This document shows, piece by piece, positions 1 to 64,000 of a stretch of DNA of 64,000 bases. Every line of letters begins with the position of its first letter. The first letter of the stretch is position 1. Made by a program: the position numbers and the translations under genes. The DNA comes from Polymyxa betae A26-41 (lineage: Eukaryota > Protista > Endomyxa: Phytomyxea). The notes under the pieces are model-generated. The model saw only the letters and a list, made by a program, of their open reading frames with translations. It was not told the origin of the DNA and made no database searches. The stretch spans positions 103,725 through 167,724 of the forward strand of contig RBZT01000500.1 of the NCBI GenBank assembly GCA_003693705.1. The letters run 5' to 3'.

Positions 1-208
1 CTTCAGGGACTGACTCTTGGACGCAGCCGATGTTTGCGCCATTTGTATGATGGAAATTCTTGAGGACGTTGAATCGCAGGTGGTTCCGGACGAAGGCAAC
101 ATCATGGTGACTCCCTGCTCACACAAATTTCACAGCGTCTGCTTGATAACGTGGATGGAGCAGAAGATGGAATGTCCCAATTGCAGGATGTCGCTGCCGC
201 CGATATGA
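1..208 (+). CDS. C-terminal RING-H2 exon of a Tul1/FLY-like E3 ubiquitin ligase (5' part outside window)
   Basis: CAIC...MVTPCSHKFHSVCLITWMEQKMECPNCRMSLPP* is a C3H2C3 RING at the extreme C-terminus, in Tul1-family style. Confidence 0.75.
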
Positions 209-268
209 CGAACAACATTTCATTTCCGTCTATCTATGCAGATCGCTTTCACGTAAAGCTATAATATA

Positions 269-1942
269 TTAATCAGACTTTATCGATTTACTATTCGGCG
301 TCCATATCACGAGCTCGCCATTGCTGTCGAGACATGGTGTCAGACGATGATGCAGGATGATATCAACAAGGACCAGACAGTTGGCCCAGAAGAACACCAG
401 GCTTGAGAGCCAGACAAGGAAGAACACCGGCCTAAACATGATCAAGATCCAAACCGACCCGCTCCAAATGCTTACTGAGCCTGCATCTCAAGCTGATACG
501 CCCAATACAACCAGAGGAGCTGGCCCGCAAACCAGGTTCCGATTAGGAATAGGCCGCGACGTATGGAGAGGCGTGTGGACGGCAACAGGAGCGGCATTAG
601 GCTGAACAGGAGCGGATCAGCACAACAGCAATTGACTGAAAGTAGAACTACCTCCAATACCAGATGAAATACTGAGCTGTTGAAACCTGGAAACAGATCA
701 GATGTGGATGGGACAGCGAACTCTCAATCAACCTTGTTGAACGTGACGAACAAGACGGTTTGGACGAAACAAGCGAACGGAAGATCGGTGCCGAAGCGCA
801 GCGCGGCGAACGCGACCGGCACCATTTGTGGCAGGAATGCGAGCAGCCCGCCCAACACCGATGATGGCGACATGAAGCTAATCGCGAACACAGGTCAGCA
901 CACCCGATGAGTCGACACCAGATGTCTCACCTCAAGTACATCGTGTAAAAGTAGGGCGAGAAATTATGGCGATTGTCGCGTCGTATCAGATGGTACAGAT
1001 ACGTCTCGTAGACAAACGTCCAACCATAGATGCGGTATAAAACAGCCAGTAGGCCCAGAAATACAGATGCCGAGACGATGAAGAACACGAACCTCGCAGA
1101 CCAGCGACTTTTCAGCCAACTCGACCGATGAACCGTATAGTTCGAGTTGAGGAACATCAAGATGGAGGACGAATACACAATCGGGTAGATCTTGAAATGG
1201 ACCGCCAACCCGAACCTTGACAAACCGGATTCAGGTGCAGCCAGTAACGCGATGCTGGCCCTTGCGACTCACATGATCGAACCCAGGATTAGATGATGGG
1301 TTAGGAATAGGTAGATAGTTAGGATCACCATGGCGCAGATCAAGACGTCGCCGTTCCCTGACGAAATGATACAGTTCGGCGATCATACAACAACAATCAC
1401 GCGAACCTCTCGTTGAAACAGTGAATGACATTGGATTGAATAGCCAGACGCAGGCGCATAACAGCGCCGTCTGCTTAGGGACGCCTCTCAGCACGACCAG
1501 CTTCTCAATTAATCGCCCGACGAATAGGTCCAAAGCAGCAAACAAGACTTTGCCGAATGAGAAATGGACGATGTGGCATGGAATCAGAACGAACGCCCTA
1601 CATTCGAACATGTCAACGATAAGAAACAGGACAGATTGAACCGAGGTCTAACAATAGTGGAGTATATCGATACGTATGACGCAGGAATGGCGATTCACCA
1701 TTCAGAACGTGTCGTGCTGCATCCATATAGACATAATAATCGACGTCGGTGAATGGGACTTCCACTAACCAGCAGGTTCATATCACAGCGAAGCAGTACT
1801 GAACCAATGGCCGCCTACAGTTGGCGTCCTGCCATTCGCCATACAGCAGGAATACAGCACGTAAAGCGGCGGCCAGCGTCCAGATCGCTGCCGATGACAC
1901 CTTGCGACCAAGAATCGGTTCCATCGACACCGTCGTCGCCAT
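269..1942 (-). CDS. PIGM: GPI mannosyltransferase I, multi-exon
   Basis: Spliced reading gives [81 protein letters not shown]. Confidence 0.93.
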
Positions 1943-2013
1943 CCCAAACCCGAGACTCTCAGGTCCGTGGTCGGCCGGTACTACCGCCTGATTTTGCAGG
2001 AAATGTTTATTTA

Positions 2014-5000
2014 TTAGTCAACGGCCGCCATAGCTTGTGCTGCGTTGATAATGAGTTTCTTGAGCTCGTCAATTCGTTGCAGAGGCAAATCGTGCAGCTT
2101 TGCAATTCGTATAACGGTTTGCGTAACGCTCTCCGGCGACAGGCCCAATGTCAGCATTTTGTGGGACGTATTCATGAGCCAGTTGGCTGTGTTCTCTTGG
2201 TGCTTGTTAACATTAGCGTCAGTCTTCAGCAGCGCAAACTCTGTAAATTTCTCCCAGAATGCCTCCTTCGTCCACATCGAGTGATCACGAATTACTGATT
2301 CGATGAAGATTTTCCCGCCAGAATAGTCTTCGCAAAAGAACCGCGTTGAAGCGTCCAGAACGCCTATACACGAATTATTATAACGTTAGATGATGACAAT
2401 TCGGAAATAATACTGGCTGCATTGACATAGTCTTCAACTTGGAGGCAGCATTCCAGCATCTGCTGAAGAGTGGCAGCTAGAGCAGCGAACGAAGAATCGG
2501 AAAGACATAGATCGGAACCTTTCACCAAGGGCTGCTTTAAGATTGAGGACAGACATGTCCTGGCTGACTCATGACGAAGCAGATGCGAAACCTGACGCTT
2601 TGTAAACTAATGACTTTGCTCCATGAAGACATTGCTTACTGAAAGAGCATCTTTCTCACTCAGTCCCTCATTTGAAAAGATTTGCGACATATAATACTGC
2701 ATCTGGTCGTGCTGGCCAGCAAGAGCATCTTGCTGTGGTCTGCACTCATTGATCAAAAGGACTGAAAGAACCCTAGTTGCGCCAAACCGTTTTTTGTGAA
2801 TTTTTCTTGTGCTGGCTGTCATCTTATTTTGGGCCGGCGCTAGAGGAACCCTTTGAACCGGATGCATCAAATCAAGACGAAGAGGCTTGATGAAGGCGTG
2901 TTCTGATTGTGACCACTTCGATTCGGGGACGGATTTTGGCAACTTCATCTGATAGCATTCGACCTTGCGACCTTCAATTTCGTGGATTTTCTCTGCGTGA
3001 AATAATGTTAGCAAAGCTCAAAATCGACTTAAGAGCATACCAAGAATTCGGGCATCGCCAGTGGCAAGAAAATCATTGTATAAAGAAGGTTCCGATTCTT
3101 GTTCAAGGAAGCCATCAAATGCTCTTGATTCGATGACTTTCGCCATGAATTCATATGATCCATCTTCCAAATTTTTCGATTTTAGGAATCCAGTTCCATT
3201 GAAGAACGGGACATCGTTAATAAAAAATAGGAACCGGCGAAATCCAGTCATCAGGTCAGCATGGAACATCAAAAATGCATTCATAACATCTTTGTCAAAT
3301 TTCGCTGACGGTGATTGGTTGTAGGGATCTTCTGATCCGAGTAAGACATAATCACGTTCGCTACTCCGCCTTTCCATGATTTCACCTAACCGAGTCCACA
3401 ATGCGCTTCCTAAACTAAGTCAATAAGGATTTTTAAAAATGGAATGCTTAATAACCAGCTTGTTGGGGCAGGCGAGGCAAAGGAGACGAGCAACGAATTA
3501 AATCGTGGTCGAGGTCCACGAGGACGATGTCGTTCAGGTCGGTGAATTGCGATAGATACTTCGTATGGACACCTTGAATGTATGGTTGTGGGCATTGATA
3601 GGCGTCCAGCATAAGTTCTGCCAGAACTGGAACATAGACGGATGACCATTGGAAGGGATAAAGCAATCTGAAGCTTTGTGAAAACAGTTCTAGTGTGTAT
3701 GGGAAAGTCTTACTGCAGCATAGTTTGACAGACAATCGTCAAGGCAGAGAGAGAATTCGAATGCAGTAGAATTCTCTGTTCAAACATCATGGCAGAGAAC
3801 ACGCCAAGAACAGAGTCCACAGTGAGAATATTGAAAAGTAAATTCAGTGGCAATCGCGAAATAAGCGGATCTCGCAGCGGCGATGCATAGAGCTCAATGG
3901 GGTCATTATTATCGTGAATAATCATCGAAACACCCATTTTATCTAAGAATAATTGTCAGAATCTAAAAGCCCAACAACAAAGCAAATAACCTGGAACGGG
4001 AAGAGGAAGTTCCATTGTGAATTGAGATATGAATCGTTCTACAGGAATATGATATGACTGAGAGGATGCTACCGAATACAGCTGCGACAAAATCTTCCTA
4101 TACGTTGCCAGGTGAGGATATTGAGAAACGATGCAGATCGCCTTTGGCGTATAGCTGATGGATTTTCAGTTAAAATCAATTGTCAAACAAATCGATACAG
4201 TTCTTTTCCACCGGTTTTGGCCGGGGCGTCCAATAACGCTGATATCGGCTGATCGAATTGCAGAAAAGTTAAGAAACATTTTCGTCCATCAGCGAATGTG
4301 ACGACTGCGAAATGCGATTTCGGTTGACGACGAGTCCAAGATAGCAGGATCCCAGTTGGGAAAGCCAATGACGTCCAAACGTCACTTACTGGACAATCTT
4401 TATAGTCTTCGCGAGGATATCTGTTACGCCTTTCAGTTGAAGGAAAGTAGAAAAGTCCATATATATGTAAGCCTAAGAACAAACAAGAAAGGTACTTAAC
4501 GAGACCTGTCAATAATTCCAGCAAATACTTGAGCTCGTCGTAAGATTGATTCGATCTGCGATTCATTCCAGTGCTGGAAGTCAACGTCACGAAATTCTTT
4601 GGGTGGGTGCACCCCGAACACTATAAAGTAGTCGATAGGTCGTGAGCACATCGCTCCTTGCTCGGAGCGTTCTGACGATTCCGACGCCTTTTCGGCTTGT
4701 TTCGATTCGCGCTCAGCAGTAATCCTCCGAAGCTGTTTGATCTTCTTCACAGCCTCTCTCCATCGAAGCCGGATCTAATTAGTATTCAAAACCTCACACC
4801 GATCCAGGAAAACACCAGAACCTGAGCGCGACTTAACGAATAACTAAGGTTGGAGATGTCATTCAAGTCGGGATCGACTCCTAGACCGTTTGGAGACAAT
4901 TTCCTCAGAGGTGATGGCTCGAGATTCTTTGCATCGCCGAGGTTTGTATCGAGAATTGGCAAAGTATCCATTAGAATAACAGACCCGCGCCTGCTCATGG

Positions 5001-5424
5001 AAGAATGTTTCGTGACCGAACGGCGACGAGGACTGGTTAATTCATCAAGCTTAGTCTGGTCGTTTAGCTTACGAAGTGATTCAGCATCGACAATCAGCGA
5101 CCTATGTCGGCTTTGTGGTCCCGAATGATGACTTTTCGGCGTCAGCTTCGTTTCACTTATGTTCATATTGCTGAAATCGATGGACAGCTGTCGAGAGCTA
5201 ACAGGCTCTTGAACAGAAGCTGACAGCGACAGCCTAGATCGAGTTTTTTTGTCATGCCAGCGAATAAATGAGACATGAAGCGCCCGCTGGCGCAGCGACC
5301 GAAGAATCCCAGCCGCCCGACAAAGTGTGATGATTTGCTGGACGCTGAGCTGACGTCCTCCAATCTCTTTCTCATTGGTCGTTTGGGCGGCGGAAATCAC
5401 CAGGCCAACGGCCGTGGCTTTCAT
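2014..5424 (-). CDS. DENN-domain protein (Rab GEF), multi-exon; start uncertain
   Basis: uDENN (IDYFIVFG, RYPREDYKDCP..FPTG), cDENN (EQRILLHS..LLYPFQWSSVYVPVL..CPQPYIQGVH..VLVDLD), dDENN (AFLMFHADLMTGFRRF..SRAFDGFLE). Confidence 0.85.
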
Positions 5425-5979
5425 GATGGCCCGCTTGGGTCAAACCTGTTCACACGACACGTGCCACAATGATTAAGATATTATCTTAGCAAGGCATTAT
5501 TCGTCTATCTGGAATCGCCTATCGCTGCCTGCCGATCATTTGAAATGGACTCTGGAAGTGGCCTGCTACCTCATCAAAGGAGCGACACATGTTTCATGTT
5601 ACCAAAGTATGGATGCGGCCTCCCTGCATTTGTCATCTGTTCATCCCATTTCTGCAGTGGCAAGCGCAAATAGCGATTTTACCTGCGAGAAAACACAAAG
5701 TCTCATATGATCGCTTGGCCGTCAGCGATCGTTGAAGTGGGTTTCGAGCAACCATGCAAATGAGTTATCGTGACTGTCCTGAGCTGAATCAAAATTCGAC
5801 CTTACGTCTGCTCTTTCAAACATTAAATGTCAGAACAAATTGCATATTGCTGGCTTATCAGGCATCTGTGTTGCTTATAATTAACCCATCAAATTGATAA
5901 GTGTATCCGTCAAAGCAGGGCGATTCACGGTTACGATTAATAGCAGTGATTCTGTATTATTAAAATACGGATATGAGAA

Positions 5980-8900
5980 TTAAACCATTAAATAAAGGTC
6001 GTAACGAGCGTAGGTATTGTGCTCATCATCTGGTAGCCTTGGATACGCGGGAATCAATGCGTCTTGTGAGCCGATGTACAAAGCATTGTACATCTTCCAA
6101 TATATATTACGCACCCTTCGTGCAGGATGCCAAAGACCCTAATGTAAGTGAGCGTTGCAGGTTCAAGCAGAGACCAACACTTGACAGACCTGAAATAGAT
6201 AAAGCAATATGATGGTTGGGCCAAGAGCAACACGTAGTCCATCAACAGCATCAGTGACAGCGTTAATCACGTGAGGAGACGTCTCGAAAATGTTAGGCCA
6301 TAGAATATTGAGAAGGTGATGTAAAGGTTCTTCACAGCCTAATCCAGGGACACCCAAAGCCATGTGCTTTACACATGATGCTGCTGTCTGCAAGCAAATG
6401 TAAACATTCAATCAGGATAAAGCCATTAATTCGAATACCTGTCTGTGAACCAGATCCCGATCCATAAGAGCATCCTCGAGTAAAGGCGTTACAGCATGAA
6501 TATAATCTTTGCCCATCTCTCCGATATATTCGAAAAGGAAAGATAGCGATTTCAGCACACCATTTTGCACATTTAGTTCTGGGACGCGATATTCGTTCAT
6601 CAAAGCCGGAAGAACAGTGAACGGTGCACAGGTTTCGGCAACAATGGCGATAGCAACCGTCGTACATACACGATTCTGTCGCTCTTGAACCTAACAGATT
6701 TAGTCAGGGAAAACATCGACACCAAATGCGAAATCATCACCTTAAGATTGTTCAGCAGAGTAACCAAGACGTCTTGGGGACCGATCGCCTTAGCGATATA
6801 ACCGAAAGTGTTTACAGTGGCACGTCGAATTCCCTTTTTATGGGCTTTCAACATTTCCAGCAGCTCGAAACAAATCCTCATCCATTCACGAGGACTGACG
6901 AATTCGGCACCACGATCGGCAATACGGCCGACAAGATCGATACAATTTTCTTGTACCTAAACAATTTAAAACGCTAGAAAGGGATGCAGATATTACCGCG
7001 AACCTTTTCATGACGGTTTTTCAAGACTGGAGTCAGGCGAGGCAAAAGGTCCTTAATCGGTGGCGTCATCTTGGTCATACCAATAACATTAACAATAGCT
7101 TTCAGAGCACCCAAGATGGATCCTGAGAACATGTAAAACACAGCACCAGATATTCAATTATGATAGTACCTAAAACTTCGGGGTATTCTTCACCAAGATA
7201 TTCGTAAAGAATGACACCAAGATGCCCAAGTAAGGGCTCGGCACCGCATTTGACAATGACGACAGCAATACGGGAAATTAGATCGGCAGACTGTTGACGA
7301 ACTCGCGCCGATTTGTTATTCAGACGCCATTTGATGATACCACAAACTTGGGCAAGATAAGGCTGCATTCGCAATCCAAGAGCGTTGACAACCACCCCGA
7401 ATCCATTCAACATGACCTAAACACTTAAGTGAACTGGCATCGCATGATAACCGAGGGATTACTTGTGAATCATCGGTCTGCTGCTCCTGGAAGGCAAATA
7501 GAAGACCATCGATAAGTTGCTCTTCCAGTTTCTGATCGATGTCGGCGGCACCAAGTTCTGAAAGAATCTGTTCGATCGTCTCCATCACCATTTTGCGGTA
7601 AAATTCGTTATCGTCCTAAGAGAATAATTACAATTGGATATTCACAGAAAAACAGAAACAAAACACTGACCTTGAGGTCGTCAACGATTCGAGCGACAAT
7701 GTCGCGGCCACCGACTTTGCAAGCCAACGAGACGGTGGTCTCTACAAGCTGTTTATAGTTCCTGCGATCCAGTGCCATTCGTCGAATCCCTGTAACAAGA
7801 ATCAGAACCTAAACAACAAAGCGAAGCGCATCTGTGGCTGACAAAAGTTTCGGAAGAATTCAGGCAGGATCTCATTTTTTACATAATCAACCTCGACTCC
7901 TTCCGTTGTAACACATTGTTTGACCACCTTCAGAACAATCTTTTTCATTTCTTCATCGGGCGAGGCGAATTCCCGGATAAGAGTCTACACATAGCATCAA
8001 TATCGTCGAGCAATCAGTTCAGGTTGAGCAATAACGGGCTCGTACCTTCATGACATTCTGAGTATAAAAGTGTGCATATTTGGCGTCCATCAGAGGGATA
8101 ATGAAACCGATGGCTTTCAAGAACGACGCTAGCGTTTTGCCACGATGCTGCGAAATGCCTTTCCATAACGGCTGCAAAACGGGATCGAAAGATTCAATAC
8201 CGTAGGGGGCGGCTGCTTCGGCCAGTGCTGCAAGTGATAAAGCTGTAATAGTCCGCACCTGAAAGACACATTAAAGAGCACGAATTTAGGTTAAAAAGCT
8301 CAAACCTTTTGCTGTTCATCATCAAGACCATGCGCTATGATCTCTACCAAACTGGTCAGCTGTGGCAATACAGCACATCCCATCAGAATAGCGATCTGCT
8401 GCACGATTTTGATACCGGTATGGCGAGCTTGCCACGATTTCTTTGATTGACAGACGGCTTTTAAAAACGGCAGAAGCGATGGGATGCCAAGCGCTGACGC
8501 TACAACTGAAAATCTGTGCAAATTAGCAAAGGAACGGGATGATGAACAGAATGTCTTACGCTCGAGCGGTGGTGTTTCGAACGTATTCATCGACATTGTC
8601 AATATCGGGTCGCATCGTGGCGATCATGGTTGCAAGACCAGCTGCTTTTGCCAAATTCGAGATAATTTCACGACCTTCGACACGGGCATAATAATCTTCG
8701 TCGATTAACAACGGCTCGATAACGACCAAAATTTTGTGAACATATGGTCGAACGAGATCGTCGAGCTTGAACAAAACACGATCGATAACCTCGAGAAGAG
8801 TTCAGACCGATGCCGACTGCATTTACAGGAAAGTAAACGGACCTTGACAAGTAAATGTCTTTCTTGATCTTCAAGCGTCGGAGACATCAGCAACGGCAGA

Positions 8901-10327
8901 ATTTGATTGAACAAAGGCCCCGGGCCGAACTCTCGAGCTTTGTCTGTGATTTGACGGAGAGCAGTCTTTCGCTGCGGTGGAGTCCCGTTCTTCACTTTAA
9001 GAAGCAGTTTCATGATTGTCCTGGACAAAATTGTCATGTATCTGATGAACCAGAAAAAAGGAAGACGAACCTTTCTTTCTGCGCTATTTTATCAGTGACT
9101 TCTTCGTCTTTCTGATCCAGTAATTTCCCAAAGAATTGGTAATCTTCTGCTTTTACGAACGGCAACTCTGGATCTTCAGAGGATCCCTGAGAAAACGATG
9201 GTCAGAGTAACCTCTAACTAATGTCAGCAAATGATCCTACAACTATAGGCTGGACACCATGCAAATCTTTTGACTCTTGCTGGATCATAAATCCGCCCGC
9301 AGCACCCGCTGCACCAAACGGCGTCGGTGTCGCCAGCAACCGTCTGCCAGGTGTTCGAACTGGAGCATAACCTGGAGGAGGTGGCACGATCTGAACATCA
9401 TCTTGAGTTAAGATTTGCACGATCATAAAGCTCCCAGACCTCGTAACCGGTCTCTGGGAACATTTCGTCCAGCTCGGCATCAGTTAATTCACGATTACGG
9501 TATTCCATTTCATTTTGATAGCGAGTCATATTCGCTTGCTCAGGCGTCATGGGGACACCCGCCAGCTGCGAGGGCAACTTACCTGATACAGAATGAAAAT
9601 CTGAGACAAACTTTGACGAAATTCGAAAAATACCCATCATGAGTGGAGTCTGGGCCGGCGTAGCGCCATCGAAATGTTTCGGTGTCTGGTCCCATCGCGA
9701 GCGCCGTGATGGAGTCGGTGTCGCCCCGATATCACCACTACCGATGTGTTTAGGGGTTTCGTCCCAGGCGCTGGTCGACTGGCTGTGGTCCTCCATATCC
9801 TCGCGTACAGGAGTCGCGTCCCAGCGGGAGCGTCGCGGTTCTGAGGAAAGTGATTCCGGGGCCTCAGCATCGCCGTCGTCATCCCAGCGACGACGGCGTT
9901 GTTTTTTCGCCTGAACCGCTTCGGCAGCGGTTTTTTCGGCTTCTTCCCGAAGCTCATCGGTTTCCTTCATGACCTCGGCGAAGCTGCGCCCAGCGCCGTT
10001 CGAATCGTCTGCGAATTCGTCTCGACGTTCGGGCGAGATAATTCTCTGCAAGCGCCGAGCATGGTAAGCGCTCTCTCGCTCGGCGATATTTTTCCGCATA
10101 CGTCCTTCGAACGGATTCACATCGTCACCATCCATTTCAGCGGCTTCCTGAAATGCTTCACGTTGCTGTTCGTATGCGCTAGCGGCGCGCTGCGCCAACG
10201 TGCTATCATCAGCGAAATCATCGTCGTCTGCAATATGTTCATCATCCATGACAACATCGATCTCGGTGTCATAAAGATCGGCATTCGGCTTCAGACGGCT
10301 GGGGCCGTCGTGCACTTGGTCGGTCAT
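5980..10327 (-). CDS. SF3B1: Splicing factor 3B subunit 1, multi-exon
   Basis: RWDATP/RWDQTP repeats, [49 protein letters not shown], last exon [10 protein letters not shown]. Confidence 0.98.
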
Positions 10328-10885
10328 GATGGCCTCAAGTTACGCCCAGGACTAACCTCTCGATTTGGATAATAACCAATCAAAGAAGCCGCGAGCGAGC
10401 CGATTGCGATCTTGGACAGAGCGTGGCCTCCACTCATTGTGAAAATAAACAGCGTTAACTTCGGACTTCGGCACACGAAATTTCTTTCTAGTTTTCATGC
10501 TTGGGATGTTGTGCAGGTGTTCCGTCATTGGTTGGCAGTTTTGAATGTCTGACGGATTCGACAGAAAAATTCCCTGTAGCAATTGATTCTTTGCGGCGTC
10601 TTCGGTTTCCGCTCATTTTCATGGTAGAAATCCATCTCTGTTGCTCCTATTATCATACTCCACTCGACTGTCGCCATCAATGTAAAAAGTTATCGATGCC
10701 ATGGCTTGCTACGGGAACATCGTAGCTTTCGCGGTCTCAGTCTGGCTCGGGGTAAGTCCATATGGGTTTCTTTTAGAAATTCCGAAATTGTCGTTTTGGA
10801 TGTTCCACTATAATCGAAATATGCTCCGAAAAGTTCTGTCGCTGAAATCAAGGAGTTATTTATGAGTTTAAATACGATAAGTTAA

Positions 10886-11617
10886 CTATTCATCACATGT
10901 TTCGGCCTCGTTGTCATAATGATTCACAATCGGAATCGACCGACGAATCAGCCTGGAGAAAGGCATCGCTGCAATTGAATCCGGCATTGTTGCCGGTGGC
11001 AAAACGGCGGACGCTGGCGGCGTTGTGGCATAACCAGGGGGCGGCTGCGTCGTGGAATAGGACGGTAATGGAGTCGTCGTGCTGGCCGGCGCTGGCGTCG
11101 TGCTGTTTGTACTGTTTGCCGTGGGCGCCAACGTGGTGGTATTGCCCGACGACTTTCCATAATGACATACCCAGACCTGCATAACGCTCTGTCCTGAGAC
11201 TTGACTTGATGGGCAATTGATGGCGGTTGCGCACCCCAACGCCCCAATTGAGTTTGAGACTATTTCCTGGTAATGGCCACATTGCTTTCCAGGGTTGCAG
11301 ACACCATTGACAAGGTCGGCTTTCTCGGCGATCCAGGCAGCGACGACGGCGCTGCCGTTCATGGTCGGCCATCCCCAGCCGAGATTTTCAGCAGCGCCTT
11401 TTCGTAGGTCGTCTGAGGAGTGCCCATTCGGGCAGGTGTTCGCCCATTGTGTGGCGGATCCTTCTAAACCGGCGTCCCAGACGAGTGCACCCAGACTGGA
11501 GAGGGAACGTTCGTCGTTGTGCATCTTCAGCAACACGCTGACGTCTTCTGGGCCCAGATTGGCCAAAGAAATCGAAAACAACAGAATCGTGATTGGGATT
11601 AGAGCTTTGATCGACAT
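10886..11617 (-). CDS. Secreted CAP/SCP/PR-1 protein with Thr/Pro/Ser-rich tail, intronless
   Basis: Signal peptide MSIKALIPITILLFSISLA; HN..R, WD..L..A..WA..C, ENL, W..EK, CGHY, GCA, VCHY. Confidence 0.9.
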   Translation of the reverse strand: MSIKALIPITILLFSISLANLGPEDVSVLLKMHNDERSLSSLGALVWDAGLEGSATQWANTCPNGHSSDDLRKGAAENLGWGWPTMNGSAVVAAWIAEKADLVNGVCNPGKQCGHYQEIVSNSIGALGCATAINCPSSQVSGQSVMQVWVCHYGKSSGNTTTLAPTANSTNSTTPAPASTTTPLPSYSTTQPPPGYATTPPASAVLPPATMPDSIAAMPFSRLIRRSIPIVNHYDNEAETCDE

Positions 11618-11718
11618 ATTAGGGATATAAGTCGGGATGCTAAACAATAATAGATACCCGGTTATAGAAATAATTAAGTATGGCTCAAGTGGGTCAATGG
11701 GCCATGGTCCCCATGACT

Positions 11719-11741
11719 TGACTCATACTGAGTTTGAGTCA
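11719..11741. promoter_or_regulatory. Two TGA(C/G)TCA (AP-1/GCN4-type) sites upstream of the CAP gene
   Basis: TGACTCA 11719-11725 and TGAGTCA 11735-11741, about 100-125 bp before ATG 11617. Confidence 0.6.
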
Positions 11742-11892
11742 TTGGTCGAGAGGTGACTATGTTGGCTGCTCTGGACACTCGAAATGGTCGGAAAATTTCA
11801 GTTAACATTTAGCATTAATTGTCAGCGCTGGTGTCACATCAATTGCATTCTAGCAATGCAGTATCGGAAAAGGAGTCCAAAACGTATTTTTA

Positions 11893-14715
11893 TTATACAA
11901 ACGACTCTTTTTTGGCAGCGATCGCCATGATCGATTCCAGCTTGGCAATCTCCTGCTCTTTCTTGATATCTTTAACGGTCTTGGCAGAAATACGGCGTAA
12001 GTTAGGTGATAGCTTCAACGACATAACGCTGCCGCGATCATCACCGACTAATACAATCGGTTCGACCATATTGAAAACTACATGTGTTAATTTTCCCTTT
12101 TTCACGAGCCTTTGCTGTCCAATTGCTTCGTTTTTGTTGACATTGAGATCGAAGAGGAATATCTGGTAGCAATGACAGCAATCAGAGCCAGAACGATTAC
12201 GAGTCCGGTTGAAAGCACCAAACCTTTCCTTCCGAAGTCACGGCAACGAAGACTGTTGAAGAGTACGGCGCCCAAGCAATATCCCCAACAGGCGATCCGA
12301 GATCAAACGTTAGAAGGGGCTCGGAGTTGCTTGATTCCCAGAGACGGACAGTCCAATCTGCCGAACACGACAAGAATACACCCCTATGATATGGGTTCCA
12401 TTTCACAGCATATCTGAGAACCAAATGTTAATAATAAGGTCAGCCTTTCACGGGTTACATACACAGCCATATGGTGACCGGCGAACGTATTTAGGTACTG
12501 AGAATTGTATGCTTTAGAGCAGGTGTGAATGGACCCTAGGTCGTGTTCAGTAGGCTTAGGAGAGAGAGAGGAAAACAAAAAAAACGAGAGGAAACCGAGT
12601 ACTGGAGCAGACCGGAAACAGATTTTAATGATTACCTTCGTCTGTCCCAATGACGAATAAGTGCTCAGCAAATGGATTGAAATCGAAACAGGTTCCACTA
12701 GCTAATCCGCCAATGGCTCTATAAAAACGTCAGCTTTAGCAGTTCCATTACTGAAAACGATTACCTCTCGTCGTCAAAGACCTGGCCAGCCCCTGCCTTC
12801 CTCGAAATCAACTTCAACTGCATGATCTGGTTTATGGATATCAGAAGAATCAATGCGCTTGGGATAAGCAAACAACCTCTTCGTTAATTAGCTCATTCTT
12901 ACTCATTAACCAATCAGTAACTCGCCCGTCCGACGAGATCGAAAAGAAGTTAATCTCTTTGCCGATATCGTCATCGGAATTTTGCCAATAGACGCCCCAA
13001 ACTGGATCAGTATGCTTAACTTTCGGATCTAAGCTCTATTACAAACACAATTGATGCCACCATGTTCAATGAAGGCTTTCCAAGCACCTGGTAAATTGGA
13101 CGGTTCTCTCTCGACCGAATGTCGTAAACGCATACGGATCCATCGTAAAGCCTTACACGAAACTTATACACAGAAAATTTAAAGCATGGTCGTAAGATTT
13201 TACCCGACAGCAAGTAACGCCGGATGTTGCGGGTGGAATGCGATACACACGACACCCGAGGTCGTAGTGAAACTGAATTCAGGATGTGACGGATTCTTCA
13301 GCGTGTAGCAGCAGATCACGCCGCTGCCTTGTTGCGACATGAAATCGTAGGACCCATAAGCAACCGCAAACAGATCCGGATAGTGCATGTTCCATTTGAT
13401 ATCGGTCACAGTCTTACGCTTGGTTTTGGCATACGAGAACTTCCATAGCGCTGAAAACGACCCAACGCCATCGTCGCGCGCCTTATCTTTGTCTAGCTCC
13501 TCTTCCAGATATTTGAAATCGTAAAAGATTTCCTCATCGGCGTTTAGGCTCACAATCCGTTCCATCAGCTTCACAGCTCGCGCCATATTCGGTCCATTCA
13601 TTACCTCATTATAAATTTTAGTTGCAATTGTGATGGTAAGGAGTGAATATTGTACCTTGTGTGAAATATCATCGCGTTTATCAACATCAGCTAATATTAA
13701 GTCATTGACGGGATCACCCTCATTTTCGCTTCGCTGCTTTCGCGTTGTTGTCTTTGATCACTTCTCAATAGTCGAAAGTGACACAGAAAATGCAAAAGTC
13801 ACCTGATCTTTCTGAGCTTTGGCTTCTTTTCCTTCACGGAATGCAGCCAGGTAGGCATCGAATAGAATATATTGAGTGCACAGGCCGTTCAAAGATGCTG
13901 TAGGTGGCGGTTCGGTTGCCACCATTCGATCCCTATCCATGTTTCAGGGTTTGGATATATTTCTACAAGTGATCGACCTGGAAGGATTGTTGAAAGTTTG
14001 CGAAGCTCGCTCTGAGAAGTTGAACTGATTCTTCAAAGCTTTCGATCTCTGAGTGTTAGGGCTATCAGGAGGCACTGGAGCAGCTTGTTGAATTGCCGTC
14101 AAAGGCGCCCCTTCTTCTTCCGCCTTGGTCTAATAAATTGCTCATTAATTATCATAACAAAAGGCGTCGCAAATCAATTACCTCTGAATTTGCATCGGGA
14201 GCCGCTGCACCACCATTTTCATGGCCCTAATTGATCAGCGTTGAGCTCATAATTCTTCAAAAATAACATGAGTTACAGGTGCTGCGGGAGATGGTAAGGA
14301 TTCGGAAGTCTCTTCCGATTGCTGATGGGTCGGATTGCCAACATAGTTTAGGTTATCGTCCATGGAAAACAGCACATTGATATGGTCGGTTGGGGGCATT
14401 GGCTGAAACTGGCCTGAAGCGAAATCGAAGAGAATCAGATTAGCGGGCGCTTGGGGATTGTTTGCGTTCAGAGCTTTGGTGAACTCTTCGTTGAGTTGCT
14501 CCTCAGTGAGGCCTTTGATTTGGTCGTCAGAAACCATATGCACCTCGATAGGTTCGAGATCTGCCACTTCGGACATGGCGTCTTCCTCGACTGGAATATC
14601 CTCATCTTTACGTGGCTGATGAGAACGATCAGCATCGAGGTGACAGATTCTTTCAACCGACCTTCTCTACTTTCTCTTTTTTTTTCGCTTTTGGGGCTGG
14701 AGAAGTGGCTACCAT
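11893..14715 (-). CDS. DNAI1: Axonemal outer-arm dynein intermediate chain (DNAI1/IC1-like, WD40), multi-exon
   Basis: [83 protein letters not shown]. Confidence 0.93.
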
Positions 14716-15028
14716 GATTGAAACCAAAAAAAAATATATGTCAGCGGCCGTCATAGAGCCATGATCTATTTCAGGTACCCAATGCATGCTGTCAGCGATT
14801 TCCATGAAATCAGGTCCTGTATATAGAGCGTTCTGATGTAGATTGCGGTTGAGGAGGCGAGCTTGACATAAGAATTATACAGCTATATCTGTGTGCGGTT
14901 GGTTTATTGCAGATACCATACTGGACTGGAGTTGACAATATAAAACAAAAATTCAACAAAGTAAATAGTTGGAGCAAAATGATTTGTACGTAGAAAGCTA
15001 CAGCGGGATCTGGTCTGGCCACGACCAA

Positions 15029-15094
15029 GCTTGTTTCACTTACCTGAGCAAACGGCGCTGTGCTTGTTTCACTTACCTGAGCAAACGGCGCTGT
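15029..15094. repeat. Perfect 33-bp tandem duplication
   Basis: gcttgtttcacttacctgagcaaacggcgctgt twice, in the DNAI1/POLRMT divergent spacer. Confidence 0.95.
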
Positions 15095-15352
15095 CACTTC
15101 TTGCTACAGGAAGTTCATAGACGCTTCCAGATTCGGCCGAATGCCATCACAGTCACCTTGAAATGAAGTTTTGATTCCAGATCATTCTATCGACAGAGCG
15201 TTCTGTAAATGGGCATGGGCCTTGCAGGCTGGATGGAATGAGAGGAGCCACTTCGAACGTAACATTAACCCCAAATCGAGGTCCCGCAGATGTAACGTAA
15301 TTCCCCAAACCGTGACTCTAATGCGTGATCCCTCTGATCTGCCATCAGAGTC

Positions 15353-18300
15353 ATGAGGCGGCGCCTTCTCTCCAGCCTTGCTGCTGCTGCATCTGCATCC
15401 AAAGCTGCCAGCGTTTCGATTAATCGACATGTCGTTGCTAGTGTTCCGATAGCATTAGCGGAACACCTGCCTGTGTTTCGTCAAAAAAACTTTTCAAGTG
15501 ATGCAGTCGACCATCGAGCTGCTCTGGCCGTTCTAGTTCATGGTCTGTTTTATAGTAATTGGCGCCGAATGGGAAACGATGCCTTTCAAAAACATATTTC
15601 GTCTATATCTGGTATACTGGGGCTTGGTGCTCTAACAACGCGACTCTCTGTTGGACTTCCCACATCAGCAAGGGGCAGCACCAACGACGACGAAGTTCTT
15701 TTATTTTTCCAGAAAATCTTAACTCGAGTCAAGGAGCAGAACCTAGACATCAATGACGCCAACGCTGATGAAGTAATGAAAATCGTCGTCGATGTCATTT
15801 CTAACGACGATTCCCACGTACAGCCATTGGATTTACATTGAATTCGAGACGTTGATATGCTGCATTTAGATTTACAGCAAACTTCGAAATGTGACGGATC
15901 AGGCCTATGAACATTACTGTCAGGTCACTGGATTTAAAAACGTCGACCGAAATCTAGTCGAAGAGCAAGTACGACTGGAGACCATGGCTCGTGAACTATC
16001 GGCTTCTAAATACCGACGTTTAAAAGAAGAACTTGCTGTGTGTGGCAAACTTGGTATTCACTCGGATTTGTATGGTGACTTTTGGTACTTAATCTGTGTT
16101 TTAGCGAATCTGAAAGTCACCCAACGTATCCTTCTTGATTGGTATAATCCACTAGTAACTGCTATCGAGCAGGAACAGAGACAGATCGAACAAGGCGTCG
16201 ATGTAAGAGAGCTTCAAAAACCAGAGTGCAGCTCTTATCTGTTATTAGAAACACATCGATCGTCGCGGCTACGAAGTGGAAATGCTGCTGTTGCCGGCTG
16301 AGTTACTCGCAGTTGTAACATTACACGAGGTCCTCAATATGGCTGTCAAATGCCCGGAGGTTGTGTTCGTGAAAATCGCCCTCAGCGTTGGGCGGGCTGT
16401 TAAGCACGAATTTCAGCTTCACCAAGCTAGATTGAACAGCAGCGAATTGAAAAAGGTTTGATCTATGATGAAAGGATGGATGATCAAATAACTTTGTATA
16501 GCCGACTACCACTCGGCTGGCACTTGCACGAAATGAGCTGCTACGAAAGGATGCGTGGTCGACGTCGAGCTATATAAAATTAGGATCGCGTCTAGTTCAG
16601 CTTTTAACGGAGACAGCGCGTATGCCGAACCAGCCGGATCAGTACGCCTTCACACATTCAATCGCAATGGTGTCTGCTGTGAAGAAACGCGGCCTGCTTT
16701 GCATGAACCCCGACCTTTTGGCGCATATCAACATGTCCCATTTAAGGCAGGAATCCTTAGGAACGCAGTACATGCCGATGGTTATCCCACCCATGCCTTG
16801 GGTGACAAACGAATATGGAGGTTGGCTGGTTTCCTTTCTAAAGATTTTGCATTCAACATGAATTAGGGTATCTGTCAACTAGGTCGACAGTTATGCGCGT
16901 TCGAGGCTCTAAAGGTAATCACGCTCTATTTCAGCGCCTTATTCGCATTGTAATATGATCTAGATCAAGTCAAGTGTGTTCAGCTTGGCGACTTGAGTAA
17001 AATCTACGAGGCTCTAAATGTTCTCTCAAGTGTCCCATGGAGGGTTAATTCACGGGTGTTTTCCGTCTTGCAAACGGTTCGCTGATAATCGCACGATCCT
17101 CGTCATGCGGTGTTGATAGTTGAGATACAGTACTGGGACAACGGTGGCGGCGTGCCATCATTACCAACCCGACAGGATGCGGAATTTCCCGAGCTGGTTA
17201 AGGGCGATCGCCAGTCCCAGCGTAGATACAATGCTGTCGAGAAGTACAATCGTGAATTGCATTCACTGAGATGTGATTTGGAGCTGAAGCTGGAAGTAGC
17301 TCGGTAAGCTGCTAGTCTGTACTGCTTTCCAGTTTGTTAAGCGTTGTGTGCAAGTATGTTTCAGGATAACAACATGTACCTACCGCACAATATCGATTTC
17401 AGAGGAAGGGCGTATTCTATACCGCCACACCTACAACATATGGGCAATGACGCGTCTCGAGGTCTCCTGATGTTTGCTGAGAAGAAGCCTCTGGGTCTTA
17501 AAGGCTTGTTCTGGCTAAAAGTTCAAATTGCGAATCTTTTTGGTTGGTCGATTTTCATTGCAATGATTTTCTCTCAGAAGCAGTTTAGGCAATGACAAGC
17601 TGAGTTTAGAGGATCGTGCTAAATGGGCAGAATCTATTAGCGATAAAGTTCGTCCTCGATCGTTCTGGTTTCGTTCTATTACTGACAATGTCTTATTAGA
17701 TCAATCAAACAGTTAAGGATCCCGTTGGGTACAAATGGTGGTTGGAAGCAGATTCGCCATGGCAATTTCTGGCTTGTTGTTACGAATACGTCGACGCCAT
17801 GTCCTGTCCTGATGGACCTGAGGTGATAATAGCAAGTGTTGCTGTAGTGTCGTCTTACAAGCCTCACAGAATTACAAATGCGGCCTACCTATACACATGG
17901 ATGGCAGCTGCAACGGATTGCAACATTACGCCGCTATGGGTTTGGACGAACACGGGGGTCGCGCTGTAAATCTGTCTCCTAGTGACGACGGCTTGCCCGC
18001 TGATGTTTACATGCGCGTTTGTGATCTCGTTAACGAACTGGTTTGTCAAAAATTCCAACTCTCTACTCTTTGATAATAATTCTGGTCGCAAGATCAATTC
18101 AGACGCTGCGAGTGGTAATCCGCTGGCAAAGAATCTACAGGGCCGCGTGGGAAGGAAGATCGTCAAGCAAACTGTCATGACGTCTGTCTACGGGTGAGGT
18201 CAAAAGTCAGCTGTTTATCCACACTAATTCTGCGATCCAGTGTTACTTTCATCGGTGCTCGTGAACAGATTGAACGAAGGCTGAGAGAACTGGGTCAGCG

Positions 18301-19104
18301 GTTTGAAACAGTTTGGTCTCCCTTGCTTAATGTCTGTAGATGTATTTGAGAATATGGAGTCAGCGGATTTGTTCCAGCATAGCGCATATCTCGCAACTCT
18401 GACGTTAAAATCGTTGGGCAATATGTTCAGCAGTGCACAGAAGATCATGGATTGGATGGTGAAGTCGGCGAGAATCATCGCCAATTCGACATCTCAACCT
18501 GTATATGGCCGGCCATCGCATTGCTCGATTGCTGAAATTATTGGTAGGTGACGTGGATAACGCCTTTGGGTCTGCCGATCGTACAACCGTATCGACGTCC
18601 ACACAATTACATGGTCAAGACCGCCGTCCAAACCGTCGTGCTCGTCGATACGGAGTCGTTGCTCCCAGTCAGCGGCCAGAGGCAGTGCTCAGCATTCCCG
18701 CCCAATTACGTACATTCTCTGGATTCAACTCACATGATGATGACGGCCTCTGCTTGCCACAAACGCCAAATCACGTATGCTTGACATTTTCCATTGTGGC
18801 TTTATTATCAAGTCCTTTCCTCTTTTAACGTTCTAAATGGGCTCGCTGAAACTGATTTCGTGGTTTTTACGTTTTTCGTAGGTTTGCAGCTGTTCATGAC
18901 AGCTACTGGACACATCCTTGTTCGGTCGATGAAATGAATCGGATCCTGCGAGAGCAATTCGTCGAGCTCCATTCACAGCCTTTGCTGGAGACTCTCGCCG
19001 AATCTTTCAGGAATCGATTCCCGACGTGCGAATTCCCAAACCTACCTGGTCGTGGTACCCTTAATCTACAAGACGTTCTTAAATCACCATATTTCTTTAA
19101 TTAA
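15353..19104 (+). CDS. POLRMT: Mitochondrial single-subunit (T7-like) RNA polymerase, multi-exon
   Basis: Arg/Ala/Ser-rich presequence; [70 protein letters not shown], ends SPYFFN*. Confidence 0.97.
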
Positions 19105-19386
19105 CTAAATCTATTCCATATGCGAATAAGCTTGGACTCTCCATAAATCAGTAGGGCATCAACCAGTATCTCAAATCTTCGCACGTTGTTGAAATTCAGC
19201 ATCAATCCTGAAAAGTCCATGATCGGTCTGTGTGATAATTCGTTCAGAAAATAACCATACTATAGTACGGTAGTGCAGCTGGGATTGCGATTCTACCAAG
19301 ACAGAAGAAGGGTGTCATGAAGGCTGCGCCATGGGCGTTGTTTGCGCGCCATTTCCCATTTCATCCGAATCGGTGAGTCTTCTCCG

Positions 19387-22300
19387 ATGTCGGCGTCCAG
19401 GCCGCCACCCCATTCCCGGGCCATACAATCGGCCGCCCAGCGCGGCGCCTTCTCGTCGTCGAAATCGCATCGCGACCTGGTTCGATCGTTGCGGGCACTG
19501 TCTACGTCCCTCGTCGCTTCGGCCGGCGAGTCCATCCCGAGCGCCGCCATCGCTCGCGAGCTGGCTGTTGACCACATTTTGAAGACATCGCGTCCCGATA
19601 TACATTTGAACGCCTCATTATGCGTCGTGGAGCTGTTCAAGCTATCAGCACCGACGCCGCCCTGGCACGGGCAGACGCTGCGTGACGTCCTGCGTATGCT
19701 CGTCAAGCAGGTGGCGCTGATCGGTGACACCGAATCGGCGCAGGTCATGCTGGACCAGTTCCACATACTGGAATCGCTGGCCGTCGTCAAGATCCCGATC
19801 GTCCTGCTCAATGACGAAGGCGTCGTTGATGACGATGACGCCGAGGCCAACTTGGGTGTCCTGGTCGAGCTATTTCAGACGTCGATGCAGGTCGGTGTGA
19901 TCGGGGATGGTCGTACCCGCCCTCTCGCGAGAGAAACCTGCCAGTGACGCTTGTGCTGTGATGGTGTAGATCGCATCGCGAGGTCTTCCGCAACAGTTTG
20001 AGAACTGTATCCGTGATATGCTGTCATGTGTGCTGGAGGAGGCCGATCCGGTCCCGAAACCGCTCGTCATCGTTCTCTGTCAGACACTCGTCGATCGATC
20101 CACCGGTGATACGCGCCTGTTCCATCTCGCTTTTATCACACATTTCAGTTTTGCGATTTTGTTCGGTTTTGTTCCAGGAATGATTTCCAATAATTTTGTT
20201 GCCACCGCCGATCTCGTCGTAGACAGGCGCTTGTTGTATTTCGCAAATGTTCACATTACTCTGGTTTAGGGGCGCAACGAAGCTGCGATCTATCGAAGCG
20301 CGTCATTCGCGAGTGCAAAGTCGTCCTTGAACCGGCCATCGCCGAAATCATCGTAATGCGATCGTATTCACCGTGTAATCGATTTTGAAGGCGATATTCT
20401 GTGCATAGTCCGAAATCGCCACAAAAAACGGCACTGAGACCACCAAGCTGCTCGGCTCGCGGTCGCGCCAGACCGAACTCATCTACGAGCTGGCCATACT
20501 GGACCCGGGTCTGGTGCGCGGCTCCATGCACCACCTGCAGGATGCGCTCGAGTCTCCCGATGAAGACGTCCGTCTGCTGTTCGCCAAATTGTTCGGCCGG
20601 ATATTCTCCAGCCCGGATTGCCAGCAGGTGGCCAATGAGGTCGTCAATTCGTTGGTGTTGCGATAGCCCATTGCGCTGACCGTGTGTGATGATCGCAGTT
20701 CTCGCTGTTGCTGAACGCGTACATGAAACGGGCCACTGATATATCGGGACGAATTCGTGAGGAGATCGTGGCGCGATCGGGGCAGATTCTGGCCCAGGTA
20801 AACCCTAAACCCTAACTCTTCTTTAGACCCCGCGTGATGGGAGCTTCGTGTTAGGTCCCGGAAGTACGAGTCCAACTAACAGCGATTTTATCGGAGCGGG
20901 CTCTTGATCCATGCGATAAAGTCCGCTGTGTCCTTGTGCGTGCCGAAGTCCATAATGTCGAGACCCTCTTGCAGTAACGTGCCTGTGCTGGGCTTTATAG
21001 GTGCGATCCATCTGCGATTTGGCTCTAAACAGTCCGGAAGCCGTCGAATACTCATTGCTTGATGCCATTGGAGGTGAATCAACTGACGTTTCGGTTCTGG
21101 TTCTTGCCTATCGCTTCACTGAATAAGTTTTTTAATGTGGTGTTGGTCGTACTGCTCAATGACTGACTTCTTTTTTGTAGGGAGGCTTTTAGACAAGAAG
21201 GCATCGGTTCGCCAGGAGGCGATTCAGGGCCTTTCGTCGTTGTTTAAGGCGCACTGTAGCAGGTCAGTGATATGTATGGGGTGGTGGGGTGCCTCTCTTA
21301 CTCATTCTATACAGGTACTGGAGCGAGTCGAAACCCGTTCCTGCCAATCTCAAGAAATTCTCATGGATACCTAATAAGCTCATCTCGCTGTTTATGGTAT
21401 CGCTTCCAGACAAGAGGTAACGTATTATTCCAACTTCCGTCATCTTCGTCAATGATTCGACTGGTCCTTCCACATTCACATTTCATTAATTCCGATTCAT
21501 ACTGTGGATGGTTTTTCTATTCTTTCTCTTTGTTACCACATTGATGCCTTGTGCGCATGACAACCTGTCTCTGAGTTCATGTTACAGCCAATCTGTCGAT
21601 CATGCCATTGACTGGACAATCATTGATAAATCACTGGACGCGCGTGCTCGCACTCTGCTGTTGGTGGCCACATTCGCTACCTGTGACCAAATCCATCAGA
21701 AAGCCTTCATCAAGTAAATCCGATTCTTTTCCAAAAATATTTTTTATGATTTCTAGCTACTCTTAATTTGAAAATAGAGAGGGAGGTTTTTAATCTTTTC
21801 AAACCTCTTTCGTTTTCCTCAATTGGCGTTTCAAATTTGGTTATCTGTATGGCTGAATGTATCTGTCAGGCATTACGTTACCGATAAACGTCAGGCGGCG
21901 TCTCTGTTGGAAGACGCCCTCTTCTTGCGAGACCGTCTTCGCGCCGCTGACAGCGATGAGGAGACGGCCTCGAAACTGTCTCTGCAACGCGATCAGCGCC
22001 TGCAATCGCTGACCTCGTTCTTGCCCGCCTTTATCGATGTCAAATCGTTACAGGTTTGCACTGGCTGGAGACCGCAATCCCGGTTTTACTCTGACGTTAC
22101 ATAGCTGCTATTCGAGGAACGAGACGGGAACATCTTCAAGTGGCTACGCTTCTGTATCGATACTGCTCGCGATACCATCGAGGTCGATTTAGCTCTTTTT
22201 ATGGATTTGTTCTGTTTTTCACTTTATTTCTATAATGTAACGAGTATTTTCTTCAATTTTTGCTTCATATGACTTTTTTCACTGGGCGGCAGCATCTAAT

Positions 22301-25300
22301 TGTGTATGCAGGTGCGAGGTGCAATTACGGAACTGCACGGCGCCCTATCGACCTCGAAGAAAGTGCAAGCCGTGGCGGATGCCGTCGCAGCTGCAGTCTC
22401 TATGGTGACCCTGGGTCGAGATAACATCCCGCACTTGTTCGATATTACCGCCAATCATTGTCAGAAGAGAATCCCCCTCCAAACCCTCAATAATTTTAAC
22501 CCCATTCACAGCGAATCGGAAATTAACTGCCGACTCTATGACACTGTTGCTGGCTATTGCCGAGCAGGCGCCGCTTTGTTTCACCGGTCATCTGCAGCCG
22601 ATCGCGAACGCCGTCAAGTTCGACAAGAAGCCTTCCGAACTGTCGAATTTTGCTTTGCATGTCATAGCGCTCTGTTCGGCTGCAAAAGTATACTCGATTA
22701 CGGCTCTTTCTTTCGCTTGAGATCACTTTTTCCATTAATAATCAATTTTTCGGCTGTTCTTTTGGGGCGCAACAAACCTCTTTGCCCCTCGGAAGTTCGA
22801 GGTGGTTTCCGGAAATTATTCTGAATCGGGGCTGTTTTCCTTCAGATCTCTGGTAGCCCGAAGGCCTCCGTCCTGGAGCGATTCTGCCGTTCAGGTTCCG
22901 AGTCGCAATCAGTGTGGGCCGCCACCATACTCTGCAACACGACATCGGCGACGAAATCGTTGCGCAGCCTCCTGGATGCAGCAGGCGCTGAAATCGGCCA
23001 TACCAGCCCGGACGATATGGTCGCGCTGCTATCGGCCTGTGCCACGATCGCCCGCCTCCAGCCTCAACTGTTCCATGATCACGAACTGTCGACAACCATC
23101 ATTGATTTCACTCTGGAGAAGTTGCGGGATCTGAAATCGACCAATCTCGACTGCATCGGTATAATGACAGTTTTCTCGATTTCTTTTCTGGGGTTCATGT
23201 TTTGTTTGTCGCTGGTTTGACACTGACTCCTGTGCGTAGCTTTACGTCTTGTAACGGACTACGTCGTGGGCCTGGAGGAACGTGTCACCTCCCGCGATGC
23301 TACCGCTCAGACCGGTCCGTATCGTGAATCGGTCTTGACGATACTCTGGTCGCTGCTCTCAAACCCGACCAGGACTCCGGCCCCATTATTCATCGAATCG
23401 ATCAGCGCCGTCCTCAGCCTGATCGCCATTCCGCATATTGAGAGTGCGCCCAGCTTTGCCGTGCTGGTCCAAACACACTTAATGACATCGGTTGCAGGCT
23501 CGATGTGCCCGAATGAGTTCGCAATTCTCGCTGGTGTAATGCTACATTCCACTGACAATGCCGTTCGCACTGTTGTGGTCGACCAGCTCTGGAAGCGGCT
23601 TGTTGTGCTGCGGCTGCCGTTTCGATACGCGGTCGTGCTGGCCCTGGTCCCCGATTCCGGTCCGCATCCCCTGTCTTATCTCTCGTCGACGTTTGTTTGA
23701 CTTCAAGGTTCAGACCTTGGACGTCGCGCCAAGAAGCTGCTCGGCGTTCTGGTGAGTCGGCTGCGTCAGGCCTCTGCGATGGCGTCGAGGTCTGCATCCG
23801 GATCGAAGACGGTGACGCCGGCCCAGATGCCCGAATACGCGCTGGCCTATCTGCTGCACGCTTTGGCCGCACAGGACGATTTCGACTCGTGTAACGCCGC
23901 ACATCTGCGCTCACGTGTCAAATACATTGGCACATTTGTGGGTGAGTTTTGTATCGGGTCCTGCACGATCGTTCGGCTACTGATTGTCTGTTCATGTGCA
24001 GATGCCCTACTGGGCAGCCATCATCATAACTTCGCGTTCATCATCGCACTCATGACACAACTACGCAGTTGCATTCCTCTTTCCGGAACGGATCGGCCCC
24101 TCCCTCCTGAACGACTCTACGCTCTCGTCGATCTCACTATGATGCTCATTAAGCGGAAATACCAGGGACAGGTAACGTGTTCGCTACTTAATCGTTCAGC
24201 ACTGCTCCGTTGCTCACCGTATTACGTTACCGGTAGGAATGGTCCACGCTGGGTGAAGACCGAGTATTGAAGAAGATCCCGTTACCATCGGCCTGGTTCC
24301 GCATGTTACCCGGCCCGGTCGAAGGGTCGTACCTGCCCGCCGGGTTCGTCTTGAAGCTGGCGCCCACAGAACCCGCTCCAAGTCCGCACAAGACGCCGTC
24401 GAAAAAACAATCGACACCGAAACCCGAACGTCAGACCCCGGGTCGTAAACGCCGGAAATCAATTGAGCCGGGGTCGGCTTCACCGCGTACTGTTGCTCTG
24501 TAGCAGGTCTCCATTCGAGTGCTGAACTTGTTTTGTTCGCAGCGAAGGCGTCTCGACAGTTGCCACCACGGCGTGCGAAGAGATCGCTGCAGTCTATATC
24601 ATCATTACTTGATAGTGATGAGGACAGTGATGCCATTTGTCACGAATACGAACAAGCTCTTGTACGTCCTTTCGTTACGTTGTGTTTATGTTTTAGACAC
24701 TTAACTGCGAACTGTACTGTTCCGTATCGAACTGATGTTCCTATCCCTTAGTTCGATAAGACATCCTCTGCCAAGGCCAGTACGAAGCCGCACTCGCCGA
24801 TGGAAGTTGACAATGTCGATCACGTTGAGCACGAGGGTTCGCCGCGGTCCGCATCTGAGTCGTCTCCGTCTGATCCCGTACGCTTCTGTTTCGGTTTCAT
24901 TGCCCGGTTGATGACAGTATGCTTGACAGATGCTCATCGCAAGTCCGACATCTCCATCCCCATCTCTGGTCCGCCGTTAACGTTTTCTCTACCTATCACG
25001 TTTAGTTGCTAATCGATGTTTCGTTTAGAAACGTCCATCGGGGTCTCCGTCAGCCGAACAGGTTGCTGAGAAGCTATCAGTACGATCTCAGGAAGGTGTT
25101 ACGACCTTCGTCACTGACTTTGTTCTAGACTGGCTCGGATTCCGAGAGACCGGTGCCGGACGACCCAAAAACGTCGCCTACCAATCGTGATGTTAGCTCG
25201 GTGGTGGTGGACGAGGGCGCTGATTCCGTACATCCGAGCTCGCAAAATGCCGCATCCGGCAGCGTTGTGGTCATTGCAGATTTTTGGGCCAGTACGGAGG

Positions 25301-25560
25301 TTTCGCTGATGTGATGGCTGATAGGAATCATTAGACCTGATTGATATTATGATGAACGGTTCTGATGGCAGGGCAGATGAGAATACGGCCCCCGAGGTTG
25401 ATGCGGTCACCACGAACAAGGTGGAGACTCGACAGTCAGCGATGCGGGTAGGTGGTGCTGGTCCCTGGGCCCCTTCGCTCTGTCGCTGTTGCTGATCTGA
25501 CGACTGGTCCGTTTCTTGTAGAGCACCTTTCGAATGACACGATCCAGACGACGGACCTAG
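19387..25560 (+). CDS. PDS5: Sister chromatid cohesion protein PDS5 (HEAT repeats), multi-exon
   Basis: N-terminal HILK..DIHLNASLCVVELFKLSAPTPPW; RLLDKKASVRQEAI; WIPNKLI; MPEYALAYLLHALA; basic low-complexity tail. 3' exons approximate. Confidence 0.85.
20799..20815. repeat. Interstitial telomere-like repeat in a PDS5 intron
   Basis: taaaccctaaaccctaa at the intron donor. Confidence 0.7.
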
Positions 25561-25938
25561 TTGAAATCAGCACTCAGGAATATATATGGATGGCACTCTC
25601 ATATAATATCTGATCTGAGCAGCACACCCAATCCTGCTCCCATCTTCTCATGTATTAATTTATATCAATCGAATTAAATTACACCAACATATCTCTGGCA
25701 TTGTCATCGTTCCATTGGCCTGGTCATACAGGCATGCCGTGGTAATATACTACTTAATATCTCACTCTTCGTAACGTTTCATCTACTGTACTGGTGGTCA
25801 TCACGTTACACAATAGAAATGGTAACATGACGCGTTACAGTGGCGCGAATCTCGTTCAGTGGTGCGGGGACTCCGCTAGCAGTCGTTTGTGTTACCCCTC
25901 TCTGCTATTGTCGGGTCAAAACCATTAAGTAGTTCGCC

Positions 25939-27855
25939 ATGCTTGTACGACGCCTGGGCCAGCAGGTCACTGTCCGGTCCATATATAGTAATGCATTCCG
26001 CGACCAGCTACAGACCCAGATGGAGGAGATGAGAGCGGCGGGCACCTATAAATCCGAACGCGTCCTAACATCACCTCAGAGCGCGCATGTCACGGTCCAG
26101 GACGCCGCCAACGCCGACCGAACGAATCCGCCCGTCCTCAATTTCTGCGCCAATAACTATCTGGGCCTGTGCAACGACCCGGCCCTGGTTCAAGGTGCCA
26201 AACAGGCTCTCGATGAACGCGGGTTCGGCCTGTCTTCGGTCCGATTCATCTGTGGCACGCAGGTATTGCTGGGAAAGGGGCCAGTATGTCCTGATGGGGG
26301 GATCTGACCCCGGTATAGGATCTGCATAAGGAGCTCGAGGAGAAGATCAGTAGATTTCATGGTACTGAAGCTACGATATTGTATCCGTCATGTTTTGATG
26401 CCAATGCTGGTCTATTCGAGGTACTCTCTCTGTATGTGTTATATCATCGCTATCTATGGATAACATGTTGTATTAGGCATTACTCGGACCTGAAGACGCC
26501 ATCTTCAGTGATGCACTGAACCAGTACGATCCAAACCGTTTTTCCATGTCATAATTCGGCTTTCTGTTGATACCATGTTTTCTGCTCTGTCAATATGGAT
26601 CGTTATATCTCTATCATTGCTTGCTCTGTATGACCAACACCTAATGCTAACGTTTCACGACACAGTGCCAGCATCATCGATGGAATTCGGCTGTGTCGAG
26701 CACAACGTTACCGTTACACACACATGGCCATAGACGATCTCGAGCGGCAGCTGCAATCTGCCGCGGACACATCTCGTTTCCGCCTGATCGCCACCGATGG
26801 ATCATTCAGCATGGATGGTAACGTGGTCATACTGGGTCGTCGTCGTGCTCATCTCTGCGAACAGGTGATATCGCCCCATTGGCCGAGATCGTCGCCCTGG
26901 CCCGCCAGTATTCGTCGTTGGTGTTCGTGGATGATTGTCACGGGACGGGACTGCTGGGTGAGACTGGGCGCGGTTCCTTACAGGCTCAGGGCGTACAGGC
27001 CACCGACGTCGATGTCCTCAATTCAACGCTGGGAAAGGCGCTCGGAGGTAATTGCTTTACAGTGCTATTTTTGCCATTACGTTACTGGTTCCGATTAAGC
27101 GTTACCGCCTCCGCTTACCCATCTGTCTGCAGGGGCAACGGGCGGCTATTCCACCGGCCGTAAAGAGATCGTCGAATTGCTGCGGCAGAAATCGCGCCCG
27201 TATCTGTTCTCGAACGCTCTGGCGCCGGCCGTGGTCGGGGCCGGTACGGACGCTGATGACACGTCTCTCCAGATACGTTGCTGATTCGGTGTTCATATCG
27301 GTCAGGTATCGCAGTGTTCGATATGCTCATGAGATCATCGGATCTCGTACAAAAGCTCGCTGATAATACTCAACTTTTCCGAGCTCGTATGAAGGTCACA
27401 CCAACAAGATGGGTTTTTCCTCGATGGTTTACGTTTCCTCTATGGTTTACGTTTCCCCTATGGTTTTCGTTTCCTCTGGTTTACGTTTCCTCTGGTTTAC
27501 GTTTCCTGGATCGTTACTGGATATTAACTGATATGACAGAAAGCCGGGTTCGAGATCCTCGGTGATGATCATCATCCGATCGCTCCGGTCCTACTTCGTG
27601 ACGCCCGCCTCGCATCTCGTATCGCTGATGAACTCCTGAACCGCGGCATCTACGTGATCGGGTTCAGCTTCCCGGTCGTCCCGAAAGAGCAGGCCCGGTA
27701 CGACCCGCCATCCGTCTCCGTCTTCGAGCGCGCTTTACCCATTTTGTGACTACAGAATCCGTGTTCAGCTATCCGCCGCGCACTCCATCGACGACGTCAA
27801 CGCCGCCGTCGACGCCTTCATCGCTGTCGGCAAACAGTTCCAGGTCATCCAATAA
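25939..27855 (+). CDS. GCAT: 2-amino-3-ketobutyrate CoA ligase (glycine C-acetyltransferase), mitochondrial, multi-exon
   Basis: [77 protein letters not shown]. Confidence 0.97.
27424..27509. repeat. Intronic minisatellite, about 5 x 16-18 bp
   Basis: Unit TGGTTTACGTTTCCTC(TA) in a GCAT intron. Confidence 0.9.
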
Positions 27856-27952
27856 GCAGTAAACGATCCGCTGATAATAAAATCGATCCGATCGAACGCG
27901 ACCGTACTGGCCCACGCCACCCATCATAGACTGGACGACACTCCGGGCCGGG

Positions 27953-29575
27953 ATGCGCGTCTGGGTCTGTTGCGGGAGCGGCCGGACGGTGTCGATCGTG
28001 CCGGGCGGTGCTGGCCCACGGGCCACGGATTTCGGTGTCTCGAATGGGATCCTGGATATGTCCAACCTGGATCTGGATAAAGTCCCGGAACGGGTAGCGA
28101 CCGTCAGATCGCCGCGCGCCGTCGTAAGTTGCTTGCTGCTGCGACGAGATTCTGCACAGCCGTCGTTGCCTTCCCTTACTGGCATGTTTATTGGAGATTT
28201 TTGGCATTTTTTTTTGTTCTGTACCCGAGGAGGTTTGATGGTTGCAGTTTCCGATCGCTGTGTTGACGTAATATGACAGATGGTGCTTAAGCTGCAGGGT
28301 AACCGACTACAGTCACTGACACACATCAATCAGTTCAAATCATTACTACGTATCAATGTCTCATATAATGAACTGGCGGGATTCGCAGAGCTAATTGGCG
28401 ATCTGATCGAGTTCGTGCGTCTCACCGATCTGGTCGCTCATCATAATCGTATTGGAAGTATTGGACATGATATAGCCAGGCTTGTAAAACTCGAGGTTAT
28501 GGACTTCAGCTGGAACGCATTAACCGAGGTCGTACTGGCTCCCGAGGGGGGGGGGCAAATCTACATGGTCGATACTAACTCTAACACAGGTGGACGCGGC
28601 CGTCTCATCCTTGCATCAATTACGTATCCTGAATCTGTCTAATAACAAACTGGTATCAATATGCAGTTTGCAAGAGTTACCGAAACTCGAACAGCTCGAT
28701 CTGTCGTTCAATGTCAGTTTGGAGTTAGGGTTAGGGTTTAGGGCTCTAGGGTTTCTCATTCCCTGCTGCACAGAGCCTACGCTCGCTGCCTTTGGATTTT
28801 CTGCGCGGCTGTGGAGCCGTAACCCGCGTTGTGCTGGCCCATAACAACCTGGTCACGATCCCGGACGGGATCTGCGGCCTCGGGTCCGTACAGGCTCTCG
28901 ATCTGGGCTACAACGCGCTGGGAGGCGTCCCCGAACGGATCGGCGAAATGCGTCTGGTCCAGCTCGACCTGCAGCGCAACCGGATCGGTGCTGTACCGGC
29001 CCGCAAGATGATCCGCATGCAGACGCTGCGGGTTCTGAATATGAGCCATAATCTCATCTATCTGCCAGGCAATCTGCGTGCCGTCACGGACTCCGCCCCG
29101 ATCCTCGCATATCTCGTCGACCAGGATGAACAACATCGCCGAACAGGTACAGAACAGTAACAGTATGCGTGCTGACGACTGAATCGTTGTGTGGCAGCCA
29201 GCGGTTCGGTTATGTCACGTCGTCATTCGATAAGTGAGTTCCGTACGGATAATGTAGAGCAGTCCACGGTGTCCGAGGATGTCGCCGGAGATATGCCAGC
29301 AGATGATCATGATGATCGTGATGATGATGACGACGATGATCGCACATCGTCCTCACTATCGACCAAGTCCCAGCGGTTACAGCGTAATTTCTCCTTCGAA
29401 CAGAAGATCCGATTCGTGAAGGTCATCGCGTTCGTACTGCATTGCTGCCGTCACTGAATTGAATCGTCAGGGACGGGATCGGTCGGCGCACCTGCAGGCC
29501 GTACTGGAGCACGACGTGGTTGGGGTGATTCCAGGACCCCAGCAGCGTGGTTCAGGCTGGGAATCTCCTATTTGA
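27953..29575 (+). CDS. Leucine-rich repeat protein, multi-exon (ends approximate)
   Basis: Many LxxLxLxxN units (LKLQGNRL, LRILNLSNNKL, LDLGYNAL, LDLQRNRI, LNMSHNLI), followed by an acidic tail. Confidence 0.8.
28725..28754. repeat. Interstitial telomere-like repeat in an LRR-gene intron
   Basis: ttagggttagggtttagggctctagggttt. Confidence 0.75.
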
Positions 29576-29687
29576 TGATAGCTGGAGTATAATATATAAT
29601 ACTAGCAAGGATATTGGCATGGCATTTGTATTGAGTTTGGGGATGAGAGGAGCGGTCATGGGGTCACACCCCATCGTGATGATGGTC

Positions 29688-30419
29688 CTAGTCATCATCG
29701 TCATAATCTTCATCGTCGTGATCGTCTCTGTGATGATGCGTGGAATCCAGCTCACCATGACCCTGCGAGGGTGGTTAGGGTTTAGGACTTCGCAACCACT
29801 ATTTCCGCTTACGTCGTCATGATCGTGTTCGTCATGCGAATGGTGCTCGGCCTCATGATTTTCACTGTGAGCATGGCTCTCCGAGTTCTGATCGTTACCA
29901 GTCACTGCATTCATGAAATTTAACAACACGTGACAACACTTTGAAACAAAGAGAAACCCAATTTCTCGCAATGAACATGGTTAGACCCAATCAGGGCCAT
30001 ATGGATGGAAAGGATGTACCTTGGGCATTGATTTGGGCATTGGTAGTCACAATAACTTTATCCTTAGCAGTACCTTCTTTTTCGTGCCTTCCATCATCCT
30101 ATATATGGTTCAGTAATTAGAGTTAGTCGGGTTAAAGGGAGAGACACCGACCCGATGATATTCGTCGTCATGATCAGCTTCATGTGAATCATGATGATCC
30201 AGATTACTCGGGAAATGGTGATGGCCATGACCATGATGATGGTGATCGTGGTCGCCTTCCTCGTCATCATCGTCCTCTTCGTCCCCGTGATGTCCGAAAT
30301 GGCCTGAAACGATTGAATTGGCGTGAAGGGCGCTCTCAATGAATGGTACCGTAACTCCATGCAGAAGCGCCTAATATTAGAAGTGAAAATATTAAAGCGA
30401 TTGATGTCGTCCTATTCAT
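29688..30419 (-). CDS. Secreted His/Asp-rich protein HRP-1 (~155 aa, 5 exons)
   Basis: Exons 30419-30350, 30303-30152, 30098-30020, 29904-29813, 29762-29688 join in frame via GT-AG introns: MNRTTSIALIFSLLILGASA-WSYGHFGHHGDEEDDDDEEGDHDHHHHGHGHHH...KDKVIVTTNAQINAQVTGNDQNSESHAH...DYDDDD*. Confidence 0.85.
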
Positions 30420-30533
30420 GATACTGATACCGGGTCCTTTAGCCCGGACAAAGATCCAGTAAATTATAGGTTCGCCGTGCAATAAATTACAAAAATGGCG
30501 ATGAGAACAATCATGAACCGACCGATTCATAGT

Positions 30534-30554
30534 TGAGTCATATTGGATGAGTCC
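30534..30554. promoter_or_regulatory. TGAGTCA site plus TGAGTCC variant upstream of HRP-1
   Basis: TGAGTCA 30534-30540, 115 bp from ATG 30419. Confidence 0.6.
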
Positions 30555-31554
30555 TGCAACAACTGATTATATAGATTCAGAAAAAAATTCAGTGTAAAAA
30601 TATGAAACTATTTTCATTTCATTTTGCGGTTAGAAACATGACTAGATACGTTACTATCACATGAAATCGTTCACATGAAGTCCAAATCGCCACCACAACG
30701 CATATGACGCTTGTTGATTGTTAGAAAAATGAAAGCATTCGGTCTGCGATCAGCAGGGGCGATTATGGATTCGATTTCCGGATTGGAAATTATCGGCTGT
30801 CTACTGATCATACAAGCTCTATGAATACATCCTATGTGCATCATCAAGCACCGATCTCCAGTCGAATGGTGATAAGAGAGAAGGACGGAAACTGATTCAT
30901 ACTGGACAATAGTGAGTTAAGATCAGCCTTGAACTGACGCTGATATGAACATTTTCATAGGATTGCCAGAAAAAATGCGATAATTGCTGCGAACATTCCG
31001 GCAGATATTCGAATCCGCCATTGTCATATGAAGATGTGTTCGACGATGGATGGTGTGTAACGATCATTTTTACTTGTGCTATCAATAATGGTTTCAGGCA
31101 GCTCACCATTCTAATACTGACTGATGCAAGATTAAACTGGATTCGATCATTCTAGATCGCTGATCTTTCCAACAGGGGGCGCTGTGCTCTAAGCGCGGCA
31201 AGATTGGATTGGATTTCACTAGTTCGTAGATTTTTGGTCAACAGGCGGCGCTGTATCCGAAGCGCAAGGCTGATAGTACTCTGGAGCGCTGCAAGATGAA
31301 TGCCATCGGAGCAGCATGCAGCGGTATCCAGAGCTGAATCTGCAGTGGTTCAGGGCTGTGAACAGCCTCACGTCTTAGGATAAAGATATCAAACATCCAG
31401 AACATTCTGAATGTCGATAAATGAAGGAGGGAGGCGACATGATTTACTGCGTTTATAGAGAGAGGTGGCCGCGCTCCATCTCATTCTCATCTTGGAAGTG
31501 GTGCCCGCCTACTAGCTGCCTATCTGGCCTCATTCTGCAATCATTCCATTCACC

Positions 31555-33160
31555 ATGACGACGTCATCGGCAGAGCTATCTCAGGACCAATGCGATCTCA
31601 TCAGAAGCATCTGCATGTACTTGCAGCAAATCGGTAGGCTGAATACCAGGCTCTCGGTGTCGTGGCCTGATCCCATTCAGGCACGATCAAATCGATCGAC
31701 GCTGATGCCATCGAGGTCGCCATTCAATGCATTAGTACGTCAATGTCAATGTTACGACGAAGCAATAACCGATTCAGGTGATTCGACCGGTGTTGATATC
31801 AGCCAGCCATCAAGCAGATACCTTCCGCCATTAGACGAAATTTTCAGAACGTAACCGATTTCAATCTGGTAGTGAAACATTGATTAAGAGATGTTGGTTA
31901 GAGGCATGACGGTTATTAACTCTCAGAATGGGCATCCAGATGGATTTGAGAGGTTTTTAAAAGCACTCAAAGAGAAAGGATTCTTCGAGGGTCATGCTGA
32001 AGGTAGCCCTGAATATCAAGTCAGGCTGCAGCGCGCTCGTGAGAAATTCTTTGACCGATTTGGTCAAGCGGCTACACACGTCACCGCTGAGCAAGTCCAG
32101 CAGTCAGAGGTACTGAAAATGGAAGGTGAGACTGCTTTCGTCTTGCGGTCTGTCAAGTCGTTGAATTATTGTAGGAAACAGGCTGCTGTCGGGTGGCGAT
32201 ACGAACGGTGCCATTGAAGCATACACCAAAGCGATCACTTTGAACCCGACCAATGCGATTCTGTTTTCAAACCGGGCTGCAGCTTATCAGAAATTGGGAA
32301 ATAATGAACAGACGATCGCCGATTGGTAAATTGACAGCACAACGTTGCTGGCGCTTTCGTTGATCGAGATGGGACAGCCATAGGGCGATCGAGCTCGATT
32401 TCAATTATACAAAAGCGCATTATCGGTGCGGTGTCGCTCATACGAACCTGAATCAGAAAAGCAAAGCTAAAGATTGGTTCGTATTATTGCCTTTGCAATG
32501 CTGGATCAACTCACGCTTCGTATAGCTTTAATCAAGCGCTGGCTACATGCACCGACCAATCGTCGCCGCTTGCTTGCGAGATCCGCGATGCGCTGGCCGC
32601 ATTAGACGTATTTGCAAATCGTCATTGTGGATTGTTTGTTAAGACGAGATGTAGGCACCTTCAGTAAGGTCTTCCAGTTCGGGTGCCGCTCCATTTGACA
32701 TGAGCGCATTACTCAACAACCCGATGGTGCAGCAGATGATGCAAAACCCGGAGCTTATGACTGGCGTAAGCTCGCCCTACTCTTCGTTTTGATCGTTTTG
32801 TGAATATGCTGGCTAGATGTTAAGTAACATGATGGGCGGAATGGGCGGCTCTAACATGGGTGGAATGGGCGGCTCTAATCCATCATCGCCAAGCACCCCT
32901 AATCCAATGCAAATGCTGACTGATCCATCCTCTTTCCGAGATTTCATGAATTCGCCTGCAGTGAAAGGTTACGAACAGGTAAATGGTGAGCATTGAGGCT
33001 TCGCTTTGCTAAACAGGTCGTCCAGGACCCTCAGCTTGGTCCCGTAATTGCTGACCTTCGGGAAAATGGCGTTTCTGCCATCATGAAGCACATGTCAAAC
33101 CCGATGCTGATGGCGAAGCTATCTGCGTTAATGAAAGCCAACAATGAATCTTCTCAGTAA
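31555..33160 (+). CDS. SGTA: SGT/SGTA-like TPR co-chaperone, multi-exon
   Basis: N-terminal dimerisation motif (SICMYL..DAIEVAIQCI), TPRs (LKMEGN..AIEAYTKAI..ILFSNRAAAY..YTKAHYR), Met/Asn/Pro-rich STI1-like tail. Confidence 0.85.
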
Positions 33161-33573
33161 ACGTTCTGTTTATGTTCGGTCATAATTAATACAACGGTTA
33201 GAATTGACTGAACTCTGTGTAGCTGCAAGCGTAAATTTTGATTGTGGATTCCAATGGTTTTCTGAACATACACGGTCGGCTTCTGGCTGCAGCTCCTCGA
33301 CATCGTTAGTCTTTCACTTTTTACGCTTGTTCACTATGCGCGTGGTAAAATTGGTCTCTCGACAATACTGGCGAAAATTGCTGAACAATGAAACGCTTCG
33401 TCAGTATTTTGATTGGTTATTCATATGAGTGGCTCCAGAGCAATATTAGGATTCTACTTCATACTTTATTGTACAGTCTGGTGTTTCCAAAGCCGTCATC
33501 GACGACAAATCGAGACAGCTTCAATTTTTAAAGAATGTCGTATGTTATGCTGGAGCGCCAACAACGGTCACAT

Positions 33574-33605
33574 TGAGTCAACAGCATTAAGATCATCTTG
33601 ACTCA
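33574..33605. promoter_or_regulatory. Two TGA(C/G)TCA sites upstream of HRP-2
   Basis: TGAGTCA 33574-33580, TGACTCA 33599-33605; ATG at 33631. Confidence 0.55.
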
Positions 33606-33630
33606 GCCAAAACCTCGTCTACGTTGAACT

Positions 33631-34336
33631 ATGTCAATTCGCGTTCTTTACTTGACTGTCGCTCTTGGTATCCTACTTGGTCTGCCAAGCGCTGATGCCA
33701 AGCGCAGATTTCATCCAGACAGTGATGAAGATATGTTCTCAATGAAGGAACATACCGTAAGACCTGAATCGTAGTCACACTGAGCAAAGCATGACATAAT
33801 CCCAGCGACATGATGAAGACGATGATGATGATGATCATTTCGGTCATGGTATCGACCCAAAAGGCTGGGATGGTTGGGGAGAAGCTGATGACGTATGCTG
33901 AGCGATGCCTATTGGCATTCATCAACCATGTTGATAATGCTGTTTAGATGCTACATCAGCGACACCTGAAGCATCTCCATGACAGAGGTCATAACAAACA
34001 TCACGATGATGATGACGACGACGACCATCATAAAAACGATTGGGTAGTAGTAGCGTTTCTGAATTGAAACGATATGCTAAATAAGACGTTTTCAAGTTAC
34101 GTTGGGGAGAGGAAGATGAGCGTGATGATAAGGACCATAATCACCATCATGATCACGGCGAGGTTGGTTCTAAGTTGTGTTCCAACCGGTGATCTAAAAA
34201 AATGATACAGTTCGAAACACCGTTTGATGACGAACACGGTCATCACGGCGATCATCATCACGACAATAAACATCATCACGACGATAAACCTCATCACAAG
34301 CATGGGCATGGGCATGGGCACGGCCACCGCCATTAA
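33631..34336 (+). CDS. Secreted His/Asp-rich protein HRP-2 (~166 aa, 5 exons)
   Basis: Exons 33631-33756, 33806-33892, 33948-34043, 34097-34162, 34211-34336, all GT-AG phase 0: MSIRVLYLTVALGILLGLPSADA-KRRFHPD...FETPFDDEHGHHGDHHHDNKHHHDDKPHHKHGHGHGHGHRH*. Confidence 0.85.
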
Positions 34337-34445
34337 ATTCTCTGCCAGCTTGGCCATTAGTTTCGTCAGCTACATGCTAAATTAAACAAGGTTTTTTCAA
34401 TCAAAGAGAGAGATGTGTTTTACTTACATAAATACAAAGTTTTTT

Positions 34446-35438
34446 CTATCGTTTAAATTTTCTTTCCATCTTTAGCCTTTTCTTAGCAGGCTCTAAAATT
34501 TTCGCTAATCGACCATTGCTTTTGGTCATGGTCGGCGTCGCCGCAGTTGGCTTTGCCGCTTTCGTACCAGGCTGATCACGGGCCCGAATGATCGTCTTCC
34601 TGACGATATTAGCTTCTGGTTTTATCCTTTTCACTGAGGCCTGAAGCTTGGCGCTTTCTGCTTGCTTGTTTTTTTCAGCAAGACGGGCAGCGTATTCTTG
34701 CGCTTTTTTCTCGCGATCCTGGAGAACGTTTTTGTAGAACTCACGCCAGAAGCTTACGGGCATACTCTGCACTCGAATTGTGAATGATATTGAAGAAATG
34801 ACTAAGCAATTACATACATCAGCGTCTTCAATAGCGGCGTATTGTTCAGGCAGATCCAGCCTTGCTACCCTTCTCCAGCATATGTCCAGATCTTGGACCA
34901 GTTCGGGATTGAGTCTTTCAAGACGCATCAGATCGGTTGCTTTAGCGTTTTGAGCAATCTGTAACAAAATAGGCGTTGGAAGGACACAGTCAAGGCGCCC
35001 CAATCTGGAAATGTTGTGACGAAGAACGGTTAAGCAAAGTGACTGAAGTGAAGAAACGCGTCCTGTCGCTACCAATGGTTCGTTGAATGTTATTGATTCG
35101 CGCCTTTTCTGAGGAGTCTCTTCGGGTGCTACACAACATTGATATTAGCGCCTTATAATCGCTGTGAAGATAGTAATACGTTTTGCCACGACTGCTTTCC
35201 AAATCGTAATCAGCTTTTTAGCCCGATCTTTCAGGGCACGATTTTCAAGCTTATTCCTGGCTGAATTTACAATTTTCCCCGCCTTGGTCGTTCGCAGCAG
35301 CTCGGTCGTCATGGTGATTCGCTCCAGATCCAGCAATGCAGCCGCGATTTGGGTGCCGCATTGTTCCTGGTTAGTCTCCGGGCTGGTTAGGTCCCGAAGA
35401 CGCTGGCACGCGCTGGTGATTCGATCGATCAGCGACAT
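34446..35438 (-). CDS. ELOA: Elongin A-like protein (TFIIS N-terminal domain plus Elongin A domain), multi-exon
   Basis: MTTELLRTTKAGKIVN..AKKLITIWK (TFIIS-N); VSSLQSLCLTVL BC-box; LMRLERLNP..W..FWREFY. Confidence 0.8.
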
Positions 35439-36098
35439 GCTAAATGGCGAGTTCGAGTCAGGAGGGGCACTGGATCGCCGGGCTGCGTCTCCAGTCAGAT
35501 TACCACCAAGTGGACAATTTTCGCCTGTCGGTGACTGATCGGTCGATGGGGCTGCGCCTGGCCAGGAATTTCTTTCTCGAAAGTTCGAGTTGCTGGGGGG
35601 ATCTGGGGCGCCTATATCNNGGGGGGGGGGTTGGCGATGAGAGACGATGATCAGCACTTCGACCATTCGTCAAATCTATCGTCGACCGACACGTGTCAAG
35701 TCGTTCAACGATCGACACGTGCAGCGCGCTGATTGATTTCGTTTGATTTCACTCTCACTCCCGACCATCTTTCTGGGGTTTTGATCATACCTTAGTGAAG
35801 GTGACGCATTGCAATGCTATCTTAATGTGATTCTGCTTCGACACCGGATCTCTCTTTCTCAACTGGTTTTTACTCTTGTCTTCCCTTGAATTGTTATTTA
35901 TAAGCTTATAGCACGGTAGTCAGCGGTAAAGCTGACGTATCGAATAACAAAGGCAATGTTATCCTTGTTGGAGAGCTGCTGACAAAACTTCTACATAGCG
36001 ATTCAACGCTTTGTTCTCTATTCGGTGATCGTTCACCCGTTATTTGCTTTACACAGCTTTATCGCAGAGCGAGGATGGAGTCACCGAAATTCCGATTT

Positions 36099-36155
36099 TG
36101 ACTCATTTGGTTCTGCCGATGTCCTCCGACTATATGAGTCACGTGTTCTGAGTCA
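36099..36155. promoter_or_regulatory. Three TGA(C/G)TCA sites upstream of HRP-3
   Basis: 36099-36105, 36135-36141, 36149-36155; ATG at 36265. Confidence 0.7.
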
Positions 36156-36264
36156 ATTACGGTCGGTGCTGAATCGCTGATTCAGGCGAAATTCGTCATT
36201 CTTATATTTCCACTCGATCGAAAGGCATATTATCGTCAAGTTTTCATATCGACGCCTATAAACC

Positions 36265-36879
36265 ATGAAGATCTTACCTATCTTGACGTTGGTTTTGATC
36301 GTCGTCTCGCTGGTACAAGCTCAGCGGCATGACGCGTGGAATCGCGCCCAAGGAACCCGAGCGCAGATCGCCAACCATCACGATGAGCATGTAAACGCCA
36401 ATAACAAGGATAAAGGCGAAAACATCATGCAGCACAAGGGCAAAGATAACACCGATGTTGAAACGGCTGCTTCTTTGACTGCCACCGTGACGGCTACCGA
36501 TGAACACAGCGACCAATACTCGCACCACATGGACAATTCTCACGAGTTATCGCATGCTGACGAACAGCTGCGGTTGATCGAAGCAGCCAGTGCTCACCAG
36601 AACATGGAGCACGATGAAGACGAAGCCGCTGAACATTTCGATGATGACCATCACCACGGCCACCACGAGCCTCTGGATGGTACTCATGGAGGGCACCACG
36701 ACCACCATGATCATCACCAAGGCGGCCTCCACGAAGTTGATCACCACCCCGAAGAGTTCAACCGGTTCGAGTTCCACGAACCTCATGATGACCGCCACGG
36801 ACACGATGGTATGCATGGTCACGATGGTTTTCATGGCCACGACGGTATTCATGGTCACGATGATCATCACTTTCATTAA
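36265..36879 (+). CDS. Secreted His-rich protein HRP-3 (204 aa, intronless)
   Basis: Signal peptide MKILPILTLVLIVVSLVQA; central KDNTDVETAASLTATVTATDEHS motif; C-terminal HGHDG(M/F/I) repeats. Confidence 0.9.
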   Translation: MKILPILTLVLIVVSLVQAQRHDAWNRAQGTRAQIANHHDEHVNANNKDKGENIMQHKGKDNTDVETAASLTATVTATDEHSDQYSHHMDNSHELSHADEQLRLIEAASAHQNMEHDEDEAAEHFDDDHHHGHHEPLDGTHGGHHDHHDHHQGGLHEVDHHPEEFNRFEFHEPHDDRHGHDGMHGHDGFHGHDGIHGHDDHHFH

Positions 36880-38685
36880 ACTAAACGATCCTGCCCGAGG
36901 TTTTTCGGACACCGATTCCTTTTATGATAAACCGATCTAATTTCCTCTCATATCGTTCCATTTGTTTTGTCTTTGCAATTCCGCGTGAAATCACTGAAAT
37001 TCACTGAGACCGATTTAGTTTCATTAAGACATGCATGCGGCAGAAATTCAAAACGGCAGCTCAGCAATGAATTAGGCTAGGTGCACGAGAGCCCCATGAC
37101 CGATCTCTGCACTTTGCTAACCAAACAGTTTTTAACAGGACCCTTGGCATGATCGTACTCATATCGGAACCGTTATAGAACATTATGCTGTTGACCAGCG
37201 AGATTTGCATTTCAACTTTTCGAATGGGTTGGAAGCACTGGACAGCAAAAGAAGCCATATAATCTCCTAGCATTCCAGTCGAAAGGTTTGCCCTACGCCA
37301 AGTACACTGAAAGATTGGGCGTGTCGTCGAAGTAGCCATTCGAGGCCTGAAGAACCATTACGCCCTCAAGCGACAACATGAATGAGATCCACAAAGCCTC
37401 ATAGTGCTGTGTATCAAGAGGCCGCTCCCACCTATTCTGCTTCCAGTTTGACGATTGATTTCTCATTCGATTTGTGTGTTTGTGACCTATTAGGCCTCAT
37501 ACACGATCTTTGCGGAAATGACAAGCCATTGAGAATCTGTTGCCGGCATCGTGTTTATCTGCTTAAGCTGCTCACAGTTGGGGATTTTGTGTGCAGTGCG
37601 GTTACATGGATTACACAAGCATTGGGTCTTCTGATCAATGCCGTTTCGCACCTGCCAGCGTTGACTCGATGCAAAGTTGCAGGATCTCATCGTGTGCTGG
37701 CCATCTTGCAGTATCTGGTAAATGCCGTGAAGTTGCTTAGAAGTTTAAACCAATACCTTTAGTATTGCCAAAACGTTTTGATGGTTTTGAATTGTACAAT
37801 ATTCATTGCCGACTATTTATATGTTTATTTCTACCTAGTCAGGTTAATACATTGATCATCAGATTTTAAGACTAATGGCGTCTAATCTGTGATTCTGGTT
37901 TACAGAATCATTTTGAAATGCAATAGGCAGGCGGATAATCCCAGAATTTTTGAGAAAGAGCACTGTGCTGTCTATTCTATATCGCCTTCGCTGCTCAGTT
38001 GGATTGCTTTCCGGCTTGCCTGGGATCCAGAATGCTCGAGTTCACGACTTGTGAATGTAGCATTCTCTCTGGTCGATGCATAGCTTGCTACGATAAAGAG
38101 AAAATATCGAAAACCTAACAAGATGCTACATCATTAAAAGCTCTCTCTTTCAACTGATCAAACAGAAGCCCCAAAGCGATGTCAATTGTCAACCAAGCGA
38201 AGCGAAACGAACAATATGTTTTTTTGACAAAGTTGTTCATTTCAACAATCTCGTTTGGTGCTATCTTTTCTCAATTGACTAAACGATTCCAGATTTGGAT
38301 CATAAAAGCGCTAGTAATCTGATGCTATCGAAAGTGTATTCTGGCAACGCCGGCTGGCATGATTATTCGGGCAGGCGAGAATGCATTGCAGTCCGAGCTG
38401 TATTTGCTTCTAATTAAGATGCATATTATTGTGCTCGAAAGTCCCTGGTGGAAAACGCTTACTCAGAAACTCGCTACTTCTTCTCGATGTTGATTAACAG
38501 ATTGATTAGATAGACTGTAATTTGCAAGCAATATTACAGTCAATTTATCAGCGGATATACAATTATATTAAGAAGGTTAGAACACTCGCTGATGTGTTCA
38601 AGTTCTTAGCTATGCCTAAGAATCTTTGCAGAAGCGTGTTCAGTGGAAGCACAGACCCTGAACAGCTTCCAAAATTGACAAAGGG

Positions 38686-39387
38686 TCAGGCCGATTGGCT
38701 CTGGAGGATTGTCGGGCGAAACCTTTTCTGGCCGCTGAATGGGATATTGTGGTTATCCTCGGTTGGTTTGGTAAGAAGCGATGAGGGTGATTGCGACTTC
38801 ATCTCCGATTCCCTCCTTTGGGTTTTATGGACCTTAACGAATCCACCATGCATCACATTCTCATCGTCGGCTAAGTTCTTTGCAGTTTGTTTCATTTCCT
38901 CGACGGAGGCTTGAAGTTTGGCGTTTTCCTCTTCGAGTTCCTTGATCCTCTGTTCGAGTTCCTGAATGTGACGTCTCTGGGCTGAGCCCTTTTCATCGGT
39001 TTTACGAACGATCAGCGGCAGCATGTTTGGGTGACCTCTGATGAAGTATGGATGACGGAACTCAACCTGGGTCGCCGAGATTGTGGTCTTGGAGAACCCA
39101 TAGAAATGCATCTGACGAACGAAGCTGCTGAAGTTCGAAGTGTTGAAGTACAGGTGCAGCAGCTCGGACTCGAGCCGGTTTGAATCATAGACGATGAACT
39201 TATCTCCCTCGGGGTTCCAACCGATGATATCTTCTTGTCCTGATTCGACAAGCTTGTAGATTTTCTGCACGAAAGTTGGCGTTTCCATGACGAATTTGTA
39301 ATTCTGCAGCGCATCGGTTGCCATGGATGGACTTATCGGTGATGAAGGTGACCTTTCGGGTAATAGGCTTTCTGAGTGATAACCCAT
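38686..39387 (-). CDS. HSF-type transcription factor, paralogue A (intronless)
   Basis: FVQKIYKLVE..IIGWN..GDKFIV..YFNTSNFSSFVRQMHFYGFSK..EFRHPYFIRG; heptad coiled coil follows; start codon uncertain. Confidence 0.92.
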   Translation of the reverse strand: MGYHSESLLPERSPSSPISPSMATDALQNYKFVMETPTFVQKIYKLVESGQEDIIGWNPEGDKFIVYDSNRLESELLHLYFNTSNFSSFVRQMHFYGFSKTTISATQVEFRHPYFIRGHPNMLPLIVRKTDEKGSAQRRHIQELEQRIKELEEENAKLQASVEEMKQTAKNLADDENVMHGGFVKVHKTQRRESEMKSQSPSSLLTKPTEDNHNIPFSGQKRFRPTILQSQSA

Positions 39388-40058
39388 AGCTGCTGATGAC
39401 TTTGAACTCTTCAAATCTGGACCCGTTATTAAACGGAAAACGAACATGGAGTAAAAGGACCAAGCCAGTAAGGCGCGCCTCTCAGAGCCCGAATTAGGCG
39501 CGCAGAAGATGAGCAACAACGGTGACTAGCGCGGATCATCAATAGCTGATGAGCTTGACTAGGGCATGAGCCCATATAATGGCCGACTCATCCCTGCACT
39601 AAAGCATCGATCTCGACTGTCTTGGCTCATTTTCCACAGGATATGCTGCTATCAGTTGCTAAAAAGTATATTCAGTTTTAAATCATGGTATCAATTACAT
39701 AATCATCGACTCAGATAAGTCAGATAATTGCTGCATTCGTCTACGATGTCGAAAGGGGCAGATTTGCGTCGACTGGCGGCAGTTGTGATCATAATGTTCA
39801 GTCAATATTGTTAGAGTATTGGCCCCAACTTACGCGACGTATCGCATATGAAGCGGAACAAGGACCGCTTAGGGGGCAATGACATTCCTGCTCGCTAATT
39901 CATGACGGGGGTTCTCTGTCCCTTGAACCATTTTGCATTTATAACGTTCTACCCATTAGTTAAGACAACAGATGTGGAATTACATTGAAACTTTAGTAAA
40001 TAATTGCACGTAAACTCGACATTGATACACTGGTCCTAGACGTATCTCGCGATACCAA

Positions 40059-40664
40059 TCAGTTATATTCGTCCTTCTTCTTTCCGTATTCATCATACTT
40101 CTCCTCCTTGCACTCTGAGGTCTTGCACTCTTTAGGCTTACATTCGCTAGTCTTGTTGCATTTGTCATATTCTTTGCCGTAATCGTCCTTGGAGTACTCA
40201 TCGCCATACTTCTTATCTTTGGAGTACTCCTCGCCATACTTCTTGTCTTTGGAGTAATCGTCATACTTCTTGTCTTTGTACTCCTCGCCGTACTTCTTGT
40301 CTTTGGAGTAATCGTCATACTTCTTGTCTTTGTACTCCTCGTCATACTTCTTGTCTTTGTACTCCTCGCCATACTTCTTGTCTTTGTACTCATCGCCATA
40401 CTTCTTATCTTCGGAGTACTCACCGCCATACTTCTTGTCTTTGGAGTATTCTTCTCCGTAGTTTTCAGGATACGCCTTTTCTTCGTCTTTATAAGGCTGG
40501 CACTTGTACTATAGACAAATATTGAGACGATAGATTTGCAGAGAGCTCTGACTTACATCTTTCTCACAATCAGAGGGTGGTCCACAACAATCTTTTTTCT
40601 TGCCACCATGGGCAGCAACGAAGGCCACCAAGACAGCTGCGAGGATAAAGGATAGCTTCATCAT
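40059..40664 (-). CDS. Secreted Tyr/Lys/acidic tandem-repeat protein with Cys-rich ends (~185 aa, 2 exons)
   Basis: Exons 40664-40557 and 40508-40059 (48-nt gtaagt..tag intron): MMKLSFILAAVLVAFVAA-HGGKKKDCCGPPSDCEKDYKC..(Y[GD][ED]EY(S)KDKK)~10..KCNKTSECKPKECKTSEC..DEYN*. The ORF track shows the wrong frame. Confidence 0.9.
40180..40460 (-). repeat. Coding tandem repeat, 27-30 bp, about 10 copies
   Basis: TATGGCGAGGAGTAC(TCC)AAAGACAAGAAG units. Confidence 0.92.
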
Positions 40665-41328
40665 GCTCAGATAACGCTCTTGAAGTTGATGTTGAACGAA
40701 TCAAATCAAAACCAGAATGATGTTAAGCCTAAGGCGGTGACACGCTTTAAATACCTTTCTTAGTACAGAGGATCTCATTGAACCGAGCCACGTGGCCGAC
40801 CAGCGCACGTTACGTTCCACAAGGCAACCGCGTCTTTGACAATCTCTTCGACTGAAGAGCCAGTGGAGACGCGCCCACTGGCGTGCGCGTCAGCATTTGC
40901 CGCACTATGCGCGTGTCCATGCCCAACTGGGAAAGTGCAGAGAGATTTGGTACCTTCCACTCAGGAATCTGTTGGTCTGGAAGTTATCTCCAACTGGAAC
41001 ACTAGTGGCGTCGCCGCCGTCGCGACATGCTGCAGTGAGGCCAGGCCATCGATGACGAGATGCTGTTACGCAATACTACACTCGCCACCATCTTTTGATA
41101 TGCTATTGACTGTCTCTCATTCTTACTCATCCTCTCTCTAAGAAGCAGTTGCCAGTCATGCCAGCATTTATCAAGTCAAGCATTTGCAATCGTCAGCGAG
41201 AGATGCACTGGATAGCCACACAGTTCTGGGTGCTCGGAATGGTCCACTGAGCTGGAAATGGATTGCTCGGATCAAAGGCAAGCACATAGGTACGATTGAG
41301 AAATCCCCAGATTGTGTTCTTCCAAATA

Positions 41329-41335
41329 TGAGTCA
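41329..41335. promoter_or_regulatory. TGAGTCA site upstream of HRP-4, in the divergent spacer shared with the Tyr/Lys gene
   Basis: aatatgagtcaac, 150 bp before ATG 41485; TATAAAA near 41418. Confidence 0.55.
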
Positions 41336-41484
41336 ACGGCGAACCAGAACTGGTCGGATTTTCATGCCAGTTGCGTCACCATGTTAACCGATTTTAAATG
41401 ATGGTTTTCATTTCTTCTATAAAATAACAGGAGTTCAACACGACGATTATCCTATCAAAACGACGTCGATTACCGCTCCGACCG

Positions 41485-42444
41485 ATGTCTGGCACAGTAC
41501 CGCTTTTCTTGCTGGTGCTGTTGCTGCTGACATCGGGGGTGAACGTCGCCTCCGCCGAACGATTTATCTATCCGCCGTCACATAACAACGAAGCAGTAGC
41601 TGTGGACCCAATTCTGGTCGCACAGCCGTATGAGGTTGTCCCCCATGGACCTCTTAGTATGAGCGTCGCATATAATGTGCCTCCTCAACATCATCACCAT
41701 AACGAAGTATATGATGGTGTAGTTTATAGACCATCCGCACACGAGGGAGATTTGCCTCCTAATCAGCACCATCATGTTGTTTCTACTCGAGTCGATGAAT
41801 ATGGGCGACCGGTTCCACCTCCTACGGCTAAGCCGGTTGATCCCGATCCGCCTTCATATCTAGATCATCCACAGGCTCATGAAATGGAGACAAGACCAAG
41901 AGCGCATGCAGTTGACCATGCAGGTCAAGCAGCGACTGAGGAAACTGAACCAGTATATGACGATGAACCATTTCTACACAGAGCTTTAGACAAGAGTCAG
42001 GCTTCGACGGATGTTACTAATGCTCTCGATCATGACCTAGGTGAACTGAATGTCAAAGAATCTGGAGACGATTTAACAGTCCATGTCGGCAAGAACAAAG
42101 TTAAGACTGAAACTGTCGCCACGATTACAGCCACGATCACAGCCACCGACGAGCATGAAGATTCTTACATCAATATTCATCGTAATGCTCATGAAGCATC
42201 CGCTGGTCACGAACACGATCATCTCGATGGAAAGACAGTGTATCTTGATGGTGCTAAGCACGACGCTCTGGACCAGCAAGGTGGCGCCGAAGTCGTACCG
42301 GCTGAGACTCCGCCTCCAGATCTGAGCTTCTTGCAAGATGTCGAGGTGCTGAAGGTCCTGTTTCCATGGTTGGAGAAGCACTCAAATGGGCAAGAGCCGG
42401 AACAGTCGCCCCCAGAAACATTGGACCATGTAGCACTGGCGTAA
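41485..42444 (+). CDS. Secreted His/Pro/acidic protein HRP-4 (319 aa, intronless)
   Basis: Signal peptide MSGTVPLFLLVLLLLTSGVNVASA; PPxQHHHH repeats; GKNKVKTETVATITATITATDEHE motif. Confidence 0.88.
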   Translation: MSGTVPLFLLVLLLLTSGVNVASAERFIYPPSHNNEAVAVDPILVAQPYEVVPHGPLSMSVAYNVPPQHHHHNEVYDGVVYRPSAHEGDLPPNQHHHVVSTRVDEYGRPVPPPTAKPVDPDPPSYLDHPQAHEMETRPRAHAVDHAGQAATEETEPVYDDEPFLHRALDKSQASTDVTNALDHDLGELNVKESGDDLTVHVGKNKVKTETVATITATITATDEHEDSYINIHRNAHEASAGHEHDHLDGKTVYLDGAKHDALDQQGGAEVVPAETPPPDLSFLQDVEVLKVLFPWLEKHSNGQEPEQSPPETLDHVALA

Positions 42445-43310
42445 AACAAGAAAAGCCAAAGTTAACTACCTGAACAGTGGCTTCGTTGTCCAATCAAATA
42501 CCTATATCCCTCAGTTTCTTAATGTACTTAGTAATTCCCTTCAAATTTATCTTTGGGATTCGTGTCGTTGTCGTAGATTTTGATGCAGATCCTCACACAG
42601 GAAATTCGAGATGGATCTAAAATTATTCCGCAATAGTACTATATTTCATCGAAAACGAAGATTTATAGACTGCCTTCTCAAGTTCGATCCTAACGCTGCT
42701 CGGATATTGATTAACACAATCGATACCGAACTTGAATAAAAAGAAAATAAAAAACTCGGTCAGTTGAAGCAAAATAAGAGTGCCGTCCGATGAATAAAAT
42801 GATACTCAGGATGGAACATAGAAGCTTCGTCAGCTCGAGCCATTGATGATCTGTTTTAGAAAAGGAAAGCTCTTCTGAAAGTGTGATACCACTGAATTTT
42901 CGGCCTTGTCAATAGGAATCTAATAGGAATACTTCTCTATACTTTAAAGCTTTTTTCTACTTTAAAGTTTGGAAAGAACAAAAATTTTTTTGCTCGAAGC
43001 AAAACCCTCATCATGTATTTCATGTTTGTTTAATAGCAGAAAAGACAATCCGAACATTTGATAACAGCTTACATTGAATCTCAGCCGGGCAAGATCGCTT
43101 GCAGAATAATACAGTATGAATATTAGAACTTTCAACCTGAGACCAGAGGCCTTGCTCCAAAGGTAGAAATAATCTGAAGCATGGCATAGATAGGAGTCCG
43201 AAACGGTCCAGCTGAAAGCGAGCGCCTTCCCTTGTAAAGAAGGTGCATGGCTCTATAATCGGCTGGTCTGAATTTCTATAGTGCATGATCTTGAATCATG
43301 GAGTTTGAAT

Positions 43311-44009
43311 CTAATTGCTCTGGACGATGGTGGGACGGAACCGTTTCTGGCCATTGAATGGTATGTTGGACGAGATCTCATCCGGGATTGCCGTAAGCTG
43401 ACAGGATAGACGGGGCATCGGCCGATTCACAGCTTGAGGTCTGGGTCTATAGCAAACGAATCCAGACGCTTCGACTTTGTCTTGGACTGCAACGCTTTGA
43501 TTAACAGAAACTCTGGAAATCGTAGCACGAAGTTGGGCGTTCTCTTGCTCGAGTACTTGGATTCTTTCTTCTAATTCCATAATGTGGCGCTTCTGGGCAG
43601 AACCCGTCTCGTTTGTTTTGCGGACGATCAATGGCAGCATATTGGGGCGACCTCGAATAAAGCATGGGTGTCGGAACTCAACCCGAGTAGCAGATGATGT
43701 TGTCTTAGAAAACCGATAGAAATGCAGTTGTCGAATGAAACTGCTGAAATTCGAATGATTGAAATACAGCGGCAGCAGCTCTTTCTGCAGGCGATTGGAA
43801 TCATAAACGATGAACTTATCACCATCAGGACCCCAGCCGATAACATCGTTGTCCGATTCGACCAACTTGTAGACTTTCTGGACGAACATCGGCGTCTCCA
43901 TGACAAGCTGGTAATTCTCCAGGATTTCTGTCGGTATTGAAGGGCGGAATGGAAAAGAGCGATGCTTTTCTGCAAATGACCGGGCGGAGCAGCTGCTCAG
44001 GTGAGTCAT
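43311..44009 (-). CDS. HSF-type transcription factor, paralogue B (intronless; start uncertain, ORF open to 44231)
   Basis: FVQKVYKLVE..YFNHSNFSSFIRQLHFYRFSK..EFRHPCFIRG; coiled coil; C-terminal GQKRFRPTIVQS. Confidence 0.9.
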   Translation of the reverse strand: MTHLSSCSARSFAEKHRSFPFRPSIPTEILENYQLVMETPMFVQKVYKLVESDNDVIGWGPDGDKFIVYDSNRLQKELLPLYFNHSNFSSFIRQLHFYRFSKTTSSATRVEFRHPCFIRGRPNMLPLIVRKTNETGSAQKRHIMELEERIQVLEQENAQLRATISRVSVNQSVAVQDKVEASGFVCYRPRPQAVNRPMPRLSCQLTAIPDEISSNIPFNGQKRFRPTIVQSN

Positions 44010-45453
44010 TGGCATACAAGAGTTCCGGTCTTGGCAGCCAACAGATAGCATCATGATCCTAAACAAGGTGCCGATTCTACCAATCACAGGCGCCTTTCTC
44101 GCCAAGATGGTCTGGCGGAGCCGGCGCAATTTAGAGCGCAATGAGATCTCTGACTTTGTAAATAAATTAGGGCTGGATGTCATATATGGACTGCTGATAA
44201 CAGCCGACCCGAAACAATAGGGCGCTGACACATATATGGTTTTTGTTACTTCCTTGTCAAGGTGTCATGCCGATATCAGCTAGCCATTCGATGGGAAGCT
44301 TAAGTGACTACCGTTTAAACATAAGCGAATAAAAGTTATCACCAATGCCTTGACGTAGAATTATACCTGGGATACTTAGGTTTGTGTAACAATCGAAATC
44401 GACTCGCTTCAGAAGCAAGGCGGACTGGATTAATTGTAGAATGGGTTAATGGGATTGGCTGGACATGGGCAACTCGGTTTCTCTCGTTTCTGAGTCTAGG
44501 GTTTCAGGGTTTGAGGGGCTTGAGGGGTGCGGCCTGTGCTGCGCGGCTGCCCCTTCCCGATGCAGCCCGTTAAATTGACACTTTCCAGCCACCTCAGTGG
44601 ACATGGTCATAATAACAACATTCGTCTCTAGAAGCAGGCGGTGACGTTTTAAACTTGCTGTAGCCGCATGCGCCAGGCATCGATTTAAAGTGCAGCCGAC
44701 TCCCTGCTCCAGAATGACAATCTAAACCTAAAGCTTCAATGGCGACCAGTGTAATTGACGCCGGCTGGACATGAGCGGCCAGATTTTGCTCGTAAGCTGT
44801 TCAGGTGGAAGAAGCTATATCTTAAGCGATTATCTTCGGCGTCACAAGGTGTTGCCTATTAAACGAATCGTTAGGCTTGACATGGTATAATCAGATAGCA
44901 CCGTTTGTTGGTGATGTGAAAGTCCCTATAAATCTTACGTTCATTTCCAGTTAAGGTTACTAGGAAAAGCAGCCATTCCATCTCCAGTTTGAAACTTCGC
45001 CATTCCTACTTCTGTGTAGATCGTTCGATTTCATAGCTGGAGCGATGCCCTGCCTAACAATAAGGAGATTCCACAGCTTCGTGCTCATAGCTACCAGAAT
45101 TCTCGTGACATCCATGAACAAATGATGTCTTATAGGCAGCATTCGCCGGCTTGTGATGGGGAGGGGGTATTGAATTTCCAAGCTGATATCGCGAATCCGG
45201 TCGCTGTTGTTCGTAGACAACGTCAGTCTCCAACAACATCATTGATCAACGTTGAATCTGTAATGGCTAGTTTTTGTTTACAGTGCTGAGCTCGCATTCA
45301 GGTCTGACTATTCAAAACAATTTGTTCGTTACGCTTTTGTTCGTGAAGTTTAAAACGATCGGATTATTGGCTGGATATCTGACGCGATGCATAATCTATA
45401 GGTCTTCCTCAAGGCAATCTATTGGTTGGCTTGATGGAGAAACTTATTAGCTG

Positions 45454-46200
45454 ATGACCTCTTTGGGATGCGATGATTTTCACTGTTTCATTGGATTGAT
45501 CTCAAAGCGACATTCGCTTAGCCCAAATGAGTCACCGCCGCATTCGGCTCACTTCCGAAAGATGCATCCTACTTTGAATGCATTCGAGAACTACCAGGTC
45601 GTCATGGAGACCCCTATTTTCGTCCAGAAATTGTTTAAACTTGTGGAATCCGGTGAGGACATTATCGGTTGGAGGCCGAATGGCGATACGTTTATTGTTC
45701 ATGATTCCGATCGATTGCAAAATGAGCTGCTCCCATTATACTTCAAGCTTTCGAAGTTCAACAGCTTTGTTCGTCAGCTGCATTTCTATGGATTCTCCAA
45801 AACGACACTGTCGAGTTCTCTGATCGAATTCAGTCACCCGTTCTTCATCAAAAATCGTCCAGATATGTTAGCCTTGATTGTTCGGAAAACGAACGAGAAT
45901 GGCAATGCTCAAAAGCGCCATATTCAAGAGCTAAACGAAAGGATACAAAAGCTTGAACAAGAAAATGCCCTACTTCGTGCAAGAGTCGACGTGCTGTCTA
46001 AAACTTCCCGACCACTCGCTGACCAAGCGAAACCTGTTTTAAAACCCTGCAATAGTAGTTCACCTAAGTCTCAGGTGAGTATGAGTGACCAGTCGTCAGC
46101 CTTCTCAGCTTTGCTTTTGGCGCTACCGGGACAAAATCTGGCCAACAGCGCGTTCAAAGCTCAAAAACGGTTTCGTTCATTGGTCGTCCAAAGCCATTGA
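45454..46200 (+). CDS. HSF-type transcription factor, paralogue C (intronless; start may be 45562)
   Basis: FVQKLFKLVE..YFKLSKFNSFVRQLHFYGFSK..EFSHPFF; coiled coil; AQKRFRSLVVQS. Confidence 0.9.
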   Translation: MTSLGCDDFHCFIGLISKRHSLSPNESPPHSAHFRKMHPTLNAFENYQVVMETPIFVQKLFKLVESGEDIIGWRPNGDTFIVHDSDRLQNELLPLYFKLSKFNSFVRQLHFYGFSKTTLSSSLIEFSHPFFIKNRPDMLALIVRKTNENGNAQKRHIQELNERIQKLEQENALLRARVDVLSKTSRPLADQAKPVLKPCNSSSPKSQVSMSDQSSAFSALLLALPGQNLANSAFKAQKRFRSLVVQSH

Positions 46201-46807
46201 GATTGAATGCCATTCTTCGTTTTGGGACATTTTCGACTTCATATGTCTAATGTGCGACAACTTGTAATCACTCGTAAACGCCTTCCTCTTCTTTCTGAAA
46301 ACAACACTGTCATTCTCTTTTTTCTAGAATTGAGTTTGAGCACCATCAAGGCATGTAATTAAACTGATTGCTTTGAAGTGGATTGTAATTTCTGTAACAC
46401 TCAAATAGGCTCCGTCATTTCAATTAGTGAAACATTTCAGTATGTAGTTGAGCGTCATTTTTCATTGGGATTCAAATTAAAAATCCAAAGGAAAAGTGCG
46501 ATGACGAGCACCATCGATTGGTCGGCTCCTCAACGACCGCACGAGCAACCGGCCAGTTCAGTCAAGCATCCTTGCTAAGAATCAAATGTAGCATTGATGT
46601 TTAGATCGGCCGGTATTTCCTTCACTCCTGTAACTTTTTGTTCAAAGATGTAATCTGCGAAACCAAGAGCGAAGGTTTAACGTTTCATGTATGGGCGGAT
46701 AGGGCGTCTGTCGTCTGCTCACACCCAGACCTCCATCTGCTCGTGTCATCGTTCATGTCTGACAATATCCCTGCTTAGTGTCGTCTCATCGTAGCTGTTG
46801 TTTGTGT

Positions 46808-49511
46808 ATGTCGGCGGCGTCCTGCCTATCAGCCGATCCCGATGCTGATTCCGATGATATTTTCGAAATCGAGGACTATTACACCGCCTCGGATCTTGAA
46901 GGGTTGCTTTTTATTGGTATTTTGCTATCCTTCTGACCCCTTACAGGCTAATCGTTGTGTTCGAAAAACTTCTGAAGGAATGGAGACCGCTTATTCAAGA
47001 CAAAATCGGGCGACGAACGACAATATCTCGCGGCGAAATCTCTGTAGAAGTCGAGATTATCATTCCCGGGACTGCAGAAGCAGACCCTGATCATCCGATT
47101 GCTTTGCTTGAACTTCCAGTTCATATCAGCTTGGTTCCCCATATCACAACCAGCGTTGGAAGCGAGGCCAGATATGTGCTTTCAGCCGCCTGTATTGCTG
47201 CGTATTCGGTTGGTATCGACGTCCCGTTTATCGCTCCTTGCGACGAGTCACTGTGGACTGGGCGATCCTTAACGTCTCGCCATCAGGTCTTTCAACCGAC
47301 TCTTGTCATTTTCACGTCATTTGACAAATGTATCAGGTGGAAGTTACGGAATGGGATATTCCTGAGCGATTGACGAACCTTTCTGGAATATTATCGTTAT
47401 TTTATGATCTAACTGAGCGGTCGCCGCCAAAACAGCTTCCAACGATTACTGTTGAGTACGCCTACGACTACGACCAGTTCGATATCGATGGTATGGTGTC
47501 CCAAAATCTTCGTACGAATAAGAGCTTGGCCGGTTCCGCCTTGGAATGGGGCTGTAGAGAGAAGCAACGTTTGGTAATGCATCTGTTGGCTCGCTGGAGC
47601 CCCTTCCCTGAAGGAACGTTCACAAGTAGCAGTACCCTCACCGATCTAAACCCTGAAGCTGCTCCGATTTGGAAATTACATTGTCATCTAGGTTAGATCT
47701 TGTATTTGTTTTTTAATTTAAAAATAATGAGTTTCCTTTAAGATTTACATTTAACTGCTGTAAAATGTTGTGTCTTTTCTTATGAGAAACTTTAGCACCT
47801 GGCTCTAAATTTCGTCTCGTCTCCAATGTGAAACGGTTCTTATCGACATGTTCCGCCCTTTCCGATTACTCGACCCTGGAAGCTATCACACGACGCGACC
47901 ACACTTTTGCTCCATCTTTTATGATTCAAGAACAAATTCGTGATGTATTCCGCAGCCATGATTCGGTGCTTTATAGCACTCCTAGAACTAATTCTCCCAC
48001 CAATTCCTGCCCGTTCCAATCATTATTGTCCAGTCTGGTTTTGGCAATGATGCAACAATCTCCTCATGAACCTTACAGAATTGCTCAGCTCTTTGTCGCA
48101 TTTGTTGCCGAACTGCAACGTTATTGGGATGAGGGTCTGTATTCATCATATAATCACCTGAATATGGCTAATAATGCCTTAGGCCACCCGCTTCCCGGGC
48201 TATTAAGTGATATAGAAGCGGCGACTCCCGATCTGAATTGCTGCCTGCTTCATCAAAAGCTGCAAGTTCTGAATCAATGCATCCAGCTACGAACGGTTGC
48301 AGTCGATCGCGGCGCCCAGTTGATATCTCCCGTTGTTGAGCGAGCTAAGCATTGGGCTGATTATGACTATGACGATTTTGAAGATGGCCTTGAAGAATCC
48401 GATCAAGCTACCAACACTGCTAGCAATGCAGAGCAATCGCAGGACGCCGAGCCTGAAGGGATTAATTACGATATCACATTACCAGACGTCTATCTACTCA
48501 ACGGGAAGGCGAAAATGCATGTTCCAATAACATTGGAATCTCCATTACTAACTGAAGATGAGGTAATGAGCATTGTGCTATCGGGTCTTCAAACTATCAA
48601 TTTTGTGATCAGATTCAAGAGCAGCATGAGATTTTAGCAGGTCTTGGGACAGATCATGCATCAAGTACAGTTCGTGCCGAGCTGCAATCGTCATCGCTGC
48701 TTTCAGATATGTCGGCTTTCAAAGCCGCCAATCCCGGGGCAGAGATTGGCGATTTTGTGCGATGGTCAGTTTACATTGATTTCTGCAGAATTCTCACGAG
48801 TTGGTGCAGGTATAGTCCAAATGATTGGATAGATGGAAAAGGTCTTTCCAAACGAATGTCGGGCAGCGATAATCTCTGGAAACGCTGCTGGGCCCGAGCA
48901 GCACCATGTCCCGCTTCACGACAAACGCCATTATTCGATTATGTGGCTCAGGGAGAGCGCATCCTCGATTATTTCAGGACCATCACACCATCAGCGCTAA
49001 TGGAGCAAATCTCTGTTATTGCCATCGTCAATGCAGCATCGGTTATTGCCAGGGCGTTTCCTAATGTGGATGACTTTCCATCTGCCAAAAGCTCTGTCGA
49101 ATCAATGTTCCAGAACGCTAATTACGATGTGATCTTATCTCGAGTATTCGCTCATTCGCATTTCATGATTAACCATTAATCTGGTCATTTTAGATCGAAC
49201 ACGTTGAACAAATCGCAGAGCTTGTAGCAAGATTATCTGGAGGTGTTTTCAAACCATCTGAAATTGATGACATTATCCGCAATGGTACTGCAAATATTGA
49301 ATTCGGGAGAGAACGAGTAATTTCTTTAATGCATGAAAGGGCGAGGTCGCTGGGCTATCCAGATCGTCAGCTTTACATGGTTTCAGCTAAAGACTGCAAC
49401 GATAGCACTTTATATATTGCTGTGCAATTAGATGGCGGGACTCTGATAACAGTTAACGATCGATCTGTGCCATCGCAGATGATTTTCTGCTCAACTTTGC
49501 CCGTTAATTAG
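46808..49511 (+). CDS. RAB3GAP1: Rab3 GTPase-activating protein catalytic subunit, multi-exon
   Basis: FEIEDYYTASDLE; PDLNCCLLHQKLQVLNQCI; LLSDMSAFKAANPG..DFVRWYSPNDW..LSKRM..W..RQTPLFD. Confidence 0.92.
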
Positions 49512-50281
49512 TCGTTACTCAAATTTCTGGTTGAGTCCTTCGCAATCTTTATCAAGGTTTCGAGTCAATGAGCCTTAATAACCTCAGCTGCTCCTACCTC
49601 CATATACAGTAAATTGTCTTAATGCCACGCCAATATCAGAGTTTTCCAACAAGGGTTTATTTTGCAGTTAATCTATTATTCTGCTAATCGCGCCTTGGTC
49701 ACTATGTCTATGGGAACCGAAGAGGTGCTGCTTTGATTAACATCGATCATTGATTGGTGATTGTGATCGTTGCTTATTTCTCAATCGAGCGACCTGTTGC
49801 CTGTTTTGAGTAAAGCAACGATGCAAGCGTTTTGATGCAGAACAGAGAGAGTTAAACAGCTACAAAGGATTCGATGTTTGTTAAACTGAAACTCAGTTGA
49901 ATACACCTCGATGAAATACTGTATTGCTTAGCTGCGTTGCGGTTGCCTCGCTAATTGCCAAACACAACATTTTGGCCTCAAACCTTAGGAATACACGCTT
50001 GAGCAATGTTTACCAATGCAACGATGTAGAGTTTTAAAGCAAGAAGCTATCGCGAATATTTGATCGACAGCATGTTCGATTCCAACAACTTTCATGTTGG
50101 CCCAACTCTATCCTTCATCCTATCTTGTCTGTAATCGCTCACATCTCCCCAGGAATATATAACTATCAAATGAGAACATTTTATGAGACCATTTACATGC
50201 GACGGGAGCAGCGTCAGCTTTACAAACAGCTTTCGTTGATTGCTCCTTTTGACAAGGAATGAATCATCATCTACACCTCGA

Positions 50282-50308
50282 TGACTCATTTGTTCGAGTC
50301 ATGAATCA
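50282..50308. promoter_or_regulatory. TGACTCA site plus two one-mismatch variants upstream of HRP-5
   Basis: atgactcatttgttcgagtcatgaatca; ATG at 50416. Confidence 0.6.
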
Positions 50309-50415
50309 ACGTTTGGAATGACAATATTGTTTCGCTAGCTCGTTGTTCATCATATTTCTATTAGTCGCAGAACTTCAATATCCCTCGATCTAATATTTGT
50401 AACTACCACAACCTA

Positions 50416-51054
50416 ATGAAAACGTTCCTAGTTGCCGCCTTAGCATTGGTCGGTGTGACCCAGGGCGACCGCCGTATGAACGGTTTCGACGATCATCATG
50501 GCGACCATCTCGTCCATGAATCCCGAATAGACCCGATCGACGTCGGGCATCACCGAACCGTTCCTGATTATATGGGACACGAAGACCGTTTCGATGGGCA
50601 CCGAACAAGCGAGCACCATGACCCAATCCATGACAAGATCCTGCCGCAGGACGTTCTTGAGCACCCTCTTGGAGGCGCTAAGTACGAGGGCGTCCACAAA
50701 GCCGTTAAAGAAGACAAGGGTGTCTGGCATGATGGCCACGATGGATGGCACGGCGATCATGGACATGGCGATCACGGCTACCACGGCGATCACGGCTACC
50801 ATGGCGATCACGGTGACCATGGCGATTACGAACATGGTGATCACGATGGATGGCATGGACATGGCTATGAGCACGGCCATAATGATCATGGTCATGATGG
50901 TTATGAACACGGACACGACCTGCACGCCAATGATTTCTTTGATGGAGTTCATGGATTCCACGGTCATGGCCGGCATGGCGACGACCACCACGAGGACGGC
51001 GTTCGAAAGTCGCTCGAGCACGATGATATCCCTCGCTATCATGGATATCACTAA
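50416..51054 (+). CDS. Secreted His/Gly/Asp-rich protein HRP-5 (212 aa, intronless)
   Basis: Signal peptide MKTFLVAALALVGVTQG; HGDHGY/HGDHGH/HDGWHG/GYEHGH repeats. Confidence 0.9.
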   Translation: MKTFLVAALALVGVTQGDRRMNGFDDHHGDHLVHESRIDPIDVGHHRTVPDYMGHEDRFDGHRTSEHHDPIHDKILPQDVLEHPLGGAKYEGVHKAVKEDKGVWHDGHDGWHGDHGHGDHGYHGDHGYHGDHGDHGDYEHGDHDGWHGHGYEHGHNDHGHDGYEHGHDLHANDFFDGVHGFHGHGRHGDDHHEDGVRKSLEHDDIPRYHGYH

Positions 51055-51222
51055 AGCGCTACGCGCAACTAACTATCATAAAATCTAACGTAATCAGTTT
51101 CAAGAACAAAATGATCAATAGGTAGTGCTTAGGAGTTTAAATAAACTGAAGTTCAACAAAGGACATCGCAGTCAATCGTAGCATTTTCTTGGTAGATCGT
51201 TGAGAAATCGCACAGAAGTCAA

Positions 51223-52706
51223 TTAATCCTTCGTTTCTAAGACCGGCAGATTGTCTTCATCGTTAACGATATGGAATTGGATTGAAGCTTTCATAGAATC
51301 GTGCCTACCGACATCGGAAGAAGAAAGACTATTCAAGAATTTGCAGAGCTTAACGGCGGCATCCTGAAGCGGTTTTCGGGAGCGTGTTGGAGGATGCCAA
51401 ATTGTTCTGTCAGAGTGTAGCCGAGTTAACCGTAACCGATCCATAAAGGTGGGAATCAAACGAATATGGCGAAGTTCGCCGTAGACAGGAGAGATATCCA
51501 CAACAATCCAGGCACCAAATTCCGGATACTTCTCATCTCCAGGATTCATGAACCCTTCGTAATCGTTGATGAGATCGCCGGCTCCGTAAACAATCAACTT
51601 TTGCCGGTAGCGCTCAAACCCACGAATATGATGAGACGAATGTCCATATATCAAATGGACGCCACATTCCTGAAATCGCATATCAGAACGCCAATCGGCA
51701 AATAAGCAGCAAAAGCCATACATCAATTAGCCGATGTGCGAACATTTGACGATAGAGTTGGCCATCGTTGTACCTGTAGGCCCAATTAGGACCCCAATGA
51801 ATCGACAGGATGCGAATAACGCCAGATGCCGGATGATCGTGCGGTTCGAAGACGCGTTTGGCGATGGTAAAGGCGCGATCGACATCCTCCTCAGAGCGAA
51901 GCGCAGGCAGATAAATCAAGCCGGATCGGTTCTCCATCGCTGCCCAGGATGAAGGGGTCCCCGAGCTAAGCTGCAACATCAGACCAGAAATTCACGCACC
52001 AGAGTGGACCGTACCAGCCCGTCGCCATCGCGAAGGTTTGCAGATGCGAGTCGCCGATATTCAAGGTGAACGGCCGTGCGGCATCAGCGAAATCAGCGCC
52101 GGCGCCGACCATGTTGAATCGGCCTCGCAGTAGAGGCAGCGATTCCTGCTCGAAGGCGCGCCGCCCGAAATCGAGCGCATGATTGTTGGCGAAAGCGATA
52201 ACGAAGGGCGTCGGGGACGAATCCCCATGCGCTTCAGCAGCAAAAGCCTCGAAAAGTTCGGGAAGATTATCGCAATGCAGATGGTAGTTGATGCCCTTCT
52301 GGAGAGGGACGTCATCATTAAAGATCGAGGTGGTGACGGCAGTCTCCAGATTGAGGATTCGAAGATCGGGAGGTTGGCCGAATTGCAGGCCAAGATAATC
52401 GCCCCAGATATAATGCCCATGGCGGTTCAGGTCGCGAATCTCGTTCAGGCTGGGATCGGTACGCGGATCATGGCCGGGATGTAGAGCTGCCTGAAGATAA
52501 TAGGAAGCGGGCATGGAGTCGTGGATTTCGGCATCACCTGACGTCTGATGCCAACATGACAGCTGGACGCCACGACCAAGCATGTTATCGCCGCCATTGA
52601 GCAAAATTCGAATGGAGCGCTTCGTGGCGGTCATGGAATGAAATGGCGCGGGCTGCATCCTGCAATTTGGACCATTCGGCACAAATGATTCTCTTGCGTC
52701 CGCCAT
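51223..52706 (-). CDS. CapA/PGA_cap family metallophosphoesterase-fold protein, 3 exons (start may be later, at MTATKRS)
   Basis: GGDNMLGRGV, NLETAVT, KGINYH, ANNHALDFG, SIHWGPNW, GHSSHH, YGAGDLINDYEG. Confidence 0.9.
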
Positions 52707-53772
52707 CGGTGATAATCCGGCTTGATACGTTTAGTTGAATACAGATAATCTGATGGGCTTGGGCATCCATTGGCCTATTCGAATTCAGATTGGTCTCTCC
52801 TAGATGAAATAGATCCATCCATCCAATCCATTCATGGTCTGTGTCGTTCTGGTACAGCAATAGGATCAAATCATCAGCTCGAGCAGAACCGCCTCGACAC
52901 CGCCAAAGTCGCGTGTAGTCTCATTCATTGATTGAAATGTGATCATGGCTCCGATTTTCTATCACCTCTTTAACTTCGCTTCTATGCTTATGTTACATTG
53001 GCAGTGGAGGAGACAGGAGTGAAGGAGTGACATGATACGGGGTTGCGCTGCGATGAAGAAATCTCCCTATTTGATGGCGCAGCCCTTCCAAACGTAACCG
53101 GCAACCTTCCTCAGTACCAGTCGATAGGTAAGAGCTGACATCTTCCGACCATCAACACTTGGAAATGAAGATGGCCCATAATAGGAATGTCTTAATGTTC
53201 ATTGTGGAGATTAACAATGCGAGCCGAATGACGACGATTTCAAAATGAAGATACCGTTCAACATCAAGGCGGGCCAATCCTCAACAGTGACCGCTTAACG
53301 GCGATTTCCCATATCTTTCCGGTTGACTGTTGCGCGAAGTGGCTGGCGCTATGTGCTGACGATAACGCCATGACGTGAAGTGACAGCATGTGCTACCCTA
53401 TTTTACGTGACCGTTGCGTTACCAAGTGTTAAGTAGCCTTCGAGTACTTGCGGCCGGCTATTCTACGTATATTCGGAACGTTCTCGTTTTGGCCTTGTTT
53501 TCATGTTAAAGCGATCTAGTCCTTATGTGTCTAGATTGTATGCACCCGGGTCCATGTGGAAGCTGGAGACCTTACCTGCTACTGAATGTAGGCAGAATCT
53601 GATCCATGCTCTGAACTCGTTTGCTGAAAATCCCAAAACCATGAATGTTGCACACTCTTATGAGTCCTGATGTTCTCGACGCCAAACCGTCTCCAGATAT
53701 TCAATTAATCGTCTTTCAAAAACATCTATAAAAATAGAAGGCCTGGCACTGCTAGATGCAGCTGGCAAACGA

Positions 53773-53796
53773 TTTAGGGGTAGGGTTTTAGGGTTT
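53773..53796. repeat. Telomere-like (telo-box-like) tract upstream of dihydroorotase
   Basis: tttaggggtagggttttagggttt, about 70 bp before the ATG. Confidence 0.6.
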
Positions 53797-53862
53797 CGGC
53801 TCCAAGTTGCAATCCCGCAACCATCGACATCTGTCTGCTCTGTGTCTTTGACGTTACATTCA

Positions 53863-55292
53863 ATGATGTCTCGTAATTCAATCACTATTCGTAAAGCTGA
53901 TGATATGCATCTTCATGTTCGTGATGGGGACGCCCTAGCCACTACCATCACCATGGCTCTACCGCATACTGCTCGAGCCATTATCATGCCGAATCTGACG
54001 CCTCCCATCACCACCACAGAGATGGCTCGTGCTTATCGCGATCGTGTTCTGTCTCATACAGGCAATCGTCAATTCACTCCATTGATGACTCTGTATTTAA
54101 CAGACCAAACCACGCCCGAAGAGATCCTTACTGCTTCAACATCTGGAATTGTATTTGCCTGTAGAGATTTCTACGCTTTTAGTTGATTCTGCTGAGCTTC
54201 GTTTAGGTAAACTATATCCTTGTGGAGCGACGACCAATAGTGCTTCGGGCGTGACCAACATCGAAGGGAGATATCCGGTCTTCAGAGCAATGGCCCAATG
54301 CCAAATGCTGCTTTTGGTTCATTCGGAAGTCACCGACGCCGACGTCGATATCTTTGATCGCGAACGTATTTTTATCGAGAGGTGACTTTCATCTTATCAT
54401 AATTTATTTGTTCACATTTCTCTTCAGGTACATCGACGGAATTGTTCGGAACGTTCCTGGTCTGAAAATTGTACTGGAGCACATCACTACCAAATTCGCT
54501 GTGGATTATGTACTCGCATCGCCAGCCAATATCGCGGCTACAATCACGCCGCATCATTTATTGGAGAATAGGTTCGTCTTAGGATCTGTTTATGCTCTTG
54601 ACGTGTTTTGATATTTCTGGGTCCAGGAATGCATTGTTTAAGGGCGGTCTACGACCCCATTTCTATTGCTTGCCGGTCTTGAAAACGGAATCTGATCGAA
54701 GAGCCTTGCTGTCGGCGGCCACCAGCGGATCGCCAAAGTTCTTTATGGGCACAGATAGTGCTCCTCATTCAAAGCATAATAAGGTGCAAATTCACTTAAT
54801 ATACCATACGAGTATGGTTCAGTGGAATCTTTATTACTCGAATTATGTCTTTAGTTGAAATTTGGGTGTGTTGATAGCCAAACTTCTTTTTCAACCGATG
54901 TTTCCTTGCGTCGTCCTTTAACTTATGTTCTTCTAATTTGTGATTGTTCGGCCTCTGGATGCTCAATTCTTTCCACAGGAGACGGAGAAGTGTAGCGCTG
55001 GATGCTTTGTCGGATATGCATCTCTTCAGTTGTATGCCGACGTTTTTGATTCGGTTGGAAAGCTGGACAAGCTCCAAGATTTCACCAGCGTATTGTGACT
55101 GCCTCTGTTCTTCATTGTAGCTTAATCACATTGCTTCAGACATTTGGAGCGCTGTTTTACGGTCTCGGCCAAAATGAAGAGCTGGTGACACTCGAAAAAA
55201 AGTCCTGGACAGTCCCGGAATCATTCCCATATCAGGACGGAGTCGTCGTACCATTTCGTTCTGGAGAGAAGCTGCAATGGACAATTGTATAA
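53863..55292 (+). CDS. pyrC: Dihydroorotase, monofunctional E. coli/URA4 type, multi-exon
   Basis: [55 protein letters not shown]. Confidence 0.96.
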
Positions 55293-56030
55293 TAGTGGAC
55301 GAAGAAGCTGCAGTTGAGCAAGTCTAGCGAAGATCTCTTGTTTAGTTAAATGAATATTAATTCGATATTGGACAGGTTCGTACTAAAACTTTGCCTTTGC
55401 CTCAGAATTGGTAAATGCTCAGATAGAATTGACTTGATGGGACAAACTGTCCTCTTTTCTTGAAGCAACCCTTTTCCCAAGACTTCAAAAATCTGTAGGA
55501 AGGATTGTTACGTTGCTAAAAACGCACTCGGAGCCGTACGTAGAACTGTTATCAAGAAAACAAAATACCGTATCTGGCGGAAAGGTTGGCTTAGGAAAAA
55601 CATGTCGACATCACAAAATCATCAACGATACAGTCGGTTTTGATTTACCCGTCATTATTGGTAATACATTCTTTTTTCAAATTGAGGTGTTCAATTAGTT
55701 CAATGCTTTTGCAGTCGACTGGAGCCTCAGAATTATCAGATTCCGTGTTGTTGCACCGACCGAATGAAAGCGTCACTGAAAGTGACTCGATGAATCCGTT
55801 TGATTTTTTCTTCGCAGGACTTCTTCGCACGGAAAAATGGATGTCATGAAGCTCCCGAGACAAACATTTCCTGATGGTCTCATCGGGAGACCGCTACTGG
55901 GTATTGATCTGAGACCCATCGTCGGGCGAGGAAAATATCTGCAGTACGACCGAGTACAGGAGCTGATGCGAGAAAAGTTTCAGAAATTCAATCAATGGTC
56001 GCTTCAGCTGGACGAGAAACGAATCCGACA

Positions 56031-57788
56031 ATGACGGAGTCAACAAAAACCGCCACAGCTGCAAACGAAGGCACGACGCCGATACCGCCAGATCTCGGCG
56101 TCTTTCGTAGCGAAGCTGTTCAATTTTTAAGAAGGTAAACGTGACATCTGGCTGCGAACAGAGAAGATTAATTTAGTGCAATATAGGGCGTTAGAAGAGC
56201 AACAACGATGCAGCGAAATGTACGCCCGTGAGATTCAATTATTACGAAAGGATGTGAAGTCGCGCGAATCTGGAACGGCCAGCATGGTCGCCTTTTTGCA
56301 AAAACGCATGAAAGTTTGCTGAAAACCGACGCCGTTTGGAATCGTAATTGATAGCGATTGTTAGGCGGTCGAGACCGAACATGAAGAGGTTTCCGCAAAG
56401 CTGGAAGCCTTTTTAGCCAATGAATCGGCGCATATCGCAGCGGTCGATGCAGATTGTGCAGGGAAGGTGGCAGCCGCCCAACGCCAAGCAGCCATTCAAG
56501 TCGAAGAGCTGAAGCGAAAGCTCGCCGAAGCCGAAGTAAACTGCCTGCTTTTAGCCTGGGCGCTTTCTGATCCATTACAGGCGCAGCTAACAGCGTTAGC
56601 GACGTTTCGCGACCAGAAGAGTACCGTTGAGGGTGAGATCGAACGTCTGAAGCGCGAACTAATCGCACGCGAGAAGACGTTTCAGCAGCAAACCGAATTA
56701 CTTGAACGGCAACATCGAGCTGAACTCGTCAAGGTAAAGAATGACGACCAAAGGCCCGTTCGCTGACATCGGCTAAAGGGTCGGCAATCATGCTTAGCTG
56801 AAATCGCTTCGGTCCATGAGACGTCACGCCGTATAGCCGAAGACGATCTTAATGCCGAATCGAAACGGCTCCGGGTCGAGAGGGCCCGCCTTCACTCCGA
56901 ACTGCAATTCCATGAGGCGCAGACGGAACGCCTAATGGAGGAGAACGAAAAGCTACAAAAGCAGTTGAGAGTCAGTCAGCTCGGTTCTGAAACGTCGTTG
57001 ACGAACTCGGCGCCTTCAGGAGCTTCGCCAGGAGCTGGACATTCAGAATGAGAAGGAGCGCCATTATGCAGCACGAGGTGCCCAACAGCAACGCAAGATT
57101 CGCGAACTCTCTCGTAAAGTGGAGAGCGCCGAAAACGACGCCGTCCGCCAAGCATTGAATGGAAGGAAAGAGGTCGAAAAGGTGAACGAAAGTAGGTTCG
57201 ACTGGCCAGTTCTGAAGAACGTCGAACCAGGTTCAGAAAACGGTTGAGGCCGAGCTTGCCACCCTGAGGATTGAAGCGGCAGAATGTCGATCGCTGGCGA
57301 CGTTGCGGGAGAAAGAACTAAAACAAATGAGGCAATTAGCTGGGGTCGGTCTTCCTCTCATTCGCTATAACAATTTGCTTGTTTTCTATTTCATCGGTTC
57401 TTAACCTAACTGAACTCAGTTCGTATTTTTTGTTGATAATGTGTGCAGTTAATTGCATCGCAAAACTCTAAATCCAAATTAGGCAATTTTAACGCAAAGG
57501 ACGCAGATCGAGCGGTTCTTCCATGAAGCAGTCAGGGAAGTTCGGGCTCAGAGTCAAAAAGAAACGAAAGAGAAACCGACGAGGCGTCGTGCGACAGGAG
57601 ATGATTATCTGGATTTAGAACCGAGTGAACGGAATCGTATCCTGCATCTGATGTTCGCCAGGCTCAAGGGACGTCGATCGAACCCGACCCAGACCCCGGC
57701 ACACTCCTTCCAAACAACCACCAAAACGCGACTGCCGCCGCCGTATGTCGAGCCCGAGTTTCAGTTCGTCACCGAGAAGGATCATTAG
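56031..57788 (+). CDS. BBOF1: Basal body orientation factor 1 (CCDC176)-like coiled-coil protein, multi-exon
   Basis: Long coiled coil; LQFH, KQMRQLA..ILTQRTQIERFFHEAVREVR, DLEPSERNRILHLMFARL. Confidence 0.75.
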
Positions 57789-58063
57789 CGATTTTAATAT
57801 AAGAATGAACAAAACTTCGAAAAGTTGAAAAAATTTGAGAAACTCCTTCGCAGTTTATTTTTCGCGCTGTCCGAAAAGTGCAAACTTATAACAAGTTTGT
57901 ATGGCAAATTGGCAATACATAGTTTGTGCGGAGAAACGTGCCAACGCGCGGCAGCTTGTCGTCATCCAAGTCCACGAAAGTCGAAGGTTCCCTGCTGACC
58001 TACCATGCGCAGACTCGAAATGGTGGGCTGAGGCGACGGGCATAGTCGACGTGCAGGATCTTA

Positions 58064-59311
58064 ATGATGGCAGCGTCCGATTTGGGAACGTCACTGGAAT
58101 CCACGCTCACTTGCCCCATCTGTTATGAGCGCCTACAAATCCCGGTTCAATTACCCTGCTCACATTCCTGTAATCAATCGGATTGGTTAATGGCTGTCGT
58201 ACTTATGATATTGTAGTTTGTTCGGTCTGTATCCGAAATTGGTTGAAGAGCGACAAACGCTGTCCGGTCTGTAGCGAACACGCTAAACCTTCCAATCTGG
58301 TTCCAAATCGCATCGCGGAACAGATTTTAGAGCTATTGAAATTGCATGAGTCTGATGTCAAGCAACCCGCTCAAGCAACCGCTCAAGCAACCGCTCTAAA
58401 CTTGAAGCCCGACGAAAATCGCACCTCTTGCCCTATTTGCAGCCAAATTGTCGCATTGGATGACATCAATTCGCATTTGGATAAATGTCCAGGCAAGCAT
58501 GAAGGAAAGAGGTCCCGGCAGAGGTATTAACTTCAACTTTCATGTTTGAAGAAAACCATAAATGCCTGCAGGCTACCGGTTGTCTCTCTGAATATCGTGT
58601 CCGACAAAGCTCTACGAAATCAGCTTATCAGCTTTGGACTAAGCACGAAGGGATCTCGCACAGAGCTAGAAAACCGCTGGTCTTGCTTCGCGATTTTATT
58701 CGAAGCCAACCAAGATCGACCAAATCCGGCTCCCCTAAGCGAGGTCCGTCCTTGCATTAATTGTTGTGACGCTCATAACGATCCGCATGCAGGTATTCCG
58801 GAGAGTAGAAAGCGAAGAACGCGCACGAAATCGTCGCCACAATGAAGCGCCGTCCCCATTCAGGCGGAATGTTAACACTCTCGGTAACCACCCGCCTTAT
58901 GCTGTTGTCGCTGCCTTCGATAATTGATATTTTAGGGACCGGGGACAGTTCGTTCCACAGTTTGGTATCGCAGCTGCAGCAGCAGAAGAAGAAACGGAAA
59001 CTGGCCGAGTCAGTCGATGCTGAATCACGCAACGACGAAGATAAATCGCATCCAAATGAGTTAAAGAATGCCGAGTCGCATGCGAGCGATGCTTCATCAG
59101 GTGGCATTAAGAATGAAGATGATAAGCTGCCTTGGCCTTGGCGGAAAAGTTGGTATTTTGTAACTGTTCCATGATTGGTAATATTGAATCCAGATGGATA
59201 GTTTATCTACCCGCTTATGGACGTCCGATGTATTACAACAGGGATACACGTGAAGGAACATTTCGCTGTCCGATACATTCAGCGAACTGCTCTGATTTGC
59301 TGCGTCCCTGA
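58064..59311 (+). CDS. RAD18: RAD18-like E3 ligase (RING-UBZ4-SAP) with a C-terminal WW-like domain, multi-exon
   Basis: CPICYE..PCSHSFCSVCIR..CPVC; CPICSQ..INSHLDKC; LRNQLISFGLSTKGSRTELENRW..ANQD. Confidence 0.85.
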
Positions 59312-59701
59312 ATGGCATTACATCCCCAACTTAAAATAAGGAGATCTTGCGTTCCTATATTATTATTAGCCTTAAGGCTTAAGATGATTAAAACATTTAC
59401 TTTATATATTTACATTACTGATGGCCGGTACTGGTAACAGCATGAGATCACTGCTTAACACAGTATCCTACATTGAACAGCTGACGTCAATATTCTCAGA
59501 ATCGGACTTGAACTGCTTGCGACTATAGACTGATTCTAATCAATGGTAAAGCCATCGAACTTGATTCTCTTTCTAGCACAATTCTTGCACGAGACGTTTT
59601 CTCTCTTTGAAAAACGTAACATAAAGAAGTCAGGCAGACGATCTGCGCAGCCCCCTCCTGCCTCATCATCTCATTTGGCCGTTCTGGGTCCATGATATGA
59701 C

Positions 59702-61006
59702 ATGAGCGGATCTGAATGGGATGGCTCGTTCAAGACGTTCCAGGCCATGCGCCTCATTCCCGATGTTGTTCGTGGTCTGAAACGTTCCGGATGTGAACAA
59801 CCCACCCAGGTCCAACAGGAAGCGATCGTCCCGCTGCTCTACCATCGAGATATCATTGTCGAAGCTGACATCGGGTCGGGTGTGACGACCACCTATGGTG
59901 CCGCCGTCCTTCATCTATGTGATCCCAGGACACATTTCGTTCAAGCTGTGATCGCGACAGCTTCTTATCGCTATGCGGAACAAATTTATAACGTCCTGAG
60001 ACGTCTGTCTCACTATTTGAATCTCAAAACGCATCTGTGTGGTAGCGCGACATCTACAGAGATCGAAATGAGAGATCTGGCTGCTGCTCCAGTTCATATA
60101 ATTATCGGGACCGCTTCCAGCATACATTCAATGGCACATCATGGGCAGATTCGCATCTCGAGAGCCACCATCTGCATCATCGACAAGACCAACGAAATCT
60201 TCTCCAGAAACCTTCAGGACTCTGTTTTAGCTATCAGTCGATATGTGTCGTCGCGAGCTCAATATGCCTTCTTCTCCGAAACTATGCCCAAGCAGATGGA
60301 CGCGTTCGCGTCCCAGCTGGGCCTGAAATGCACCCGCATCACGGTTCGGAAGCATCCGACGACATCAGGGGCCAGTTCGTCCTCACCTAGTCAGCAAATA
60401 TCTTTATCTGGCATCCAGCATTTCTATCTGCTTGATGACGATTATACCATTTTCCGACAGCTCGAACAGCTTCTGCCAATGTCGCCGGCGATAGTGTTCG
60501 GCGGCGCTCGTGGGCGTGTGGAAAGTACGGCGGCTACTTTACGGAAGACCATTCGTGAGGTCGGCTCGCTGCATGCAGCATCGTCCGATACCGAGAGGGG
60601 AATTGTCCTACAGCAGTTTCGAGCAGGGATCCTGAAAATCGTTGTCGTTTCTGATGAAGTCCTTAGCGAACCCGATCTGGTTCAATCGCCGCTAATTATC
60701 AACATCGGGCTACCATCTTCGATCGAAATGTATGGGCAGCGAATCTGCCGTCCTGATCGCAAGGAGAAGCAGTCAGTTGTTATTAATATCGTCAGACCTG
60801 ACGAGCTAGGCCTGCTGGGTAAAATTGAGGAGCGATTTGGGATCGAGATCCAAGAGTTGCCGATGACCGAGGAGGAAGTCGAGGCTGAAGAGGACGAAGA
60901 CGTTCAAGTTCGATTGCCGGATCTGATTCAGCCTGTTGCAGTCGAGCCTATTCAGAGCATCGCTCTCGATTCCGATGACGACGCCTTCGGCCTTTATACA
61001 ATGTGA
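59702..61006 (+). CDS. eIF4A-like DEAD-box protein with degenerate catalytic motifs, intronless
   Basis: eIF4A-like frame (F..M.L..G.EQPT.VQQ.AI.P, SLSGIQHFY, IEERFGIEIQELP), but motif I is GSGVT, II is DKTN, III is SET, VI is QRICRPDR. Confidence 0.85.
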   Translation: MSGSEWDGSFKTFQAMRLIPDVVRGLKRSGCEQPTQVQQEAIVPLLYHRDIIVEADIGSGVTTTYGAAVLHLCDPRTHFVQAVIATASYRYAEQIYNVLRRLSHYLNLKTHLCGSATSTEIEMRDLAAAPVHIIIGTASSIHSMAHHGQIRISRATICIIDKTNEIFSRNLQDSVLAISRYVSSRAQYAFFSETMPKQMDAFASQLGLKCTRITVRKHPTTSGASSSSPSQQISLSGIQHFYLLDDDYTIFRQLEQLLPMSPAIVFGGARGRVESTAATLRKTIREVGSLHAASSDTERGIVLQQFRAGILKIVVVSDEVLSEPDLVQSPLIINIGLPSSIEMYGQRICRPDRKEKQSVVINIVRPDELGLLGKIEERFGIEIQELPMTEEEVEAEEDEDVQVRLPDLIQPVAVEPIQSIALDSDDDAFGLYTM

Positions 61007-63923
61007 TCATAGCCTGATTTATGCTGCAATGTTCGCCGGTTGTTGATCACGATCGTCAGTTATTGCCTCAAGGAGGTATAGTACGTGTTATATTTATCAG
61101 AGAATATATCTAATATTTTCGCCTTAAATTGTGTTGAAGAATGCCTTACTCTTTCCTGTGTCAGGAAAGCTTTGACTGATGAACAGCCTCGATTTCCCGG
61201 AAGCACATATCAATGCAGTTTCAATGTGATATAGGGCTTCTTTTCTGATGTTCGTTCTTAATACTGTACTTATAATAAAGTTATACCTGAGCGATTGTTA
61301 GATTGCTTTCTGAGAAAGTGTACTATTACTGTGTTTTTTTAGACAGAAAATGACTTGATCAACACCATAAGGTATGATGGATATATGATATTCCTAATCA
61401 AAAAGAAATAAAAGGATGTTGCGGGAATCCCCAGGGAGCATATCCCAGAGTTCGAAGAGAGATCCGTGAATACCTTGCGGATATCTACCATATATTGTTT
61501 CGGAGGATGGTCTCCATGTAAGCTTAATGTTGTACAAGATGGCAAATCGGCAGATTCAGCACAGCTACTATCTCCTCAGTTTGTGAAAGTTAATATCTAC
61601 AGCTCATTGTTGATGCCATCCGGAGCAGGTTATTATCAGACGGATAGAACCAACCTACAAAGTATGTGACCTTTTCTCAGCTCTCTGCATTATATTCACA
61701 GAGCTGCTTTGCGGTAGAAACCCAAATCTGAATTGCATTCAAACGGTTGCACTGGTCTATTTTCATTTGTGAGAAATGTAAACTGGTTTGGAAATCTTTA
61801 TTTACAGCTGGGGAATATCGCCGAAAATCACGCTCTGCAATCGCAAAGACAGATCCCGGACCTCCAAAAATGATGCCCAAATTCTGAAGACTGCTCCATC
61901 TAACATGATTTCTGAGGTTGAACCGTCACCGAGAAGCAGCAGTCGCAGGTCTGTCAGATCTCTTCTTAGATACTGTAGCTCAAATCGGATTTCTATTGCA
62001 CTGACCGGAGCCTGCATGCCACGTTGCGAATCCTGCAACTGGTCAAATTGTAATTAATCTCAAACGCCAACATGGGACACTGATCCACTTGAACGGCATC
62101 TAGCAAGGCCACGACTTGCAGAGCCTTTAAAAGCGGATAATTAGAGAAACGGAGGACAGAACGTTGGCAACGGGAAGTATTAATGGCGGTGCGAAACGCT
62201 ATCATCAGAATCACTAACAAATCTATATCGTGTTTGCTTAGTCTTACTGGCAACTGTACACCTGCGCAATACGCTCGCTGCACCGAACCGGCTGGGCGCC
62301 GGACTAATTAACAAGGATCCACGGCCGCTCTCAAACTGCCAGCAGAAGGGATATGCTGTGGTCTCAAGAGCGCTGCAGACATCTTGACGATGTTGGAATT
62401 GACTCCCTGCTTGCCGAACTCCACATCTCCGCCTACGAGAACTCTAGAGCTGACCAGAGTCTCCACCGAGGAGGACACGACTCTTACTTGGTCTTGTTGG
62501 TAAAGATGTTCCCGTCAACAGGCTTGCAAGAGCCTGCCATGCACGTTGCGACCAAATAAAACGGCAACCTTCCCGCGCGGCATCGTAGCTGAATGTGGTC
62601 GATTAAATCGAATCGGGGTGAAGTCATCTCTGTCGACTGCAATCACAGAGCGATATAAACTGGTGGTCTCGGGGATGATTACAAGTATGACCTCAAATAC
62701 AGGCCCGGGCACGCTTAAATAGCGACAGCGGCGCGGGTTCTGAGGCGGCGGTGAACTTGGCGAGGAGACGATTACAGTGCGGCATCGTGCGACGCTCCAG
62801 TCGCTCTGTCGTACTGTCACTTTGCCATGGTCGCACGAGACTTACCGAGAACTGTGCGCGGTCCGTTTAAGGGTTTCGCCGAAGAGGACTGCGCTGATAT
62901 GGCTCTGAAAATACCTGGGCTATACGCGCGCTGTATCGAACCGCCGCGCTACAGCGCCAAAAACAACGGACTCAAAGAGAATGCGGCAGGGTGGAGTGCT
63001 TGGATACCTAACGAATTTCAATAAAAGATAGAATTATAAAAAACAATTTCAGCCCGCAGCTGGCGCTTGACCCTATCATGTGTAACCATGGCCTCTTGAA
63101 GCTGCAATTCCAAATCCTCCGTCGGCTGGTACCGCGGGTGCTGTTCGATGGGCAGCAGACTCTGCAGCTGCAGTAGTTTGTTATATATAGTACAAGCGAA
63201 ACGCTCGCACGAAACGCTCACGCCGCCGCAATTCTGCGTCTGCGGCCTGGTTTACTAAGGCCAAGTCACGGCGGCATATTTATCAGCCAAATTATTGGCT
63301 GATGTAAAGATATCTGTAGCCAGACGTGTCGGCTCGCCGGAAATCCAGGCGCGAACAGCCGGGATCCACCAACTGTGCTCTTTCGGAACACAGTCAGGGA
63401 TCCCGTGCTCCGATGAAAGTTTCAAGATCGCGGTCCGCGCGAACTTGTCGGTATGAAATGAAGCGAGCGCCAACATAAACGATTTTCGATCGAAATTGGA
63501 GGGCTGGTTGTCCAGTCGTGCCGGCGTCTTCAGGAACTGATGATTGATTGAAATGAAATATCCGTCATCACTTTGGTAATGTGCTTGCTTTGATGTAGCA
63601 TATGGGTCTTTTTCTGTATGTATCAACTTATATTTTCTCCTAATGAAGTAATAAATACTGCGACACTGCGCACTATTTAAACCACATTGCGATACTACGC
63701 AAATGGTAACATAAGGGTTTCAAGTCAAGACCGCCGGAAGCTGAAGGCCCCCAAGCCCTGAATCACGTTCCGTCGGAATAGCGTCACGGACATGCGTCAC
63801 GGACCGCGGAACTACCCTGGAAGAATTACAGTTTGATTAAATTACCATTACGATTTTACAGCACTAACTCCAACGACTATCACGTTTTAGTAGAAGTGCT
63901 ATAAAGAATTCTTTAACTGCAAC

Positions 63924-64000
63924 ATGGCGAGTCGAGCATCTTCAAGAACTCTCCAAAAGAACAAAGAACAGAAGGCAAAGAATACTGAAGAAAATTCTCA
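63924..64000 (+). CDS. Possible gene start running off the window
   Basis: TATAAA near 63900, then an open frame MASRASSRTLQKNKEQKAKNTEENS to the edge. Confidence 0.3.
   Translation, partial: MASRASSRTLQKNKEQKAKNTEENS

Follow-up and report, generated by a model that had tools for sequence, protein, structure and literature searches.

The locus analyzed here, a 64,000-nt stretch of Polymyxa betae DNA (the window), raises the question of whether the short word TGA(C/G)TCA (TGASTCA) marks the promoters of secreted-protein genes and joins them in a regulon under one factor, as a first-pass annotation had proposed. P. betae is a rhizarian parasite of sugar-beet roots. The plasmodiophorids, among them Polymyxa (vector of the rhizomania virus), Plasmodiophora (the agent of clubroot), and Spongospora, are obligate intracellular parasites for which there is no genetics. 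Our search of the literature on Polymyxa, plasmodiophorids, and Plasmodiophora brassicae found no promoter motif, cis-regulatory element, or regulon described for plasmodiophorids, and the word "promoter" did not occur in the one secretome paper whose text was searched. Finding effectors in these parasites is called "a challenging goal" in the title of one published study (PMC6177251).

A regular-expression count over all 64,000 nt showed 13 exact TGASTCA sites, at positions 2565, 11719, 11735, 30534, 33574, 33599, 36099, 36135, 36149, 41329, 44002, 45528, and 50282, which is identical to the list drawn up at first reading. The genome-wide density (2475 sites in 27.09 Mb, or 1 per 10.9 kb) predicts ~5.8 sites per window; considering that dinucleotide shuffles of the window led to an expectation of 10.4 and that 25 of 100 shuffles reached 13, the total is not above chance. 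What is non-random about these sites is their placement and not their number. Ten of the 13 lie 32-166 bp 5' of the ATGs of six credible signal-peptide genes, i.e., a CAP gene and five genes for His-rich proteins (HRPs), in agreement with the distance of up to ~170 bp first claimed for them. When non-overlapping ORFs of 150 aa or longer were compared, a site was present in the -200 to 0 region of all four signal-peptide ORFs vs. none of the 17 others (Fisher P = 1.7e-4). The motif did not prove as frequent in the promoters of housekeeping genes or within coding sequence, and the outcome named at first reading as a refutation was thus not seen. The remaining "signal-peptide-like" ORFs in the window were dismissed as antisense artefacts of His-rich genes or products of internal ATGs.

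The CAP/PR-1 family gene occupies positions 10886-11617 on the minus strand as an ORF (Pfam CAP, E = 8e-14) and encodes a 243-aa protein with an N-terminal signal peptide from an ATG at 11617. Its promoter contains TGACTCA at 11719-11725 and TGAGTCA at 11735-11741, i.e., at -108 and -124, a pair that is listed genome-wide as C479:115443-115465. Sharing of the motif by this "distant" gene, which the original proposal had included, is borne out, and CAP is one of several unrelated extracellular families found downstream of the motif. CAP orthologs (P0001 and P0002) are also present in Logan assemblies.

Among the HRP genes, HRP-1 encodes a His/Asp-rich secreted protein on the minus strand (29552-30419, with an approximate 3' end) and was delineated from frame translations and ORFs. 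Single-exon translations predict a first exon with the signal peptide, starting at the ATG at 30419, followed by at least one intron; both HRP-1 and HRP-2 were translated exon by exon. A single TGAGTCA precedes HRP-1 at 30534-30540 (-121), with a GGACTCA neighbor at -135. HRP-2, a spliced gene for a His-rich secreted protein on the plus strand (33631-34336), was defined by an RNA contig with GT..AG joints and by exon translations; its introns lie at 33757-33805, 33893-33947, 34043-34095, and 34161-34208, and its stop codon at 34334-34336. The TRE-like pair of HRP-2 is located at 33574-33580 and 33599-33605 (-57 and -32). Since the second site ends only 26 bp before the ATG, it may lie inside the 5' UTR, and the RNA contig is truncated at its 5' end. 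HRP-3 is intronless and encodes a 204-aa His-rich secreted protein (36265-36879, plus strand) in an ORF covered by two RNA contigs (36213-36918 and 36229-36913), with the highest RNA contig depth within the stretch examined. Its triple TRE-like cluster (36099-36155; sites at 36099, 36135, and 36149, or -166, -130, and -116) lies 58-114 bp 5' of the RNA contig start, the last site ending at 36155 and the contig beginning at 36213. A T/A-rich block on the plus strand (36199-36211) abuts this 5' end and could serve as a core-promoter element or an initiator. Many of the 32 secreted-gene promoters discussed below have comparable TTAA-rich blocks, located between TRE and ATG.

The two remaining genes, both on the plus strand, were recognized as follows. 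HRP-4 (41485-42444) encodes a 319-aa secreted protein containing the conserved HRP module (match to family L022, E = 1e-9) and is preceded by a single TGAGTCA at 41329-41335 (-156) with a TGCGTCA neighbor at -113. HRP-5 (50416-51054) is an ORF for a 212-aa His/Gly/Asp-rich secreted protein, and its promoter cluster (50260-50308) consists of one exact TGACTCA at 50282-50288 (-134), TGAATCA at 50260 and 50302, and CGAGTCA at 50295; its mixed pairs correspond to C479:153984-154012 and C479:154006-154032.

Two further sites had been assigned to the 5' ends of the genes HSF-B and HSF-C; however, both are isolated copies of TGAGTCA inside the longest ORFs. The first (44002-44008) overlaps an in-frame ATG in the N-terminal part of HSF-B, the second (45528-45534) lies within HSF-C, 31 bp before an internal ATG, and both were judged background or undecided. 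An isolated TGACTCA in the DENN-gene region (2565-2571) was judged background. Considering that the HSF sites are within ORFs and that the HSF and DENN sites together are no more than background predicts, no link to the HSF genes beyond chance was found and that link was rejected.

The hypothesis was drawn from the window and then tried on the rest of the genome. Pairs of TGASTCA at a spacing of 1-30 were found 95 times vs. 3 for the reversed control word, and at a spacing of 31-60, 39 times vs. once, so that homotypic pairs are ~30-fold more common than those of the control; mixed TGAWTCA/TGASTCA pairs numbered 122 vs. 5. Exact single sites were barely above the control (2475 vs. 2015), and a lone site therefore has little predictive value: a signal-peptide-like ORF was located within 200 bp of just three of 20 incidental single sites, and only one of these ORFs had a convincing signal peptide. 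By contrast with mock positions, of which 34 of 802 had the start of a signal-peptide ORF within 160 bp, 26 of 56 clusters outside the window had one (odds ratio 20, P = 4e-18), confirming genome-wide the enrichment at secreted genes that the window had led us to expect. Put differently, nearly half of the non-repeat clusters lie 18-154 bp 5' of a signal-peptide ORF vs. 4% of mock positions. Likewise, among ORFs of 150 aa or longer in the fetched loci, 16 of 30 with the motif adjacent were signal-peptide-like vs. 3 of 41 motif-free ones. The controls for these comparisons were mock positions and non-adjacent ORFs within loci already sampled, and signal peptides were called by a hydrophobicity heuristic rather than by SignalP. 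A looser search that admitted ORFs of at least 25 aa, i.e., short first exons, had 13% false positives, added at most two loci, and was excluded.

The genes downstream of the clusters encode unrelated extracellular proteins, including CAP, Kazal, PAN, Chitin_bind_1 (CBM18), Lectin_C, and Peptidase_S8 (subtilase) proteins, along with orphans and more His-rich proteins. One of these orphans, a 413-aa secreted protein (L028), had no match among 1.8 billion representative proteins. Since the downstream families are unrelated, promoter duplication cannot explain the pattern. k-mer enrichment over the 32 secreted-gene promoters yielded essentially the motif alone. The word GGTCGGA was weakly enriched (11 vs. 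3.8, uncorrected for multiple testing), and we claim no second motif. About half of the clusters are found at non-secreted genes (PPR, FYVE, C2H2 zinc-finger, and orphan genes, as well as a chitin synthase, a GT2 enzyme, a syntaxin, and an N-acylated His-rich protein) or in LTR retrotransposons. At least 17 genome-wide clusters are copies of a single LTR of ~228 bp with TG...CA ends, represented by L055:1868-2095, which carries three TGASTCA and one TGAATCA, and Ty3- and copia-type gag genes adjoin other clusters. AP-1/Gcn4 sites occur in the LTRs of other retroelements, e.g., in retroviral enhancers and yeast Ty elements, and the P. betae LTR appears, by its sequence, to resemble these in carrying such sites.

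The 32 secreted-gene promoters contain 66 exact sites, all at -25 to -200 from the ATG. On the sense strand, the center base is C in 29 and G in 37 of these, and the element is therefore orientation-free. Next to the TGA half-site stands A in 59, T in 50, G in 15, and C in 8 cases (A/T in 109 of 132 half-sites). One-mismatch neighbors are frequent, as had been noticed in the window (32 vs. 12.3 expected, P = 2e-6), the dominant one being TGAWTCA (11 vs. 1.4 expected), and the center would thus seem to be the least constrained position of the element. The AP-1 TRE and the yeast GCN4 element are ATGA(C/G)TCAT (GCN4 optimum, ATGASTCAT), are bound by bZIP dimers, and occur in either orientation, with A/T flanks, a variable center, and multiple copies within ~200 bp of the gene start. 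To judge by its letters, the P. betae element has the same 7-bp pseudo-palindrome, A/T flanks, and multiple copies without orientation bias, and the initial assignment to the AP-1/GCN4 type fits in these sequence properties. The genome contains at least four bZIP_1 matches above the Pfam cut-off (C482:154093, C539:59343, C675:174319, and C19:57587).

The targets differ from those of the known systems: GCN4 acts on amino-acid biosynthesis and AP-1 on genes of growth and stress, whereas here they are secreted and cell-surface proteins. None of the 56 clusters adjoined a gene for amino-acid biosynthesis, which is not the pattern of the GCN4 general amino-acid-control regulon. Nor did the paired sites examined resemble a UPR or secretory-capacity regulon (Hac1, XBP1, or CREB3-type), since their neighbors included one machinery gene, the syntaxin, and the targets are cargo proteins rather than ER chaperones or translocon components.

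Conservation was seen in one ortholog. The CBM18 ortholog of a relative (74% aa identity) has kept TGACTCA at -95 and CGACTCA at -81, and the sequence around these sites has diverged. In P. brassicae, the C-type lectin ortholog has an 8-bp CRE, TGACGTCA, at -128, the sole copy in a 21-kb locus. This word of the ATF/CREB-type bZIPs has the same half-sites as the P. betae element and is unlike it in its length (8 vs. 7 bp) and in the overlap of its half-sites. In P. betae, TGACGTCA is mildly over-represented (559 vs. 386), and its sole copy in the window, at 59482, is far from the secreted-gene promoters. RNA evidence was taken from contigs of two root metatranscriptomes (X1 and X2). A 19-Mb root metatranscriptome yielded contigs of both HRP-2 and HRP-3 but none of the elongin-like genes between them; two raw-read RNA runs (X20 and X24) contained no reads of P. 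betae.

Taken together, these results suggest, with a probability of roughly 0.7, that TGA(C/G)TCA, or the looser TGANTCA with A/T flanks, is a functional cis-regulatory element that is bound by a bZIP protein and drives a largely secreted and cell-surface regulon. TGANTCA would typically be present in 2-4 copies, 8-60 bp apart, 25-200 bp 5' of the ATG and ahead of the point where transcription begins, and would most likely be bound by a dimeric bZIP of the AP-1/GCN4 type. The regulon would include the His-rich secreted proteins, CAP/PR-1, the Kazal inhibitor, PAN, CBM18, C-type lectin, and subtilase proteins, and many orphans, and it seems also to take in the chitin synthase/GT2 enzymes and the syntaxin. 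What the data show directly is the word itself, its clustering and position, its tie to signal-peptide genes, its retention in one ortholog, and that bZIP genes exist; we infer that the element activates these genes, that they are co-expressed, and that a bZIP is the factor. The proposal that one factor co-activates the secreted genes, including CAP, is supported, with the singular factor presumed. The findings suggest one transcription-factor switch controlling much of the parasite's secretome. In a bolder version, which we consider less likely than not, one bZIP-TRE module would act as master switch for the secretome of plasmodiophorids and its effector candidates, would be conserved within Polymyxa and, in the form of a CRE variant, in P. 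brassicae, and would have been hijacked by LTR retrotransposons.

The element could instead serve a stage-specific program (in planta or in spore-wall formation) or an AP-1/Yap-like program of oxidative or metal stress, in which secreted and wall proteins merely dominate. The non-secreted neighbors listed above, the detection of HRP-2 and HRP-3 in infected-root RNA, and the many His-rich and so possibly metal-binding targets are all compatible with such a program. However, the signal-peptide enrichment is very strong and stress-type genes, e.g., for chaperones or redox enzymes, were not seen among the neighbors of the 56 clusters, and we consider this reading unlikely; it overlaps the regulon of secreted proteins and does not exclude it. 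Still less probable is that the word is functional but read by a non-bZIP factor, possibly of a lineage-own family, its AP-1/GCN4 likeness being coincidental. The small number of bZIP_1 matches above cut-off (just four) would fit this, yet in sequence the element matches a bZIP TRE in all respects, and the P. brassicae target ortholog has the CRE version of the same half-sites. An artefact of chance, of tandem HRP paralogs sharing their promoters by descent, or of seeding by the LTR family with three motif copies, which the unexceptional window total, the five His-rich neighbors among the six window genes, and the abundance of LTR copies might suggest, is largely refuted and has very little probability, since ~55 unique clusters remain after removal of repeats vs. 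3-7 expected, the downstream genes are of unrelated families on ~40 contigs, and the promoters have the motif alone in common and contain no LTR sequence.

Shared promoter boxes are known from the secretion and effector regulons of other pathogens, for instance the hrp/PIP boxes of bacteria and the stage-specific motifs reported from oomycetes. The organisms, factors, and motifs differ from the P. betae case; the logic is the same, in that one short word marks many unrelated genes for secreted proteins or effector candidates and allows their prediction. As a bZIP-type element of a largely secreted regulon, the motif, with about half of its clusters at secreted genes, would permit the ranking of effector and secretome candidates from sequence alone, and this ranking would extend to orphans and to genes with short exons that gene callers overlook. 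It would give a candidate class of regulator, with at least four bZIP genes, and a handle on the timing with which the secretome is switched on. For Rhizaria, it also offers a clean case of sites clustered homotypically and of a host regulatory word taken up by retrotransposon LTRs. If the master-switch reading is true, a scan for TGANTCA pairs would define the in-planta secreted repertoire (~100-300 genes) and name its regulator, providing a route into parasites that are unculturable and genetically intractable.

The sugar-beet root is the host of P. betae, an obligate endoparasite and the vector of the rhizomania virus, and the motif TGA(C/G)TCA (TGASTCA) is itself textbook, an AP-1/GCN4-type bZIP response element (TRE). 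A motif search of the 64-kb window, positions 103725-167724 of contig C479, recovered all 13 exact sites listed by eye in the first-pass annotation, a total that is unremarkable against the 10.4 expected in shuffles. As had been proposed, ten of the 13 lie close upstream (32-166 bp) of the ATGs of six signal-peptide genes. These include the distant CAP/PR-1 family gene CAP (ATG 11617, minus strand), which has a Pfam CAP match, and five genes for His-rich secreted proteins (HRP). HRP-3 (ATG 36265; coding 36265-36879), HRP-4 (ATG 41485; coding 41485-42444), and HRP-5 (ATG 50416), all on the plus strand, are intronless ORFs with clear signal peptides, while the signal peptide is on a short first exon in HRP-1 (ATG 30419, minus strand) and on a 126-nt first exon in HRP-2 (ATG 33631; gene 33631-34336, plus strand). 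Among non-overlapping window ORFs of at least 150 aa, a site occurred in the -200..0 region of 4/4 signal-peptide ORFs vs. 0/17 others (P = 1.7e-4), in keeping with the earlier observation of no site upstream of the housekeeping genes, and no motif-free credible secreted gene was found in the window. The binomial probability of 10/13 sites falling within 6 x 200 bp of the 64-kb window is ~1e-15 by hand calculation; since this test is post hoc, the decisive one must use DNA outside the window.

The three remaining sites are in the HSF-B (44002), HSF-C (45528), and DENN (2565) genes. Sites had been assigned to the 5' ends of both HSF genes; they are present, but the longest ORFs enclose them, and possible alternative starts are nearby. 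With these three sites vs. the approximately six per window provided by genome background, a regulatory tie to the HSF genes is not supported. The window's three HSF paralogs (38686-46200) are intronless, 50-52% identical, and interleaved with HRP genes. A coiled coil that follows the DNA-binding domain in each of them gives weak bZIP and TSC22 zipper matches, and all three have a C-terminal QKRFR motif. The elongin-A-like gene region contains two N bases (35619-35620).

The draft genome of P. betae comprises 27,085,946 bp in 1,001 contigs at 45.1% GC (PMC6328671), and our motif scan covered 27,085,814 bp on 1,001 contigs. TGASTCA occurred 2475 times vs. 2015 for a reversed control word, a density that predicts ~5.8 sites per window. 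Clustering was far more distinctive: TGASTCA-N(1-30)-TGASTCA pairs numbered 95 vs. 3 for the control word (~7 expected from single-site density), pairs at a spacing of 31-60 numbered 39 vs. 1, and mixed TGA(A/T)TCA (TGAWTCA)/TGASTCA pairs 122 vs. 5. Two repeat families account for ~23 of the 95 close pairs, leaving ~59 unique clusters, of which three are the CAP, HRP-2, and HRP-3 promoters. For the 56 outside the window, we took 2 kb of flank on each side and called signal-peptide-like ORFs by a simple heuristic (a hydrophobic h-region at the N-terminus of an ORF that begins with ATG and spans at least 60 aa). Such an ORF began 18-154 bp downstream of 26/56 clusters, compared with 34/802 mock positions drawn from these loci and from the window (odds ratio 20; Fisher P = 4e-18), so that the enrichment at secreted genes holds genome-wide. 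Lone exact sites predicted poorly, with a signal-peptide-like ORF within 200 bp of 3/20 incidental singles, one of them convincing.

At least five of the "unique" clusters are transposon-linked, and with these five removed 26/51 (51%) precede a signal-peptide gene. TRE clusters were located beside Ty3-type capsid/gag ORFs (L012:2366-3115 and L009:1039-1788), within a copia-type gag ORF (L053:1333-2730), and within an ORF with a chromodomain and a weak integrase C-terminal match (L038:1820-2581); the fifth is an LTR variant. Several retrotransposon families seem, from these placements, to share the word. A dispersed LTR-like repeat of ~228 bp with TG...CA termini carries three exact TGASTCA and one TGAATCA. 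It has at least 17 copies (L055:1868-2095, which is the end of contig C32; L056; L060; L054:3180-3410; and ~13 more contig ends), often at contig ends, where assembly breaks. Two copies run into common internal sequence, which is not the case for two others, a pattern that suggests solo LTRs or 3' LTRs.

Where a secreted ORF adjacent to a cluster has a Pfam domain (Kazal, PAN, Chitin_bind_1 (CBM18), Lectin_C, and Peptidase_S8), the domain supports the heuristic signal-peptide call; the other ORFs encode orphans and additional His-rich proteins. One complete orphan is the 413-aa protein with a signal peptide encoded behind a TRE pair at L028:695-1933 (minus strand), for which a search of 1.8 billion representative proteins gave no homolog at E<=0.001. 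Two further HRP genes (L022) are on the window's own contig, 90 kb upstream, and a second HRP cluster is on contig C920 (L051, L052). Some HRPs share a conserved, non-repetitive module, roughly KG.DK..T...LTAT..A.D.H.DSYSH.HDNAHE, without a Pfam match (window 36265-36879 and 41485-42444; L022:2118-2819 and 3186-4019; L051:2124-2702). At the sequence level the carriers are a real family of at least four to five members, and when membership was defined from protein similarity, independently of the motif, 4/4 members had the element upstream. HRP-5 and the proteins of L026, L052, L031, and L045 are plain H/D/G-rich proteins outside this subset. A small His-rich ORF (L008, minus strand) starts 265 bp from a TRE pair; its N-terminus, MGACC..., suggests N-myristoylation and palmitoylation, not a signal peptide. 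Among the non-secreted neighbours of clusters are genes for a chitin synthase, GT2 enzyme, syntaxin, FYVE protein, membrane methyltransferase, and PPR protein, along with a C2H2 zinc-finger gene.

The 66 exact sites counted in the promoters of 32 secreted-protein genes all fell at -25 to -200 relative to the ATG. The sense-strand centre base was C in 29 and G in 37, indicating that the element is orientation-free, and the base flanking a half-site was A or T in 109/132 cases. One-mismatch neighbours, which the first-pass annotation had reported as frequent, were 2.6 times enriched (P = 2e-6) and mostly TGAWTCA. Centre-to-centre spacing in the 95 close pairs ranged from 8 to ~37 bp, with no obvious helical preference. 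K-mer enrichment returned the motif and its flanked versions only; since the promoters are otherwise unrelated, inheritance of the element by duplication is excluded. GGTCGG(A)/(T)CCGACC occurred in 9/32 of these promoters (11 occurrences vs. 3.8 expected; P ~0.002, uncorrected for multiple testing), often near a TRE (e.g., window 36160-36166, 41352-41358, and 30510-30520). It could be noise or the site of a partner.

Sequencing runs containing window sequence were root and rhizosphere metatranscriptomes. An RNA contig showed that splicing removes four GT..AG introns (48-55 nt) from HRP-2 and that its last exon is His-rich; its 126-nt signal-peptide exon is overlooked by ORF-based scanning. 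HRP-3 contigs from two independent studies have 5' ends at 36213 and 36229, at least 58 bp downstream of the last site, and the HRP-3 sites are therefore promoter DNA, not mRNA. A T/A-rich block (36199-36211) abuts the HRP-3 contig 5' end. Many TRE promoters have a similar TTTAA/TTAAT-like block 25-60 bp before the ATG, a possible core-promoter or initiator element. HRP-2 and HRP-3 were assembled from very small root metatranscriptomes from which the intervening elongin-like genes were absent, which fits strong in-planta expression, as distinct from a co-expression test.

For the CBM18 gene behind L040, a 1.6-kb contig in another sample (L064) supplies an ortholog with 74% aa identity. TGACTCA is at -95 in L064 and at -98 in P. 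betae, and a one-mismatch CGACTCA at -81 corresponds to TGAGTCA at -83. A 20-nt T/A-rich block near -45 is identical in both (L040:1950-1969 and L064:290-310 regions); outside the two sites and this block, the promoters have diverged. Automatic alignment places these features out of register, and they were taken from the sequences directly. The C-type lectin gene behind L043 has a P. brassicae homolog (P0006; 61% identity across 29% of the query) that lacks TGASTCA. The sole TGACGTCA of that 21-kb locus (L061:9873-9880), the 8-bp CRE form of the TRE half-sites, lies at -128 from the lectin gene (10001-11197), and the regulon may use this form in GC-rich P. brassicae, a lead with n=1.

Judged by its sequence, the element is a bZIP TRE in every property, and at least four bZIP_1 domains were identified in the genome. 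A UPR-type regulon comprises secretory machinery and chaperones; the P. betae targets seen at paired sites are cargo, with a syntaxin as the one machinery-type gene, which speaks against this reading. A GCN4-type amino-acid regulon was ruled out, as biosynthetic genes, the targets of GCN4, are absent among cluster neighbours. The literature searched contained no promoter element or regulon for plasmodiophorids, and the one secretome paper text-searched made no mention of "promoter". We propose that a bZIP dimer would bind homotypic TRE clusters immediately upstream of the core promoter, activating a regulon that consists mainly of secreted and cell-surface proteins; we infer the identity of the factor, the direction of its effect, and coordinated expression of the targets. 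The programme may be tied to a particular stage, since its targets seem to include chitin synthase, GT2, and syntaxin genes as well.

What the first reader, a model, noticed from the sequence alone, without database searches (positions are those of the whole stretch)
29870..42180. Unrecognised ~30-aa domain shared by three otherwise dissimilar His-rich proteins
Seen: HRP-1 AKDKVIVTTNAQINAQVTGNDQNSESHAH (split by intron 3, ~30070-29870), HRP-3 GKDNTDVETAASLTATVTATDEHSDQYSH (~36440-36530) and HRP-4 GKNKVKTETVATITATITATDEHEDSYIN (~42088-42180) align without gaps. The consensus is K[DN]xxx[VT]xTxAx[IL]xAx[VI]TxxD[EQ]. It alternates small or hydrophobic residues with Thr and is the only non-repetitive island shared among His/acidic disordered flanks. 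The motif reappears across a splice junction, which independently supports the HRP-1 model. Inference: a beta-strand polymerisation (amyloid-like) core that lets the paralogues co-assemble while the His arms bind metal or cross-link. I do not recognise it as a known family.
Basis: partly seen in the sequence, partly recalled or inferred. Interest (0 to 1): 0.82.

Follow-up and report, generated by a model that had tools for sequence, protein, structure and literature searches.

The report
Conserved beta-strand module in plasmodiophorid His-rich proteins
The shared segment is real: it is a roughly 45-residue module under strong protein-level selection that marks an undescribed family of secreted, histidine-rich, disordered proteins found only in plasmodiophorid root parasites (here almost certainly Polymyxa betae), but what it does is still inferred rather than shown.

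Summary
Observation confirmed and extended. HRP-3 and HRP-4 share one significant island (BLASTP 24/51 identical, E 2e-4; Smith-Waterman 138 against 54±8.6, 0 of 2000 shuffles).

HRP-1 is not significantly similar to HRP-3 or HRP-4 pairwise. It joins the family through two HRP-1-like paralogues. An RNA contig confirms the intron that splits its motif.

The genome matches the Polymyxa betae draft (1,001 contigs, 27.09 Mb). It holds at least 9 genes with the module. All complete models have a signal peptide, and the intronless ones checked are Cys-free, acidic and 9-22% His.

An exhaustive profile search of 1.84 billion proteins found 16 hits. The named eukaryotic ones are Spongospora subterranea and Plasmodiophora brassicae. 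There is no Pfam or PDB match.

In HRP-4 orthologues the 36-residue core is 94-100% identical across three genera, while the rest is 37-56% identical. Between P. betae and P. brassicae 34/36 residues match but only 13/36 third codon positions do, so selection acts on the protein.

Conservation has period 2 over 21 columns: one face T-A-L-A-V-A-D-H-D-Y, the other mostly Thr. AlphaFold2 gives pLDDT about 80 there without helix or internal sheet. This fits an extended strand that needs a partner, followed by a fixed Asp/His/Tyr/His ligand cluster.

The amyloid-like co-assembly idea is plausible but untested.

The scan had noted the same motif on another contig of this genome (s1-673912).

The parts
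36265..36879 (+). HRP-3 gene: intronless ORF of 204 aa with a signal peptide. The mature part is 22% His, has no Cys and a pI of about 5.5.
   Evidence: Orthologues: P0001 (93% identical, soil metagenome) and P0002 (68% identical, a UniParc id of the same accession range as the named S. subterranea hit).
36388..36567 (+). HRP-3 module: 60 aa as aligned in A3, with the core (G-K-D-N ... S-H) at 36439-36525.
   Evidence: 82-98 bits against the family profiles.
41485..42444 (+). HRP-4 gene: intronless ORF of 319 aa with a signal peptide. 8.8% His, no Cys.
   Evidence: Orthologues P0004, P0007 (S. subterranea A0A0H5RE08), P0009 (P. brassicae) and P0016.
42037..42216 (+). HRP-4 module: 60 aa, core 42088-42174. 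The 36-residue stretch at residues 194-229 is 94-100% identical in three genera.
29688..30419 (-). HRP-1 coding region in five exons: 30419-30350, 30303-30152, 30098-30020, 29904-29813, 29762-29688. All introns are GT..AG.
   Evidence: RNA contig of run X1 spans all four joints. Frames and splice sites were checked exon by exon.
30020..30074 (-). HRP-1 module, first half, at the end of exon 3. It ends in ..I-N-A-Q plus the first base of the split Val codon.
29870..29904 (-). HRP-1 module, second half, at the start of exon 4 (T-G-N-D-Q-N-S-E-S-H-A-H). The near-invariant His of the family is Asn here.
29905..30019 (-). HRP-1 intron 3 (115 nt), which splits the module.
   Evidence: joint 29904/30020, CT..AC on the + strand. 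Paralogue L021 has an intron at the same spot and L006 has none.

Best explanation
The segment is the defining module of an undescribed family of secreted, Cys-free, acidic, His/Asp-rich, intrinsically disordered proteins. The family is restricted to Plasmodiophorida as far as named sequences go.

Anatomy of the module (shown):
- a basic G-K-[DN]-K start;
- then about 13-21 residues in which every second position is conserved (T, A, L/I, A, V/M/I, A, D, H, D, Y) and the alternate positions are mostly Thr;
- then, in the intronless members, S-H-x-H-D-N-A-H-E.

Mechanism (inferred): the alternating part is an extended beta-strand with one small/large apolar face. It cannot bury that face within its own disordered chain. 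It therefore pairs with a partner strand, either of the same or a paralogous protein or of one common partner. The adjoining Asp/His/Tyr/His/Glu residues form a fixed divalent-metal site. The variable His-rich tails add low-specificity metal binding. The module would thus dock differently tailed paralogues into one assembly or onto one surface of the parasite or its interface with the host.

I hold the family and the protein-level selection at about 0.95 and the beta-strand at about 0.7. The docking/assembly role with a metal site I hold at about 0.4.
For: Real and not compositional.

Family of at least 9 genes in this genome, six of them on the window's contig. Signal peptides were seen on every member whose start I read: the five intronless ones, HRP-1, L013 and L021. 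No Cys, 9-22% His and pI 4.9-5.6 in the five intronless P. betae members.

Other genera: the profile search of 1.84e9 proteins gave 16 hits. The named ones are S. subterranea and P. brassicae.

Purifying selection on the protein: 34/36 residues are identical between P. betae and P. brassicae. Only 13/36 third codon positions are identical, and 21 identical residues use different codons. The core is 94-100% identical in P0004, P0007 and P0009, against 37-56% for the rest.

Period-2 conservation: entropy 0.70 against 1.87, p 5e-4. Invariant G18, T26, A28, D38; near-invariant A32, H40, D42.

AlphaFold2 on the 20-row alignment: pLDDT 79-82 over residues 21-40, with no helix and no internal sheet.

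Expression: spliced HRP-1 RNA in a root metatranscriptome.

Secretome listing of one subgroup as 'Seq cluster 167', with PBTT_08748 flagged disordered at pLDDT 44.6: PMC12503489 supplements.
Against: No oligomer, fibril or metal binding was tested.

Full-length HRP-4 with a 5-row alignment gives pLDDT below 50 at the motif, and a low-confidence helix over S-Y-I-N-I-H-R-N-A-H-E.

The Kyte-Doolittle beta-moment of the strand is not exceptional among windows of the same proteins (rank 8-138), although it exceeds the helical moment in 12 of 13.

Two S. subterranea ids thought to belong to the family (A0A0H5RE08 = P0007; A0A0H5RWI1, co-listed with PBTT_08748 in 'Seq cluster 167') are absent from the stored supplements of a sporosori proteome and of an in-planta proteome. 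This is a weak negative: the files are partly cut, and these proteins probably give few tryptic peptides.

A strand that docks onto a host protein would give the same conservation pattern.
Confidence: 0.45

Rival explanations
1. Effector-type linear motif. The module is a binding site for a conserved host target, or for an uptake or trafficking machinery. The His-rich tails act inside or at the host cell. The logic is that of RxLR in oomycetes or the C-terminal RSIDELD motif of the His/Ala-rich DELD effectors of Serendipita (Piriformospora) indica.
For: The proteins are secreted by an obligate intracellular root parasite and are Cys-free. HRP-1 RNA is present in root metatranscriptomes. A very highly conserved core inside disordered proteins is typical of interaction motifs. 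DELD proteins are a precedent for His-rich secreted proteins with a short conserved motif in a root coloniser (PMC3192844).
Against: No RxLR or DELD motif is present. The three hosts (beet, potato, brassicas) are distant, although a conserved plant target is possible. At 21 or more residues with period-2 conservation, the module is longer than usual linear motifs. Schwelm et al. found no over-represented host-targeting motif in plasmodiophorid secretomes (PMC4471660).
Confidence: 0.2
2. Metal site only. The module is a defined high-affinity Zn/Cu/Ni site (D38, H40, D42, Y44, H48, H52, E53) in zincophore-like or metal-buffering secreted proteins. The Thr/Ala strand is merely the scaffold that folds back on metal binding. 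There is no intermolecular assembly.
For: The ligand-type residues are the most conserved after the strand. The i/i+4 pair of His before Glu fits the helix that AlphaFold2 predicts there. The tails are 9-22% His in the five P. betae members measured. Plasmodiophorids depend on the host for nutrients (PMC4471660).
Against: The invariant positions T26 and A28, and the near-invariant A32, are not metal ligands. The apolar face A-L-A-V-A is as conserved as the ligands. HRP-1 has Asn at the near-invariant His.
Confidence: 0.2
3. Relic of an Ig-like or cadherin-like domain. The module corresponds to the last two strands (an F-G hairpin) of a bacterial-type Ig fold, and the rest has decayed.
For: The profile also hit two bacterial or metagenomic repeat proteins at repeated ..A-T-I-I-A-T-D-S-H-D-N-S-Y-S.. 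strands. P0012 has 6 stretches (E 5e-11) and P0015 has 4 stretches (E 5e-5). P0015 carries Big_9, Cadherin_5 and He_PIG matches.
Against: Only 19-26 profile positions match. No family member matches any Ig or cadherin Pfam model. The upstream sequence is not beta-rich, and AlphaFold2 folds nothing there. The similarity is what any Thr/Ala strand ending in Asp would give.
Confidence: 0.05
4. Chance or compositional similarity among low-complexity proteins.
For: HRP-1 exon pieces against HRP-3 or HRP-4 are within the shuffle range.
Against: 0 of 2000 shuffles reach the HRP-3/HRP-4 score, including local-composition shuffles. Orthologues in other genera score E 1e-13 to 1e-19 against 1.84e9 proteins. 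The core is conserved despite saturated synonymous sites.
Confidence: 0.02

Closest known systems
DELD family of Serendipita (Piriformospora) indica (His/Ala-rich small secreted proteins with a C-terminal RSIDELD motif; PMC3192844)
   Same: A lineage-specific expanded family of secreted His-rich proteins of a root-colonising microbe. A short, highly conserved motif is functionally separable from the His-rich part. No known domain.
   Different: No sequence relation, and no DELD motif. DELD proteins are 101-135 aa and are predicted as a two-helix bundle with regular His/Ala spacing. Here the module is internal and strand-like, the tails are His/Asp/Gly-rich and irregular, and the family spans three genera rather than one species.
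Plasmodium falciparum HRPII and similar parasite His-rich proteins
   Same: Secreted by an intracellular parasite, very His-rich, disordered, and binding metal or haem (as reviewed in PMC3192844).
   Different: HRPII consists of tandem AHH-type repeats without a unique conserved module. The AHH count here is 0-3.
Functional amyloids and beta-aggregation cores rich in Ile/Val/Thr (for example fungal Als adhesin cores, curli) and His-bearing alternating strands that bind Zn when stacked (from my own knowledge, not tested here)
   Same: An alternating apolar/Thr strand flanked by disordered sequence. An alternating D-x-H-x-D continues in the same register.
   Different: No evidence of fibrils. 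There is a single strand per protein rather than repeated units, and no homology.
Structural His-rich proteins hardened by metals (Nereis jaw Nvjp-1, squid suckerins with Ala/Thr/His beta-modules; from my own knowledge)
   Same: Secreted, Gly/His/Asp-rich tails, with a short Ala/Thr-rich beta-forming module.
   Different: No sequences were compared here. The organisms are unrelated, and no material role is known in plasmodiophorids.
Bacterial Ig-like / cadherin-like repeats (Big_9, Cadherin_5, He_PIG)
   Same: A local strand motif ..T-A-T-D-x-H-x-x-S-Y...
   Different: No family member reaches any of these Pfam models, and there is no full domain.

Membership tests
Any Pfam-A family | Score at or above the family's gathering threshold | tested here: not met
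   HRP-3, HRP-4 and nine relatives have no family near threshold. The best matches are Collagen at 13.4 bits against a cut-off of 27.2 and TDA11 at 14 against 27.
Any protein of known structure (by sequence) | Profile match to a PDB chain | tested here: not met
   Profile A3 against 177,635 PDB sequences: the only hit is 7mp7_A at E 1.3.
DELD effectors (S. indica) | C-terminal RSIDELD motif | tested here: not met
   No DELD string in 13 family members.
DELD effectors (S. indica) | 101-135 aa, regular His/Ala spacing, predicted two-helix bundle | tested here: not met
   Lengths are 193-488 aa. The models are mostly disordered, and the module has no helix.
HRPII-type tandem-repeat His-rich proteins | Tandem AHH-containing repeats make up most of the protein | tested here: not met
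   0-3 AHH per protein.
Oomycete-type RxLR effectors | RxLR within about 60 residues after the signal peptide | tested here: not met
   Absent in all 13.
Ig-like / cadherin-like domains | Full roughly 90-aa beta-sandwich matching Big, Cadherin or He_PIG models | tested here: not met
   There is no Pfam hit in family members. Only a partial strand similarity to P0012 and P0015 exists.
Functional amyloid | Cross-beta fibrils (ThT/Congo red binding, 4.7 Angstrom reflection, EM fibrils) | not testable with these tools
   Only indirect evidence: period-2 conservation and an extended AlphaFold2 model.
Metal-binding protein | Saturable binding of Zn/Cu/Ni at defined ligands | not testable with these tools
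   Conserved D38, H40, D42, Y44, H52 and E53 are the candidate ligands.
The new family itself (plasmodiophorid module-bearing HRPs) | Signal peptide plus a match to profile A3 with invariant G18, T26, A28, D38 | tested here: met
   HRP-3 scores 82-98 bits and HRP-4 scores 91-94 bits. HRP-1 meets this only partly: exon 3 scores 11-15 bits, Ala replaces the invariant Gly, and Asn replaces the near-invariant His. HRP-1 is linked to the family through L006 and L021.

The most novel reading that the evidence does not exclude
The module is a cross-beta assembly strand. When copies stack in register, the Ala/Leu/Val face zips, the Thr face forms a ladder, and the D-x-H-x-D-x-Y continuation lines up into a metal-binding row. 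Differently tailed paralogues would then co-polymerise into a metal-cross-linked protein material specific to plasmodiophorids. That material could be a component of the cyst or resting-spore wall, or of the Stachel, the hardened projectile that punctures the host wall; I found no account of its molecular composition.
Probability: 0.12. Interest if true: 0.8.

Novelty: new variant of a known kind. Interest (0 to 1): 0.5.

Why it matters
Plasmodiophorids cause clubroot and powdery scab and vector rhizomania. They cannot be cultured, and their secretomes are largely orphan. The P. brassicae genome paper reported no over-represented motif among secreted proteins (PMC4471660).

This module is a sequence signature shared by a multi-gene secreted family across three genera. 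Its core is held almost invariant while the rest of the protein drifts. That gives a concrete handle for localisation, interaction and metal-binding experiments: a 45-residue peptide, a profile, and defined residues to mutate. It also gives a marker for finding further phytomyxid sequences in metagenomes.

If the assembly reading is right, it would be a new type of protein material or metal-handling system in Rhizaria. If the effector reading is right, it points to a host target conserved across beet, potato and brassicas.

Tried and rejected
1. My first guess was a diatom, from the short introns, HSF paralogues and the 27 Mb size. I rejected it. The named relatives are plasmodiophorids, and the assembly statistics match the P. 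betae draft.

2. Pairwise HRP-1 against HRP-3 or HRP-4 is not significant. The claim was replaced by transitive evidence.

3. A word-index protein search with HRP-3 gave only 2 hits. The exhaustive profile search was needed.

4. Exact look-ups of this genome's own paralogues found nothing in the collection.

5. Raw-read RNA runs X21, X22 and X24 laid no reads, so they are no test. Only Logan contigs of X1 were informative.

6. The AlphaFold2 model of full-length HRP-4 is disordered, pLDDT 47. I therefore ran no fold search.

7. ESM Atlas look-alikes gave only sub-threshold scores (0.84 or less) to arthropod orphan proteins, caseins and enamelin. These are a generic secreted-disordered signal.

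8. The hydrophobic-moment analysis was not discriminating.

9. Supplement searches for two S. subterranea ids in two proteome papers found nothing. Full-text searches for accession numbers and for 'histidine-rich' with Plasmodiophora found nothing relevant.

10. DNA for P0004 could not be fetched.

11. All HRP-1 work was exon by exon, by reference.

Full report
**What is in the sequence**

The window is eukaryotic, with short GT-AG introns. It is G000:C479:103725-167724 of an assembly of 27,085,814 bases in 1001 contigs. The Polymyxa betae draft genome is described as 1,001 contigs and 27,085,946 bp, with 45.1% GC (PMC6328671). Every named relative of the proteins studied here comes from Spongospora subterranea or Plasmodiophora brassicae. 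RNA holding the locus comes from 'root metagenome' metatranscriptomes. I therefore take the organism to be P. betae. It is a plasmodiophorid (Rhizaria), an obligate root endoparasite of beet and the vector of rhizomania.

**The three segments**

- HRP-3 (36265-36879, +, 204 aa) and HRP-4 (41485-42444, +, 319 aa) are intronless ORFs with N-terminal signal peptides.
- HRP-1 lies on the minus strand in five exons.

**The HRP-1 model**

One 583-nt contig of a root metatranscriptome (run X1, depth 10) skips four stretches of 50, 115, 53 and 46 nt. All have CT..AC on the plus strand, which is GT..AG on the coding strand. With the GT-AG rule the coding exons are 30419-30350, 30303-30152, 30098-30020, 29904-29813 and 29762-29688. 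The phases close exon by exon.

Every HRP-1 comparison below is by single exon and by reference.

**Is the similarity more than chance?**

- HRP-3 against HRP-4 gives one BLASTP HSP: 24/51 identical, E 2e-4 with composition adjustment. Nothing else is below E 7.
- The Smith-Waterman score is 138. Whole-sequence shuffles give 54±8.6 and shuffles within 30-residue blocks give 58±8.2. None of 2000 shuffles reaches the observed score in either test.
- HRP-1 is different. Neither exon piece is significantly similar to HRP-3 or HRP-4.
- HRP-1 exon 3 is nevertheless the best non-member hit of a family profile in the six-frame translation of the window: 15.1 bits, E 0.003, next best 5 bits. After I removed the HRP-1-like row the hit drops to 11.3 bits, E 0.055.
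- HRP-1 is clearly similar to two paralogues elsewhere in the genome. Against L006 (C598:10.2 kb) exon 3 gives z 8.6. Against L021 (C479:1.6 kb) exon 3 gives z 10.9 and exon 4 gives z 7.3.
- L006 matches the family profile at E 1.7e-12; L021 matches it only weakly, at E 0.008. L006 carries the module uninterrupted. L021 has an intron at the same spot as HRP-1.
- HRP-1 is thus a divergent member. It has Ala at the otherwise invariant Gly and Asn at the near-invariant His.

**A family, not three genes**

Six-frame searches of the whole assembly find the module in the following genes:

| Gene | Place |
|---|---|
| HRP-3 | window, contig C479 |
| HRP-4 | window, contig C479 |
| L005 | C479:12.5 kb (tandem pair with L003) |
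| L003 | C479:13.6 kb (tandem pair with L005) |
| L004 | C920:7.9 kb |
| L006 | C598:10.2 kb |
| L013 | C598:34.4 kb |
| L021 | C479:1.6 kb (weak profile hit) |

- With HRP-1 that makes at least nine genes, six of them on the window's contig.
- Every member whose start I could read begins with a hydrophobic signal peptide.
- The five intronless ones have no Cys after the signal peptide. They are 9-22% His and have a pI of 4.9-5.6.
- HRP-2 and HRP-5 in the window are also secreted and His-rich but lack the module.
That fits the C598 pair.

**Relatives elsewhere**

- The word-index search with HRP-3 gave only two proteins.
- The exhaustive profile search of 1.84 billion representatives gave 16 hits at E up to 1e-3, ten of them at or below 1e-10.
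- The named ones are S. subterranea (P0007 = A0A0H5RE08) and P. brassicae (P0009, P0010 = PBTT_08748). P0002 and P0006 carry UniParc ids in the same accession range as P0007. P0008 is a fused gene model.
- The remaining eukaryote-like hits are unnamed metagenome or Logan proteins.
- Two hits (P0012, P0015) are bacterial or metagenomic Ig/cadherin-like repeat proteins. They match only 19-26 profile positions, at a repeated strand. I read this as convergence of a Thr/Ala strand ending in Asp.
- There is no Pfam family and no PDB sequence match.
- The only trace I found in the literature is a supplementary table of the 2025 eLife secretome study. It lists 'Seq cluster 167' (PBTT_08748, A0A0H5RWI1 and two P. 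betae models), with PBTT_08748 flagged disordered at pLDDT 44.6, and does not discuss it.
- The P. brassicae genome paper states that plasmodiophorid secretomes contain no over-represented motif.

**Anatomy and selection**

- In the 20-row alignment A3, positions G18, T26, A28 and D38 are invariant. A32, H40 and D42 are nearly so.
- From column 24 to column 44 conservation alternates. Even columns read T, T, A, L/I, A, V/M/I, A, D, H, D, Y with mean entropy 0.70. Odd columns are mostly Thr or other polar residues with mean entropy 1.87 (Mann-Whitney p 5e-4).
- After that comes S-H-x-H-D-N-A-H-E in the intronless members.
- In the HRP-4 orthologue group the 36-residue core is 100%, 97% and 94% identical to P0004, P0007 and P0009. 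The rest of the protein is 56%, 40% and 37% identical.
- Between P. betae and P. brassicae 34/36 residues are identical, yet only 13/36 third codon positions agree, and 21 identical residues use different codons. Selection is therefore on the peptide. It is not on a nucleic-acid element, and the similarity is not due to recent gene conversion.

**Structure**

AlphaFold2 on A3 gives pLDDT 79-82 over residues 21-40. The only DSSP element is a four-residue helix upstream at residues 13-16, and there is no internal sheet. Full-length HRP-4 is predicted disordered (pLDDT 47), with low-confidence helices at 227-240 and 281-299.

I also weigh the period-2 pattern and the abundance of beta-branched residues. 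My reading is an extended strand that needs an external partner, possibly followed by a short helix that places two His four residues apart next to a Glu. The Kyte-Doolittle beta-moment did not single the strand out, so this rests on conservation, not on hydrophobicity.

**How it most likely works**

Shown:
- a secreted, disordered, His-rich family;
- a module under strong purifying selection;
- period-2 conservation;
- expression of HRP-1 in roots.

Inferred:
- The strand pairs with another strand, either of itself and its paralogues or of one common partner.
- The adjacent Asp/His/Tyr/His/Glu residues form a fixed metal site.
- The tails add bulk metal binding.
- The module therefore brings differently tailed paralogues to one place.

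Three observations are consistent with a matrix or material role but do not prove one. The proteins lack Cys. Neighbouring genes encode other secreted low-complexity proteins: a KDKKYGEEY-repeat protein, HRP-2 and HRP-5. Similar His-rich gene clusters lie around the P. brassicae orthologue.

The main rivals are a host-directed interaction motif (the DELD-like logic) and a pure metal site. I cannot separate them with the tools at hand.

**Comparison with what is known**

The family works most like the lineage-specific secreted His-rich proteins of other host-associated microbes (DELD, HRPII). It is a member of neither, since the defining features tested are not met. The strand-plus-ligand module itself has no described counterpart that I could find.

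**Verdict**

This is a new, taxonomically narrow family module of unknown but testable function.

Noticed in passing
L003:1333-2151, and proteins P0005, P0010, P0013: The L003-type subgroup shares a second conserved motif at the extreme C-terminus: [DM]-[ILM]-P-W-[VI]-[AV]-[AG]-G-x-x-H as the last 10-11 residues. It is conserved from P. betae to P. brassicae. L004 and L005 as read here lack it, possibly because of unmodelled introns.
   Followed up: partly
window 41485-42444 and alignment A4: HRP-4 orthologues share three further islands besides the module: V-D-E-Y-G-R-P..P-P; D-D-E-P-F-L-H-x-A-L-D; and a C-terminal P-D-L-S-F-L-Q-D-V-E-V-L-K-V-L-F-P-W that is predicted helical.
   Followed up: partly
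L024 holds four to five His-rich secreted ORFs within 11 kb.
   Followed up: partly
P0008 (SPQ98797.1) and P0009 (XXQ36013.1), P. brassicae: The older gene model fuses a TTC38-like protein to the HRP-4 orthologue. The newer 276-aa model is the HRP-4 orthologue alone but still carries the name 'Tetratricopeptide repeat protein 38', and it has no Pfam match at all. The name is probably inherited and misleading.
   Followed up: partly
window 33646-34363 (+), HRP-2: A second RNA contig (513 nt, depth 5.8) confirms three HRP-2 introns of 55, 53 and 48 nt with GT..AG at 33893-33947, 34043-34095 and 34161-34208.
   Followed up: partly
window 40059-40664 (-): A secreted protein made of K-D-K-K-Y-G-E-E-Y-type repeats, flanked by Cys-bearing ends, sits between HRP-3 and HRP-4. 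It is another low-complexity secreted protein in the cluster.
   Followed up: no
window 50400-51100 (+), HRP-5: A secreted His/Gly/Asp/Tyr-rich protein with H-G-D-H-G-Y repeats and no module.
   Followed up: no
P0012, P0015 (bacterial or metagenome repeat proteins): Repeated Ig/cadherin-like domains whose strand ..A-T-I-I-A-T-D-S-H-D-N-S-Y-S.. mimics the module closely enough to pass E 1e-4 in a 1.84e9-protein search. Anyone using this profile on metagenomes should expect this false-positive class.
   Followed up: yes
Whole family: Plasmodiophorids are reported to lack His and Thr biosynthesis (PMC4471660). Yet this family is built largely of His, with a Thr-rich core, so its synthesis depends on host-derived amino acids.
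   Followed up: no
L021:1501-1724, L006:1513-1599 (-), window 29905-30019: Intron presence at the same codon of the module differs among close paralogues: present in HRP-1 and L021, absent in L006. In L021 the donor is shifted by one base. This is a small case of intron gain, loss or sliding inside a conserved motif.
   Followed up: partly
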